DNA of 64,000 nucleotides. Origin: Heterodontus francisci. Its lineage: Eukaryota. Location: positions 24,986,001 through 25,050,000 of the forward strand of contig NC_090405.1 of NCBI RefSeq assembly GCF_036365525.1, written 5' to 3'. The stretch's first letter is position 1; every line of letters begins with the position of its first letter. This document shows positions 1-64,000 of the stretch, piece after piece. The notes under the pieces are model-generated. The model did not search any database, was not told the DNA's origin, and saw only the letters and a program-made list of their open reading frames with translations. The position numbers were made by a program, and so were the translations under genes.

Positions 1-29
1 ATAAATGAATAACAGAATAATAAAGCCCT

Positions 30-290
30 ATATGTATATTCCTCTATTCCTTTCACCCTATACATCTGTTCAGCTTCCCCTTAAGTGTACCGACCGATAC
101 TATTCGCCTCAACCTCTCCCTATGGTCGCATGATCCAGATTCTAAGCACTCACTTCATAAACACATTTTTCATTAATTCCTCATTTCTTTTATTAATGAC
201 AATTTTAAATTTCTGGCCCTTTTTTCCCACAAGTGGAAACATGTCTCCATCTACCCTATCAAACCCCCTTCACTATTTCCTCATATTGCA
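30..290 (-). mobile_element. Ancient CR1 3' remnant; related remnants at 19700-20040 (-) and 51060-51420 (+)
   Basis: Degenerate similarity to CR1 3' ends elsewhere in the window. Confidence 0.55.
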
Positions 291-564
291 AGGTTTCTTT
301 AACCCTGACAGACTTTGGGAGTTTCTGCCACTCTATTGAAATTCTTGCTTCCAGCCAGTAGATGTCACCTCACTCCAATACACTGAAGTTTACAAATCTG
401 AGAGGGATGCAACAGGAAATAATTGTTCACATTATAGTGAATATGTGAGATTTAGAAATACTAGGAGTGGAGATGAGCTATTAATGCATTTTATTTAAGC
501 AATCATTGGTTTTGATGTTGTCATAAATCTGTCAGCTTGTTGTCTTGCCTGTGAAAGTCATTTT

Positions 565-2815
565 TTAATCTGTCAGTCTCAGGGACTGACCCTCAGTGAA
601 ATTCATTACCTATCTGTCATTCACTGGTACAGTGTGTGAGTGTGGGATTAACACTGTATTTGTCATTTTCTGGTAATGCATGTGTGAGTGTGGAAAACAC
701 TTTGTATCTGTCACAGCTGCTATACATGAGTCTGGGATTCATTCTGTGTCTGATACTTGGTTTGTTTGGTGGGGGGAGGAGTTTTCTTTCTGTAACTGTG
801 GTCTCTCATTCTGTGTGTGAGTGTGGAATCTATTCAGTCTCTGTTTTTCTGATACATTGTGCCTGAGTATGGGATTAATTCAGTGTTTGTGAGGTTGTGG
901 TAGTGTCTGAGTGTGGAATTCATTCTCTATCTGTCAATCTCTGGCACTGTATGTGAGTATGGGATTCATTCTGTGTCTGATACTTGGTGTGTTTGGTGGG
1001 GGGAGGAGTTTTCTTTCTGTAACTGTGGTCTCTCATTCTGTGTGTGAGTGTGGAATTTATTCAGTCTCTGTTTTTCTCTGACATTGTGCCTGAGTATGGG
1101 ATTAATTCAGTGTTTGTGAGGTTGTGGTAGTGTCTGAGTGTGGAATTCATTCTCTATCTGTCAATCTCTGGCACTGTATGTGAGTGTGGGATTCATTCTG
1201 CAGCTGTCAATATTCTGGCACTGTATGTGAGTGTGTTTGTCAGTCTCTAACACTGTCAGTGAATGTGGTATTTTTTCTATATCTTTAAATCTTTGGTATT
1301 ATGTCTGAGTGTGCGCATCTGTATGCCAGGCTCTGTTCCTGTGTGTCCATGATAGATTAATAAAAATATGACAGTCTCTGATACTCTATGTGAGTATAAG
1401 TTTCTTTCTTCATCCATCTGCCTTGGGCACTCTATAAAGATGTTGATATCCTTCCTTATCCATCACTCACTGAAACTAAATAGGATTAATTCTGTTTCAG
1501 TCAATAACTAAAACTAAATGTCACTGGTAATTACTGAATGTCAGTTAGTGTCTGGTATTGCATCTGAATGCAGGTCTCACTCATTCGTGCCAGTGCCTGG
1601 TACTGTGTGTGAATATGATATTAATTCCATACCTGTTAACACCTGGAGTTGAATGGAAGTGTAAAATTCAGCTTGTATCTGTCAATCTCTGGTACTGTGT
1701 GTGAGTCATAGAGAGATACAGCACTGAAACAGGCCCTTCAGCCCACTGAGTCTGTGCCAACCATCAGCCACCCATTTATACTAATCCTACATTAATCCCA
1801 TATTCCCTCCCACATCTCCACCTTCCCTCAATTCTCCTGCCACCTACCTACCTACATGAGGGGCAATTTACAATGGCCAATTTACCTATCAACCTGTAAG
1901 TCGTTGGCTGTGGGAGGAAACTGGAGCACCCGGCGGAAACCCACAGTCACAGGGAGAACTTGCAAATTCCGCACAGGCAGTACCCAGAACTGAACCCAGG
2001 TCGCTGGAGCTGTGAGGCTGCGGTACTAACCGCTGCAACACTGTGCCACCCTGTGGGATACATCCTCTGTCTGCCATTCTCAGGTATGGTAAGCAACTGA
2101 AATTATTCTGCATCTCTCAGTGCCGAGGGCTGAATGAGAATAAGTCCCACACTCACAATCACTCCATCTCTTGTATTCATTTAGACTCATTCTATACTTG
2201 TATAACATTGGTGCTGTCTGTGAGAGTGGGATTAATTCTGTATCTGTCAGTCTGAGGGATGATATGTGACTGTGGGATTCATTTTGTCTGTGTGAGACTC
2301 GGGTATTCTGTATGATTACATTCTGTAAATCTTAGTCCCTGATTCTGTGCATAAGTGTGCAACTCATTCTGTCTCCACTAGTCTTTGTTTCTGGTCATGT
2401 AATAGTGACTCCTCTGTAACACTCAGCAATGTATGAGTGTGGGATTCATTCGGTAGCTCTCCATCTCTGGAACTGTTTGAGACTTATTCTGCATCGATCA
2501 GTCAGTTATACAATACATGCTTGTGGGATTCATTCTGTACCTGTCAGTCCATGGCACTGTGTATGAGCGTGGGATTCATTCTGCATCTGTCAACCTCTGG
2601 TACTGTATGTGAGCACAGGATTTATTTTATAGTTGCCACTCACTAGCATTATGTATCAGTGTGGGATTTATTCTGTATCTGTTAATCTGTTAACATGTAG
2701 GATTTGTTGTGTAGCTCTCTGTTTGGAGTGCTGTATATGAATGCGGGATTCATTCAGTTGCTCTCAGTATCTGGTGTTCCATGTGAGTTTGGGATGCATT
2801 CTGTATCGGTCAGGT
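565..2815 (+). repeat. Degenerate ~46-bp minisatellite (GTGTGGGATTCATTCTGTATCTGTCAGTCTCTGGTACTGTGTGTGA) with a 227-bp higher-order duplication (734-960 / 961-1187)
   Basis: Recurrent motif at ~46-bp spacing (e.g. 911-956). Confidence 0.85.
1703..2051 (-). mobile_element. tRNA-derived V-SINE (HE1-like)
   Basis: GGTGGCACAGT..GGTTAG head, V-domain-like body, CR1-type 3' tail GGGCCTGTTTCAGTGCTGTATCTCT. Confidence 0.88.
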
Positions 2816-3198
2816 ATGGTGTTGGAAAGGATATGTTTCACACCTTAATGTTCCATAAATGTATTCTGACTTGTATCTAATTGAAAGGTGGATCAACTGA
2901 AGTTAATAGCTGTTGGTTTTAATCAGATATTGTGAGAGAGTTTTGGTCTAGTATTCAATCAGTATCACTGTGAACACAATTTGAGAATGGCAATATATTT
3001 TACAATCTGATTGATGGCCTGGTATGTGAGGTCAGCTTCATTCAACTCGTAACAATGGAATTAATATTGCGTCTTCCAGTCTGACCCTTTGTCAGTTTTG
3101 TGGAGTGGTGTGTAACAAGTAGCTCAGTCTGCAGTCTGGGTACATTATTGAGATTAATTCTGTACCTTGCAATCAGGTACTGTTTGTCTGTTCTATCT

Positions 3199-3555
3199 TT
3201 GTTATTTTTTTTATTTTTATTTAGAGATACAGCATTGAAACAGGCCCTTCGGCCCACCGAGTCTGTGCCGACCAACAACCACCCATTTATACTAACCCTA
3301 CACTAACCCCATATTCTCTACCACATCCCCAATATTCTCCTACCACCTACCTACCACCTACCTACACTAGGGGCAATTTACAATGGCCAATTTGCCTATC
3401 AACCTGCAAGTCTTTTGGAGGTGGGAGGAAACCGGAGCACCCGGAGGAAACCCACGCAGACACAGGGAGAACTTGCAAACTCCACACAGGCAGTACCAAG
3501 AATCGAACCCGGGTCGCTGGAGCTGTGAGGCTGCGGTGCTAACCACTGCGCCACT
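3199..3555 (-). mobile_element. V-SINE (HE1-like)
   Basis: Same family sequence; absent at the paralogous site ~27180. Confidence 0.88.
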
Positions 3556-3921
3556 GACATTGAATTTGTAGTTGAGGCTGCACTCTTATGAGAGTGACAC
3601 AGTGCCTTGCAATCTGATAGTGGGTGTGATTTTGGACTGGGATTGATGTATCTACCTGTCAGTGGGACTGAGTTGGGGCGAAATGGAAACAACTTCAGTC
3701 TTTCCTGCTCTGTGTGACTGTTGGATTGAATGAATGTCTCTGGAACTTGAGATCAGTGCCAGTCTGACTACTTCTGTTGTTGGTGGAACTGATGTCTCTG
3801 CTCTCTGTGAGTGATACTGTACTTACTATGTGTGGATTGGCTGCACTTCCCCTTGAGTCGAGGAATCATTACATTTATTCCACTTCCTTCAAGTATTTGC
3901 CTGTAGGAAGAAAAGGTATTT

Positions 3922-4438
3922 ATAGTTGACTTTGTTGCAGTTAGATACAACTGAGAGGCTTGCTAGGCCATTTCACAGGGCATTTAAGAGTCAAATTTAT
4001 TGCTGTGGGTCTGGAGTCACATGTCGGCCGGACCAAGTAAGGAGAGCAGATTTCCTTCCCAGAAGGAAAATAGTGAACCAGATGGGTTTTTACAACAACC
4101 AACAATGGTTTCATGGCCATCATAAAACGAGCTTCATTTAATTCCAGATTTATTAAATAAATTCAACATTTTGCCATGGTGGGATTTGAACCCATGTCCC
4201 CAGAACAAGGCCCTGGGTTTCTGAGGTACTCGCCCAGTGACAATACCACTGCATCACTGCCTCCCCAATCAAAATCTTGGAACTCGCTTTCTAAGAGCAC
4301 TGTTGGTGGACCTAACCCACATGGACTGCAGCTGTTCAAGAAGGCAGCTCACCACCACCTTCTCAAGGACAATTAGGGATGGGCAATAAATGTTGGCCTA
4401 GCCAGCGATGCCCACGTCACATGAACGAATAAAAAAAA
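3922..4438. mobile_element. Composite insertion: inverted tRNA-headed segment (3925-4262, -) joined to a LINE 3' end (4266-4437, +)
   Basis: Minus strand has A-box-like (CAGTGGTATT) and B-box GGTTCAAATCCC. Plus strand ends ...GGGCAATAAATG...GAATAAAAAAAA. The whole block is absent at the paralogous site ~27545. Confidence 0.75.
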
Positions 4439-4971
4439 TCAGGAAGAGGTGTGGTAGAAGATACAAATGTGACCAAAACAATGTTTCAATGAATAATCAT
4501 TGTGAACAATCACAAAGGAAACCCAGCAACACAAACAGAGTCAGTGTCTGATTCCACTGCAGTCCTTCAGCCCCCAGCTACTGCATACCAGGGGCTTTGG
4601 CCATTTTACAACAATTAAATGACATCCAGAAACAATCCACTGGGCCATGAACGGGACTGACCGACGGAGCAGAGACTTTTACACAGGTCAGATTTCCAGT
4701 TCCCGCTTCTATGGTCGAAGCGAAACCAAACAGCCGCTGTTTAAAATGTGTCCTTCACACTTCTCACCTGGTGCCCATAATAGATTCTCTTTGTGTAACT
4801 CCCCACATTCTGACTGTCCGCTTCTGTTTCCACACTTCACTGTCCAATAACAATAAACTGTGGGATCAGGCTGGATCGCTCTTTGAGCTGGCGCGGACAT
4901 GTTGAGCCGAATGGCCTCATTCTGTGCCGGAAATTTTCCATGTTTCTGTTTGCGGAATTGTTGCAGAAATC

Positions 4972-5226
4972 TGCGCCTGCGCTCCCCTCCCCCAGCACTG
5001 CCTGTGAGCGGAAGAAGATGGTTTAAAACAGCCGCCAATGGAGAGATCCCGGTCCCGGGGGAAGGGAGCAAACAGCAGCCTCCTTCCAGCAGCACATCGC
5101 TTTGGGAGCGTGTCCGCAGATAGACTCAGAGATCAGCTTCGAGTCCGGGGCAAGTTCAGGGGGAGGTGGGGGCTGTTTGTAAGAGACGGAGTGGAGCGAG
5201 AACTGGTCCCGGAACATGGAGTGAGT
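4972..5226 (+). promoter_or_regulatory. CpG-rich promoter / candidate first exon ending at donor ATGGA|GTGAGT
   Basis: NRF1-like TGCGCCTGCGC (4972), ETS CGGAAG (~5009), YY1-like AAGATGG, donor at 5221. Confidence 0.55.
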
Positions 5227-5448
5227 GGGGGAAGGGAGAGACTATTCTCGGGCTGTGTGGACAAGGGGAGGGAGACAGAATGGGAAGAAACTGTTATTGT
5301 AGTGGAGTGAAACACTGACAATATTTGTGTAGCTGGGGTTCCTTTGCGGGTATCCATAATGATTATTATTTGAGAGATTAAATTAATTAAAACTCTATCT
5401 CCTATTTCACCTTGATTTGAATTAAAAAACATACTTTTGTTCCAACAG

Positions 5449-5701
5449 GCAAATAATTGAAGAAACCAGAGTAAATGTCATTTTTCCTCCACCCAAGTTA
5501 CAAGGAAGAGTGTCACCAGCTCCTTCTCACACACAGTACGTACATTATCACTCACAGAGCGCAGAGACACAGACAGATCATCAGTTCCACAGTCTCAGAC
5601 AGCAGAAATAGTTCCAGAGACACATTTTCAATGTATCAATCAAACAGAGCAGGAGAGACAGACGTTGTTTCCATGTCACCCCAACTCAGTACCACTGACA
5701 G
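5449..5701 (+). other. Candidate internal exon module (about 9 paralogous copies in the window)
   Basis: Acceptor TTTTGTTCCAACAG|G and donor CAG|GTAGAT. Paralogs at ~3655-3900, 15855-16117, 27280-27526, 28215-28407, 48635-48887, 49937-50180, 51614-51885, 61823-62095. Confidence 0.45.
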
Positions 5702-6011
5702 GTAGATACATACATCCCAGTCCAAATTCACACCCACTATCAAATTATCAGTGTGTCAATCCCACAATAGTGCAACCTCAGCTACAAATTAAATACACAT
5801 AGAACTGGGTACATGGTTCCCGTTTCAAAGTTACAGAATTAGCCTCAATAATGTACTCTGAGATTCAAGTTAATACCCGCCCAATATTAACACATTATGG
5901 GTTTATAAGTTGCAGTATTAATTCCCATAGTGTATGCTGACATATACATGAGATACTAGTCCAAATTTCAGGTGCAGAATCAGATTGAGGGATTCCGTAA
6001 AATAGAATGTC

Positions 6012-8362
6012 TTTCCTGGATGTCAAGGGATATAGAGGATTGGATAAGGAAAAAAAAGGAGGCTTATGGCAGATTCAGAGTGCTGAAAACAGTGGAGGCA
6101 CGAGAGGAGTATGGAAAGTGTAGGGTGGTACTTTAAAAAAGTAATTAGGAGAGCAAAGTGGGGTGATGAGAAAACACTGGCGGGCAAGATAAAGGAAAAT
6201 CCCAAGGCATTTTATAAGTATATTATTTATTTTTTTAATTTTATTTAGAGATATAGCACTGAAACAGGCCCTTCAGCCCACCGAGTCTGCGCCGACCAAC
6301 AAGCACCCATTTGTACTAATCCTACATTAACCCCATATTCTCTACCACATCCCCACCATTCTCCTACCTCTTACCTACACTAGGGGCAATTTACAATGAC
6401 CAATTTACCTATCAACCTGCAAGTCTTTGGAGGTGGGAGGAAACCGGAGCATCCAGCAGAAACCCACACAGACACAGGGAGAACTTGCAAACTCTGCACA
6501 GGCAGTACCCAGAACTGAACACAGGTTGACTGAAGCTGTGAGGCTGCAGTGCTAACTACTGCGCCACTGTGCCGCAAGAGGATAACTAGGGAAAGAGTAG
6601 GGCCCATTAGGGACCAAAGTGGCAATCTGTATGTGGAGCCGGAGGACATAGGTGAGGTTTTAAATGATTACTTTTCATCTGTGTTCACTATGGAGAAGGA
6701 CGATGTAGGTGTAGAGATCAGGGAGGGGGATTGTGATATCCTTCAACAAATTAGCACTGAAAGGGAGGAAGTATTAGCTGTTTTAGCGGGCTTAAAAGTG
6801 GATAAATCCGCAGGGCCAGATGAGATGTTATGTGAGGCAAGGGAGGAGATAGCAGGGGCTCTGACACAAATTTTCAAATCCTCTCTGGCCACAGGAGAGG
6901 TACCAGAAGACTGGAGGAAAGCGACTGTGGTACCTTTATTCATGAAGTATAGCAGGGATAAACCAGGTAATTACAGGCTGGTGTGTCTAACATCAGTGGT
7001 AGGGAAATTATTGGAAAAAATTCTGAGGGACAGGATTAATCTCCACTTGGAGAGGCAGGGATTAATCAGGGATAGTCAGCATGGCTTTGTGAGGGGGAGA
7101 TCGTGTCTAACTAACTTGATTGAATTTTTTGAGGAGGTGACTAGATGTGTAGATGAGGGTAAAGCAGTTGATGTAGTCTACATGGACTTCAGTAAGGCTC
7201 TGATAAGGTTTTTCATGGGAGATTGGTTCAGAAGGTAAGAGCCCATCTGATCCAGGGCAATTTGGCAAATTGGATCCAAAATTGGGTTAGTGGCAGGAGG
7301 CAGATGGTGATGGTCAAGGGTTGTTGTTGTGAGTGGAAGCCTGTGACCAGTGGTGTACCACAGGGATCGGTGCTGGGACCCTTGCTGTTTGTAGTGTACA
7401 TTAATGACTTAGACATGAATATAGGAGGTATGATCAGTAAGTTCGCAGATGACACTAAAATTGGTGGGTGTCGGAAATAGTGAGGAGGAAATACTTCAAT
7501 TACAGGGAGATATAGATGGGCTGGTTAGATGGGCAGAGCAGTGGCAAATGGAAGTTAATCCTGAGAAGTGCAAGGTGATGAATTTTGGGAGGACTAACAA
7601 AGCAAGGGAATGCACAATGGATGGTAGGACTCTAGGAAGTACAGAGGGTCAGAGGGACCTTGGTGTACTTGTCCATAGATCACTGAAGGCAGGAGAACAG
7701 TCAGATAAGGTGGTTAGGAAGGCATATGGGACACTTGCCTTTATTAGCCAACGCATAGAATATAAGAGCAGGGAGGTTATGTTGGAGCTGTATAAAATGT
7801 TAGTTAGGCCACAGCTGGAGTACTGTGTACAGTTCTGGGCACTACACTGCAGGTAGGATGTGATTGCACTGGAGAGGGTGCAAAGGAGATTCACCAGGGT
7901 GTTGCCTGGGCTGGAGCATTTCAGCTGTGAAGAGAAACTGGATAGGCTAGGATTGTTTTCCTTAGAGCACGAAGGCTGAGGGAGGACCTGATTGAGGTAT
8001 ACAAAATTATGAGGGGCATTGATAGGATAGATATAAAGAAACTTTTTTCCTTAGCGGAGGGGTCAATAACCAGGGGTCATAGATTTAAGGTGAGGGGAAG
8101 GAGGTTTAGAGGGAATTTGAGGAAAAAAAATTTCACCCAGAGGGTGTTTGGAATCAGGAACACACTGCCTGAAAGGCTGGTAGAAGCAGGAACCCTCACA
8201 ACGTTTAAGAAGTCTTTAGATGAGCACTTGAAATGCCATAGCATACAAGGCTATGGGCCAAGTGCTGGAAAATGGGATTAGAATAGATAGGTGCTTGATG
8301 GCCAGCACAAACACGATGGGCTGAAGGGCCTGTTTCTGTGCTGCATAACTCTATGACTCTAT
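6012..8362 (+). mobile_element. 5'-truncated CR1 LINE (frameshifted ORF2 RT)
   Basis: [32 protein letters not shown]; 3' tail CTCTATGACTCTAT. Confidence 0.92.
6224..6574 (-). mobile_element. V-SINE (HE1-like) nested in CR1
   Basis: Same family sequence. Confidence 0.88.
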
Positions 8363-8462
8363 AATAAAAGCAAAATACTGCGGATGCTGGAAATCTGAAA
8401 CAAAAACAAGAAATGCTGGATTCACTCAGCAGGTCTGGCAGCATCTGTGGAAAGAGAAGCAG

Positions 8463-8499
8463 AGTTAACGTTTCGGGTCAGTGACCCTTCTTCGGAACT
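8463..8499 (-). ncRNA. Minimal hammerhead-like motif (PLE 3' pseudo-LTR)
   Basis: Reverse complement of the 15678-15714 motif. Confidence 0.7.
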
Positions 8500-8880
8500 G
8501 ACAAATATTAGAAAAGTCACAGATTATAAACAAGTGAGGTGGGGGTTGGGCAAGAGATAACAAAGGAGAAGGTGCAGATTGGACCAGGCCACATAGCTGA
8601 CCAAAAGGGCACGGAGCAAAGGCAAACAATATGTTAATGGTGTGTTGAAAGACAAAGCATTAGTACAGAATAGGTGTGAATAGACTGAATATTGAACATC
8701 AGCAAGTGCAAACCTGAAGAAAAACAACCTGAAAAAAACAGTGGGTAAGCAAACTGAACAAACTAAGATGAAATGAAATAAATGCAAAAAAAGATTGTAA
8801 AAAATGTAAAAAGGAATGCAAAAAAAAGGGAAGAAAAAATAACTAAAAATGACTAAAAATGAAAGTAAAGTGGGGGGCTG

Positions 8881-11631
8881 TCATGCTCTGAAATTATTGA
8901 ACTCAATGTTCAGTCCGGCAGGCTGTAGTGTGCCTAATCGGTAGATGAGATGCTGTTCCTCGAGCTTGCGTTGATGTTCACTGGAACACTGCAGCAATCC
9001 CAGGACAGAGATGTGAGCATGAGAGCAGGGGGGAGTGTTGAAATGGCAAGCAACTGGAAGCTCAGGGTCCTGCTTGCGGACTGAGCGGAGATGTTCCGCA
9101 AAGCGGTCACCCAGTCTGCGCTTGGTCTCCCCAATGTAGAGGAGACCACACTGTGAGCAGCGAATACAGTATACTACATTGAAAGAAGTACAAGTAAATC
9201 GCTGCTTCACCTGAAAGGAGTGTTTGGGGCCTGGGATAGTGAGGAGAGAGGAGGTAAATGGGCAGGTATTACACCTCCTGCGATTGCAAGGGAAGGTGCC
9301 CTGGGACGGGGACGAGGTGGTGGGGGTAATGGAGGAGTGGACCAGGGTGTCGCGGAGGGAACGATCCCTTCGGAATGCTGACAGGGGAAGGGAGGGGAAG
9401 ATGCGACTGGTAGTGGCATCACGCTGGAGGTGGCGAAAATGGCGGAGGATGATCCTTTGGATATGGAGGCTGGTGGGATGAAAAGTGAGGACAAGGGGAA
9501 CCCTGTCACGGTTCTGGGAGGGAGGGGAAGGGGTGAGGGTAGAGGTGCGGAGAATGGGTCGGACACGGTTGAGGGCCCTGTCAACCACAGTGGGGGGAAA
9601 TCCTCGGTTGAGGAAAAAGGAGGTCATATCAGAAGCACCGTCATGGAAGGTAGCATCATCAGAGCAGATGCGTCGGAGACGGAGAAACTGGGAGAATGGA
9701 ATGGAGTCCTTACAGGAGGTAGGGTGTGAAGAAGTGTAGTCGAGGTAGCTGTGGGAGTCAGTGGGCTTATAATGGATATTGGTAGACAACCTATCCCCAG
9801 AGATGGAGACAGAGAAGTCGAGGAAGGGAAGGGAAGTGTCAGAGATGGACCATGTAAAGGTGAGAGAAGGGTGGAAATTGGAAGCAAAGTTGATAAAGTT
9901 TTCTAGTTCGGGGCGGGAGCAGGAAACGGCACCGATACAGTCATCAATGTACCGGAAAAAGAGTTGGGGGAGGGGGCCTGAGTAGGACTGGAACAAAGAA
10001 TGCTCGACATATCCCACAAAAAGACAGGCATAACTAGGACCCATGCGGGTACCCATAGCGACACCTTTTACTTGAAGGAAATGCATGGAGTTGAAGGAGA
10101 AGTTGTTCAATGTGAGAACAAGTTCAGCCAGGCGGAGGAGGGTGTTGGTGGATGGGGACTGGTTGGGCCTCTGTTCCAGGAAGAAGCGGAGAGCCCTCAA
10201 ACCATCCTGGTGGGGGATGGAGGTGTAGAGCGATTGGACGTCCATAGTGAAGAGGAGGCGGTTGGGACCAGGAAACTGGAAATTGTCAAAATGACGTAGG
10301 GCGTCAGAAGAGTCACGGATGTAGCTGGGAAGAGACTGGACCAGCGGAGAAAAGATAGAGTCTAGATAGGAAGAAATAAGTTCAGTTGGGCAGGAGCAGG
10401 CTGACACAATGGGTCTGCCGGGACAGTCCCGTTTGTGGATTTTGGGAAGGAGATAGAAGCGGGCTGTCCGGGGTTGCGGGACTATGAGGTTGGAAGCTGT
10501 AGAGGGAAGATCTCCAGAGGAGATGAGGTCAGTGACAGTCCTTTGGACGGTGGCTTGATGTTCGGTGGTGGGGTCATGGTCCAGAGGGAGGTAGGAAGAG
10601 GTGTCTGTGAGTTGGCGTTGAGCTTCTGCAAGGTAGAGGTCGGTACGCCATACAACAACAGCACCACCCTTGTCTGCAGGTTTGATGACCATGTCGGGGT
10701 TAGACCTGAGAGAACGGAGTGCCTCAAGTTCAGAGGGGGACAGGTTAGAGTGAGTGAGGGGGGCAGAGAAATTGAGACGACCAATGTCTCGCCGACAGTT
10801 TTCAATGAAGAGATCAAGAGCGGGTAAGAGGCCAGGGTGAGGGGTCCAGGTAGAGGGAGAATACTGGAGGCGGGTGAATGGGTCTGCTGGTCGGGGGGAG
10901 GACTCCTGGTCAAAGAAGTGAGCCCGGAGGCGGAGGCGACGGAAGAAGAGCTCAACGTCATGCCGAGCGCGAAATTCATTGAGGTGGGGGCGTAAGGGGA
11001 TAAAACTGAGTCCTTTGCTGAGTACAGAACGCTCAGCATCAGAGAGGGGGAGGTCAGAGGGTATAGTGAATACACGGCAAGGGGTCAGATCAGAAGGGGT
11101 GGGGTCAGAGGGAAGTGAAGCGGAAGGAGGATCTGGAGGGGCATTAGTCCCCATCAGCTGCTGGAGCTTGCGTTCCTTAACACCTGAAAGGAAGAAAAAA
11201 AGTTTTTTGTTAATGCGTCGGATGAGACGTAAGATGAGATGAAACTTCGGAGTAGAACAGATTTGAGATAAGGTGAGACGGTGCTGCTGGAGAGAGAGGT
11301 CCAGTGTGTGCATATGGCGGCGCATAGCACTGAGTGTGGATCTCAGGATGCGGCGAGAGTAGCAGTCCGAGGAACGTTGTATTTCTCGGAGATACCTGTG
11401 ATCCTGGGTGGTTTCAAAGCATGATGGGTGAAACTGCAGTTGGAATCCACGTGGAATCAGTCGGAGCCGGAGACAGTCACTGAGGAAGGAGATGTGGCTG
11501 TGAAAACGAGTTTTGGTAGATACCTTATCAAACACCAGGAGGGAAATAGAAAGCAATGAAGGTGAACAAGGTAAAAGAGACAAACGAAAATCCCGTCGGA
11601 GAGAAGAGCAGAACTTCTTCAAGGTAGGCAT
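8881..11631 (-). CDS. PLE polyprotein: reverse transcriptase + Cys-rich linker + GIY-YIG endonuclease
   Basis: RT motifs KPADKGG, RFYLLPKIHK, GRPIVS, MDVQSLYTSI, GVAMGTRMGPSYA, FRYIDD. Linker CNRRRCNTC. Endonuclease VVYCIRC..CGLLYIGETKR...R..EH...GLN. Confidence 0.95.
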   Translation of the reverse strand: MPTLKKFCSSLRRDFRLSLLPCSPSLLSISLLVFDKVSTKTRFHSHISFLSDCLRLRLIPRGFQLQFHPSCFETTQDHRYLREIQRSSDCYSRRILRSTLSAMRRHMHTLDLSLQQHRLTLSQICSTPKFHLILRLIRRINKKLFFFLSGVKERKLQQLMGTNAPPDPPSASLPSDPTPSDLTPCRVFTIPSDLPLSDAERSVLSKGLSFIPLRPHLNEFRARHDVELFFRRLRLRAHFFDQESSPRPADPFTRLQYSPSTWTPHPGLLPALDLFIENCRRDIGRLNFSAPLTHSNLSPSELEALRSLRSNPDMVIKPADKGGAVVVWRTDLYLAEAQRQLTDTSSYLPLDHDPTTEHQATVQRTVTDLISSGDLPSTASNLIVPQPRTARFYLLPKIHKRDCPGRPIVSACSCPTELISSYLDSIFSPLVQSLPSYIRDSSDALRHFDNFQFPGPNRLLFTMDVQSLYTSIPHQDGLRALRFFLEQRPNQSPSTNTLLRLAELVLTLNNFSFNSMHFLQVKGVAMGTRMGPSYACLFVGYVEHSLFQSYSGPLPQLFFRYIDDCIGAVSCSRPELENFINFASNFHPSLTFTWSISDTSLPFLDFSVSISGDRLSTNIHYKPTDSHSYLDYTSSHPTSCKDSIPFSQFLRLRRICSDDATFHDGASDMTSFFLNRGFPPTVVDRALNRVRPILRTSTLTPSPPSQNRDRVPLVLTFHPTSLHIQRIILRHFRHLQRDATTSRIFPSLPLSAFRRDRSLRDTLVHSSITPTTSSPSQGTFPCNRRRCNTCPFTSSLLTIPGPKHSFQVKQRFTCTSFNVVYCIRCSQCGLLYIGETKRRLGDRFAEHLRSVRKQDPELPVACHFNTPPCSHAHISVLGLLQCSSEHQRKLEEQHLIYRLGTLQPAGLNIEFNNFRA

Positions 11632-11766
11632 TCCTGGAAGAGAAGTGGCAGTGAATTAAACACTAAAATAAAAGCAAAATACTGCGGATGCTGGAAATCT
11701 GAAACAAAAACAAGAAATGCTGGATTCACTCAGCAGGTCTGGCAGCATCTGTAGAAAGAGAAGCAG

Positions 11767-11803
11767 AGTTAACGTTTCGGGTCAGTGACCCTTCTTCGGA
11801 ACT
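11767..11803 (-). ncRNA. Minimal hammerhead-like motif (PLE 5' pseudo-LTR)
   Basis: Reverse complement of the 15678-15714 motif. Confidence 0.7.
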
Positions 11804-12429
11804 GACAAATATTAGAAAAGTCACAGATTATAAACAAGTGAGGTGGGGGTTGGGCAAGAGATAACAAAGGAGAAGGTGCAGATTGGACCAGGCCACATAG
11901 CTGACCAAAAGGTCACAGAGCAAAGGCAAACAATATGTTAATGGTGTTTTGAAAGACAAAGCATTAGTACAGATTAGGTGTGAATATACTGAATATAGAA
12001 CATCAGCAAGTGCAAACCTGAAGAAAAACAACCTGAAAAAAACAGTGGGTAAGCAAACTGAACAAACTAAGATGAAATGAAATAAATGCAAAAAATGTAA
12101 AAAGGAATGCAAAAAAAAGGAAGAAAAAATAACTAAAAATGACTAAAAATGAAAGTAAAGTGGGGGGCTGTCATGCTCTGAAATTATTGAACTCAATGTT
12201 CAGTCCGGCAGGCTGTAGTGTGCCTAATCGGTAGATGAGATGCTGTTCCTCGAGCTTGCGTTGATGTTCACTGGAACACTGCAGCAATCCCAGGACAGAG
12301 ATGTGAGCATGAGAGCAGGGGGGAGTGTTGAAATGGCAAGCAACCGGAAGCTCAGGGTCCTGCTTGCGGACTGAGCGGAGATGTTCCGCAAAGCGGTCAC
12401 CCAGTCTGCGCTTGGTCTCCCCAATGTAC

Positions 12430-13617
12430 ATCTGTTTAAAAAGGGAGTGAGGGATAGACCGAATAATTACAGGCCAGCCAGACTAACCTCAGTAGTGGGC
12501 AAATTATTGGAAACTATTCAGAGCGACAGGATAAACTGTCACTTAGAAAGGCACAGATAAATCAAGCATAGTCAGCATGGATTTGTTCTGGGAAGATCCT
12601 GTCTGACCAACTTGATTGAATTTTTTGAAGAAGTAACAAGGAAGATAGACGAGGGTCGTGCAGTTGATGTAGTCTGCATGGACGTAAACGTGCGGGTCAC
12701 GATCCAAGAAATTTGCAGATGACACAAAGATTGTCCATCTGGTAAATAGCATGGAGGATAGCTGTAGGCTGCAGAAAGATATTGATGATCTGGTCAGGTG
12801 GGCAGAAAAATGGCAAATGGAATTCAACCTGGAGAAGTGTGTGGTGAAGCATTCGGGGAGGTCAAACAAGGCAAAGGAAGACACGATTAATAAGAACATG
12901 CTGATAGGTGTAGAGAAAGTGAGGGACCTTGGAGCAAATGTCCGCAGATCCCTGAAGGTAGCAGGACAGGTCGATAATGTGGTCAGAAGGTATGTGGAAT
13001 CCTTTTCTTTATGAGCCGAGGTATAGTATATAAGAGCAGGGAGGTTGTGCTGTAACTGTATAAATCATTAGTCAGGCCACAACATGAGTACTGTGTGCAG
13101 TTGTGATCATCTCATTACAGAAAGGATGTAATTGCACTAGAGAGGGTACAGAGGAGATTTACGAGGATGTTGCCGGGACTGGAAAAATGCAGCTATGAGG
13201 AAAGATTGGATAGGCTGGGGCTGTTCTCCTTGGTACAGAGAAGACTGAAATGTACAAAATTTTGAGGGGTCTGGATAGAGTTGAGGTGAAGGGTCTATTC
13301 ACCTTAGCAGAGAGATCAGTGACTAGGGGCATAGATTTTAAGTGATTGGTAGAAAGGTTACAGGAGAGAAGAGGAAATGTTTTTTCAACCAGAGGGTGGT
13401 GAGGGTCTGGAACTCACTGCCTGAAAGGGGAGTTGAGACAGAAACCTTCAACTCATTCAAAAGGAGTCTGGATATGCACCTCAAATGCCATAATCTGCAG
13501 GGCTGCGGACCAAATGTTGGAAGGTGGGATTCGAATGGGTGGAATGTTTTTCATCTGGCACAGACACAATGGGCCAAGTGGCCTCTTTCTGTGCCTTCAA
13601 CTTTCTATGATTCTATA
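12430..13617 (+). mobile_element. CR1 LINE fragment with an internal RT deletion; mirror of 53715-54910
   Basis: RT and C-terminal motifs (WAEKWQMEFN, FFNQRVVRVWNSLP); tail TTCTATGATTCTAT. Confidence 0.88.
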
Positions 13618-14251
13618 AATTACCCAGCTGCTTTAGTGGAATTTGAACTCATGTCTTTGGACCATTCGTGGAGACTTCTGGATTACTCGTCCTGTAAAGT
13701 AACCACAAAATCACCATACCTCTGAGATTTTTTACTGGTTTGTAATGTGGATTTCAGTATACACAAATGGAATTGATAATCTGTTTCACTCTGATAATGT
13801 ATGAATTTTTTGACTGGTAAATAATATGTATCTCTGTCTTTGTATTTTTCAATTCCGCAGTCTGGATGAGTTCTGTACCGGCATCTAATTTATATCACAG
13901 TTTACACTTCATATCAGTTTTGCTCAATCTAATACTGTATGTGATTTTTGGATTGGCAATGTTTAGATCACGGTGTGGGTGAGTTCTGAACTAGTATCTA
14001 ATTTGTGTCTCAGGTTACAGTATCTTTCAGCACCTTTGAAGCTTTCACTGTAAAAAATGTTGGACTTATATGTCACTCAAGGTACACTATGGGGATATTT
14101 AAACATCCTTTATCATGGGTGTGAGCTTTGGGTATGGTATTTAATTTAAATATCAGGCTATATCATTAGGTCAGATTCTGTGCCATTCAATCAGTACCGT
14201 GGGCCAATTCTATCTGATATTTAATTGCTAGCTAAGTCTGCATTATATTTA

Positions 14252-15776
14252 ATAAAAGCAAAATACTGCGGATGCTGGAAATCTGAAACAAAAACAAGAA
14301 ATGCTGGATTCACTCAGCAGGTCTGGCAGCATCGACATGGTCCATCTCTGACACTTCCCTTCCCTTCCTCGACTTCTCTGTCTCCATCTCTGGGGATAGG
14401 TTGTCTACTAATATCCATTATAAGCCCACTGACTCCCACAGCTACCTCGACTACACTTCTTCACACCCTACCTCCTGTAAGGACTCCATTCCATTCTCCC
14501 AGTTTCTCCGTCTCCGACGCATCTGCTCTGATGATGCTACCTTCCATGACGGTGCTTCTGATATGACCTCCTTTTTCCTCAACCGAGGATTTCCCCCCAC
14601 TGTGGTTGACAGGGCCCTCAACCGTGTCCGACCCATTCCCCGCACCTCTACCCTCACCCCTTCCCCTCCCTCCCAGAACCGTGACAGGGTTCCCCTTGTC
14701 CTCACTTTTCATCCCACCAGCCTCCATATCCAAAGGATCATCCTCCGCCATTTTCGCCACCTCCAGCGTGATGCCACTACCAGTCGCATCTTCCCCTCCC
14801 TTCCCCTGTCAGCATTCCGAAGGGATCGTTCCCTCCGCGACACCCTGGTCCACTCCTCCATTACCCCCACCACCTCGTCCCCGTCCCAGGGCACCTTCCC
14901 TTGCAATCGCAGGAGGTGTAATACCTGCCCATTTACCTCCTCTCTCCTCAGTATCCCAGGCCCCAAACACTCCTTTCAGGTGAAGCAGCGATTTACTTGT
15001 ACTTCTTTCAATGTAGTATACTGTATTCGCTGCTCACAGTGTGGTCTCCTCTACATTGGGGAGACCAAGCGCAGACTGGGTGACCGCTTTGCGGAACATC
15101 TCCGCTCAGTCCGCAAGCAGGACCCTGAGCTTCCGGTTGCTTGCCATTTCAACACTCCCCCCTGCTCTCATGCTCACATCTCTGTCCTGGGATTGCTGCA
15201 GTGTTCCAGTGAACATCAACGCAAGCTCGAGGAACAGCATCTCATCTACCGATTAGGCACACTACAGCCTGCCGGACTGAACATTGAGTTCAATAATTTC
15301 AGAGCATGACAGCCCCCCACTTTACTTTCATTTTTAGTCATTTTTAGTTATTTTTTCTTCCTTTTTTTTTGCATTCCTTTTTACATTTTTTGCATTTATT
15401 TCATTTCATCTTAGTTTGTTCAGTTTGCTTACCCACTGTTTTTTTCAGGTTGTTTTTCTTCAGGTTTGCACTTGCTGATGTTCTATATTCAGTATATTCA
15501 CACCTAATCTGTACTAATGCTTTGTCTTTCAAAACACCATTAACATATTGTTTGCCTTTGCTCCGTGACCTTTTGGTCAGCTATGTGGCCTGGTCCAATC
15601 TGCACCTTCTCCTTTGTTATCTCTTGCCCAACCCCCACCTCACTTGTTTATAATCTGTGACTTTTCTAATATTTGTCAGTTCCGAAGAAGGGTCACTGAC
15701 CCGAAACGTTAACTCTGCTTCTCTTTCCACAGATGCTGCCAGACCTGCTGAGTGAATCCAGCATTTCTTGTTTTTG
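14252..15776 (+). mobile_element. 5'-truncated copy of the same PLE with a short inverted pseudo-LTR (14252-14332); 14-bp TSD
   Basis: 14333-15776 is near identical to the reverse complement of ~8400-9855. CTGCATTATATTTA occurs at 14238-14251 and 15777-15790. The paralogous empty site (~51951-51964, reverse) has one copy. Confidence 0.93.
15678..15714 (+). ncRNA. Minimal type I hammerhead ribozyme-like motif in PLE 3' UTR
   Basis: AGTT-CCGAAGA-A-GGGTC(ACT)GACCC-GAAA-CG-TT-AACT: stem I AGTT/AACT, core boxes, stem II hairpin, palindromic AACGTT stem III. Confidence 0.7.
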
Positions 15777-16302
15777 CTGCATTATATTTAGACTGACACA
15801 TTGCATTTCAATCTGCTAGTGGGTGTGATTTTGACCTGGGATTGAGGTATCTGACTGTCAATGGGACTGAATTGGGGTGAAATGGAAACAACCTCTTTCT
15901 CTCCTGCTTTGTTTGATTGTTGGATTGAAAATGTGCCTCTGGAACTTGGGATCAATGTGAGCCTGACTACTTCTGCAGTCTGAGACTAGGGACCTGATGA
16001 ACTGTCTGTGCCTCTGTACTCTGAGTGATAATGTACCTACTGTGTGAGAGAGGAGCTGGCTGCACAGTTCCTTGTGCCTCAAGTGCAGGAACCATCACAA
16101 TTCCTTCAAGTATCTGCCTGCATGAAGAAAAAGTATATCTTCTAACTCAAGAACAGATGCGGTGCAAAATATCAGATGAATTAAATTTCTCAATGAATAA
16201 TCATTAATAATAGCCACAAATGTAAACCAGTGTCAGTATTTGCCTCCACCGAAGTACTGAAGCTCCCAGCTCCTGCATCACAAGTGTTCTGGGCAGATCC
16301 AT

Positions 16303-19300
16303 AGAGTTATAGAGTCGTACAGCATAGAAACAGGCCCTTCAGCCCACCGCGTCCATGCCGACCATAATGCCCATCCATACTAATCACACCTGCCTGCATT
16401 AATTCCATATCCCTCTATGCCTTGCTCATTCAAGTACCTGTCCGGATGCCTCTTAAATGTTGCTACTGTTCCTGCCTCCACCACCACCTCAGGCAGCTCA
16501 TTCCAGATACCCACTACTCTTTGTGTGAAAAATTTACACCTTTGATCCTCTTTAAACCTCCTCCCTCTCACGTTAAATCTATGCCGTCTAGTTTTAGTCA
16601 CCCCTACCATGGGAAACAGACTCTGGCTATCCACCCACCTATGCCTCATAATTTTATATACCTCTATCATGTCCCCTCTCAGTCTCCTTCGCTCCACGGA
16701 AAACAGACCCAGCCTATCCAATCTCTCTTTATAACTCAAGCCCTCCAAACCAGGCAACATCCTTGTGAATCTTTTCTGCACCCTCTCTAGCTTAATCACA
16801 TCTTTCCTGTCGTGTGGCGACCAGAACTGCACACCGTACTCCAAATGCAGCCTAACCAACGTTATGTACAACTGTAACATGTTGTCCTAACTCTTGTACT
16901 CAATGCCTCAGTCGATGAAGTCAAGCATGCCATATGCCTTCTTCACCATCCTGTCTACCGGTGTTGCTACTTTCAGGGAACTATGTAGTTGCACCCCAAG
17001 GTCTCTCTGCTCAACAACACTCCCCAAGGCCCTGCCATTCACTATATATGTCCTGCCCTGGTTTAACTTCCCAAAATGCATCACTTGACACTTGTCTGCA
17101 TTAAATTCCATTTGCCAATCCCTTGCCCACTTTCCCAGTTTATCTATATCCTGTTGTAACCTTAGACAACCTTCTTCACTGTCCACCATACCACCAATTT
17201 TGGTGTCATCTGCAAACTTACTAATCATGCCCCCTACATTCACATCTAAGTCATTAATATATATGACAAACAGAGGGCAAAGCACCGATCCCTGCGGCAC
17301 ACCACTGGTCACCGGCCTCCGATCGGAAAAACAACCCTCCACTACCACCTTCTGCCTCCAATCACCAAGCCAATTTTGTATCCAATTTGCTAGCTTACCC
17401 TGGATCCCATGTGTTCGAACCTTCCGGACCAGCCTACCTTGCGGGGCCTTGCTAAAGTCCATGTAGAAAACGTCCATCGCTCTGCCCTCATCAATCCTCT
17501 TGGTCACCTCCTCGAGAAACTCAATCAAATTCATGAGACATGATTTCCCACGCACAAAGCCATGCTGACTATCCCTAATCAGACCATGCCTTTCCAAATG
17601 CATATAAATCCTGTCTCTCAGAATCCCTTTCAATAACTTTCCCTCCACTGATGTAAGGCTCACCGGCCTGCAGTTCCCTGGCTTATCCCTGCTGCCCTTC
17701 TAAAATAAAGGCACAACATCAGCTATCCTCCAGTCTTCCGGTACCTCAGCCGTGGCTAACGATGATACAAAAATCTCTGCCAGGGCCCCAGCAATCTCCT
17801 CCCTTGCTTCCCATAGCATCCTAGGATACACCTGGTCAGACCCTGAGGATTTATCCACCTTAATGCACTTCAAAACCTCCAACACCACCTCCTTTGTAAT
17901 GTTGATATGCTTCAGGATATCGCTGTTCCCTCGCTTGAACTCACTAGATTCCATGACCTTCTCCACGGTAAATACGGACGAAAAATATTCATTTAAGACC
18001 TCGCCCATTTCCTGTGGCTCCACACATAGATTGCCACACTGATCCTTAAGGGGACCTACTGTCTCCCTAGCTACCCTCTTACTCTTAATATACTTATCGA
18101 ATCTTTTAGGATTCTCCTTTATAATATCCAGGGAAATCTCATGGCCCCTTTTCAAAGAACAAAGAACAGTACAGCACAGGAACAGGCCATTCGGCCCTCC
18201 AAGCCTGCGCCGATCTTGATGCCTGCCTAAACTAAAACATTCTGCACTTCCGGGGACCGTATCCCTCTATTCCCTTCCTATTCATGTATTTGTCAAGATG
18301 CCTCTTAAATGTCGCTATCGTACCTGCTTCCACCACCTCCCCCGGCAGCAAGTTCCAGGCACTCACCAACCTCTGTGTAAAGAACTTGCCTCGCACATCC
18401 CCTCTAAACTTTGCCCCTCTCACCTTAAACCTATGTCCCCTAGTAACTGACTCTTCCACCCTGGGAAAGAGCTTCTGACTATCCACTCTGTCCATGCCGC
18501 TCATAACTTTGTAAACCTCTATCATGTCGCCCCTCCACCTCCGTCGTTCCAGTGAAAACAATGAGTTTATCCAACCTCTCCTCATAGCTAATGCCCTCCA
18601 GACCAGGCAACATCCTGGTAAACCTCTTCTGTACCCTCTCCAAAGCCTCCACGTCCTTCTGGTCGTGTGGCGACCCTCCTAATTTCCTATTTCCTTCTTA
18701 CGTGTAGTCCTACATCCCCGATACTCCTCGAGGGACTCACTCGATCCCAGCTGCCTATACCTGACATGTGCCTCCTTCTTTGTCCTGACCAGACCCTCAA
18801 TATCCCTCGTCAACCAAGGTTCCCTAAACTTGCCAGCCTTGCCCTTCCATCTAACAGGAACATGCTGGCCCTGAACTCTTCCTATCTCACTTTTAAAAGC
18901 CTCCCACTTGCCAGACGTCCCTTTACCTGTAAACAACCTCTCCCATTCAACTTTTGAGAGTTCCTGTCTGATGCCATCAAAATTAGCCTTCCCCCAATTT
19001 AGGGCTTCAACCTGAGGACCAGTCCTATCCTTTTCCATAACTGTCTTGAAGCTAATAGAGTTATGGTCACTGATCCCAAAGTGCTCCCCCACTGACACAT
19101 CAACCACCTGCCCATCCTCATTTCCAAAGAGGAGGTCGAGAGTAGCCCCTTCTCTCGTAGGGCCATCCACATACTGCTTCAGAAAACTATCCTGGACACA
19201 TTTAAAAAATTCTTCCCATCTGATCCCTTAGCACGAAGGCAGTCCCAGTCAATATGAGGGAAGTTAAAATCACCTACTATTACAACCCGATAATTCCTAC

Positions 19301-19686
19301 ACCTATCTGTGATTTCCCTACCTATATGCTCCTCCACTTCCCTCTGACTATTGGGGGGTCTATAGTATAATCCCATCAAAGGAATCACCCCTTTCTTATT
19401 TCTAAGTTCTACCCATATGGCCTCACTGGACATTCACCCCGGGATATCCTCTCTAAGTACTGCCGTGATGTCTTCCCTAATCAATAGTGCAACTCCCCCT
19501 CCTCTCTTACCTCCACCTCTGTCACACCGGAAGGATCGGTACCCCGGAACATTGAGCTGCCAGTCCTGCCCATCCCTCAACTACAATTCCGTAATAGCTA
19601 TAATATCACAATCCCATGTACCGATCCATGCTCTGAGTTCATCTGCCTTACCTGTAAGGCTTCTTGCATTAAAATAAATGCAGTTT
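16303..19686 (-). mobile_element. CR1 LINE (ORF2 EN+RT, decayed), probable TSD ATCCAT
   Basis: ORF fragments [36 protein letters not shown] at 16297-16302 and 19687-19692. Empty site at ~51425 in the other arm. Confidence 0.92.
18153..18672 (-). mobile_element. Nested 5'-truncated CR1 of a different subfamily
   Basis: A second CR1 C-terminus (RGDMIEVYK...FFTQR) with a GTTCTTT-repeat tail, interrupting the host CR1. Confidence 0.88.
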
Positions 19687-20049
19687 ATCCATCCAGACAA
19701 AACACTGCACTGGGATTGTTCCAACTGCTCTATGCTCTACATATATTTCCAACCATCTTGCTTCATATGAATGAAAGATAAATAAAGTCCGATATGTATA
19801 TCTCTCAATTCCTTTCTCCCCATACACTTGTTCCACCTTCCCTGCATCGATACTATTTGCCTCAACCTCTCCCTGTGATAGCAAATCCCAGCTTCTAACC
19901 ATTCACTACATAAATACATATTTCATGAATTCCTCATTGGTTTTATGAATGGCGATTTTATATTTTTGGCTCTTGTTTCAGACACCACCACAAAAGTAAA
20001 CATGCCTCCTTGTACTTTATAAAAGCCGTTCATTATTTCCTCACTTTTT

Positions 20050-21160
20050 GCATTTGTTCATGGGATGTAGGCATCACTGGCTATGCCAGCATTCATTGCC
20101 CATTCCAAATTTCCCTAAACAAAGTAGTAGTGAGCTGCCTTCTTGAGCCGCTGCAGTCCTTGAGATGTCGGAACACCAACAGTGCTGTTTGGAAGGGAGT
20201 TCCAGGATTTTTACCCAGCGACAATGAAGGAATGGCGATATAGTTCCAAGTCAGGATGGTTTGTGGCTTGCAGGGGAACTTGGTGTTCCCATGCATCTGC
20301 TACCCTTGTCCTTTTAGGTAGTAGAGGTTGCGGGTTTGGAAGGTGCTGTCGAAGGAGCGTTGGTGAGTTGCTGCAGTGCATCTTGTAGATGGTACACACT
20401 GCTGCCACTGTGCATCGGTGATGAATGTTGAAGGTGGCGGATGGGGGCAATCAAACAGGCTACTTGAGTGTTGTTGGAGCTGCACTTATCCAGACAAGTG
20501 GAGAGTATTGCATCACACTCCTGACTTGTGCCTTGTAAATGGTGGACAGGTGTGGGGAGACAGGAGGTGAGTTATTCGCCACAGAGTTCCTAGCCTCTGA
20601 CCTGCTGTTGTAGCCACAGCATTTATGTGGCTGGTCCAGTTCAGTTTCTGGTCAATGGTAACCTCCAGGATGTTGATGGTGGTGGATTCAGTGATGGTAA
20701 TGCCATTGATCATCAAGGAGAGATGATTAGATTCTCTCTTGTTTGAGATGGTCATTGCCTGGCACTTATGTGGCATGAATGTTACTGCCACTCATCAGCC
20801 CAAGCCTGGATGTTGACCAGGTCTTGCTGCATCTGATCATGGGCTATCTGAGGAGTCACGAATGGTGCTGAACATTGTGAATATCGCCACTTCTGGCCTT
20901 GTGATGGAGGGAAGGTCATTGCTGAAGCAGCTGAAGATGGTTGGGCCTAGAACACTAGCCTGAGGAACTCCAGCAGTAATGTGCTGTGACTGAGATGATT
21001 GACCTGAACAACCACAGCCATCTTCCTTTGTGCTAGGTCTGACTCCAACCAGCGGAGAGTTTTACTCCTGATTCCCATTTACTCTAGTTTTGCTCGGGCT
21101 CCATGGTACCATACACGGTCAAAGGCTGCCTTGATGTCAAAGGCAGTCACTCTCACCTCA
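20050..21160 (-). mobile_element. CR1/L2-group LINE of a second family, RT to 3' end; mirrored with an internal deletion at 50640-51060 (+)
   Basis: DIKAAFDRVWYHG; the mirror copy has LGPTIFSCFINDLP and FTDD. 3' end matches 4266-4437. Confidence 0.8.
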
Positions 21161-21179
21161 CAATGCAGTGTTGCTTTAA

Positions 21180-21320
21180 CCCTAAAACAAAAGCAAAATT
21201 CTGCAGCTGCTGGAAATTTGAAAAAAAAAACAAAAATGCTGCAAATACTCAGCCCTTCAGGCAGCAAATGTGGAGAGTGAAACACAATTAAGGTTTCAGG
21301 TCTGTGTCCTTTCATCTTAC
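21180..21320 (-). mobile_element. Old PLE-derived short element (degenerate hammerhead + 3' end); mirrored at 50480-50600 (+)
   Basis: Similarity to the PLE terminus (aaagcaaaat..gctggaaat..actcagc..ggcagca..tgtggagag). Confidence 0.7.
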
Positions 21321-21361
21321 GATATGTTTTATGTCCTGGTATGTAAGGTCAGGTGATAGGC

Positions 21362-22320
21362 GGGGTATAAAGAGTGGTGAGCCGAGGCCCGAGACCAGAA
21401 GCAGTGACAGTGTCGGTGGCGAGAGGAGCTGGGGTATAAAGAGCAGTGAGCCAAGGCCCGAGACCAGAAGCAGTGTCAGTGTCGGTGGCGAGAGGAGCTG
21501 GGGTATAAAGAGCAGTGAGCCGAGGCCCGAGACCAGAAGCAGTGACAGTGTCGGTGGCGAGAGGAGCTGGGGTATAAAGAGCGGTGAGCCGAGGCCCGAG
21601 ACCAGAAGCAGTGACAGTGTCGGTGGCGAGAGGAGCTGGGGTATAAAGAGCAGTGAGCCGAGGCCCGAGACCAGAAGCAGTGACAGTGTCGGTGGCGAGA
21701 GGAGCTGGGGTATAAAGAGCAGTGAGCCGAGGCCCGAGACCAGAAGCAGTGACAGTGTCGGTGCGAGAGGAGCTGGGGTATAAAGAGCAGTGAGCCGAGG
21801 CCCGAGACCAGAAGCAGTGACAGTGTCGGTGGCGAGAGGAGCTGGGGTCTAAAGAGCAGTGAGCCGAGGCCCGAGACCAGAAGCAGTGACAGTGTCGGTG
21901 CGAGAGGAGCTGGGGTATAAAGAGCAGTGAGCCGAGGCCCGAGACCAGAAGCAGTGACAGTGTCGGTGGCGAGAGGAGCTGGGGTATAAAGAGCAGTGAG
22001 CCGAGGCCCGAGACCAGAAGCAGTGACAGTGTCGGTGGCGAGAGGAGCTGGGGTATAAAGAGCAGTGAGCCGAGGCCCGAGACCAGAAGCAGTGACAGTG
22101 TCGGTGGCGAGAGGAGCTGGGGTATAAAGAGCAGTGAGCCGAGGCCCGAGACCAGAAGCAGTGACAGTGTCGGTGGCGAGAGGAGCTGGGGTATAAAGAG
22201 CAGCGAGCCGAAGCCCGAGACCAGAAGCAGTGACAGTGTCGGTGGCGAGAGGAGCTGGGGTATAAAGAGCAGCGAGCCGAGGCCCGAGACCAGAAGCAGT
22301 GACAGTGTCGGTGGCGAGAG
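21362..22320 (+). repeat. Tandem array of about 14 x 69-bp units (GGGGTATAAAGAGCAGTGAGCCGAGGCCCGAGACCAGAAGCAGTGACAGTGTCGGTGGCGAGAGGAGCT)
   Basis: Period 69 (21362, 21431, 21500...). Near-identical units, two of them 68 bp. Confidence 0.97.
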
Positions 22321-22420
22321 CTCTGTTCAGTTCTGTGGACTTGCTTGACCAGCAATAATTGAAGTGTGACATCACAGGAGAGCCGGTAAGTGATTGGTGG
22401 GTATTTCTTCCATGTCTCTG

Positions 22421-22759
22421 TTTTTTTTTAGATTAGAGATACAGCACTGAAACAGGCCCTTCGGCCCACCAAGTCTGTGCCGAACATCAACCACCCATTT
22501 ATACTAATCCTACACTAATCCCATATTCCCAACAAACATCCCCACCTGTCCCTATATTACCCTACCCCCTACCTATACTGGTGACAATTTATAATGGCCA
22601 ATTTACCTATCAACCTGCAAGTCTTTTGGCTTGTGGGAGGAAACCGGAGCAAACCCACGCAGACACAGGGAGAACTTGCAAACTCCACACAGGCAGTACC
22701 CGGAAGCGAACCCGGGTCCCTGGAGCTGTGAGGCTGCGGTGCTAACCACTGCGCCACCC
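22421..22759 (-). mobile_element. V-SINE (HE1-like) in CR1 5' UTR
   Basis: Same family sequence. Confidence 0.88.
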
Positions 22760-25700
22760 TTTTGGCCAAGTGATTTAAATCAGGAGATGTCATTACAGGT
22801 TAAGATTACACTTAAATGTTTTTTTTTAAATACTGCAATCCAAATTAATTCATTAAATAGAATAGAGATGGCTGGGCAGGCGATGTGTTACAGCTGTAGT
22901 ATGTGGGAGCTGGTGGACGCCGATGCAATCCACGGTGACCACATCTGCAGCAAGTGTTAGCTGATTGAGGAACTTCGGCTCAGAGTTGATGAGCTGGAGT
23001 CCAAGCTGTGGACACTGCGACGCATCAGGGAGGGGGAAAGCTACCTGGACACTGTTTCAGGAGACAGTCACACCCCTTAGATTAATTACATCCAATTTGG
23101 ACCATGGTCAGGGACAGGAGGGTGTGACTGCGAGTGAGGCAGGTATGGGGATCCAGAATTTAGCTTTGGAGGAGCCTCAGCCAGTGCCCTTATCCAATAG
23201 GTACGAGATTTTTGCTTCCAATGTGGATAAGGGCACAGGCTGCAGGGAGGATGAGTGAACTGACCACCCTGGTTCAGAGCACCATTCAAGTGGGGGAAGA
23301 AAAGAGGAATATTGCAGTCATAGTGGGTAGCATAGTTAGGGGAATAGATACTGTTCTCCACAGCAAAGATATAGAGAGTCCCGAAGATTGTGTTGCCTAC
23401 CTGGTGCCAAGGTTAAGGATATCTCTTCCGGGCTAGAGAGGAATTTGGAGTGGGAAGGAAAGGATCCAGTTGTTGTGATCCACGTAGATACCAATAACAT
23501 AGGTCGGACTAGAAAAGAGGTTCTGCTGAGGGACTATGAGCAGCTCGAGGCTAAATTAAAAAGCAGAACCACAAAGGTAATAATCTCCGGATTACTATCT
23601 GAGCCACGTGCAAATTGGCACAGGGTAAATAAGATTAGAGAGGTAAATGCGTGGCTCAAAGATTGGTGTGGGAGAAATGAGTTCTGATTCATGGGACACT
23701 GGCACCAGTACTGGAGAAAGAGAGAGCTGTTCCATTGGGATGGGCTGCACTTGAACCATGCTGGGACCAGTGTCCTGGCGAATCGTACAACTAGGCTTGT
23801 AGATAAGGCTTTAAACTAAATAGTGGGGGGGAGGGTTCAATTGAAGGGAGGTTTATAAAGTTGAAAAGTAACGAGAGAACAGAGGTGCAGGGTAGTGAAG
23901 GGGCATACATTAATCAGAGTGTGACCGGTAGGAACAGAGAATACAAGCATAAGAGTACAGCAGAAATTAGAACTAGAATAGGTAAAAATGGGAATAAGTC
24001 ATAGCCTTAGGCTCTTTATCTGAATGCACATCGCATTTGTAACAAGATAGATGAGCTGACGGCACAGAGAGAAATAAATGAATATGATTTGATAGCTATC
24101 ACTGAGACGTGGTTGCAGGATGACCAGGACTGGAATCTCAATGTTCAAGGATATTCGACGTTCCGGAAGAATAGGCAGAAAGGAAAAGGAGGTGGGGTAG
24201 CTTTGTTGTTAAAGGAAGGGATCAGTGTTGTTGTGAGGAATGATATAGGTGTAATAGATGGTGATGTAGAATCAGTTTGGGTGGAAATAAGGAATAGCAA
24301 GGGGAAGAAATCACGGATGGGAATGGTCTAGAGGCCCCTGAGGAGTTGCGCCTCTGTAGGACAAAATATTAATCAGGAAATAATGGAGGCGTGTAAGAAG
24401 AACACTGCAATTATCGTGGGTGATTTTAATCTTCATATAGACTGGACAAATCAAATTGGCAAGGGTAGCATGGAAGACGAATTTGTAGAGTGCATCAGGG
24501 ATTGTTTCTTAGAACAATACATTGCAGAACCTACCCGGGAACAGGCTATTTTAGACTTGGTAATGTGTAATGAGGTAGGATTAATAAGATATCTCGTAGT
24601 TAAGGATCCTCTAGGGGGAAGTGATCATAACATGGTAGAATTTCAAATTCAGTTTGAGGGTGAGCAACTGGGGTCTCAAACCAATGTCTTCAACTTAAAC
24701 AAGGGCAATTACAGAGATAGGAAGAATGAGTTGTCTAAAGCAGGCTGGGAAAATAGACTACGAGGGAAGTCAGTCGATGAGCAGTGGCAGACTTTTAAGC
24801 AGATATTTCATAACACTCAGCAAACATTTATTCCGGTCAGAAGGAAGGACTCGAGGAAAACGATGAACCATCCGTGGATAACAAAGCAAGTTAAGGAGAG
24901 TATCAAATCAAAAGCAAAGGCATACAAAGCAGCAAAAGCTAGTACTAGGCCAGAGGAATGGGAATTTTTTAGAAACCAGCAGTGCATGACTAAAAAACGA
25001 ATAAAGAGAGAAAATTGATTGAGAGTAAATTGGCAAGAAATATAAAAACAAACAGCAAGAGCTCGGGGGCCGATAGACCACTCCAATGCGTGATTTCTTT
25101 CCCTTGCTATTCCTTATTTCCACCCAAACTGATTTTACATCACCATCTATTACACCGATATCATTACTCACAACTGCACTGATCCCTTCCTTTAATAACA
25201 AAGCTACCCCACCTCCTTTTCCTTTCTCCCTATTCTTCCGGAATATCGAATATCCTTGAACATAAAAAGGAAAAGTACATGTGGGACCCTTAGAGGATGA
25301 GACTGGGGAATAAATAACATGGAACAGGGGAATGGCAGATAATTTAAGCCAATATTTTGCATCGGTCTTCACGGTGGAAGACACTATAAACATCCCAACA
25401 ATAATAGATGAGCAAGGTGTAAATGGGAGGGAGGAACTTGTAACAATCTCTATCACGAGGGAAAAGGTGCTGGACAAACTGATGGGACTAAAGACAGACA
25501 AGTCGCCAAGACCTGATGGCCTCCATCCAAGGGTTTTAAAAGAAGTGGCTGCAGAGATAGTAGGGGCATTGGTCATAATATACCAAAATTCACTGGATTC
25601 CAGTAGGGTGTCAGCGGATTGGAAAACCGCTAATGTGACGCCCTTATTCAAGAAAGGAGGGAGACAGAAGGCAGGAAACGATAGACCAATTAGCTTAACA

Positions 25701-28548
25701 TCTGTCATTGGGAAAATGCTAGAGTCCAATATTGAGGAAGAAATAGCAGGACATTTAGAAAAACATAATGCAATCAAACAGAGTCAACATGGTTTTATGA
25801 AAGGGAAATCATGTTTGATAAACTTGTTAGAGCTTTTTGAGGATATAACAAGCAGAGTGGATAAAGGGGAACCAGTAGATGTAGTGTATTTGGATTTTCA
25901 GAAGGCGTTCACTAAGGTGCCACATAAAAGGTTATTGCACAAAATAGGAGCTCAGGGTATTGGGGGTAATGTGTTAGCATGGATTGAGGATTGGCTAACA
26001 CACAGAAGGCAGAGTGTCGGGATTAATGGGTCTTTTTCAGGTTGGAAAGCCGTATTTAGTGGGGTGCCACAAGGATCAGTCCTCGGGCCTCAACTATTTA
26101 CTATCTATATTAATGACTTGGAGGAAGGGACAGAGTGTAGAGTATCCAAATTTGCTGACGATACAAAAATAGGTGGAAAGGCATGTTGTGATGATGACAC
26201 AAAGAAACTGTAAAGGGATATGTTAAGTGAGTGGGCAAAAACTTGGCAGATGGAGTTCAATGTGGGAAAGTGTGAGGTAATCCACTTTGGCAGGAAGAAC
26301 AAAAAGGCAGATTATTATTTAGATGGAGAAAAACTACAAAATTCAAAATGCAGTTCAGAGGGATCTGGGTGTTCTTCTGCAGGAAACACAAAGTTAGCAT
26401 GCAGGTGTAGCAAATAATTAGGAAGGCAAATGGAATTTTGGCCTTTATTGCTAGCGGGTGAGAGTTTAAAAATAGGAAAGTCTTATTACAACTGTACAGG
26501 GTGTTGGTGAGGCCACACGTGGAGTACTGCGTACAGTTTTGGTCACTGCATTTAAGGAAGGATATCCTAGCATTGGAGGCAGTTCAGAAAAGGTTCACTA
26601 GGCTGATTCCTGGAATGCAGGGGTTGTCTTATCAAGAACAGAATGAGAGGTGATCTTATTGAAACAAATAAGATTCTAAGGGGGCTTGACAGGGTAGATG
26701 TTGAGAATATATTTCCACTGGTGGGGGAATCTCGAACTAGGGGACATTGTTACAGAATAAGGGGGCACACATTTAAAACTGAGATGTGTATGAATTTTTT
26801 CTCTGAGGGTGGTGAATCTCTGGAATTCTCTACCTCAGAGAGTTGTGGAGGCTAGGTCACTAAATGTATTTAAGGAGGTGGTAGATAGATTTTTGAAATC
26901 TCAGGGAGTGGAGGGTTAAGCGGAGCAGGCCCAAAAGAGGAGTTGAGGCATGGGAGAGATCAACCATGATCTTATTGAATGGCGGGCCAGGCTTGAGGGG
27001 CTGAATGGCCTACTCCTCCTCCTACTTGTGCTCAGTTTGCAGTAATGGAAGACTATGTCTTCCATTTTTACCATTTATGAGTTTTGTGGAGTAGTGTGTA
27101 ACATGTAGCTCAGTCTGCAGTCTTACATTATTGAGATTAATTCTGTACTTTACAATCAGGTCCTGTTTGTCTTTCCCATCTGACATAGAATTTGAAGTTC
27201 AGGCTGCACTCTTGTGAGAATGACACAGTGCCTTGCAATCTGATAGTGGGTGTGATTTTGTGCGGAGATTGATGTATCTACCTGGGACAGAGTTGGGGTG
27301 AAATGGAAACAACCTCAGTCTGTCCTGCGTGACTGTTGGATTGAATAAATGTGTCTGGAACTTGGGATCAGTGCCGGTCTGACTACGTTTGCTGTCGGTG
27401 ATTGTGGAACTGATGTCTCTGCTCTCTGTGAGTTGATACTGTACTGACTGTGTGTGAGGAGCTGGCTGCACTTCCCCTTGTGTCGAGGAATCACTACACT
27501 TATTCTACTTCCTTCAAGTATTTGGCTGTAGAAAGGAAAATATTTATTATAATTCAGGAAGATGTGTGGTAGAAGATACAAATGTGACCAAAACAATTTT
27601 TCAATTAATAATCATTATGAACAATCACAAAGGAAACCCAGCAATGTAAACAGAGTCAGTGTCTGATTCCACTGCAGTCCTGCAGCCCCCAGCTACTGCA
27701 TACCAGGGGCTTTGGCCATTTTACAACAATTAAATGACATCCAGAAACAATCCACTGGGCCATGAATGGGACTGACCGACGGAGCAGGGACTTTTACACA
27801 GGTCAGATTTCCAGTTCCCGCTCCCATGGTCTAACCGTTCAAGCGAAACCAAACAGCCGCTGTTTAAAATGTGTCCTTCACACTTCTCACCTGGTGCCTA
27901 TAATAGATTCTCTTTGTGTAACTCCCCACATCCCACTGTCCAATAACAAACTATGGGATTAGACTGGATTGCTGCCTTTGCATTGGTGTGGATACGATGG
28001 GCCAAATGGCCTAATTCTGTGCTGGAACTTTTTGATGTTTCTGTTTGGTGAATTCTTGCAGAAATCTGCGCCTGCGCTCCCCTCCCCCATCTACCTGTCA
28101 TGGGGCAGTGCAATGGTTAAAGAATGGAGGGTTTCACCAACTGGATGGTGACGTATATTTAATATAACAGTGACGTGCTGTCTACTACACCACAGAGCCA
28201 TTCACAGACAAAGCCCAACCACCAGCTCCTTCTCTCACACAGGACGTACATTATCACACACACAGCGCAGAGACACAGACAGGTTATCAGTTCCACAGTC
28301 TCAGACAGCAGAAATCGTTCCAGAGACACATTTTCAATCCATCAATCAAACAGAGCAGGAGAGACAGACGTTGTTTCCATGTCACCACAACTCAGTACCA
28401 CTGACAGGTAGATACATAAATCCCAGTCCAAATTCTCTATCAAATTATCAGTGTGTCAATCCCACAATATTGCAAGCGAATAATGCAAGGCTGGATTTCA
28501 TCTATTTTAACGCAAGGCGTCTTACAAGTAAGGCAGATGAATTGAGGG

Positions 28549-29009
28549 ATAAAAACAAGAAATGCTCAAAATACTCAGCAGGTCTGGCAGCATCTGTGGA
28601 GAGAGAAGCAGAGTTACCATTTCAGGGCATTTGGGGCAGCACAGTGGTTAGCACCGCAGCCTCACAGCTCCAGCGACCCGGGTTCAATTCTGGGTGCTGC
28701 CTGTGTGGAGTTTGCAAGTTCTCCCTGTGTCTGCGTGGGTTTTCTCCGGGTGCTCCGGTTTCCTCCCACATGCCAAAGACTTGCAGGTTGATAGGTAAAA
28801 TTGGCCATTATAAATTGCCCCTCGTATAGGTAGGTGGTAGGGAAATATAGGGACAGGTGGGGATGTGGTAGGAATATGGAATTAGTGTAGGATTAGTATA
28901 AATGGGTGGTTGATGGTCGGCACAGACTCGGTGGGCCGAAGGGCCTGTTTCAGTGCTGTATCTCTAAATAAAAAAATAAAAGGTCAGTGACCATTCTTCG
29001 GAACTCCGA
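28549..29009 (-). mobile_element. Miniature PLE pseudo-LTR insertion (~105 bp) split by a SINE; 14-bp TSD
   Basis: AGATGAATTGAGGG at 28535-28548 and 29010-29023. The inner sequence matches the PLE 3' end and the hammerhead motif. Confidence 0.85.
28626..28980 (+). mobile_element. V-SINE (HE1-like) inserted inside a PLE hammerhead motif
   Basis: Same family sequence. Confidence 0.88.
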
Positions 29010-32000
29010 AGATGAATTGAGGGCGTTGATTAACACATGGCAATATGATATTGCTATCACAGAAACATGGTTGAGGGAAGGGCAGGACTGACAGCTCAAT
29101 ATTCCAGGGTATAGAATCTTCAGGTGTGACAAGGACTGGAGTGGGGGCGAGGGCGAGGGGGTGGGGGGAATGTCAAAGAGGAGGTGGCATTGCACTATTG
29201 ACCAAGGAATCATTTACTGCAGTAAGGAAGGATGATATCTTAAAAGGTTCTTTAAATGAGGCCATATGGTTAGAACTTAAAAACAAAAAGGGGGCAAGCA
29301 CTTGGCTGGGAGTGTACTACAGGCCTCCAAACAGTCAGGGAGAGATAGAGGAGCAGATATGTAGGCAAATCTAAGAGGGGTGTAAAAATAATAGGGTAAT
29401 AAGAGGGAATTTCAACTTCCCCAATATTAACTGGGATAGTCGTAGTGCAAAAGATTAAAGGGGGTGGAATTCTGAAAGTGCATTCGGGAGAGCTTTTTGA
29501 CCAAGCACGTACAGAGTCCTGCAAGAGAAAGTGGTACTGGACCACATCTCGGGGAATGAAGCCGAACAAGTGGTAGAAGTGTCAGTGGGGGAGCATTTCA
29601 TGGATAGTGACCATAACTCTAAGATTTAAGGCAGTTATGGAAAAGGACAAAAATGAACTGGAAATAAAGGTACTGTTTTGGGGGAAGGTCAATTTCAATA
29701 TGATAAAACAGGATCTGGCCAAAGTGGACTGGGAGCAGCTACTTCTAGGAAAGTCTACATCAGACCAGTGGGAGTCATTTATAAAGGAGATAGTGAGAGT
29801 TCAGGGCCCACATGTTCCCGTAAAGATGAAGGGTAGGACCAACAAGTTCAGGGAACCCTGAATGTCAAGGGATAGCGAGGATTGAATAAGGAAAAAAAAA
29901 AAAGGCTTATGGCAGATTCAGAGAGCTGAAAACAGCAAAGGCCCTAGAGGAGTATAGAAAGTGCAGGTGGGGGGGGGGTACAGTAAAAAAAAAGTAATTA
30001 AGAGAGCGAAGAGGGGGCATGAAAAAACACTGGTGGGCAAGATAAAGGAAAATCCCAAGGCATTTTATAAGTATATTAAGGACAAGACGATAACCAGGGA
30101 AAGAGTAGGGCCCATTAGGGACCAACGTGGCAATCTGTATGTGGAGTCGGAGGATGTAAGCGAGGTTTTGGTTGGTTACTTTTCGTCTGTGTTCACTATA
30201 GAGAAGGACGGTGTTGGTGTAGAGATCAGGGAGGGGGATTGTGATATACGTGAACAAATTAGCATTGAAAGGGAGGAGGTGTTAGCGGTTTTAGCGGGCT
30301 CAAAAGTGGATAAATCATCAGGCCCAGATGAGATGTATTCCAGGCTGCTATGTGTGGCAAGGGAGGAGATTGCATGGTCTCTGACACAAATTTTCAAATC
30401 CTCTCTGGCCACAGGAGAGGTGCCAGAGGACTGGAGGACAGTGAATGTGGTACCATTATTCAAGAAGGGTAGCAGGGATAAACCAGGTAATTACAGGCCA
30501 GTGAGTCTAACATCAGTGGTAAGAAAACTATTGGAAAAAATTCTGAGGGACAGGATTAATCTCCATTTGGAGAGGCAGGGATCAATCAGGGATAGTCAAT
30601 ATGGCTTTGTCAGGGGGAGATCGTGTCTAACAAATTTGATTGAATTTTGTGAGGTGGTGATTAGGCATGTAGATGAGGTTAAAGCAGTTGATGGAGTCTA
30701 CATGGACTTCAGTAAGGCTTTTGATAAGGTCCCACATGGGAGATTGGTCAAGAAGGTAAGAGTCCATGGGATCCAGGCCAATTTGGCAAATTGGATCCAA
30801 AATTGGCTTATTGGCAGGAGGCAGAGGGTGATGGTCGAGGGTTGTTTTTGCGATTGAAAGCCTGTGACCAGTGGTGTACGCAGGGATTGGTGCAGGGACC
30901 CTTGCTGTTTGCAGTGTACATTAATGATTTTGATGTGAATATAGGTGATATGATCAGTAAGTTCGCAGATGACATGAAAATTGGTGGGTGTCGTAAATAG
31001 TGAGGAGGAAAGCCTTAGATTACGGATGATGTGGATGGGTTGGTAAGGTGGGCAGAGCAGTGGCAGATAAAATTCAATTCTGAGAAGTGTGAGGTGATGC
31101 ATTTTGGGAGGACTAACAAGGCAAGAGAATATACAATAGATGAAAGGACCACAGGAAGTACAGAGGGACATTGGTATACTTGTCCATTGAACACCGAAGG
31201 CAGCAGCACAGGTGGAAAAGGTGGTTAGGAAGACATATGGGATAGTTGCCTTTATTAGCCGAGGCATAGAATATAAGAGCAGGGAGGTTATGATGGAGTT
31301 GTATAAAATGCTAGTTCGGCCACAGCTGGAGTACTGTGTACAGTTCTGGTCGCCACACTAGAGGAAGGATGTGATTGCACTGGAGAGGTTGTAGAGGAGA
31401 TTCACCAGGATGTTGCCTGAGCTGGAACATTTCAGCTGTGAAGAGAGACTGGATAGACCATGGTTGTTTTCCTTAGAACAGAGAAGGCCGAGGGGGGACT
31501 TGATTGAGGTATAAAAAATTATGAGTGGCATAGATACGGTAGATAGGAAGAAACTTTTTTTCCCTTAGCAGAGGTGTCAATAACCAGGGGGCATGGATTT
31601 AAGGTAAGGGGCAAGAGGTTGAGCGGGGAATTGAGGAAAAACCTTTTCTCCCAGAGAGTGGTTGGAATCTGGAACACACTGCTTGAAGGGGCAGTAGAGG
31701 CAGGAACCCTCAACATTTAAGAATAATTTAGATAAGCACTTGAAATGCCATAGCATACAAGGCTACAGGCCAAGTGCTAGAAAATAGGATTAGAATAGAT
31801 AGGTCCTTGATGGCTGACATGGACACGATGGGCTGAAGGGCCTGTTTCTATGCTGTATAACTCTGACTCTATGACTAACCTCAGCTACAATTTAAATACA
31901 TATAGAACTGGCACGTGGTTCCCGTTTCAAAGTTACAGAATTAACCTCAATAATGTACTCTGAGATTCAGGTTAAATACCAGCTAAATATTTACACGTTA

Positions 32001-32036
32001 TGAGTTTAGAAGTTGCAGTATTAATTCCCATAATGT

Positions 32037-32372
32037 ATTTATTTTTATTTAGAGATACAGCATTGAAACAGGCCTATCGGCCCACCGGGTCTGTGCCGAC
32101 CAACAACCACCCATTTATATTAACCCTACATTAATCCCATACTCCCTACCACATCCCCACCATTCTCCTACCACCTACCTACACTAGGGGAAATTTACAA
32201 TGGCCAATTTACTGATCAACCTGCAAGTCTTTGGCTGTGGGAGGAAACCGGAGCACTCGGCGGAAACCCACGCGGTCACAGGGAGAACTTGCAAACTCCA
32301 CACAGGCAGTACCCAGAACTGGACCCGGGTCACTGGAGCTGTGAGGCTGCGGTGCTAACCACTGCATCACCC
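32037..32372 (-). mobile_element. V-SINE (HE1-like)
   Basis: Same family sequence. Confidence 0.88.
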
Positions 32373-33129
32373 ACATTTGGACACTAGTCCATATCTCAAC
32401 TGCATAATCAGATTGAGAGATTATGAAAAACAGTATAACCTGAGATACAAACTCATATTCCAGTTTAAAACTTATCTGGATTGTGGAACTAAAAGATACA
32501 ATATAAATTTGATTTGTCTAGTGAGCTATAAGTTTTCTACCAGTCCAAAAACCACATATAGTGTCAGATGGAAGATACTGTACAGTTCCAGACTGAGCTC
32601 ATTTTACATGCAAGTCCAAAATTATCACTGTCCGACTGAATGGCACTGATCAAATTGCTTCGTACAGTCTGAGTTACACTTGCCCACCAATCCGGTATTA
32701 GATTGGAGGATACATTATCTTCCACTATTGTGTTCACAGTGACAGATATTTAATACTAGGCAAAACCTCAAACGTATTGTCTGCTTAAAACCAACCACAT
32801 CAGTGGCCTGTTGCTGTGCTGACATTTTATGTAGAATGAATCCAGACTTGCAAACAGTCCCAGGGACAGAAGATTATATAATGAATCCCATACTCATACA
32901 GAGTACCAGACACTGCCAGATAGAGAGTGATGCTGAAACACATGCTCAGTGCCAGGTGCTGAAAGGCATCAGTTGATGACTGCACTCACTCACAATTCCT
33001 CAGCCTGAGTCATCTAAAGCAATCTAACACACAAATAGTAGCACTGAGAGATTGAGAAAGAGTCCAAAACTCACATGGAGCACTCGATGCTGACAGATAC
33101 AAACTGAAGACTATACACTCATGGATCTA

Positions 33130-34227
33130 GGATTAGCTAACTCACAGGAAACAGAGAGTGGGGATAAATTGGGCATTTTCATTTTCGCAATTTGTAACTA
33201 ATGGAGTGCCACAGTGATCAGTGCTGGTGCCTCAACTATGTATGGTCTATATTAATAACTTACATGAAGCGATCAAGTGTATTGTTGCCAAATTTATGGA
33301 TGTGACAAAGATCGATAGGAAAGCAAGTTATGAGGAGGATAAAGTGTCTGCAAAGAGATATAGATAGGTTAAGTCAATGGGCAAAGGTTTGGCAGCTGGA
33401 GTATAATGTGGGAAAATGTGAGGTTGTCTAATTTGACAGGAAGAATAGAAAAACAGAATATTACTTACATAGAGAGAGAGACTGCAGAATGCTGCTGTAC
33501 CGAGGGATCTGGGTGTCCAGGTACATGAATTACAAAAAGTTAGCATGAAGGTATAGCAAGTAATTAGGAAGGAAAATGGAATGTTGGCATTTTTAGCAAG
33601 GGGAATGGAGTATAAAAGTAGGGAAGTTTTACTATAACTGTCTAGGGCATTAGTGACAACCCAACTAAAGGACTCCATACAGTTTTGGTCTCCTTACTTA
33701 AGGAGGGATATACTTGCATTGGAATCAATTCAGAGAAGGTTCACTAGGCTGATTTCTGTGATGAAGGATTGCCTTATGAGACAATGTTGAGCAGGTTGGG
33801 CCTATACCCACTGTAGTTATAAGATTGAGAGGTGATCTTATTGAAACCTATAAGATTCTCAGTGGGCTGGACAGGTAGATGCTGAGAGGATGTTTCTCCT
33901 TGTGGGGGAATGTAGGGGCGAGAGTTTCAAGCTAAGTGGTCTTCCATTCAAGAAGGAGATGAAGAGGAATTTCTTCTCTCAGAGGGTTGTTCATCTTTGG
34001 AATTCTGTTCCCCAGAGGACTGTGGAGGCTGAGTCATTGAATCAAGGCTCTGTTAGACAAATTTTTGATCTACATGGAAATCAATGGTTGGGAATCAATG
34101 GTTATGGGCGCAGGCAGGAAGGTGAAATTAAGGTCACAATCAGAAGAGCCATGATCTTATCGAATGGCAGAGCAGGCTTGGTGGGTCAAATGGCCTATTT
34201 CTGCTCCTATTTCGTATGTTATTATAT

Positions 34228-34228
<1 letters not shown>
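33130..34228 (+). mobile_element. Old CR1 3' fragment; mirrored at 46310-47395 (-) and partly at 43340-43799 (-)
   Basis: FFSQRVVHLWNS motif, degenerate RT motifs, inverted homology with the right arm. Confidence 0.85.
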
Positions 34229-34260
<32 letters not shown>

Positions 34261-34261
34261 A

Positions 34262-34960
34262 CCAGTGTGTGGCAGATCTAGAATTCATCTCACTTTCATA
34301 CACAATACCAGTGACTGAAAGGTACAAAATCAATCCCACAGATGCATACAGTACCACCGACAAGTACAGGATGAATCCCATGCTCACACACACCACTAGG
34401 TATCGAAAGATACATGTGATTCCCACTCGCACATGACAATATGAGACGGAGTTACAGAATGATTTCCACATTCACATAGAGCACCACTGACTGCTGATCA
34501 ATTCATCCCACAATCTCACACACTACCAGAGGCTGAGAGATACAAAATTAATCCCACACTCCGATGTAGTAGCAAAGACTGACACATACAAAATCAATCA
34601 CAAACACTCCTACAGTACCACTGGCAGATTCAGTAACTGCCAAAATTACCAGAGACTGACAAATAAATCGTGAACTCCTACATATTGTGAGGTGCTGACA
34701 CAGATAGCTTGAATTCCACACATACAGAACCACTGACAGATTCAGAGCAAGTCCCAAATTCACGTACCATCCCAGAGACCGACAGATACAGAATGGATGT
34801 CATACTCAAACACAGCACCAGAGTCTGACAGATAGAGAAGGAATCCATACAGCACCAGAGACCGAGAGCTACCGAATTACATAACATGTGCAAACACAGT
34901 ACCACAGACTAAAAGCAGTGGAATTAATTACACATTCACATGCAATAGCAGAGACACAAC
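34262..34960 (-). repeat. 46-bp degenerate minisatellite, reverse orientation (also 32830-33125)
   Basis: GACAGATACAGAATGAATCCCACACTC-like motifs. Confidence 0.75.
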
Positions 34961-35068
34961 GACACTGAATCTTCAATAAGTGTCCTCCCACCAACAGCCA
35001 GGACATTTCCAGGGAGCTGTACACAGGGAGCGGCTCTTTCAATATCAACTGGGGCCGGAGAATCTTCG

Positions 35069-35315
35069 TGAAATATCCTTCCTGATTGCAGGAAGGGTGT
35101 TTGTGATTGGTTGCAAATATTTATTCTGATTGGATGGGGAAAAACACCAATTAGAGAATTACAGTAAAAAAACCTTTATGACATCACTCCCAATCACCCA
35201 ATCACAATCTTTACTTTCCCCCCATCCCTCATTAGCATAGAGCTGTGGGATTGTCTATTTAATCCGCACTCGGAAGGGGTTTGGTTTATTTCTGTGTCTG
35301 AAATTGAATCTGAAG
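35069..35315 (+). promoter_or_regulatory. H2B copy 1 promoter
   Basis: Several CCAAT/ATTGG boxes (about 35106, 35129, 35147, 35190, 35198), TGACATCA (~35179), octamer-like ATTAGCAT (35231) and TATTTAA (~35256). Confidence 0.8.
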
Positions 35316-35693
35316 ATGGTTGAGGAGAAGAAGAAAACAGCTGCTAAGAAGGGCGCCAAGAAAACTGTGAGTAAACCGTCAGCAAAGGGCGGCAAGAGGC
35401 GGAGAAAGTCGAGGAAGGAGAGTTACTCCATCTACATCTACAAAGTGATGAAGCAGGTTCACCCCGACACCGGCATCTCCTCCAAGGCCATGAGCATCAT
35501 GAACTCGTTTGTGAACGATATTTTCGAGCGCATCGCGGGTGAGGCTTCCCGCCTGGCCCATTACAACAAGCGCAGCACCATCAGCTCCCGGGAGATCCAG
35601 ACCGCCGTGCGCCTGCTGCTGCCCGGGGAGCTGGCCAAGCACGCCGTGTCGGAAGGGACAAAGGCGGTGACCAAGTACACCAGCTCCAAGTAA
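35316..35693 (+). CDS. H2B: Histone H2B, replication-dependent, 125 aa ([12 protein letters not shown]...KYTSSK)
   Basis: Canonical H2B core ([25 protein letters not shown]...[13 protein letters not shown]). True ATG is at 35316; the ORF track start at 35304 is TTG. Intronless, with a downstream stem-loop. Confidence 0.98.
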
Positions 35694-35730
35694 AACTGCA
35701 CAATGGACTGAAAAACAGATCAAACACAAC

Positions 35731-35771
35731 GGCTCTTTTAAGAGCCACCCACAATCTCTCTGAAAAAGCTG
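35731..35771 (+). terminator. Histone 3' stem-loop and purine-rich downstream element (U7 site) of H2B copy 1
   Basis: GGCTCTTTTAAGAGCC at 35731-35746, then ACCCA, then GAAAAAGCTG. Confidence 0.95.
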
Positions 35772-36339
35772 CATCCGACATCTCCATTAAATTATTTTAA
35801 AACCATGTATAACATAATAACGTTCCCACTGCTGTTCCTGTGTCTCCTGTCCCATAAACTGTACACGGACACATAATCCGGTCGTCCGCCTTCGCTTTTT
35901 TGCTTAAAGCTGTTATTATGGCACAGCTCCTGAATGACTGCATTAACAGCTGTTTTTAGCTGCAACGGTCAGACCTCAGTCCCTTCACTCTATTCCTGAA
36001 ATGTGAACTAATTCATCGTTTTATTCACAGCAACTCGCCGGAACAGGAACAGAGCAGATTAAGCAGATCCGGCTTCCTCTTTTCAGAGAAGGACACTGGG
36101 CTCTGATTGAAGACTAAACTGAGTGTTTTCCTTCAGGGAAATGCTGTGAACAGGGATTTATTCCCACCTGGAACAGTTTGTGATTGGTGACGGAAAGAAT
36201 AGAATAAAACAAAAAAAAGAGAAGGGATTTGAAATCTTTGACTAAGGATGACATTTATTTTAATCCGCTCTTTTCCGGAAATGAAATTGGCGGGCTTTGT
36301 GAAATTGACAAATTCTCTGCTTCTGGTCGTGTGGCGGGT

Positions 36340-36887
<548 letters not shown>

Positions 36888-36917
36888 AGCGGCCATAATG
36901 TCATCCAATAAACCAAA

Positions 36918-36958
36918 GGCTCTTTTCAGAGCCACCCACAGTCTCTGTGAAAGGGCTG
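36918..36958 (+). terminator. Histone stem-loop and downstream element of H2A
   Basis: GGCTCTTTTCAGAGCC at 36918-36933, then ACCCA, then GAAAGGGCTG. Confidence 0.95.
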
Positions 36959-37683
36959 GTTACTGTCAGGAGGGAATCAGAGATGGAGTTATTGTAACAG
37001 TGGATTGACCTGTTTCGCATACAGACAGTTTGAATTCTGTTTTTTTTCTCTCTCCGGCTTCTCAATGAGAATTTGCTCCCGGAACAGAGTAAATGCAGGA
37101 AGGAAGAGGCCATTCTCGGGCTGTGTGTTTCTCTCCTAACCTGATCTGTTTAGACCGCACTGTTCCCAGAGGACGGAATCTGAGAGTTGCTCACACACGG
37201 GAGCTGAGTCCATTGCAGCGCTTTAATATGTGCCTTCCCCCCGGCCCTCCGTATTCTCCGGACACAAAGCTGTCTAATCCCCCGGCGGCGGGAGAGTCGG
37301 GGATTCTCTCCCCGCAGTGTCAGGGTTTGCAACCCTGGGCAACTGGCGGTTCGAGTCAGTGACCGAGCTGCCTCACCTGTCCTGTGTACCGATTTCCAAG
37401 GGATTCAACTATTAGCGAACTCATTGGGTAATGTTTGTAAATAACCCTCATGTGAACGGAGCTGGCTCCATTAATTCCTTCCAAATAAAACTGGGATCTA
37501 TTTATTTTCCCCAAATGTCAGCTAACGGATCCCAGGAGCAGGGTTGAGATTGTGCTGAACAGCAATGAGTCTCCGGTAATGCTGCTTTCTAAATTCCAGA
37601 TCAGCTCTCAGTCTTCCAGGCCTTTACCAGAAACCATGTGGCCGCCCCTCCAATCTAATGGGTTTGATGATGAACAGAGATGG

Positions 37684-37724
37684 CAGCTCTTTCCTTTGCT
37701 GATTTGGTGGCTCTGAAAAGAGCC
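37684..37724 (-). terminator. Histone stem-loop and downstream element of H3
   Basis: Reverse complement of 37709-37724 is GGCTCTTTTCAGAGCC, followed by ACCAA and GGAAAGAGCTG. Confidence 0.95.
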
Positions 37725-37753
37725 CTTGTTACACTTGTTACTGAAGCCGGGTT

Positions 37754-38221
<468 letters not shown>

Positions 38222-39121
38222 TCACATCCACCTTTTTAAACTCTGTGAGGAACCGCCCTGAGCAGTAATTGGCTGGAACCCGACACCCAGTCAGTTTAAA
38301 CCAAACTCCGATAATGAACAGAAACACAGGAAACTGTTGGCTCCGATTGGCCGATTATTACTGATACATCAATTTTTTAAAAACCGCCAATATCAGTGCC
38401 GGAAACAACGGTTTTGACAAAGGAAAAATTTGCTTTAATTCATCTTATGAACATGATCAGAACATTTCAATGATATTTGTCAGCAAAGATCTTTTACAGC
38501 AAAGATTTTAAACTCTTTCTCTTGTATTATTCTACACTTTGTCACAAGTTCCAGACACACATTTCCAATCCGGTATCTATTCGGGTTTATTCTCCGTCCT
38601 TTTTGAAACAGTCTGTAAGCGGAGGCAGAAAGTCTCATTCACAGCATTCTGCAAGCGGATACATTTCAGATCAATCTTTGTCAAGATACCGCATCACTGA
38701 TTCTAGATTGAACCTATTTGTGGGAGACAAAAGCGGAGAGAAGATTTTTACTGTCAGGTGTTGAAATGTGAGACTGAGGGTTCCTACAACAGCGGGGTTT
38801 CCAGATAATGTACTTATTAATTATTGAGGCCAAGCTTGAACAAGGGAAACAAGTGACTGAGAACTGATGTGTCAGCTTTTATTAACGGAATACAGGAAAG
38901 GGGCCGAATATGAACGCGTCCGAAATCAAAGCGCACTTGGGTCAGTGGTCAGTAATTAATTTACACAGCATTATTAAGTAGAGACACAAAGATCTCACAG
39001 ACAGTGAAAGTGAATTACTCACATATAGCTGGGATAAAACAGATCACAAAGGCAATTAGAAAGTTCCAGACTTTTCATATATAAAAAACAAAACAACCCG
39101 ATACCATAGAGATGAAGTTGT

Positions 39122-39161
39122 AGCTTTTTCAGAGAGATTGTGGGTGGCTCTTAAAAGAGCC
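39122..39161 (-). terminator. Histone stem-loop and downstream element of H2B copy 2
   Basis: Reverse complement of 39146-39161 is GGCTCTTTTAAGAGCC, followed by ACCCA and GAAAAAGCTA. Confidence 0.95.
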
Positions 39162-39198
39162 GTTGTGTTTGGGATGTTTTTCAGTCCATTGTGCAGTT

Positions 39199-39576
39199 TT
39201 ACTTGGAGCTGGTGTACTTGGTCACCGCCTTTGTCCCTTCCGACACGGCGTGCTTGGCCAGCTCCCCGGGCAGCAGCAGGCGCACGGCGGTCTGGATCTC
39301 CCGGGAGCTGATGGTGCTGCGCTTGTTGTAATGGGCCAGGCGGGAAGCCTCACCCGCGATGCGCTCGAAAATATCGTTCACAAACGAGTTCATGATGCTC
39401 ATGGCCTTGGAGGAGATGCCGGTGTCGGGGTGAACCTGCTTCATCACTTTGTAGATGTAGATGGAGTAACTCTCCTTCCTCGACTTTCTCCGCTTCTTGC
39501 CGCCCTTTGCTGACGGTTTACTCACAGTTTTCTTGGCGCCCTTCTTAGCAGCTGCTTTCTTCTTCTCCTCAACCAT
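39199..39576 (-). CDS. H2B: Histone H2B copy 2, 125 aa ([12 protein letters not shown]...KYTSSK)
   Basis: Inverted near-identical copy of 35316-35693. ATG is CAT at 39574-39576. Confidence 0.98.
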
Positions 39577-39823
39577 CTTCAGTTTCAATTTCAGACACAG
39601 AAATAAACCAAACCCCTTCCGAGTGCGGATTAAATAGACAATCCCACAGCTCTATGCTAATGAGGGATGGGGGAAAGTAAAGATTGTGATTGGATGATTG
39701 GGAGTGATGTCATAAAGGTTTTTTTACTGTAATTCTCTAATTGGTGTTTTTCCCCATCCAATCAGAATAAATATTTGCAACCAATCACAAACACCCTTCC
39801 TGCAATCAGGAAGGATATTTCAT
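39577..39823 (-). promoter_or_regulatory. H2B copy 2 promoter
   Basis: Reverse complement of 35069-35315 with about 2 substitutions. Confidence 0.8.
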
Positions 39824-40162
39824 AAAGACTCTCTCCAAACCCAGTTTATATTGAAAGAGCCGCTGCCCGTGTACACCTCCCTAGAAATGTCCTGGTGTTG
39901 TTGGGAGGACACTTACGTGTCCTTGTGTCTCTGCTATTGCATGTGAGTGTGCAATTAATTCAATTATTTTACTCTCTTTTGTGTTTGAGTGTGTTCTGTC
40001 ATTCGGTAGCTCTCAGTGTCTGGTGCTGTATGGATTCATTCTGTATCCTCAGACTCTGGTACTGTGTGTGAGTTTGACATCCATTCTATATCTGTCAGAC
40101 TCTGGTACTGTGCTTGAGTGTGACATCTATTCTGTCTCTCAGTCTCTGGTAATGTGAGTGTG

Positions 40163-42375
40163 AGGAGATGAGGTGGAGTGTTGTGGCGAGGATGATAGAA
40201 AAGAGCATTGGTGTGATGACACAGCCTTGCTTGAGCCCAGTTTATATTAGCATTGGTTCAGTGGTAGGGCTGTTGGGAAGGATTACAGCTTGCATGTCCT
40301 CATGCAGTCATCGGAGGATGGTGACGAATTTCTCCAGGCAGCCAAATTTGAGGAGGACGTTCCATAATCCCTCTCGGTTGGTAGAGTCGAAGGCCTTTGT
40401 CAGGACAGAGAAGGCCATTTATAAAGGTTGTTGCTGCTCCCTACATTTTCTTGAAGTTGTCTTGCTGTGAAGATTATGTCCACTGTGTCTGTTGATGGAC
40501 AGAATCCACATTGTGATTCCAGTAGGAGGTCTTCAGCCATGGGGAGGAGGCAGTTGATAAGGACTCTTGTGATGACCTTCCCTGTGGTGGACAGCAGGGA
40601 TACCCCTCTGTAGTTACCACAGTCTGTCTTGTCACCTTTTTTTGAAGATGATCACAATTACGGCATCTCAGAGATCCCCTGTCATGCTCTCTTCCTTCCA
40701 GATGAGAGAAATGAGACCATGTATTTGTGTCAAGAGTGCTTCTCTGCCATATTTTAGAATTTCAGTGGGAATTCCATATACGCAAGCGGCCTTATGGATT
40801 TTTAGCTGTCAGTTTGCCTTTTCAGTCTCTGTCAGTCTGGAATTGTGCTGACAGCACGGTGGGTACCATGCATTGGAATGTAGTCAAGGACGGGGGCCCG
40901 TCATTTTACTTATATTTTTAGTTCTTTTTTACATATTTTACAATTTTTTTTCTTTTGTTCATTTCATTTCATTTCATTGTAGTTTGTTCAGTTTGCTTAC
41001 CCACTGATTTTTTTTCATGTTTGTACTTGCTGCTGTTCAATCGTCAGTTCGTTAATACCCTATCTGTACTAATGCTTTGTCTTTCAACACACCATTAACA
41101 TATTGTTTGCCTTTGCTCCATGACCTCTTGGTCAGCTATGTGGCCTTGTCCAATCTACTCTTTCTCCTTTGTTATCTCTTGCCCCACCCCCGGCTTACTT
41201 GCTTATAACCTTTGACATTTCTAATATTTGCCAGTTCCGAAGAAGGGTCACTGACCTGAAACGTTAACTCTGCTTCTCTTTCCACAGATGCTGCCAGACC
41301 TGCTGGGAAACTGTTTAACCTATGTTGCCTCCAGTCCAGATGCAAGGCTATTCCAACCTCTGTCATCGAGCTGCAGTATGCTGATGACGCTGGCATATGC
41401 ACACCCTCAGAGGGCAAGCTTCAAACCCTTATCGATGCATTCACAGAGGCATATGAAATAATTGGCCTTAAGCTAAAGATCCAGAAGACAAAGGTCCTCT
41501 ACCAACCTGCTCCCTGATACTGCCCCCCGACTATCAAGATCCACGGCGAACCACTGGACAATGTGGATCACTGCTCATATCTTGGGAACCTCCTGTCACC
41601 AAGGACAGATATCGACGATGACACTCAGCATCGCCTCCAGTGTGTCAGCGCAGATTTCAGTCATCTGAAGAAAAGAATGTTTGATGACAAAGACCTCAAA
41701 TCAGACACCAAGCTCTTGGTTGACATGGCTGCAGTGTTACCTGCCCTCCTGTATGTGTCAGAAACATAGATACTGTACAGCAGACATCCCAAAGCCCTGG
41801 AGAGATATCACCAGTGGTGCCTCCGCAAGATCCTGCAAATTCAGTTGCAGGACAGGCGCTCCAATATCAGTGTCCTCTCTCAGGCCAACATCCTCAGTAT
41901 CCAGACACTGGTCATGGTGAGTCAGTTATGTTGGGCAGGCTACATTATTCGCATGCCCGACACCAGAGTCCCAAAACAAGCTTTCTACTCTGAGCTCCGT
42001 CAGGGCAAGAGGCTACTAGGAGGGCAGAGCAAACGTTACAAGAATTTCCTTTCAACACTCCCTGAAAAAACGTGACATCTGCACTGATTCATGGGCATCT
42101 CTTGCCTGAGACCACCCAAAATGGAGAAGAAGCATCCGCGAAGGTGCCAGCCAGTTCAAAATTCATCGACATGCCCAGTAAGCAACCAAATGCAAACAGT
42201 GGAAGGAGTACTTGGAAATTGGAGAATCCCATTATCCCACCTCACCAAGCACCATCTGCCCCACCTGTGGCCGAGTGTCTGGATCCAGAATTGGACTATT
42301 CAGTTACCTAAGGACCCACAAACCCTGGAGTGGAAGGAAGTCATCCTCCTTACCGAGGGACTGCCTAAGAAGAAG
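40163..42375. mobile_element. RTE-clade LINE with inverted 5' part (40163-40885, -) and 3' part (41306-42375, +)
   Basis: The minus part encodes RT motifs (NYRGVSLLS, TKAFDS, KQGCV). The plus part has QYADD and YLG, and ends GGGACTGCCTAAGAAGAAG. Confidence 0.8.
40900..41305 (+). mobile_element. PLE 3' UTR / pseudo-LTR fragment with hammerhead-like motif at 41233-41269
   Basis: Diverged match to 15320-15750. Contains AGTTCCGAAGAAGGGTCACTGACCTGAAACGTTAACT. Confidence 0.85.
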
Positions 42376-43865
42376 TTTAGTGTGACATCCATTCTGCATC
42401 TGTCAGTCTCTGGTATTGAGTATGAGTGTGGGATTCATTCATTATCTGTCGGTATCTGGTACTGTGTTTGAGTGCAGTTTTCAGGCTGTATCTATTGGTA
42501 TCTTGTGTGTGAGTTTTGTATTCATCTGTATCTTTTAGCCTCTAACACATTATTTGAGTTTTGCAGTTATTCTGAACTAACCCTTGGTAATGTATGTGTG
42601 TTTGAGATTGACGGTTTACCTGTTAATCTGTTGTACTGCACATGAGTGTGAGATTCATTCTGTATAACTCTATCTCTGTTCCTGTTACGTGTGTGTGATT
42701 CATTTTGTATGCTCCATCTCTGGTATCACATATGTGTGTGGTATCAATTCCATTTCTGTTATTTCTGGTACTGTATGTGAGTGTTTATTTCATTCTGTAA
42801 CTATCAGTCTCTGGCACTGTCTGCACGTTCTGGATCCATTTTGTAACGATCAGTCTCTCGCAGAGTGTGAATGTGGAATTAATTTTGTATCTCTCCATCT
42901 CTAGTGTCATGTGCAAATTTGGAATTCTTTCTGAATTGGTCATTGGCACTGGATCTGCCATTCTCTAGTACAGTTTGTGAATTTGGGATTCATTCTGTAC
43001 CTGTCACTCACTAGTACTTTGTGAAAGTGAGCGATACATTCTGTATCTGCCAGCCTCTGGTAGTGTGTGTGATTGTGGGATGAATTAATTAGCAGTCAGT
43101 GGTGCTCTATGTGAATGTGGAAATCATTCTGTAACTCAGTCTGATATTGTTCTGTGAGGGTGGGAATCACATGTATCTTTCAATTCCTGATGCTGTGTGT
43201 GAGCATGGGATTCATTCTGTCCCTGTCGGTGGCACTGTATATAGCTGTGGGATTAATTCTGTACCTTTCAGTCTCTGGTATTTTGTACGAAAGTGGGATT
43301 AATTCTAGATCCGCCACACACTGGTTGAGTGTGTGTGTGTAAGAAGATAATAAGAGACAAAATAGGAGCAGGAGAAGGCCATTTGGCCCATCGAGCCTGC
43401 TCCGCCATTCAATAAGATCATAGCTGTTCTGATTGTGGCCTTAATTCCACTTTCCTGCCTGCGCCCATGACCATTGACTCCCTTGTAGGTCAAAAATCTA
43501 TCTATCACAGCCTTGAATATATTCAATGACCCAGCCTCCACAATCCTCTGGAGAGCAGAATTCCAAAGATGAACAACCCTCTGAGAGAAGAAATTCCTCC
43601 TCATCTCCTTCTTGAATGGGAGACCACTTATCTTGAAACTGTGGCCCCTAATTCTACATTCCCCCACAAGGAGAAACATCCTCTCAGCATCTACCTGTCC
43701 ATCAACTGAGAATCTTATAGGTTTCAATAAGATCACCTCTCAATCTTCTAAACTCCAGTGAGTATAGGCCCAACCTGCTCAACCTTTTCACATAAGACGG
43801 CACAGTGGCGGCGCAGTGGCCCAACCTGCTCAACCTTTTCACATAAGACGGCACAGCGGCATATA

Positions 43866-44200
43866 GGGTGGCACAGTGGCGCAGTGGTTTGCACCGCAGC
43901 CTCACAGCTCCAGCGACCCGGGTTCAATTCTGGGTACTGCCTGTGTGGAGTTTGCAAGTTCTCCCTGTGTCTGCGTGGGTTTCCTCCCACATGCCAAAGA
44001 CTTGCAGGTTGATAGGTAAATTGGCTGTTAAAAATTGCCCCTAGTATAGGTATGTGGTAGGGAAATATAGCGACAGGTGGGGATGTGGTAGGAATATGGA
44101 ATTAGTGTAGGATTAGTATGGATGGGTGGTTAATGGTCGGCACAGACTCGGTGGGCCGAAGGGCCTGTTTCAGTGCTGTATCTCTAAACTAAACTAAAAA
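43866..44200 (+). mobile_element. V-SINE (HE1-like) with a stuttered 5' junction
   Basis: Same family sequence, tail (CTAAA)n. Confidence 0.88.
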
Positions 44201-44955
44201 TGCCACTCAGCATCACCTCCAGTGTGTCAGCACAGCCTTCAGTTGTCTGAGGAAAAGAATGTTTGATGACAAAGGCCTCAAATCAGACACAAACGCATGG
44301 TTGACATGGCTGCATTGTAACCTGCCCTCCTGTATGTGTCGGAAACACCAACACTGTTCAGCAGACATCTCAAAGCCCTGGAGAGATATCACCAGCGGTG
44401 CTTCCGCAAGATCCTGCAAATTCAGTGGCAGGACAGGCGCTTCCAATATCAGTGTCCTCTCTCAGGCCAACAACCCCAGTATCGAGACACTGTTCATGGC
44501 TAGTCAGTTATGTTGGGTGGGCCACATTATCCGCATGCCTGACACCAGACTTCCAAATCAAGCTTTTTACTCTGAGGTCCGTCAGGGCAAGAGACTACCA
44601 GGAGGGCAGAGGAAACGTTACAAGAATTTCCTTAAAGACTCCCTGAAAAAAAAGTAACATCTCCACTGATTCGTGGACATCTCTTACCTGAGACCACCCA
44701 AAATGGTGAAGAAGCAACCGTGAAGGTGCCAGCCAGTTTGAACAAGGTCGGCATGCCCAGGTAGCAACCAAACGCAAACAGTGGAAGGAGTATTTGGAAA
44801 TTCAAGTATCCCATTCATCCACCTCACCAAACACCATCTGCCCCACCTGTAGCCGAGTGTGTGGATCAAGAATTGGACTATTCAGTTACTTAAGGACCCA
44901 CAACCCTGTAGTGGAAGAAAGTCATCCTTGTTCCCAAGGGACTGCCTAAGAAGAA
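44201..44955 (+). mobile_element. Duplicated RTE 3' fragment
   Basis: Direct paralog of 41619-42375. Confidence 0.85.
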
Positions 44956-45745
44956 GTTTGAGTGTGACATTCATTCTGCATCTGTCAGTCTCTGGTATTG
45001 AGTATGAGTGTGGGATTCATTCTATATTGTCAGTCTCTGGAATTATGTGCGAGTGTGGGATTCATTCTGTATCTGTCGGTCTCCAGTACTGTGTTTGAGT
45101 GTGGCTTTCAGGCTGTATCTTGTGTTTGAGCTTTGTATTCATCTGTATCTTTCAGCCTCCAACACATTAATTGAGTTTGTTAGTCATTCTGAACTGACCC
45201 TTGGTAATGTATATGTGTTTGAGGTTGATATTTTACCTGTTAATCTGTTGTACTGTACATGAGTGTGAGATTCATACTGTATAACTATCTCTGTTCCAGA
45301 ATGTGATTCATTCTGTATGCTCCATCGCTGGTATCACATATGTGTGTGTTATCAATTCCATTTCAGTCATCTCTGGTACTGTATGAGAGTGTTTAATTCA
45401 TTCTGTAATTGTCAGTCTCAGGCACTGTCTGCAAGTTCTGGATCCACTTTGTAACTATCAGTCTCTCGCGGAGTGTGAATGTGGAATTAATTTTGTATCG
45501 GTCCATCTCGAATTTCATGTGTAAATTTGGGATTAATTCTGAATTGTCATTGGTACTGTATCTGTCATTCTCTAGGACAGTTTATGAATTTGGGATTCAT
45601 TCTGTACCTGTCACTCAATTTGTGAAAGTGTGAGATAGATTCTGTATCTGTCAGCCTCTGTAGTGTGTATGATTGTGGGATGAATTAATTAGCCGTCAGT
45701 GGTGCTCTATGTGAATGTGGAAATCATTCTGTAACTCAGTCTGAT

Positions 45746-46101
45746 ATTTTTTTTAGATTAGAGATACAGCACTGAAACAGGCCCTTCGGCCCACCGAGTC
45801 TGTGCTGACCAGCAGCCACCCATGTATACTAATCCTACACTAATCCCATATTCCTACCAAACATCCCCATCTGTCCCTATATTTCCCTACCACCTACCTA
45901 TACTAGTGACAATTTATAATGGCCAATTTACCTACCAACCTGCAAGTCTTTTGGCTTATGGGAGGAAACCGGAGCACCCGGAGAAAACCCACGCAGACAC
46001 AGGGAGAACTTGCAAACTCCACACAGGCAGTACCCAGAATCGAACCCGGGTCCCTGGAGCTGTGAGGCTGCAGTGCTAACCACTGCGCCACTGTGCCGCC
46101 C
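45746..46101 (-). mobile_element. V-SINE (HE1-like)
   Basis: Same family sequence; empty site at ~43146. Confidence 0.88.
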
Positions 46102-46309
46102 TAATTGTTCTGTGAGGGTGGGAATCACATGTTTTTTTCAATCCCTGGTGCTGTGTGTGAGCATGGGATTCATTCTGTACCTGTCACTGGTACTGCGTGC
46201 ATCTGTGGGATTAATTCTATACCTTTCAGTCACTGCAATTGTGGATGAAAGTGGGATTCATTCTAGGTCCACCACACACTGGTTGAATGTGTGTGTGCAA
46301 GAAGATAAG

Positions 46310-47395
46310 AAGATACAAAATAGGAGCAGGAGAAGACCATTTGGCCCATCGAGCCTGCTCCGCCATTCAATAAGATCATAGCTGTTCTGATTGTGGCCTT
46401 AATTCCACTTTCCTGCCTGCGCCCAAAACCATTGACTCCCTTGTAGATCAAAAATCTGTCTGTCACAGCCTTGAATATATTCAATGACCCAGCCTCCACA
46501 GTCCTCTGGGGAACAGAATTCCAAACATGAACAACCCTCTGAGAGAAGAAATTCCTCCTCATCTCCTTCTTGAATGGGAGACCACTTATCCTGAAACTGT
46601 GGTCCCTAATTCTACTTTTCCCCACAAGTAGAAATATCTTCTCAGCATCTCCCCGGCCAGCAACTGAGAATCTTGTAGGTTTCCAGAAGATCAACTCTCA
46701 ATGTTCTAAACTCCAGTGAGTATAGGCCCAACTTGCTCAACTTTTTCTCATATGACAATCCAACATCCCAGGAATCAGCCTAGTGAACCTTCTCTGAACT
46801 GATTCCAATGCAAGTATATCCCTCCTTAAGTAAGGAGACCAAAACTGTGTGGAGTTGGGATGTCACTAATGCCCTGTAAAGTTATAGCAAAACTTCCTTA
46901 CTTTGATACTCCGTTCCCCTTGCTAAAAATACCAACATTCCATTTGCCTTCCTAATTACTTGCTCTACCTTCATGCTAACTTTTTTGTAATTCATGTACC
47001 TGGACACCCAGATTCCTTGGTACAGCAGCATTCTGCAGTCTGTCACTGTGTAAATAATATTCTGTTTTTCTATTCTACCTGCCTAAGTAGACAATCTCAC
47101 ATTTTCCCATATTATACTCCATCTGCCAAACGTTTGCCCGCTGACTTAACCTATCTATATCTCTTTGCAGACACATTGTGTCCTCCTCACAACTTGTTTT
47201 CCTACCTATCTTTGTACCATCCATAAATTTGGCAACAGTACACTCAGTCCCTTCATGCAAGTTATTAATATAGACCATAAATAGTTGAGGCCCCAGCACT
47301 GATCCCTGTGACATTCCATTAGTTACAGTTTGCCAATCTGAAAATGCTCCATTTATCCCCACTCTGTTTTCTGTGAGTTAGCCATTCCCATATCC
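46310..47395 (-). mobile_element. Old CR1 3' fragment (palindrome-arm counterpart of 33130-34228)
   Basis: [17 protein letters not shown]; FFSQRVVHVWNS. Confidence 0.85.
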
Positions 47396-48144
47396 ATGTG
47401 CGTGTAGTTTTCAGTTTGTATCTGTCAGTGCCTGGTACTCTATGTGAGTTTTGGACTCATTCTCAATGTCTCACTGCAACTATTTGTGTGTTAGGTTGCT
47501 TTAGATGACTCAGGCTGCGATACTGTGAGTGAGTGCAGTAATCAACCTATAACTTTCAGCATCTGGCACTGAGCATGTGTATCAGAATCACTCTGTATCT
47601 GTCAGTATCTGGTACTCTGTGTGAGTGGGGGATTCATGATATAACCTTCCGTCCCTGGGACTGTTTGCAAGTCTGGATTCATTCTACATAAAATGTCAGC
47701 AATGCAACAGGCCACAGATGTGATAGGTTTTAAGCAGACAATATGTTTGAGGTTTTACCTGATATTAAATATCTGTCACTGTGAACACAATAGTGAAAGA
47801 TAATGTATCCTTCAATCTGATACAGGATTGGTGTGCAAGTGTAACTCAGGCTGTACTAATCAATTTGATCAGTGCCATTCAGTCTGACTGTGAGTGAGAA
47901 TCTTGGACTTGCATGTAAAATGAACTCAATCTGGAATTGTACAGTATCTTCCAACTGACACAGTATGAGGTTTTCGGACTGGTATGTTATTTATAGCTCA
48001 GACTACACAAATCAAATTTATATTGTAACTTTTATTTTCATAATCCAGATGAGTTTTAATGTATATGTCTGGACACATTATGGCAATTAATACTGATAAA
48101 CTCAGAACGTGTTGGGCTGGTATTTAACTTGAATCTCAGAGTAT

Positions 48145-48484
48145 ATTTTTATATTATTTAGAGATACAGCATTGAAACAGGCCCTTCGGCCCACTGAGTC
48201 TGTGCCAACCAACAACCACCCATTTATCCTAATCCTACATTAATCCCATATTCTCTCCCACATCCCCACCATTCTCCTACCACCTACCTACACTGGGGGC
48301 AATTTACAATGGCCAATTAATCTATCAACCTGCAAGTCTTTGGAGGTGGGAGGAAACCGGAGCAGCCGGCGGAAACCCACGCAGACACAGGGAGAACTCG
48401 CAAACTCCGCACAGGCAGTACCCAGAACTGAACCCGGGGGTCGCTGGAACTGTGAGGCTGCGGTGATAACCACTGTGCCGCCCA
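48145..48484 (-). mobile_element. V-SINE (HE1-like)
   Basis: Same family sequence. Confidence 0.88.
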
Positions 48485-49108
48485 TAAACACACATAATGC
48501 CTCCATTATTGAGGTTAATTCTGTAACTTTGAAACGGGAACCATAATTTGTAGCTGAGGTTGCACTATCGTGGGATTGGCACAGTGATAATTTGATAGTT
48601 GGGTGAGAATTTGGACTGGGATTTATGAATCTACCTGTCAGTGGTACTGAGTTGGGGTGACATGGAAACAACGTCTGTCTCTCCTGCTCTGTTTGATTGA
48701 GGGATTGAAAATGTGTCTCTGGATCTATTTCTGCTGTCTGAGACTGTGGAACTGATGACCTGTCTGTGTCTCTGCGCTCTGTGAGTGATAATGTACGGAC
48801 TGTGTGTGAGAAGGAGCTGGTGACACTCTTCCTTGTAACTTGGGTGGAGGAAACATCACATTTATTCTGGTTCATTCAATTATTTGCCTGTTTGAACAAA
48901 AGTATGTTTATAACTGAAATACAGGGAAGGTAGAACATGCAGGATTTTAAAGAATTTAATCTCTCAAATAATAATGATGAACGCCCGCAAAGGAAGCCCA
49001 GCCATACAAATATTATCATTGTTTGACTGCACTGCAGTAACAGGTTCTTCCCATTCCGTCTCCTTTCCCTGTCCACACACAGCCCGAGAATGGCCTCTCC
49101 CTTCCCCC

Positions 49109-49363
49109 ACTCACTCCATGTTCCGGGACCTGTTCCTGCTCCATTCCACCTCTTACAAACAGCCCCCGCCTCCCCCTGAACTTGCCCCGGACTCGATGCT
49201 GATCTCTGAGTCCATCTGCGGACACGCTCCCAAAGCGATGTGCTGCTGGAAGGAGGCTGCTGTTTGCTCCCTTTCCCCGGGACTGGGATCTCTCCATTCG
49301 CGGCTGTTTTAAACCATCTCCTTCCGCTCACAGGCGGTGCTGGGGGAGGGGAGCGCAGGCGCA
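49109..49363 (-). promoter_or_regulatory. Inverted copy of the CpG promoter / candidate first exon
   Basis: Same motifs; ATGGA|GTGAGT at 49119-49109. Confidence 0.55.
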
Positions 49364-52009
49364 GATTTCTGCAACAATTCAGCAAACAGAAACATGGAAA
49401 ATTTCCGGCGCAGAATGAGGCCATTCGGCCTATCGTGTCCGCGCCAGCGCAAAGAGAGCGATTCAGCCTCATCCCACAGTTTCTTGTTATTGGACAGTGA
49501 AGTGTGGAAACAGAAGCGGACAGTCAGGATGTGGGGAGTTACACAAAGAGAATCTATTATAGGCACCAGGTGAGAAGTGTGAAGGACACATTTTAAACAG
49601 CGGCTGTTTGGTTTCGCTTGAACGGTTAGACCATGGGAGCGGGAACTGGAAATCTGACCTGTGTAAAAGTCCCTGTTCCGTCGGTCAGTCCCATTCATGG
49701 CCCAGTGGATTGTTTCTGGATGTCATTTAATTGTTGTAAAATGGCCAAAGCCCCTGGTATGCAGTAGCTGGGGGCTGCAGGACTGCAGTGGAATCAGACA
49801 CTGACTCTGTTTGTGTTGCTGGGTTTCCTTTGTGATTGTTCACAATGATTATTCATTGAAAAATTGTTTTGGTCACTTTTGTATCTTCTACTACATCTCT
49901 TCCTGAATTATAATAAATACTTTTTTCTTTCCATAGGCAAATACTTGAAGGAAGCAGAATAAATGTAGTGATTCCTCGACACAAGGGGAAGTGAAGCCAG
50001 CTCCTCACACACAGTAAGTACAGTATCAACTCACAGAGAGCAGAGACATCAGTTCCACAATTACCGACAGCAGAAGTAGTCAGACCGGCATTGATCCCAA
50101 GTTCCAGAAACATTTATTCAATCCAACAGTCACTCAGAGCAGGAAAGACTGAAGTTGTCTCCATTTCACCCCAACTGACCAGTAGATACATCAATCCCAG
50201 TCCAAAATCACACCCACTATCAGATTGCAAGGCACTGTGTCACTCTCACAAGTGTGCAGCCTGAACTACAAATTCAATGTCAGATACAGCAGACAAACAG
50301 AACCTGATTGTAAAGTACAGAATTTATCCCAATAATGTACCCAGACTGCAGACTGAGCTCCATGTTACACACCACTCCACAAATCTCACAAATAGTCAGA
50401 GTGGAAGACACAGTATTAATTCCATTACTGCAAACTGAATGAACCTGACCATTACATACCAGGACATAAAACATATTGTAAGATGAAAGGACACAGACGT
50501 GAAATGTTAATTCTGTTTCTCTCTCCACATACGCTGCCTGAACTGCTAAGTATTTCCAGCAATTTTGTTTTTTTTAATTTCAGATTTGCAGCATCTGCAG
50601 AATTTTGCTTTTATTTTAGAGTTAAAGAAACATTGCCTTGTGAGGTGAGAGTGACTGCCCTTGATATCAAGGCAGCTATTGACCATGTATGGCATCAAGG
50701 AGCCCAAGCAAAACTGGAGTAAATGGGAATCGGGCAAAACTCTCTGCTGGTTGGAGTCATGCCTAGCACAAAGGAAGATGGCTGTGGTTGTTCAGGTCAA
50801 TCATCTCAGTCTCAGGACATTACAGCTGGAATTCCTCAGGCTCATGTTCTAGGCCCAACCATCTTCAGCTGCTTCATCAATGACCTTCCCTCCATCACAA
50901 GGCTGAAAGTGGAGATGTTCACTGATGATTGTGCAATGTTCAGCACCATTCATGACTCCTCAGATACTGAAGCAGCCCGTGCCCAGATGCAGCAAGACCT
51001 GGACAACATCCAGGCTTAGGCTGATAAGTGGCAAGTAACATTCACGTCACATAACAAATGAAAAAAGTGAGGAAATACTGAAGGGCTTTTATGGAATACA
51101 CGGAGACATGTTTCCACTTGTGGTGGTGTCTGAAACAAGAGCCAAAAATATAAAATCATCATTCCTAAAGCCAATGAGGAATTCATGAAAATTGTATTTA
51201 CGCAGTGAATGGATAGAATCTGGAATTTTCTATCACATGGAGAGATTGAGGTGATGCACTTAAGGGGAGGTGGAACAAGTGAGCAAGTGTATGGGGAGAA
51301 ATGAATTGAGCAATATACATATCAGGCTTTATTTTTCTTTATTTGTGCAAATGATGCAGGATGGCTGGAAATATTGTGTAGAGCATAGAGCAGTTGGGAC
51401 GATCCCAGTGCAGTGTTTTGTCTGGATGGATCTGCCCAGAATACATGTGATGCAGGAGCTGGGAGCTTCAGTACTTCAGTGGAGGCAGATACTGACACGG
51501 GTTTTCAATTGTGTGTGTTCTTAATAATTATTAATTCAGAAAGTAAATTCACATCTTTGATATTTTGCACCTCACCTGTTCTTGAGTTATGAGATGTATT
51601 TTTTCTTCATACAGGCAAATACTTGAAGATATTGTGATGAATGTGATGGTTGCTGCACTCGAGGCACAAGGAACAGTGCAGCCAGCTCCTCTCACACACA
51701 GTAGGTACATTATCACTCAGAGTACAGAGGTACAGATGGTTCATCAATTCCCTAGTCTCAGACTGTAGAAGTAGTCAGGCCCACATGGATCCCAAGTTCC
51801 AGAAACACATTTTCAATCCAACAATCAAACAAAGCAGGAGAGAAAGAAGTTGTTTCCATTTCGCCCCAATTCAGTCCCACTGATAGTCAGATACATCAAT
51901 CCCAGGTCAAAATCACACCCACTAGCAGATTGAAATACAATGTGTCAATCTAAATATAATGCAGACTTAGCTAGCAATTAAATATCAGATAGAATTGGTA
52001 CACGTTACT

Positions 52010-52871
52010 GTTTGTTATTGATTCCATCAATATCGGCGACCACACTCTGGAAGTGGTTCAAGAGTTCACCTACCTAGGCTCAACTATCACTAGTAACCTA
52101 TCTCTCGATGCAGAAATCAACAAGCGCATGGGAAAGGCATCTGCTGCTATATCCAGACTGGCCAAGAGGGTGTGGGAAAATGATGCACTGACACGGAACA
52201 CAAAAGTCCAAGTTTATCAAGCCTGTGTCCTCAGTACCTTGCTCTACAGCAGCAAGGCTAGACAACGTACATCAGCCAAGAGTGACATCTCAACTCATTC
52301 CATATTTGCTGCCACCGTAGAATCCTTGGCATCAGGTGGCAGGACTGTATCTCCAATGCAGAAGTCCTCGTGACGGTCAGCATTCCCAGCATATACACCC
52401 TACTGAGCCAGCGGCGCTTGAGATGGCTTGGCCATGTGAGCCACATGGAAGATGACAGGATCCCCATCTCGCATTGTGCAGGAACTCGTCACTGGTATCA
52501 GACCCACCGGCCATCCATGTCTCCGCTTTAAGGACGTGTGCAAACGCGACATGAAGTCCTGTGACACTGACCACAAGTCATGGGAGTCAGTTGCCAGAGA
52601 TTGCCAGAGCTGGCGGGCAGCCATAAAAGCGGGGCTAAAGAGTGGCGAGTCGAAGAGATTTAGCAGATGGCAGGAAAAAAGACAGAAGCACAAGGAGAGA
52701 GCCAACTGTGTAACAGCCCCGACAACCAATTTTATCTGCAGTGCCTGTGGAAGAGTTTGTCACTCTAGAATTGGCCTTTCTAGCCACTCCAGGCGCTGCT
52801 TCACAAACCACTGACCGCCTCTAGGCACTTACCCATTGTCTCTCGAGACAACGAGGCCAAAGAAGAAGAAG
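52010..52871 (+). mobile_element. 5'-truncated RTE-clade LINE
   Basis: VQEFTYLGSTIT, LSTLLY, LRWLGHV, C-terminal CSACGRVCHSRIGLSSH, (AAG)n tail. Empty site at ~14195 in the other arm. Confidence 0.88.
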
Positions 52872-53109
52872 ACTGATTGATTGGCACAGAATCTAACCGA
52901 ATGATGTACCCTGAGATTTAAATTAAATACCATACCCAAAGCTCACACCCATTGATTATAAAGGATGTTGAAACATCCCCATGGTGTACCCTGAGATACA
53001 AGTCCAACATTCATTACAGTGAAAGTTTCAAAGGTGCTGAAAGATATTGTAAGCTGAGACACAAATTAGATACCAGTTCAGAACTCACCCACACTGTGAA
53101 ATGGAAAGA

Positions 53110-53370
53110 TACAGAATCAATTCCATTAGTGTAGATTGGTCTAAACATTATATACCATTCTAAAAACTCATACAATACCAAACTGAAATACAGTATCAAT
53201 ACTATTCATGTAGATTGATCTGAACATTGTATATCATTCTAAAAACTCATACAGTATCAATTCCATGAGTGCAGATTGATCTAAACATTACATACCATTC
53301 TAAAAACTGATACAATATCAAACTGAAATACAGTATCAATTCCATTACTGTAAATTTATCTAAACATTGC
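53110..53370 (+). repeat. About 4 copies of a 60-80-bp degenerate tandem unit
   Basis: CAGTATCAATTCCAT..GTAGATTGATCTAAACATT..CATTCTAAAAACTCATACA recurs at about 53111, 53191, 53252 and 53331. Confidence 0.7.
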
Positions 53371-53609
53371 CAGTCCAAAAATCACATACAGTATCAGACT
53401 GAGCAATGCTGATACGAAGTGTAAACTGTGATGTAAATTAGATGCCTGGGTAGAACTCACCCAGACTGCAGAATTGAAAAATACAGTTGACTGTGATCCA
53501 CATTATTTACCAGCCAAAAACATCTCATACATGATCAGAGTGAAATAGATTATCAATTCCATTTGTGTAGACTGAACTCCACATTACAAACCAGTAAAAA
53601 CTCTCATAC

Positions 53610-53712
53610 AGAGGTATGGTGATTTTGTGGTTACATTAAAGGACGAGTAATCCAAAAGTCTCCACTAATGGTCCAGAGACATGAGTTCAAATTCCACTGC
53701 AGCAGCTGGATA
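53610..53712 (+). mobile_element. tRNA-derived SINE head remnant; mirrored at 13620-13722 (-)
   Basis: GGACGAGTAATCC...GAGTTCAAATTCCAC resembles the head at 4170-4262. Confidence 0.55.
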
Positions 53713-53714
53713 AT

Positions 53715-56700
53715 TTATAGAATCAAAGCAAGTTTATGGCACAGCAAGAGGCCATTTGGCCCATCATGTCTGTGCCAGATGAAAAACTTTCCACCCATTC
53801 TAATCCCACATTTCAGCATTTGGTCGGTACCCCTGCAGATTACGGCATTTGAGGTGTATATCCTTTTGAATGAGCTGAGGGTTTCTGCCTCAACTACCCT
53901 TTCAGGCAGTGAGTTCCAGACACCCACCACCCTCTGGCTGAAAAAATGTTTTCCTCATCTCCCCTGTAATCTTTCTGCCAATCACTTTAAATCTATTCCC
54001 CGAGTCACTGATTTCTTTGCTAAGGTAAACAGGCCCTTCACTTCAACTCTATCCAGACTCCACAAAATTTTGTACATTTCAGTCAGATCTCCCCTCAGCC
54101 TTCTCTGTGCCAAGGAGAACAGCCCCAGCCTATCCAATCTTTCCTCACAGCTGCATTGTTCCAGTCCCAGCAACATCCTCGTAAATCTCCTCTGTACTCT
54201 CTCTAGGGCAATTACATCCTTTCTGTAATGAGGTGCTCAGAACTGCACACAGTACTCAAGTTGTGGCCTGACTAATGATTTATACGGTTCCAGCATAACC
54301 TCTCTGCTCTTATATCTATCCCTCGGCTAATAAAGGAAAGGATTCCATATGCCTTCTTACCACCTTATCGACCTGTCCTGCTACCTTCAGGGATCTGTGG
54401 ACATTTACCCCAAGGTCCCTCACTTTCTCTACACCTTTCAGCATTTTCCTATTAATTGTGTATTCCTTTGCCTTGTTTGACCTCCCCAAATGCATCACCT
54501 CACACTTCTCTGGATTGAATTCCATTTGCCATTTTTCTGCCCATCTGGCCAAACCATGAAGATCTTCCTGCAGCCTACAGTTATCCTCCTTGCTATTTAC
54601 CACATGGCCAATCTTTGTGTCATCTGCAAACTTCTTGATCATGCCTCCTACATTTAAGTGCATGTAGACTACATCAGCTGCACTGCCCTCAACTATCTTC
54701 CTTTTTAATTCTTCAAAATTTTGATCAAGTTGGTCAGACAAGATCTTCCCTTAACAAATCCATGCTGACTATCCTTGATTAATCTGTGCCTTTCTGAGTG
54801 ACATTTTATCCTGTCTCTCTGAATAGATTCCAATAATTTTCCCACTACTGAGGTCAGACTGACTGTCCTGGAATTATTCGGTCTAGCCCTCACTCCCTTT
54901 TTAAACAGAGGTACAATTTTAGCAGTCCTCCAATCCTCCAGCACAACACCTGTATCCAGTGAGGTCTGAAAAACGATGGTCAGACCTTCCGCTATTTCCT
55001 CTCTTGCTTTTGAAGAGCCTGGGGTTCATTTCATCCGGCCCTGGTGATTTATCAATTTTCAAATAAGCTAATTCCATTAATATGTCCTCTCTCCCTCTGT
55101 TGATCACATCTAATACTTCACACCCCTCTTCGTTATCTACAGTATCTGCATCATCCCCCTCTTTTGTGAAGACAGATGCAAATTATTCATTAAGAACAAT
55201 GCCAGCATCTTCTGCCTCTACACATAGGTTGCCTTTTTGGTCTTTTCTGTGCCCAACTCTTTCCTTAGTTCTCCTTTTACTCTTACTGCATTGATAAAAC
55301 ATTTTTGTGTTCACCTTGATTTTGATTGCCAATATTCTTCCATGCCCGCTCTTAGTTTCCCTAATTTCGATGTTGATTCCGCATCCCCATTCCCCCCCCC
55401 CCGCTCCACTCCACATTCTATACCCCTCTCGGCTTACTGTAGTATTGAGTTCTCTATGTCGGGCATAATTTTTCCTTTACTGTCTTATCATACCCATAAG
55501 CTCCTTGACATCCATGGGGCTCTAGATTTGGCCGTCCCACCCTTTTTCTTTGAGGGAACATGTTGACTCCGAACCCCTTGAATCTCCCCTTTGAATTCTT
55601 CCCACTGCTCTGACACTGATTTACCTTCAAGTACCTGTTTCCAGTCCACTTTTGCTAAATCACTCTTCAGCTTAGTAAAGTTGGCCTTGCCCCAACTGAG
55701 AACTTTAACTCCTGTTCTATCCTTGTCCTTTAATAATTATGTTAACTCTGACTGAATTATGATCACTCCCACCAAAATGCTCTCCCACTGCCACTCCTTC
55801 CACCTGCCCATCTTCATTTCCTAAAACTACATCTAAAACTTCACCCTCTCTTGTTGCACTTGCTACATATTGGCTAAAAAAAAGTTCTCCTGAATGCATC
55901 ACAAGAATTCTGCTCCCTCAATTCCTTTCACACTAAAAGTATCCCAGTTCATGTTGGGGTGGTTAAAATCCCCTACTGTTATTGCCCTATTGTTCTTGCA
56001 CTTCTTAGAGATTTGCCAACATATCTGCTCTTCTATCTCCCTCTGACTGTTTGGGGGTCTTTAGTACACTCCCAGCAGTGTGATAGCACCGTTTTTTTTC
56101 CTTCGCTCAATCTATACGGCCTCATTTGATAAACCTTCCAACATATCATTCCTTCTCACAGCTGTATTAGTTTCTTTGACCAAAATTGCCACTCCCCCTC
56201 CTTTCTTATCCTCCTCCCTATCGTGTCTGAAAACCCTGTAACCAGTAATGTTGAGCTGCCATTCCTGTCCCTCCTTAAGCCATGTTTCTATAATAGCTAT
56301 GATATCATACTGCTACGTGTCTATCTGTGCCCTCAGCTCATCTGCTTCGTTTTCTATACTCCTTGCGTTGAACTTGATACTCTTGAGCACTGCCAAACTT
56401 TAAAAAAAATTTCTAACCTTTGTTTCCTCTGTCTTCCAGACTCATCCATTAATTTTCTGCCTTCCATTTTCATTTTTAATTTTGTCCCATCTGAGTCTAC
56501 CTTCCAGTCCCCACCCCCCTGCCAAATGAGTTTAAACCCTCCCCAACAGGACTGGAAAATGTCCCACAAGGAACTCCATCCAGGCTCTGTTCAGGTGTAA
56601 CCCATCCGAGCTGTCCCAAGAATCTAAAGCCCTCCCTCCTGCACCATCTTTCCAGCCAGGCATTTATCTGTCTTATCCTTCTATTCCTGTACTCATTTTT

Positions 56701-57420
56701 GCCTGGCACTGGGAGTAATCCGGAGAATACTGCTTTTGATGCTAATTTCTTACCTAGCTCCCTAAATTCTGACTGGAGGACAACATCCTTCTTTCAACTT
56801 TGTCATTGGTTCCGATGTGGACCACAACTGCTGGCTGTTCACCCTCCCCCTTTAGGATGCTCTGTAACTGCTTAATGACATCCTTGACCCTGGCAGCAGG
56901 GAGGCACCACAGTTTTCTGGGATTCACGTCTACAGCCACAGAAATGCCTGATTGTTCCCTTGACTATTGAATCATCTATCACTATGGCTTTTCCAGTCTG
57001 TACTCCCCTTTGCAGCTGAGCCACCCGTGGTGCCATGGATTTGGCTCTGGCTGCACTCCCCAACTGAAGCATCACTGTCCTCTGTATTCAGAACCTGTTG
57101 GAGAGTGTGATGCACTCAGGGTGTCCTGCACTACCTGCCTGATTCTCTTTGACTGCCTAGTGGTCACCCATTCCCTCTCTCCCTGCATACTCTTAATCTG
57201 TGGGGTGACCACATCTATAAACATGCTATCCATATAACTCACTTCTCACGAATGCACCGCAGTTTCACCAGCTGCCGCTTAAGTTCCAAACCCAGAGCTT
57301 AAGCAGCTGCAATTGACAATACTTCCTGGCACAAATGGTTCTCCAGGATACGGGAAGCATCCTGGAGCTCCCACATAGCACAAGAGGTGCATTCTCGAGG
57401 TTGAAGCACCCCTGCCATTC
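53715..57420 (-). mobile_element. Near full-length decayed CR1 LINE including esterase-type ORF1 (~56500-57410)
   Basis: ORF1 remnants CLPAARVKDV, VVVHIGTND, INAWLERWC. ORF2 remnants GGSDHN, KFADD. Confidence 0.88.
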
Positions 57421-58404
57421 CTTTATGTTAGCCCTTTTTCTGCTGCCACAGATCATGATGGGCCAAGTGGCCTCTTTCTCTGCCTTAAACCTTCTATGAT
57501 TCTATCATGTTCACTAACATTATCCCCCTTCATATACAGCACCACAGAGAGAGAATAAGTCCGACCATTCCTAACAGTGTGCCCATATCACACTGTATTA
57601 CACATTCATATGTATCATCAGAGACAGTATCAGTAACACAATAAAGTGCACACGTATCACACTCAATAACTTTGATAACAATAATGTATCCCAAACATAT
57701 GTACAGCATTTAGAGAGGAAGAGAGACAGTATCAATAGTGCATTTTCTATCAGTATGTCCATATCACACCCAATAACTGGATCCCACGTTTATAGAGAGC
57801 ACTCGAAACAGAGCTGATAGTGAAAAATTGAGAGAGACGGGGGCAGGGTGGAAACGGGCGGGGGGTGATGTGAAGTGAGACAGAGAGAGATCCCCATCAG
57901 CAGTTACAGGCTGACCTGGAAGCCTCATTTTATCTTGAAAGATCCGTGGGAGACAGACGGTGCAGTCTCATCTCTAACTGATACTATGTCATAAACAGAC
58001 ACATTATTATTCCTCGACTCTGTGAAACAGTTCGTGAGTTGAACAATGTTCCAAATTTAACGCTCTTGGCCCTGTTGATCTCTGCAATCTTTCAGCTCAC
58101 ACCGTTCGATATGACTGTCAGTGAGGGACAGTTTCAATGTGATGACATTAATCTGGGACTGTTACTGTCAGATATTAACTCCTGCGCGATCACAGCAAAC
58201 ACAGCGACTCCCTCGGAGGATTGCTTTGAGAAGACGGGTGAATGAAGAGCAAACACACTGCAGGGAATGATCTCAAACTGAGCTTCAGAAAGGGGGAATC
58301 CCCCAGCTTGAAACGTTCTCTGACCTTTCCCCAAAGCCCCAGTTCCTTTGCTCAAACTCGGAGAAAACTGAACTGGGGAAAGTTCCAATTTATTTTTGTT
58401 TTCT

Positions 58405-59058
58405 GAATGATTGGGGAAAGAAGCGCATGCGCGATGCAGTCCCGCCCGCCTCGCTGATTGTTCAGGAGCATCCCCTTGCCGTGTCCTTTCGCGTCATTTA
58501 CTCTGTGAGCGGAAGAAGTTTGTTTGAAACAGATGGGAGTCCTGGTGTAAGCGAGTAAACAGCAGTCTCCTTCCAGCAGCACGTTGTTTTGTGAACCTGT
58601 CCGCAGAGGGGCTCAGAGATCAACAAGGGCGGCACAGTGGCGCAGTGGTTAGCACCGCAGCCTCACAGCTCCAGGGACCCGGGTTCGATTCCGGGTACTG
58701 CCTGTGTGGAGTTTGCAAGTTCTCCCTGTGTCTGCGTGGGTTTTCTCCGGGTGCTCCGGTTTCCTCCCACAAGCCAAAAGACTTGCAGATTGATAGGTAA
58801 ATTGGCCGTTATAAATTGTCACTAGTATAGGTAGGTGGTAGGGAAATATAGGGACAGGTGGGGATGTTTGGTAGGAATATGGGATTAGTGTCGGATTAGT
58901 ATAAATGGGTGGTTGATGTTCGGCACAGACTCGGTGGGCCGAAGGGCCTGTTTCAGTGCTGTATCTCTAATCTAATCAAATTGACTCTGGAGCAAGTTCG
59001 GGGGCTGTTTGTAAGAGGCGGAGTTGAGCAGGAACTGGTCCCGGAACATGGAGTGAGC
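58405..59058 (+). promoter_or_regulatory. Diverged third copy of the promoter / first exon, split by a SINE
   Basis: Perfect NRF1 palindrome GCGCATGCGC (58423), GC box CCCGCCC, GATTGG, GCGGAAG, and ATGGA|GTGAGC (59048-59058). Confidence 0.55.
58627..58981 (+). mobile_element. V-SINE (HE1-like), full length
   Basis: GGGCGGCACAGTGGCGCAGTGGTTAGCACC head, B box GGTTCGATTCC. Confidence 0.9.
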
Positions 59059-59369
59059 GCGGAAGGAGAAGCCTTTCTCAGGCGATTTGTGGACAAGGGA
59101 AGGGAGACAGAACGGGAAGAAGCTGCTGTTGAAAATAATTGTTGTTTTCTATCCTCAAACCTGTAATGCATGTTCCTGGTTTAGCTCCAGTTTCACACTG
59201 TTTGTTGTTATTGAGCAGTGAATAGAGGGAACAGAGCCGGACAGTAGGGATGGGGACAGTTATGCAAACGACACTTATGGCTGGCACCAGGTGAGAAGTG
59301 TCAAGGGTTTGAACAGCGGCTGTTGGTTTCGGTTGAATGGTTGGTGGAATGAGAAACAAGGAAATGGCA

Positions 59370-61510
59370 GAGACTTTGAACAAGAATTTTGCATGTCTTC
59401 ACTGAAGACACTAAAAGCATCCCAAGAATAGTAGAAAATCAAGGCGGAAAAGGAGGGAGGAATTTGAAACAATCACTATCACTAGAGAAAATGTACGAAG
59501 AAAACTAATGGGACTAAAGGCTGACGGGTCCCCTGGACCTGATGGCTTGCATCGGTTTAAAAGAAGTGGCGACAGAGATAGTGGACGCATTGGTTGTAAT
59601 CTTCTTAAATTCCCTAGATTCTGGAACAGTTCCAGTGGATATTAAAACCACAAATGTAACGCCCCTATTCAGGAAAGGAGGAAGAGAGAAAGCAGGCAAT
59701 GACAGGCCTGCTAGCCTAATGGGTGTCATTGGGAAAATGCTGGAATCCATGATGAAGTAAGGAGCAAAAGAACATTTATAATACAATCATGCAGAGTCAA
59801 CATGGATTTATGAAAGGGAAATCATGTTTGACAAAATTAGTAGAGTTCTTTGAGGATGTAACAAGCAGGGTAGATGCAGGGGAACCAGTAGATGTAGTGT
59901 ATTTGGACTTTTAAAAGGTATTTGCTAAAGTGCCATGTATAAGATTACAACACAAGGTAAGAGCTCATGGTATTGAGGGGTAATATATCAGCATGGATAG
60001 AGGATTGACTATTGAACAAGAAACAGAACTGGGATAAATGGGTCATTTTCAGGTTGGCAAACTGTAACTAGTGGGGTGCCACAGGGATCAGTGCTGGGGC
60101 CTCAACTACTTACAATCTATATTAATGATTTGGATGAAGGGACCGAGTGTGAAAGGGAGTTCAGTCACCCTCTGTCCATAATAGACCACACGAGACTCAA
60201 GCTCTTTGTTCACCGGTTTATTGCATGCATCTGCAAGGGAGACCGTACCCATTCGAGATGGTGTACGAACTCCCCAAATAGTTCCAAAAACATCATTTTT
60301 ATACCATTTTACAGATAGCAGCTCATTTACATTTACCAATCATTCTGTTACACAGTCTTGTCTCTTATCTCAATCCAGTTGTGTCTACTTGTACATAGCT
60401 AGGTTACCCAATTACATTCTAAGCAGGTATACATTATACTATCCAATCATTAGCAAGGCACGAACACATGAAACTTTCACCCTTGTCTGGTTTATGTCAG
60501 ACATGACTACTCGTGGTTCATCAGGCCTTCTCCTTTGTTCACTGTTACATGTCCTTTTCCCTTTCACCTCCCCCTTCAGAATGTATTGTAACTAAATTTA
60601 CTGATACAAAGATAGGTGGGAAAGCAAGTTGTGAGGAGGACACAAAGAGTCTGCAAAGGGATAAAGACAGGTTAAATGTGTGGGCAAAAATTTGGCAAAT
60701 TAAGTATAGTGTGGGGAAAATGTGAGGTTATCCACTTTGGTAGACTGTATAGAAAAGCAGAATATTATTTAAATGGAGAGAGACTGCAGAATGCTGTGGT
60801 ACAGAGGGATCTGGGTGTCCTTGTGTATGCATCCCAAAAAGTTAGCATGAAAGTACAGCAAGTAATTAGGAAGGCTAATGGAATGTTGGCCGTTATTGCA
60901 AGGGGGATGTGGTATAAATGTAGGAAAGTCTTGCTGCAACTGAACAGGGTGTTGGTGAGACCTCACCTTGAGTGTTGCCTACAGTTTTGGTCTCCTTATT
61001 TAAGGAGGAATATATTTGCATTGGAGGTAGTTCAGGCAAGTGTCACGAGGTTGATTCCTGGGATGAATGGTTCTCTTGTGAGGAAAGGTTGACTTGGTTG
61101 TGCTACACTCATTGGAGTTCAGAAGAATGAGAGGTGATCTTTTGAAACATATAGGATACTGAGGGGCTTGATGATGTTGAGATGATGTTTCCCCTCAAGA
61201 GGGGAAACAAGAACTCGGGGGAACAGTTTCAACATAAGGGATCTCCCATTTTCGATGGAATTGAGGAGGAATTTCTTCTCTCAAAGGGTTGTTGTTCTTT
61301 GGAATTCTCTACCCAAGAGGATGGTGGAAGCTGGTCATTGAATATATTCAAGGCTGAGTTAGACTGACTTTTGATTTACAAGGGAGTGAAGTGTTATGGG
61401 GACAGGCAGGACAGTGGAGTTGAGACTATGATCAGATCTGCCATGATCTGATTGAATGGTGGAACAGACTCGACTGGCAGATGGCCTAATCCTGCTCCTA
61501 GTTCTTGCAT
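59370..61510 (+). mobile_element. 5'-truncated CR1 LINE interrupted by a solo LTR
   Basis: [21 protein letters not shown] continues into TKFTDTKIGG after the insert; RPHLECC. Confidence 0.88.
60150..60578 (-). mobile_element. Solo LTR (429 bp)
   Basis: TG...CA ends with short terminal inverted repeats (TGAAAGGGAG / CTCCCCCTTCA), 5-bp TSD GAGTG/GAATG, minus-strand TATAAAA (~60297-60303) and AATAAA (~60217-60222). Splits a contiguous CR1 RT. Confidence 0.8.
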
Positions 61511-62246
61511 TATAATGCCAGCTGGAATTAAAAACCTGACTTGTGCAAATATCCCTGCTCCAGCAGGTATTCCCATTATTGGAGCAGTGCAGATGTTGGG
61601 TTGTTCCTGGATGTCACTAAATTGTTATAAAACTACCAAAGAAGACCTGATCAGCAGAAGCTGAGTGCTGCAGTGGAATCAGACACTGACACTCTTTGTA
61701 TTACTGATCATCCTGTGTGGTTGGTCATAATGATTATTAATTGAAATATTACATTCATGTCTTTTCTAGTTTCCACCTCAATTGATCTTGAGTTACAAGA
61801 GATATTTTTCTTTCTTTCTGTCGGCAAATACTTGAAGGAACCAGAAGGAATGTGATGATTCCCCGGCACAAGGACATGTACAGTCCACTCCTTCTAACAC
61901 AGAGTAGGTACATTATCACTCCCAGAGCTCAGAGACACAGACAGGCCATGAGTTCCACAGTCACAGAGAGCAGAAGCAGTCAGACTCACACTGATCCCAA
62001 GTTCCAGAGACACATTTTCAATCCAGCAGACAATCAAACAAAGCAGGAGAGGCAGAAGTTGTTTCCAATTCACCCCAACTCAGTCCTGCTGAAAGGTAGA
62101 TCCATCAATCTCAGTTCAAAATCACACCCACTATCAGATTGAAAGGCACCGGATCAATCCCACAAGAGTGCAGCCTAAGCTACAAATTAAATATCAGGTA
62201 GAGCAGCTGATGGAAAGGTACAGAATGAATCCGAATAATTTAGCAC

Positions 62247-63727
62247 AGACCCACAGCAATGTGGTTAACTCTTACATGCCCTCTGAAATGGCCCAGCAAG
62301 CCACTCAGTTGTACCTAACCGCTACGAAGTCAATAAAAAGGAATGAAACTGGACGGACCACCCGGCATCGACCCAGGCACCGGAAGCGACAATGGCAAAC
62401 CCAGCCCTGTCGACCCTGCAAAGTCCTCCTTACTAACATCTGGGGGCTTGTACCAAAGTTGGGAGAGCTGTCCCACTGACTAGTCAAGCAACAGCACGAC
62501 ATAGTCATACTCACGGAATCATACCTGACAGACAGTGTCCCAGACACTGCCATCACCATCCCCGTGTATGTCCTGTCCCACCGGCAGGACAGACCCACCA
62601 GAGGTGGCGGCATAGTGGTATACAGTAGGGAGGGAGTTGCTCTGGGAGTCCTCAACATTGACTCTGGACCCCATGAAGTCTCATGGCATCAGATCAAACA
62701 TGGACAAGGAAACCTCCTGCTGATTACCACCTACTGCCCTCCCTCAGCTGATGAGTCAGTACTCCTCCATGTTGAACAGCACTTGGAGGAAGCACTGAGG
62801 GTGGCGAGGGCACAGAATGTGCTCTGGGTGGTGACCTCAATGTCCATCACCAACAGTGGCTCGGTAGCACCACTACGGACCGAGCTGGCCGAGTCCTAAA
62901 GGACATATCTGCTAGACTGGGTATGTGGCAGGTGGTGAGGGAACCAACAAGAGGGGAAAACATACTTGACTTCGTCCTGACCAATCTGCCTGCTGCAGAT
63001 GCATCTGTTCATGACTGTATTGATAGGAGTGACCACCGCACAGTCCTTGTGGAGACGAAGTCCCGCCTTCACATTGAGGATACCGTCCACCGTGTTGTGT
63101 GGCACTACCACCGTGCTAAATGGGATTGATTTTGAACAGATCTCGCAATGCAAAACTGGGCATCCATGAGGCGCTGTGGGCCATCAGCAGCAGCAGAATT
63201 GTACTCAACCACAATCTGTAACCTCATGGCCCGGCATATCCCCCACTCTACTCCATCAAGCCAGGAGACCAACCCTAATTCAATGAAGAGTGCAGGAGGG
63301 CATGCCAGGAGCAGCACCAGGCATACCTCAAAATGAGGTGTCAACCTGGTGAAGCTACAACACAGGACTATCTGCGTGCCAAACTGCGTAAGCAGCATGC
63401 AATAGACAGAGCTAAGTGATCCCATAACCAACGGATCAGATCTAAGCTCTGCTATCCTGCCACATGCAGCCATGAATGGTGGTGGACAACTAAACAACTA
63501 ACTGGAGGAGGTGGCTCCACAAATATCCCCATCCTCAATGATGCAGGAGCCCAGCACATCAGTGTGAAAGATAAGGCTGAAGCATTTGCAACAATCCTCA
63601 GCCAGAAGTGCCGAGTTGATGATCCATCTCGGCCTCCTCCTGAAGTCCCCAGCATCACGGATGCCAGACTTCAGCCAATTCGATTCACTCCACATGATAT
63701 CAAGAAACGACTGAAGGCACTGGATAC
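62247..63727 (+). mobile_element. LINE 5' part (APE endonuclease), probably the same family as 20050-21160, preceded by SINE-like leader
   Basis: LLTNIWGL, DIVILTESYL, RQDRPTRGGG, SDHRTV motifs. 62247-62330 matches the reverse complement of 3926-4012. Confidence 0.8.
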
Positions 63728-64000
63728 GGAAGACACGTAAATCTCAATGGAGAAAAGACTGCTACATCAGAACCTGTGCCCCAACAAATTGCAAGACCTA
63801 TCGACAACCAAAGACTCCACATTGAACTTAAAGGACTGTAACTACCAGATATTGCCTCAAACTTTTCCCATTTATTCCTTCTACTTTTTCTGTCTCTATC
63901 TGCGTGTGTTTATCGTATATGCATGCTTGCCTGGTCGCATCGCATGTTCATAATCGTTAACCTGATTAGAGGTTAAGATTAATAAACTTTTACCTTGTTT
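63728..64000 (+). mobile_element. Possible LTR-like insertion truncating the LINE (runs off the window)
   Basis: Abrupt loss of LINE similarity, pyrimidine-rich stretch and AATAAA at ~63981. Termini not seen. Confidence 0.3.

What the first reader, a model, noticed from the sequence alone, without database searches (positions are those of the whole stretch)
12430..54910. Histone mini-cluster at the centre of a ~42-kb diverged palindrome
Seen: the arms align in reverse complement and in order. Pairs are 35069-35771/39122-39823, 33060-34240/46310-47470, 32460-33060/47470-48060, 28215-28470/48570-48820, 27032-28090/49345-50440, 20770-21355/50445-51050, 19690-20055/51050-51430, 15777-16300/51430-51965, 13965-14250/51965-53100 and 12430-13960/53350-54910. 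Each arm has private insertions (left: PLE, three CR1s; right: RTEs, SINEs, a tandem duplication), so each supplies the empty site for the other. H2A and H3 lie in the ~3.35-kb spacer. Inference: an old inverted duplication whose inner breakpoints fall just after the H2B U7-binding element.
Basis: seen in the sequence. Interest (0 to 1): 0.7.

Follow-up and report, generated by a model that had tools for sequence, protein, structure and literature searches.

The report
Palindromic module of shark histone megacluster
Four histone genes sit between two old, mirror-image copies of a DNA block that recurs hundreds of times beside histone H2B genes in this shark-like genome; the mirror arms have drifted about 10% apart, only the two H2B genes have been kept alike, by copying between gene copies, and the pairing likely arose by reshuffling of that block rather than by one fold-back event.

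Summary
The palindrome is real. Ten of 13 inverted matches form one ordered chain (0 of 20,000 random placements did as well). The arms are 90.0% identical over 7,069 aligned bases. It is not a one-off structure. The arms belong to an H2B-linked duplicon: one arm 26-mer has 666 matches in the genome. The cassette has at least 43 copies on 15 contigs, inside nested duplications of 110 to at least 280 kb. The flanks beyond both inner edges follow H2B at hundreds of other places (384 and 411 matches), so the edge after the U7 element is probably where conversion stops, not a founding breakpoint. The right arm is closer to other arm copies than to the left arm, although a left+right clade is not rejected. 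Gene conversion is shown: the right H2B promoter carries left-arm alleles at 6 of 6 diagnostic sites. A second H2B palindrome family exists. Known kind (mammalian HIST2 inverted repeat, core-duplicon mosaics), at an unreported scale. The scan earlier noted a marsupial histone palindrome and this genome's histone-hitting LINE.

The parts
12425..35773 (+). Left arm of the palindrome: the most diverged lineage of the H2B-linked duplicon, cut at its outer end
   Evidence: cut shown by comparison with the C28 copy
39119..57426 (-). Right arm; pairs with the left arm to 54915 in this window and to 57426 in the C28 and C1806 copies
35316..35693 (+). Left H2B, intact, 125 aa
36498..36887 (+). H2A, intact, 129 aa, with stem-loop and U7 element at 36913-36958
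37754..38164 (-). H3, intact, 136 aa
39199..39576 (-). Right H2B, intact; 2 amino-acid and 0 synonymous differences from the left copy
39577..39823 (-). Right H2B promoter carrying a left-to-right gene-conversion tract (mirror of 35069-35315)
   Evidence: 6 of 6 diagnostic sites lack the right-arm allele, while 8 of 9 flank sites keep it in all 5 related copies
35726..35771 (+). Histone 3' stem-loop plus U7 element of left H2B (mirror 39122-39166); inner edge of arm homology
   Evidence: Rfam RF00032
35774..36497 (+). Flank F1 (H2B to H2A spacer), shared with a much larger module family
   Evidence: 384 exact 23-mer matches; 43 for the cassette-specific 24-mer
38492..39118 (-). Flank F2 behind right H2B; elsewhere it leads to H2A, H3 or a fold-back
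   Evidence: 411 matches with up to 2 mismatches
49481..49850 (+). Conserved core of the arm (mirror about 27610-27941; third copy 4585-4856): candidate promoter and first exon facing away from H2B
   Evidence: 0.8-5.4% mean pairwise difference among 20 copies against about 10-15% at 48850-49150; 666 matches; function inferred
1..5950 (+). Third arm copy (distal part; begins about 2.1 kb left of the window), same orientation as the left arm
40161..40889 (-). RTE-like insertion whose junction is shared by the right arm and 5 other arm copies, absent from the left arm
   Evidence: family label by my reading, not by a library hit
41618..46756 (+). Tandem duplication inside the right arm (41618-43798 and 44200-46756; 86-91%)
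14252..15776 (+). Young Penelope-like (GIY-YIG) insertion in the left arm, 14-bp target duplication
16303..19686 (-). Nested CR1-like LINE insertions in the left arm, 6-bp target duplication
21355..27031 (+). Left-arm insertion block: 69-bp minisatellite (21362-22320), SINE, CR1-like LINE
28476..31915 (+). Left-arm insertion block: SINE and CR1-like LINE
8356..12428 (-). Young Penelope-like elements at the point where the left arm is cut

Best explanation
The palindrome is two old members of a high-copy H2B-linked duplicon lying in inverted orientation around H2A and H3, likely brought together by ectopic recombination at or near H2B during an old burst of duplication rather than by one fold-back of the left arm. 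Shown: the arms are real inverted paralogues, about 10% diverged, decaying independently; the duplicon occurs in hundreds of copies with two alternative flanks behind H2B; the H2B promoter, coding region and 3' UTR are homogenised by gene conversion while the arms are not; and the whole palindrome was later copied at least 43 times within nested segmental duplications, mostly in a lineage whose H2A start is destroyed by a LINE. Inferred: H2B is the exchange point that joins any arm to either flank; the donor for conversion is usually the opposite H2B of the same cassette; the conserved core of the arm is a promoter with small exons, perhaps of a C2H2 zinc-finger transcription unit. The palindrome itself likely has no function; it is a by-product that makes the region prone to further rearrangement.
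For: Collinear chain and 90.0% identity. Arm core 666 matches, F1 384, F2 411, H2A starts 1,065. Seven F1-bearing modules compared have arms 6.8-9.4% from the right arm and about 10-12% from the left arm in the CR1 segment (5 of the 7 cover it), and their F1 spacer is 11.3-13.5% from the left F1 but 7.8-8.6% between the neighbouring copy U and the other six, so spacer and arm split from the left lineage together. The right arm is 7.4-9.4% from the other arm lineages and 11.2% from the left arm in the proximal segment. Shared RTE-like junction in 6 of 6 non-left arms. A recombinant exists: the C1570 cassette has a right arm that groups with copy U (4.1%, bootstrap 99-100), not with the window's right arm (7.6%). 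Conversion: 0 of 58 fourfold sites differ; 6 of 6 promoter sites switched, 8 of 9 flank sites not; within-cassette promoter identity 98.4-99.2% in 5 window-lineage copies against 92.1-94.3% in 11 others; an allele found only in the two H2B genes of one cassette (L072, 35666). Amplification: 43 exact matches on 15 contigs, 25 + and 18 -; C28 and C1806 copies 94-99% alike over the 110 kb fetched; C1960 and C334 copies 98-98.7% alike at -130, +100 and +150 kb.
Against: The base of the arm tree is nearly star-shaped, and the AU test does not reject a left+right clade (p 0.215 proximal, 0.232 distal); a faster rate on the left lineage could mimic its outgroup position. In the distal segment left-right distance (8.9%) is no larger than left-to-other distances (8.0-10.6%), and in the three-way comparison with the third arm left-right is the smallest distance (9.1% against 10.7% and 9.6%). 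The left arm's lack of the RTE lies in a 45-bp repeat array, where a clean later deletion cannot be excluded. One shared allele (L039, 35107) also occurs in an unrelated right arm, and with 43 copies the conversion donor could be another cassette. The copies examined were the best hits to the left promoter, not a random sample. No spliced transcript from the arm core was seen.
Confidence: 0.72

Rival explanations
1. Mother palindrome: one old inverted duplication made the left and right arms at this locus (with a break just after the U7 element, or with a longer repeat later shortened); the right arm then gained the RTE and seeded the other arm copies, some after flipping of the spacer through H2B.
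For: Left+right clade not rejected; left-right is the smallest of three distances with the third arm; the inner edge is sharp; a true fold-back of arm-H2B with a 330-bp spacer does occur in this genome, so the process is available.
Against: A flip predicts that F1 in right-like modules split from the left F1 only as long ago as their arms split from the right arm (7-8%); observed 11.3-13.5%. Both flanks follow H2B at hundreds of places. The spacer here is 3.3 kb of two unrelated flanks, not a self-copied stretch as in the fold-back family.
Confidence: 0.22
2. A giant foldback or cargo-carrying transposon: the arms are long terminal inverted repeats and the unit moves with its histone genes.
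For: At least 43 dispersed copies in both orientations on 15 contigs.
Against: Shared sequence runs far beyond the arms and ends at different places in different pairs (-180 kb for C1806/C334, +150 kb for C1960/C334); 32 of 43 cassettes have an unrelated marker 45-115 kb upstream; 3 copies are broken or recombinant inside the arms or cassette (L019, L025, C1570); no transposase-like ORF among the window's 53 ORFs of 90 aa or more by my reading (only 5 non-histone ORFs plus 2 with no hit were scanned against Pfam); arms only 90% alike.
Confidence: 0.03
3. Chance alignment of dispersed transposon copies, or an assembly artefact.
For: Much of each arm is old LINE and SINE sequence; the copy 228 kb upstream is 99.5-99.9% identical and could be an uncollapsed haplotype.
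Against: 0 of 20,000 random placements match the chain; shared junctions and empty sites; non-repeat blocks align; the same layout is assembled on other contigs with different insertions; arms at 90% cannot come from chimeric reads.
Confidence: 0.03

Closest known systems
Mammalian HIST2 (histone cluster 2) inverted repeat (PMC9526256; passages seen)
   Same: Replication-dependent histone genes inside a large inverted repeat, with paired paralogues and pseudogenes.
   Different: As described in those passages it is one repeat at one locus, with several genes duplicated in the arms. Here only H2B is in both arms, the arms are 10% diverged repeat-rich DNA, and the palindrome is itself present in at least 43 copies.
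Primate core duplicons, GOLGA on chromosome 15 (PMC6436712; passages seen)
   Same: A 14-kb-scale block around which larger duplication mosaics form, found in palindromic configurations and at rearrangement breakpoints.
   Different: Nearly 40 copies there against hundreds here; here the block carries a histone gene. That the arm drives the duplications, and is not just carried along, was not shown.
Diverged autosomal palindromic segmental duplication SD12A1 of mouse (PMC13688818; abstract seen)
   Same: Arms about 93% identical with no sign of ongoing arm-to-arm conversion.
   Different: Megabase scale and single-locus; here 42-56 kb, multi-copy, and with conversion confined to one gene.
Jumbled vertebrate histone clusters; concerted versus birth-and-death evolution (PMC13525598; sections 12 and 16, passages and supplement search seen)
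   Same: Irregular gene order with pseudogenes.
   Different: The review links jumbled clusters to birth-and-death evolution; here conversion tracts and pseudogene amplification are both visible in one module family. No shark or chondrichthyan term was found in its text or two supplementary files.
Y-chromosome palindromes and chicken H4-H2A-H3-H2A-H4 inverted duplication (both recalled; the chicken paper was not found)
   Same: Mirror arms around a spacer; conversion between arms.
   Different: Y arms are recalled as over 99.9% identical along their length; here conversion does not reach the arms.

Membership tests
Inverted segmental duplication (palindrome) | Collinear reverse-complement arms around a unique spacer, beyond chance | tested here: met
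Inverted segmental duplication (palindrome) | Shared junctions and reciprocal empty sites, not just the same repeat families | tested here: met
   clean for the PLE and the CR1 nest, partial for two right-arm inserts, unclear for three blocks
Single fold-back inverted duplication | The two arms are each other's closest relatives | tested here: inconclusive
   distances and the RTE junction say no; AU test does not reject
Single fold-back inverted duplication | Sequence beyond the inner edge is private to this junction | tested here: not met
   F1 384 and F2 411 matches, behind H2B in other modules
Y-type converting palindrome | Arm-wide homogenisation (over 99%) | tested here: not met
   90.0% in arms; longest identical runs 24-51 bp outside H2B and the conserved core
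Gene conversion between histone paralogues | A bounded tract in which one copy carries the other's diagnostic alleles, including non-coding and silent sites | tested here: met
Replication-dependent histone genes | Intronless core-histone ORF with 3' stem-loop and U7 element | tested here: met
   Pfam Histone for 4 of 4; RF00032 for both H2B and H2A, not reaching the threshold for H3, where a stem-loop is visible at about 37707-37727
Replication-dependent histone genes | S-phase expression of these copies | not testable with these tools
   no read evidence over the histone genes was obtained
Core duplicon | A block shared by many mosaic duplication blocks with different flanks, in direct and palindromic arrangements | tested here: met
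Core duplicon | The block is transcribed and enriched at rearrangement breakpoints | tested here: inconclusive
   contig cover from runs only guessed to be RNA; 2 of 3 broken copies break in H2B or the arm, the third in a LINE
Foldback or giant DNA transposon | Fixed termini with target-site duplication, shared by dispersed copies | tested here: not met
   shared extent differs between pairs and runs over 100 kb past the arms

The most novel reading that the evidence does not exclude
The shark histone region, over a thousand H2A genes spread over tens of megabases, was built by an H2B-anchored, transcribed core duplicon of more than 600 copies that repeatedly seeds palindromes and uses H2B as a recombination hub: a non-primate counterpart of GOLGA/NPIP cores, in which conversion of active genes and mass amplification of dead ones run side by side.
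Probability: 0.33. Interest if true: 0.62.

Novelty: new variant of a known kind. Interest (0 to 1): 0.38.

Why it matters
The palindrome alone is an ordinary old inverted duplication. Its setting is the more useful result. The genome holds at least 1,065 H2A starts of one 20-mer type, far above the histone gene numbers I recall for mammals, and a recent review of over 250 species shows no shark entry in its text or supplements. With dozens of dated copies of one cassette, conversion tracts can be mapped to the base and compared between intact and LINE-killed lineages. That makes the concerted versus birth-and-death question directly testable inside one genome, and shows how histone copy number can rise without selection for dosage.

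Tried and rejected
Giant transposon: rejected. Chance repeat alignment: rejected. Conversion in the distal arm: two identical runs of 149 and 136 bp lie in a stretch conserved among all arm lineages, so constraint explains them, and conversion there is not needed. Rfam found nothing for the conserved core (one match at E 0.98). Contigs of four runs were laid on 46200-58000: two runs guessed to be RNA have contigs starting at 49541 and raised depth at 49352-49745, but contigs cannot show level or strand, the runs share one sample with the DNA run, one of the two shows equal ratios further out, and the listed contigs cross the predicted intron unspliced; weak hint only. Expression of the histone genes and read support across the centre remain open. 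The link from the arm's small exons to the C2H2 zinc-finger exon about 19 kb right of the window is not shown. AU test did not reject left+right. A strictly histone-specific LINE: rejected, as its tail has 10,307 matches and 0 of 30 flanks read on C1 were histone starts by eye. Many amino-acid differences in the H2B of C28-type copies are shared tail variants also seen in copy U, so I did not count them as decay. Sparse probes at -250 and +220 kb matched in 0 of 6 pair comparisons; offset drift could hide a match, so no outer boundary is claimed. Paper searches found no description of a shark histone palindrome or duplicon; subscription journals are mostly outside the library, and bioRxiv supplements (for 10.1101/2025.06.08.657570) were not seen. 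The place search for look-alike windows returned nothing.
Full report
Observation. Self-comparison recovers all listed pairs in reverse order. Ten of 13 inverted matches of at least 200 bp and 82% form one chain of 8,064 bp; none of 20,000 random placements reached it. Over 13 arm blocks, 7,069 aligned columns are 90.0% identical (K2P 0.108); the H2B promoter and coding region are 99.2% and 99.5% identical. The centre is H2B> H2A> <H3 <H2B, all four with intact frames and Pfam Histone matches. Arm homology stops 2-3 bases after the stem-loop/U7 motif on both sides. The left PLE and the CR1 nest have clean target duplications with empty sites opposite; three other blocks do not. The organism is a cartilaginous fish by inference from genome size and repeat content; earlier scan notes call it a shark, which I did not check.

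The palindrome is itself multi-copy. The window lies at G000:C35:24986001-25050000. A 24-mer from the H2B-H2A spacer has 43 exact matches on 15 contigs, 25 on + and 18 on -; this is a lower bound. All 25 loci fetched from the best hits carry the cassette or its left part with flanks at 95-99.8%. The whole window recurs 228 kb upstream at 99.5-99.9%. Copies on C28 and C1806 match each other at 94-99% over all 110 kb fetched. Sparse probes show C1806/C334 shared at -180 and -130 kb and C1960/C334 at -130, +100 and +150 kb, at 98-99%; other pairs did not match (8 probes per... six offsets, three pairs each: 6 of 18 comparisons matched). So the duplications are nested and of unequal extent, not one element with fixed ends. 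In the C28 copy the palindrome is longer, 56.5 kb; the window's left arm is cut at 12425 beside a young PLE. Three copies are broken: L019 ends in the right H2B 3' UTR, L025 joins a LINE in H2A to a LINE copy in the next left arm, and C1570 holds an 86-kb tandem unit with a different right arm. Of 29 cassettes examined, 19 have the H2A start displaced by a LINE insertion, 9 (the window among them) have it intact, and 1 ends at a contig end; 6 of 29 carry a premature stop. These were best hits, not a random sample.

The arms are members of a large family. A third arm copy lies at window -2148 to 5950 and a proximal piece (U) at -39999 to -36826. A 26-mer in the arm core has 666 matches with at most one mismatch. 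Of 16 regions fetched around other H2A genes, 6 hold arm-H2B>H2A modules, on C21, C28 and C35. The spacer behind left H2B (F1) has 384 matches and the flank behind right H2B (F2) 411. F2 leads to H3 here, to H2A elsewhere, and to a fold-back H2B> <H2B palindrome with a 330-bp centre and its own pair of arms; 20 such pairs are among the first 100 matches listed. An H2A start 20-mer has 1,065 matches.

Relationship of the two arms. In the proximal segment the right arm is 7.4-9.4% from other lineages and 11.2% from the left arm; in the distal segment it is 6.1-9.6% from others and 8.9% from the left arm. An RTE-like insertion has the same junction in the right arm and 5 of 5 other arms checked and is missing from the left arm, though inside a 45-bp repeat array. 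F1 in right-like modules is 11.3-13.5% from the left F1 but about 8% between U and the other six, matching their arm distances; this argues against a late flip of the spacer. Against my reading: the tree base is star-like, the AU test does not reject left+right (p 0.215, 0.232), and with the third arm left-right is the smallest distance. So the order of events is inferred, not shown. The inner edge is best read as the limit of the homogenised gene between two old flanks; H2A homology between modules likewise ends 8 bases after its U7 element.

Gene conversion. The two H2B frames differ at 2 codons, both non-synonymous, and at 0 of 58 fourfold sites, where about 6 would be expected at 10% divergence (inference). 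Using 12 other right-type copies and 17 left copies to define diagnostic sites, the 5 window-lineage right copies keep the right allele at 8 of 9 flank sites but at 0 of 6 promoter sites, 35077-35178 in left coordinates. Within-cassette promoter identity is 98.4-99.2% in those 5 and 92.1-94.3% in the other 11 with data. Exchange also ran the other way: two left copies carry the right 3' UTR alleles, and one allele is found only in the two H2B genes of L072. Outside H2B and the conserved core the longest identical runs are 24-51 bp, so conversion does not reach the arms.

Arm core. Positions 49500-49850 differ by 0.8-5.4% among 20 copies, against 10-15% at 48850-49150. The stretch is CpG-richer than its surroundings and is followed by repeated exon-like units with acceptor and donor motifs (read by eye). 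A C2H2 zinc-finger exon with an acceptor lies about 19 kb right of the window on the same strand. A promoter with small 5' exons is my inference; contig evidence was weak and Rfam gave nothing.

Mechanism. Shown: multi-copy arm, two alternative flanks, a recombinant cassette, bounded conversion, nested amplification. Inferred: in an old burst, ectopic recombination at H2B placed an RTE-bearing arm-H2B-F2 module opposite a left-type arm-H2B-F1-H2A module; the arms then decayed; conversion kept H2B alike; block duplication multiplied the result, mostly after LINE damage. Confidence 0.72; mother palindrome 0.22; transposon 0.03; artefact 0.03.

Comparison. It works like the HIST2 inverted repeat (PMC9526256, passages) placed in a core-duplicon mosaic (PMC6436712, passages), and like mouse SD12A1 in having diverged, non-converting arms (PMC13688818, abstract). 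It is not a Y-type palindrome (recalled; arm-wide identity not met) and not a foldback transposon. Large histone clusters are noted for a stingray (10.1101/2025.06.08.657570, passages), without this structure in the passages seen. The 250-species review has no shark term in text or two supplements (PMC13525598). Searches found no report of this arrangement. Family labels PLE, CR1, RTE, SINE and Tx1 rest on my reading plus Pfam RVT_1, GIY-YIG (below cut-off) and endonuclease hits, not on a repeat library.

Verdict. Real, well explained, a new variant of known kinds. Interest 0.38.

Noticed in passing
L036:5499-7386; G000:C28 right H2B; window-relative -9008, -33796 and -24291: A 5'-truncated LINE (RVT_1; Tx1-like by recall and by earlier notes) sits at the start of H2A (three junction types, 76 matches), H2B (about 10-bp target duplication) and a degenerate H4, although its tail has 10,307 matches genome-wide. 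Earlier scan notes report the same preference.
   Followed up: partly
L141-L142; G000:C35:18899001-18930000: Second palindrome family: H2B> <H2B with a 330-bp centre and arms of the same duplicon, a clean fold-back; 20 pairs among the first 100 matches listed.
   Followed up: partly
L111-L116: Recurrent divergent H2A pairs about 7 kb apart with a degenerate H4 between them and short inverted flanks at 86-90%.
   Followed up: partly
G000:C1570:178766-634331: Six cassette copies, five in a tandem array of about 86 kb; the right arm groups with copy U, as expected from recombination between direct arm copies.
   Followed up: partly
G000:C35:24750001-24830000 (L001-L008): The whole window recurs 228 kb upstream at 99.5-99.9%: a very recent tandem duplication or an uncollapsed haplotype.
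   Followed up: partly
window 8881-11631 (-): Intact 916-aa Penelope-like ORF with 96-99% identical partial copies at 8356-9138, 11660-12428 and 14252-15776: a recently active family.
   Followed up: no
window 49481-49850, 27610-27941, 4585-4856: Strongly conserved arm core with exon-like units on both sides (48545-49038 on -, 49761-50290, 51452-51991, 61668-62204 on +); possible two-way promoter.
   Followed up: partly
L014:9120-9998: C2H2 zinc-finger exon with about ten fingers, carried in the same duplication block.
   Followed up: partly
L010:3647-3781 (-): U2 snRNA-like fragment next to a long copy of the histone-hitting LINE.
   Followed up: no
G000:C2:3443300 and C2:178878321: LINE-tail/H2A-start junctions far from the histone regions; no histone frame was found in the 10 kb fetched around the second, so perhaps short 3' carry-over.
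   Followed up: partly
window 21362-22320: 69-bp minisatellite, 13.9 copies, 98% matches.
   Followed up: no

Follow-up and report, generated by a model that had tools for sequence, protein, structure and literature searches.

Tandem TATA-containing monomers as predicted promoter units heading a CR1 LINE family in Heterodontus francisci

Introduction

How could a LINE keep TATA boxes that lie upstream of its own transcription start? LINEs are commonly said to have internal promoters without a TATA box, since a box ahead of the start would be lost on copying, and in a TATA-box core promoter the start lies about 30 nt past the box. The question is raised by a CR1 insertion in the stretch of Heterodontus francisci DNA analysed here (contig NC_090405.1, 24,986,001 to 25,050,000, 64,000 nt; hereafter the window), in which a tandem array of TATA-containing units stands before the 5' UTR and ORF1. 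The original prediction took this array for a self-regenerating monomeric promoter, by analogy with rodent L1 and Drosophila HeT-A. In this study, we describe the array, its relatives elsewhere in the genome and the 5' ends of individual copies, and we argue that each monomer is probably a TATA-box core promoter, as predicted from sequence, which would be spent on copying while the array regrows in DNA.

Results

The array is part of a CR1 insertion

TRF describes the array (21362-22320) with a period of 69, 13.9 copies, 98% matches and a score of 1841; the unit list comprises 14 units, two of them 68 bp long. TATAAAG is present in 13 units, which read GGGGTATAAAGAG, the exception being the unit at 21844 (reading GGGGTCTAAAGAG). 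CpG density is 5.9 per 100 nt in array units versus 1.8 in ORF1. The earlier description of about 14 near-identical, CpG-rich 69-bp units thus holds as to array, likeness and CpG content, and its statement that the motif occurs in each unit has to be corrected to 13 of 14. The features of the locus are listed in Table 1.

Table 1. Features of the CR1 insertion and its surroundings in the window
Feature	Position	Strand
5' junction of insertion, some 10 nt short of the first TATA box; a few bases that differ from the monomer	21355..21361	+
Array of 14 monomers, 69 bp; TATAAAG in 13; predicted start at A of CCAGAAG, 31 nt past the first T	21362..22320	+
Unique 5' UTR, part one; common to a second CR1 lineage up to the CTTCC junction near 22410	22321..22420	+
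SINE inserted later, of a kind found many times in the window; missing from most paralogues	22421..22757	-
Unique 5' UTR, part two	22758..22867	+
ORF1, broken; cysteine-rich N-terminus, coiled-coil-like stretch (by eye), SGNH/GDSL esterase-like part	22868..23819	+
ORF2, broken; APE endonuclease and RT; inside it an inverted 202-bp copy (25062-25263) of 24141-24342	23820..26900	+
CR1 3' end, common to other copies; no target-site duplication	26901..27032	+
Old inverted paralogue of both flanks, i.e. the empty site	49341..51054	-
Histone genes H2B, H2A, H3, H2B with 3' stem-loops; context in segmental duplication, outside the element	35241..39651	.

An inverted arm elsewhere in the window aligns with the left flank of the insertion (20766-21354 to 51054-50443, 86%) and with the right flank (27032-28089 to 50438-49341, 89%). 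It represents the empty site, reads GGTCAGGTTCATTCAGTTTGCAG and contains neither the array nor a CR1. Since this old paralogue of the flanks lacks both, the array belongs to the 21355-27032 insertion, as had been proposed. Elements of the CR1 clade have no poly(A) and short or no target-site duplications. Comparison with the empty arm agrees with this habit, as the 3' junction has no poly(A) and no target-site duplication was found at the insertion junctions. The Pfam domains of ORF2 all score above the cut-off (Exo_endo_phos, E 3e-6; Exo_endo_phos_2, E 5e-9; RVT_1, E 9e-25). A 114-aa piece of ORF1 matches Lipase_GDSL_2 with E 4e-4, which is under the curated Pfam cut-off and weak, yet of the kind expected of CR1. 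From its architecture and its likeness to known elements, we tentatively take the element to be CR1 rather than L2; in the accessible part of a survey of the group, an esterase-type ORF1 is a criterion for the CR1 clade (PMC13343379).

All ORFs of the window copy are broken. A 337-bp SINE splits its UTR between array and ORF1 and is found only here and in two near-identical paralogues, and the inverted 202-bp copy of an upstream ORF2 segment, which has taken the place of part of ORF2, occurs in all paralogues and in no independent copies. The 5' end lies about 10 nt before a TATA box and is thus off the +30 peak of the family (see below), for which reason the window copy is likely to be 5'-truncated.

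Related monomers head other CR1 copies across the genome

A degenerate monomer motif has 1041 matches in the genome versus 0 for the control, most of them expected inside the segmental duplication described below. We sampled 58 loci, i.e. 50 places among the matches listed for the monomer motif and 8 from a UTR motif; one (L128) was discarded as a chance motif match. Outside the duplication, UTR and ORF1 follow directly 3' of the monomer motif in 54 of 57 loci, and the other three are interrupted or deleted, with a CR1 body further on. These 57 loci hold 1-24 units with locus-specific periods (about 49-95 bp). Most of their bodies share 85-91% identity with the window copy, and their flanks differ, apart from one local duplicate pair. 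The array is therefore a real, family-wide feature, namely the 5' head of a CR1 family with an esterase-type ORF1, and the predicted tie between the monomer and CR1 5' ends, with variable copy number, is borne out across the genome.

In a UTR-anchored sample (66 copies on contigs C1-C4, among the matches listed), 0, 1, 2, 3, 4, 7 and 19 boxes are present in 8, 37, 9, 7, 3, 1 and 1 copies, respectively. Over 102 UTR-anchored loci, 50 have one TATA box and 15 none; four of these 15 start, by eye, at the expected place. Among 296 boxes TATAAA was counted in 138 and GATAAA in 84, the latter number weighing against the boxes as TATA promoters. Direct repeats lie on both sides of the box even in one-box copies. 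Arrays of three to four boxes (16 loci) show a unit-unit divergence of 0.10, close to the 0.12 that is twice the body divergence. Such short arrays are as old as their elements and were hence inserted as arrays, having come through RNA. Of 12 longer arrays, 8 have a body that is older than the nearest unit.

Two further arrangements were observed upstream of the UTR. Three TATA-less copies (L167, L249, L250) carry a GC tract expanded into a 12-15 bp minisatellite. Three other loci (L191, L209, L274) have in common one further upstream sequence, joined just past the position of the box, which amounts to another chimeric head.

5' ends are phased relative to the missing upstream box

In mouse L1, the 5' truncation profile has been used as a mark of the parent's start and checked against CAGE, according to the accessible part of PMC6454616. 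For the CR1 family, the distance of each 5' end was measured from the position where the next upstream (missing) box would be. From 116 loci, 90 were scored (the others lacked a box in 9 cases or a reference in 6, had a different monomer type in 10 or duplicated another locus in 1). Ends fell 25-36 nt past the virtual box in 25 of 48 loci with their own units as reference, compared with 97 of 600 simulated random cuts (p 6e-8), and in 23 of 42 loci with a library reference, compared with 68 of 400 (p 2e-7); as the copies share ancestry, perhaps from few source elements, these p-values and those below overstate independence and are upper estimates of strength. The pooled discovery set gives 48 of 90 versus 16-17% in simulated cuts, for an interval derived from the known TATA spacing but chosen after a first look at the data. 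Only 8 of 90 ends lie at 0-19 nt (313 of 1000 simulated cuts). About half of all ends fall outside the 25-36 interval, and the remaining ends trail downstream, as expected of short truncations.

The interval was fixed in writing before hold-out loci were scored. Of 37 such loci, 24 were scored (8 without a box, 3 of another type and 2 without a reference were dropped), and 11 of 24 ends lay at 25-36 nt (p 1e-3). In the pooled data 25 of 107 ends lie at +29 to +31, which is the peak. As an indirect, genomic counterpart of the start mapping first proposed, many DNA 5' ends thus lie about 30 nt past the position of a TATA box. Boundary calls came within 3 nt in only 62-76% of simulations; a first boundary method (58/106 versus 45/146) suffered from register ambiguity and is superseded by the one used here.

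The length of the spacer offers a second line of evidence. Relative to the A of CCAGAAG, the median 5' end is +4 for spacers of 23-27 nt (n=47) and -0.5 for spacers of 30-33 nt (n=30), a shift with p 0.006 (narrower windows, p 8e-4 and 3e-4). This comparison is made in landmark coordinates and replaces a partly circular comparison of distances within a 20-40 window. As spacers lengthen, the ends change their offset from CCAGAAG, and it is the box, not the landmark, that they follow. A second monomer type (TTTAAAAAG) has 8 of 14 ends in the interval versus 43 of 300 cuts (p 4e-4; 18 loci, 4 of them without a box, all already seen before the test). Two further head types gave 4 of 14 phased ends (p 0.09) and 0 of 4. 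The pile-up of DNA 5' ends at +29 to +31 is hence a property of two monomer types and is weak or absent in the two others.

The phasing could be read differently. The promoter might be internal and free of erosion, consisting of the first 40-55 nt with an A/T box downstream of the initiator, so that a one-box copy would start at its own 5' end and extra units would be optional enhancers as in mouse L1. The predominance of one-box copies and the rarity of TATA-less ones are in line with such a promoter, and so are the findings that mouse monomers function without TATA boxes (PMC7778262) and that a second mouse monomer increases activity (PMC9022269), both taken from the accessible parts of these papers. 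We nevertheless regard it as unlikely, because the distance from the 5' end to the next box varies (about 38 nt where units measure 68 bp, 53 nt where they measure 83 bp) whereas that from the missing upstream box is fixed, because the offset from CCAGAAG changes with spacer length and because the same spacing recurs in the second monomer type.

Less probable still is that the ends mark a reverse transcriptase stop, or a preference of the 5' junction, in a G+C-rich tract with the A/T box being incidental. Compared with shuffles, three window units show slightly better folding (z -2.0), and many ends trail downstream into the GC tract, as such a stop would have it. Yet among eight monomer variants folded, no common stem ending at +25 to +36 was found by eye, most of the pairing predicted joins one unit to another and varies among the variants, the second monomer type, which is purine-rich, shows similar phasing, and a shift with spacer length is unexpected from a stop fixed by sequence.

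Other monomer types and heads shared between lineages

Pairwise alignment scores of the four monomer types are reached by 3-91 of 200 shuffles, which suggests that the types are related remotely at most. Each of these barely alignable types has an A/T box.

For 22 of the 66 copies anchored on the UTR, DNA comparison found no match to the ORF1 of the window family. They are not a non-autonomous derivative, a possibility that we considered and rejected, and belong to another, younger CR1 lineage (about 93-96% alike) with an ORF1 36% identical over 231 aa. In 20 of 21 copies a single junction at CTTCC joins the UTR of the window family to the second lineage's own 95-bp TATAAAG monomer unit. Among 23 new loci anchored on the second lineage, 3 have the head of the window family and 4 a third head (74-81 bp units with TTTAAAAA); the remaining 16 show their own monomer or truncation. 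Judged from these junctions, a distant CR1 lineage has captured the head of the window family, and heads are shared between lineages.

Copies of the second lineage (L140, L145, L147, L150 and 18 more; L219-L248) bear at least three interchangeable monomer heads, which are stacked in chimeric copies. Several GGTAAG motifs resembling splice donors are found in its UTR.

The array of the window grew within a segmental duplication

The exact 69-mer of the window has 985 matches in the genome (40 of 57 candidates scored). At 32 places with this 69-mer (23 taken first and 9 of 10 further ones), the flanks were compared with those of the window copy and found to be common at 97-100% identity, on the left in 32 of 32 and on the right in 30 of 32 (two not reached). 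The top matches are consequently not independent transpositions; the same flanks mark one insertion multiplied by segmental duplication. The duplication exceeds 75 kb, includes the H2B, H2A, H3 and H2B genes (no H4 or H1 motif was found in the window) and is present in at least 33 copies of 97-100% identity (window 12425-64000; L031-L076, L136-L138, L198). Its copies are megabase-spaced, in both orientations, on contigs C35 and C28 and on many scaffolds. A 42-kb element with inverted ends was considered and discarded, as likeness between other copies continues beyond both presumed ends.

Among the paralogues of the window insertion, the number of units ranges from 13 to 91 with a median of 22 (31 copies with the array wholly inside the sequence taken; five stretches were incomplete). 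One dead insertion with 13-91 units among its paralogues implies that the array grew again in DNA. In the window, mean unit-unit divergence is 0.018 versus 0.065 for ORF1 from the family majority. The array is indeed more homogeneous than the decayed ORFs, as first noticed, and this uniformity results from DNA growth after insertion and not from recent transposition. The window array thus grew after insertion, while the segmental duplication with the histone genes multiplied it. This is at odds with the self-regenerating design originally envisaged: the design erodes itself, and regrowth is a DNA-level change after insertion that is not part of retrotransposition.

That the arrays are no more than neutral minisatellites, which arose from a small duplication in the CR1 5' end and expanded at random after insertion with no role in transcription, is scarcely credible: growth in a dead copy, periods that differ by locus (about 49-95 bp) and the three TATA-less copies with expanded GC repeats are what it would lead one to expect, but short arrays have the age of their elements, 5' ends are phased, an A/T box recurs in each of four barely alignable monomer types and the head was taken over by a distant lineage.

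Discussion

We thus favour monomers that are predicted TATA-box promoters, spent on copying and regrown in DNA. RNA would start about 30 nt downstream of the box of the firing unit, so that no monomers but those following this unit would pass to a new copy, and each round would cost at least one box. As only downstream monomers would be kept, daughters would hold fewer boxes than their parent. This loss would be offset by changes in array length in genomic DNA after insertion, likely through slippage or unequal exchange; a one-box copy could regrow via the direct repeats flanking its box, and later rounds would draw on copies whose arrays have regrown. Promoter activity, a role of the TATA box in it and the feeding of new rounds by regrown arrays are what we infer from the phasing of 5' ends and the growth after insertion.

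The box counts are a difficulty for this reading: one-box copies (50/102) far outnumber box-less ones (15/102), and equal firing of every unit would yield at least as many TATA-less copies. An extra rule is hence needed, and candidates are dominance of the upstream box in two-box parents, a unit downstream being indispensable, or arrays shrinking to a single unit and staying there.

On balance, and with less assurance than for the single monomer, we lean towards a more general picture of CR1 LINEs in cartilaginous fishes: faced with the need for a promoter within their RNA, they would stack ordinary upstream TATA promoters, use up one of them in each generation and replenish the stack as the minisatellite grows in DNA, with several barely related monomers in one genome and heads swapped between lineages that are 36% identical in ORF1. 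If true, a family that relies on upstream boxes and persists through array regrowth links the survival of a retrotransposon to minisatellite dynamics.

Of the two parallels originally drawn, mouse L1 is the closer and HeT-A the looser. Drosophila HeT-A has its promoter upstream of the start, in the 3' end of the complete element that precedes it in tandem at telomeres. The CR1 copies described here, unlike this relay promoter, are single dispersed insertions with the monomer at the 5' end only. Haas et al. reportedly described, in 2001, chicken CR1 subfamilies with different 5' UTRs, the likeness being in 5' end replacement in CR1. Tandem A-modules occur in TRE5-A of Dictyostelium. The 200-bp 5' A-module of TRE5-A has promoter activity, in likeness to the 5' module predicted here to be a promoter, and TATA is unmentioned in the accessible main text (PMC3159450).

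The closest known system is that of the mouse L1 monomer promoters. As far as the accessible parts of the relevant papers go (PMC6454616, PMC7778262, PMC9022269, PMC5381506), L1Md A, Gf and Tf likewise have CpG-rich monomers repeated in tandem ahead of a unique tether and of ORF1. The number of monomers varies and is very high in rare cases, 5' ends keep a phase relative to the monomer, unequal crossing-over is a proposed origin of long arrays, and heads have been exchanged between lineages. The differences, within the same limits, are that the element is CR1 and not L1, that units measure 50-95 bp here and about 200 in mouse, that the predicted start lies about 30 nt past a TATA-like box whereas L1 ends lie near YY1 or AP-1 sites, that loss of the firing box would be obligatory here, and that the mode is one box here compared with mouse means of about 3 monomers. 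In the accessible part of PMC7778262, TATA boxes are said to be absent from L1 promoters; as the present element is moreover of CR1 type, it is not a member of the mouse-L1 type of monomer promoter.

The mechanism by which mouse L1 monomers are replenished is called unclear in the accessible part of PMC6454616. The window insertion, copied at least 33 times by segmental duplication, has an array that goes from 13 to 91 units without retrotransposition and therefore bears on this issue. Frequent 5' UTR replacement in L1 has been regarded as mostly mammalian, as stated in the accessible part of PMC5381506; head capture between distant CR1 lineages suggests that promoter replacement is not limited to mammalian L1. 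The 60-80 bp units are of a size that suits simple reporter tests.

In the CR1 group, repeated subunits of variable number near the 5' UTR have been described (PMC13343379). In the accessible part of that source they are confined to ORF1-less elements with 1-5 units of 100-500 bp, whereas ORF1 is present here and units are shorter; the words promoter, TATA and tandem have no occurrence in the accessible main text of this 2026 vertebrate CR1-group survey. CR1, promoter, TATA and monomer likewise do not occur in the main text of a shark genome preprint (10.1101/2025.06.08.657570), and in a search of openly accessible papers no account of arrayed TATA monomers in a CR1 was found.

The surroundings of the insertion have features of their own. 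Window 12425-28089 and 49341-54915 form an old inverted duplication with arms 82-89% identical, which encloses the histone genes and contains later insertions. Degenerate 45-46 bp tandem repeats lie on either side of the histone region (550-2800 and 39982-46300). On the minus strand, 8881-11655 holds an intact 924-aa ORF which by eye resembles a Penelope-type RT with GIY-YIG endonuclease, with partial copies of 97-99% identity nearby (11660-12428, 14335-15776 and 40900-41305); as this ORF is missing from the compared paralogues, it is a recent insertion.
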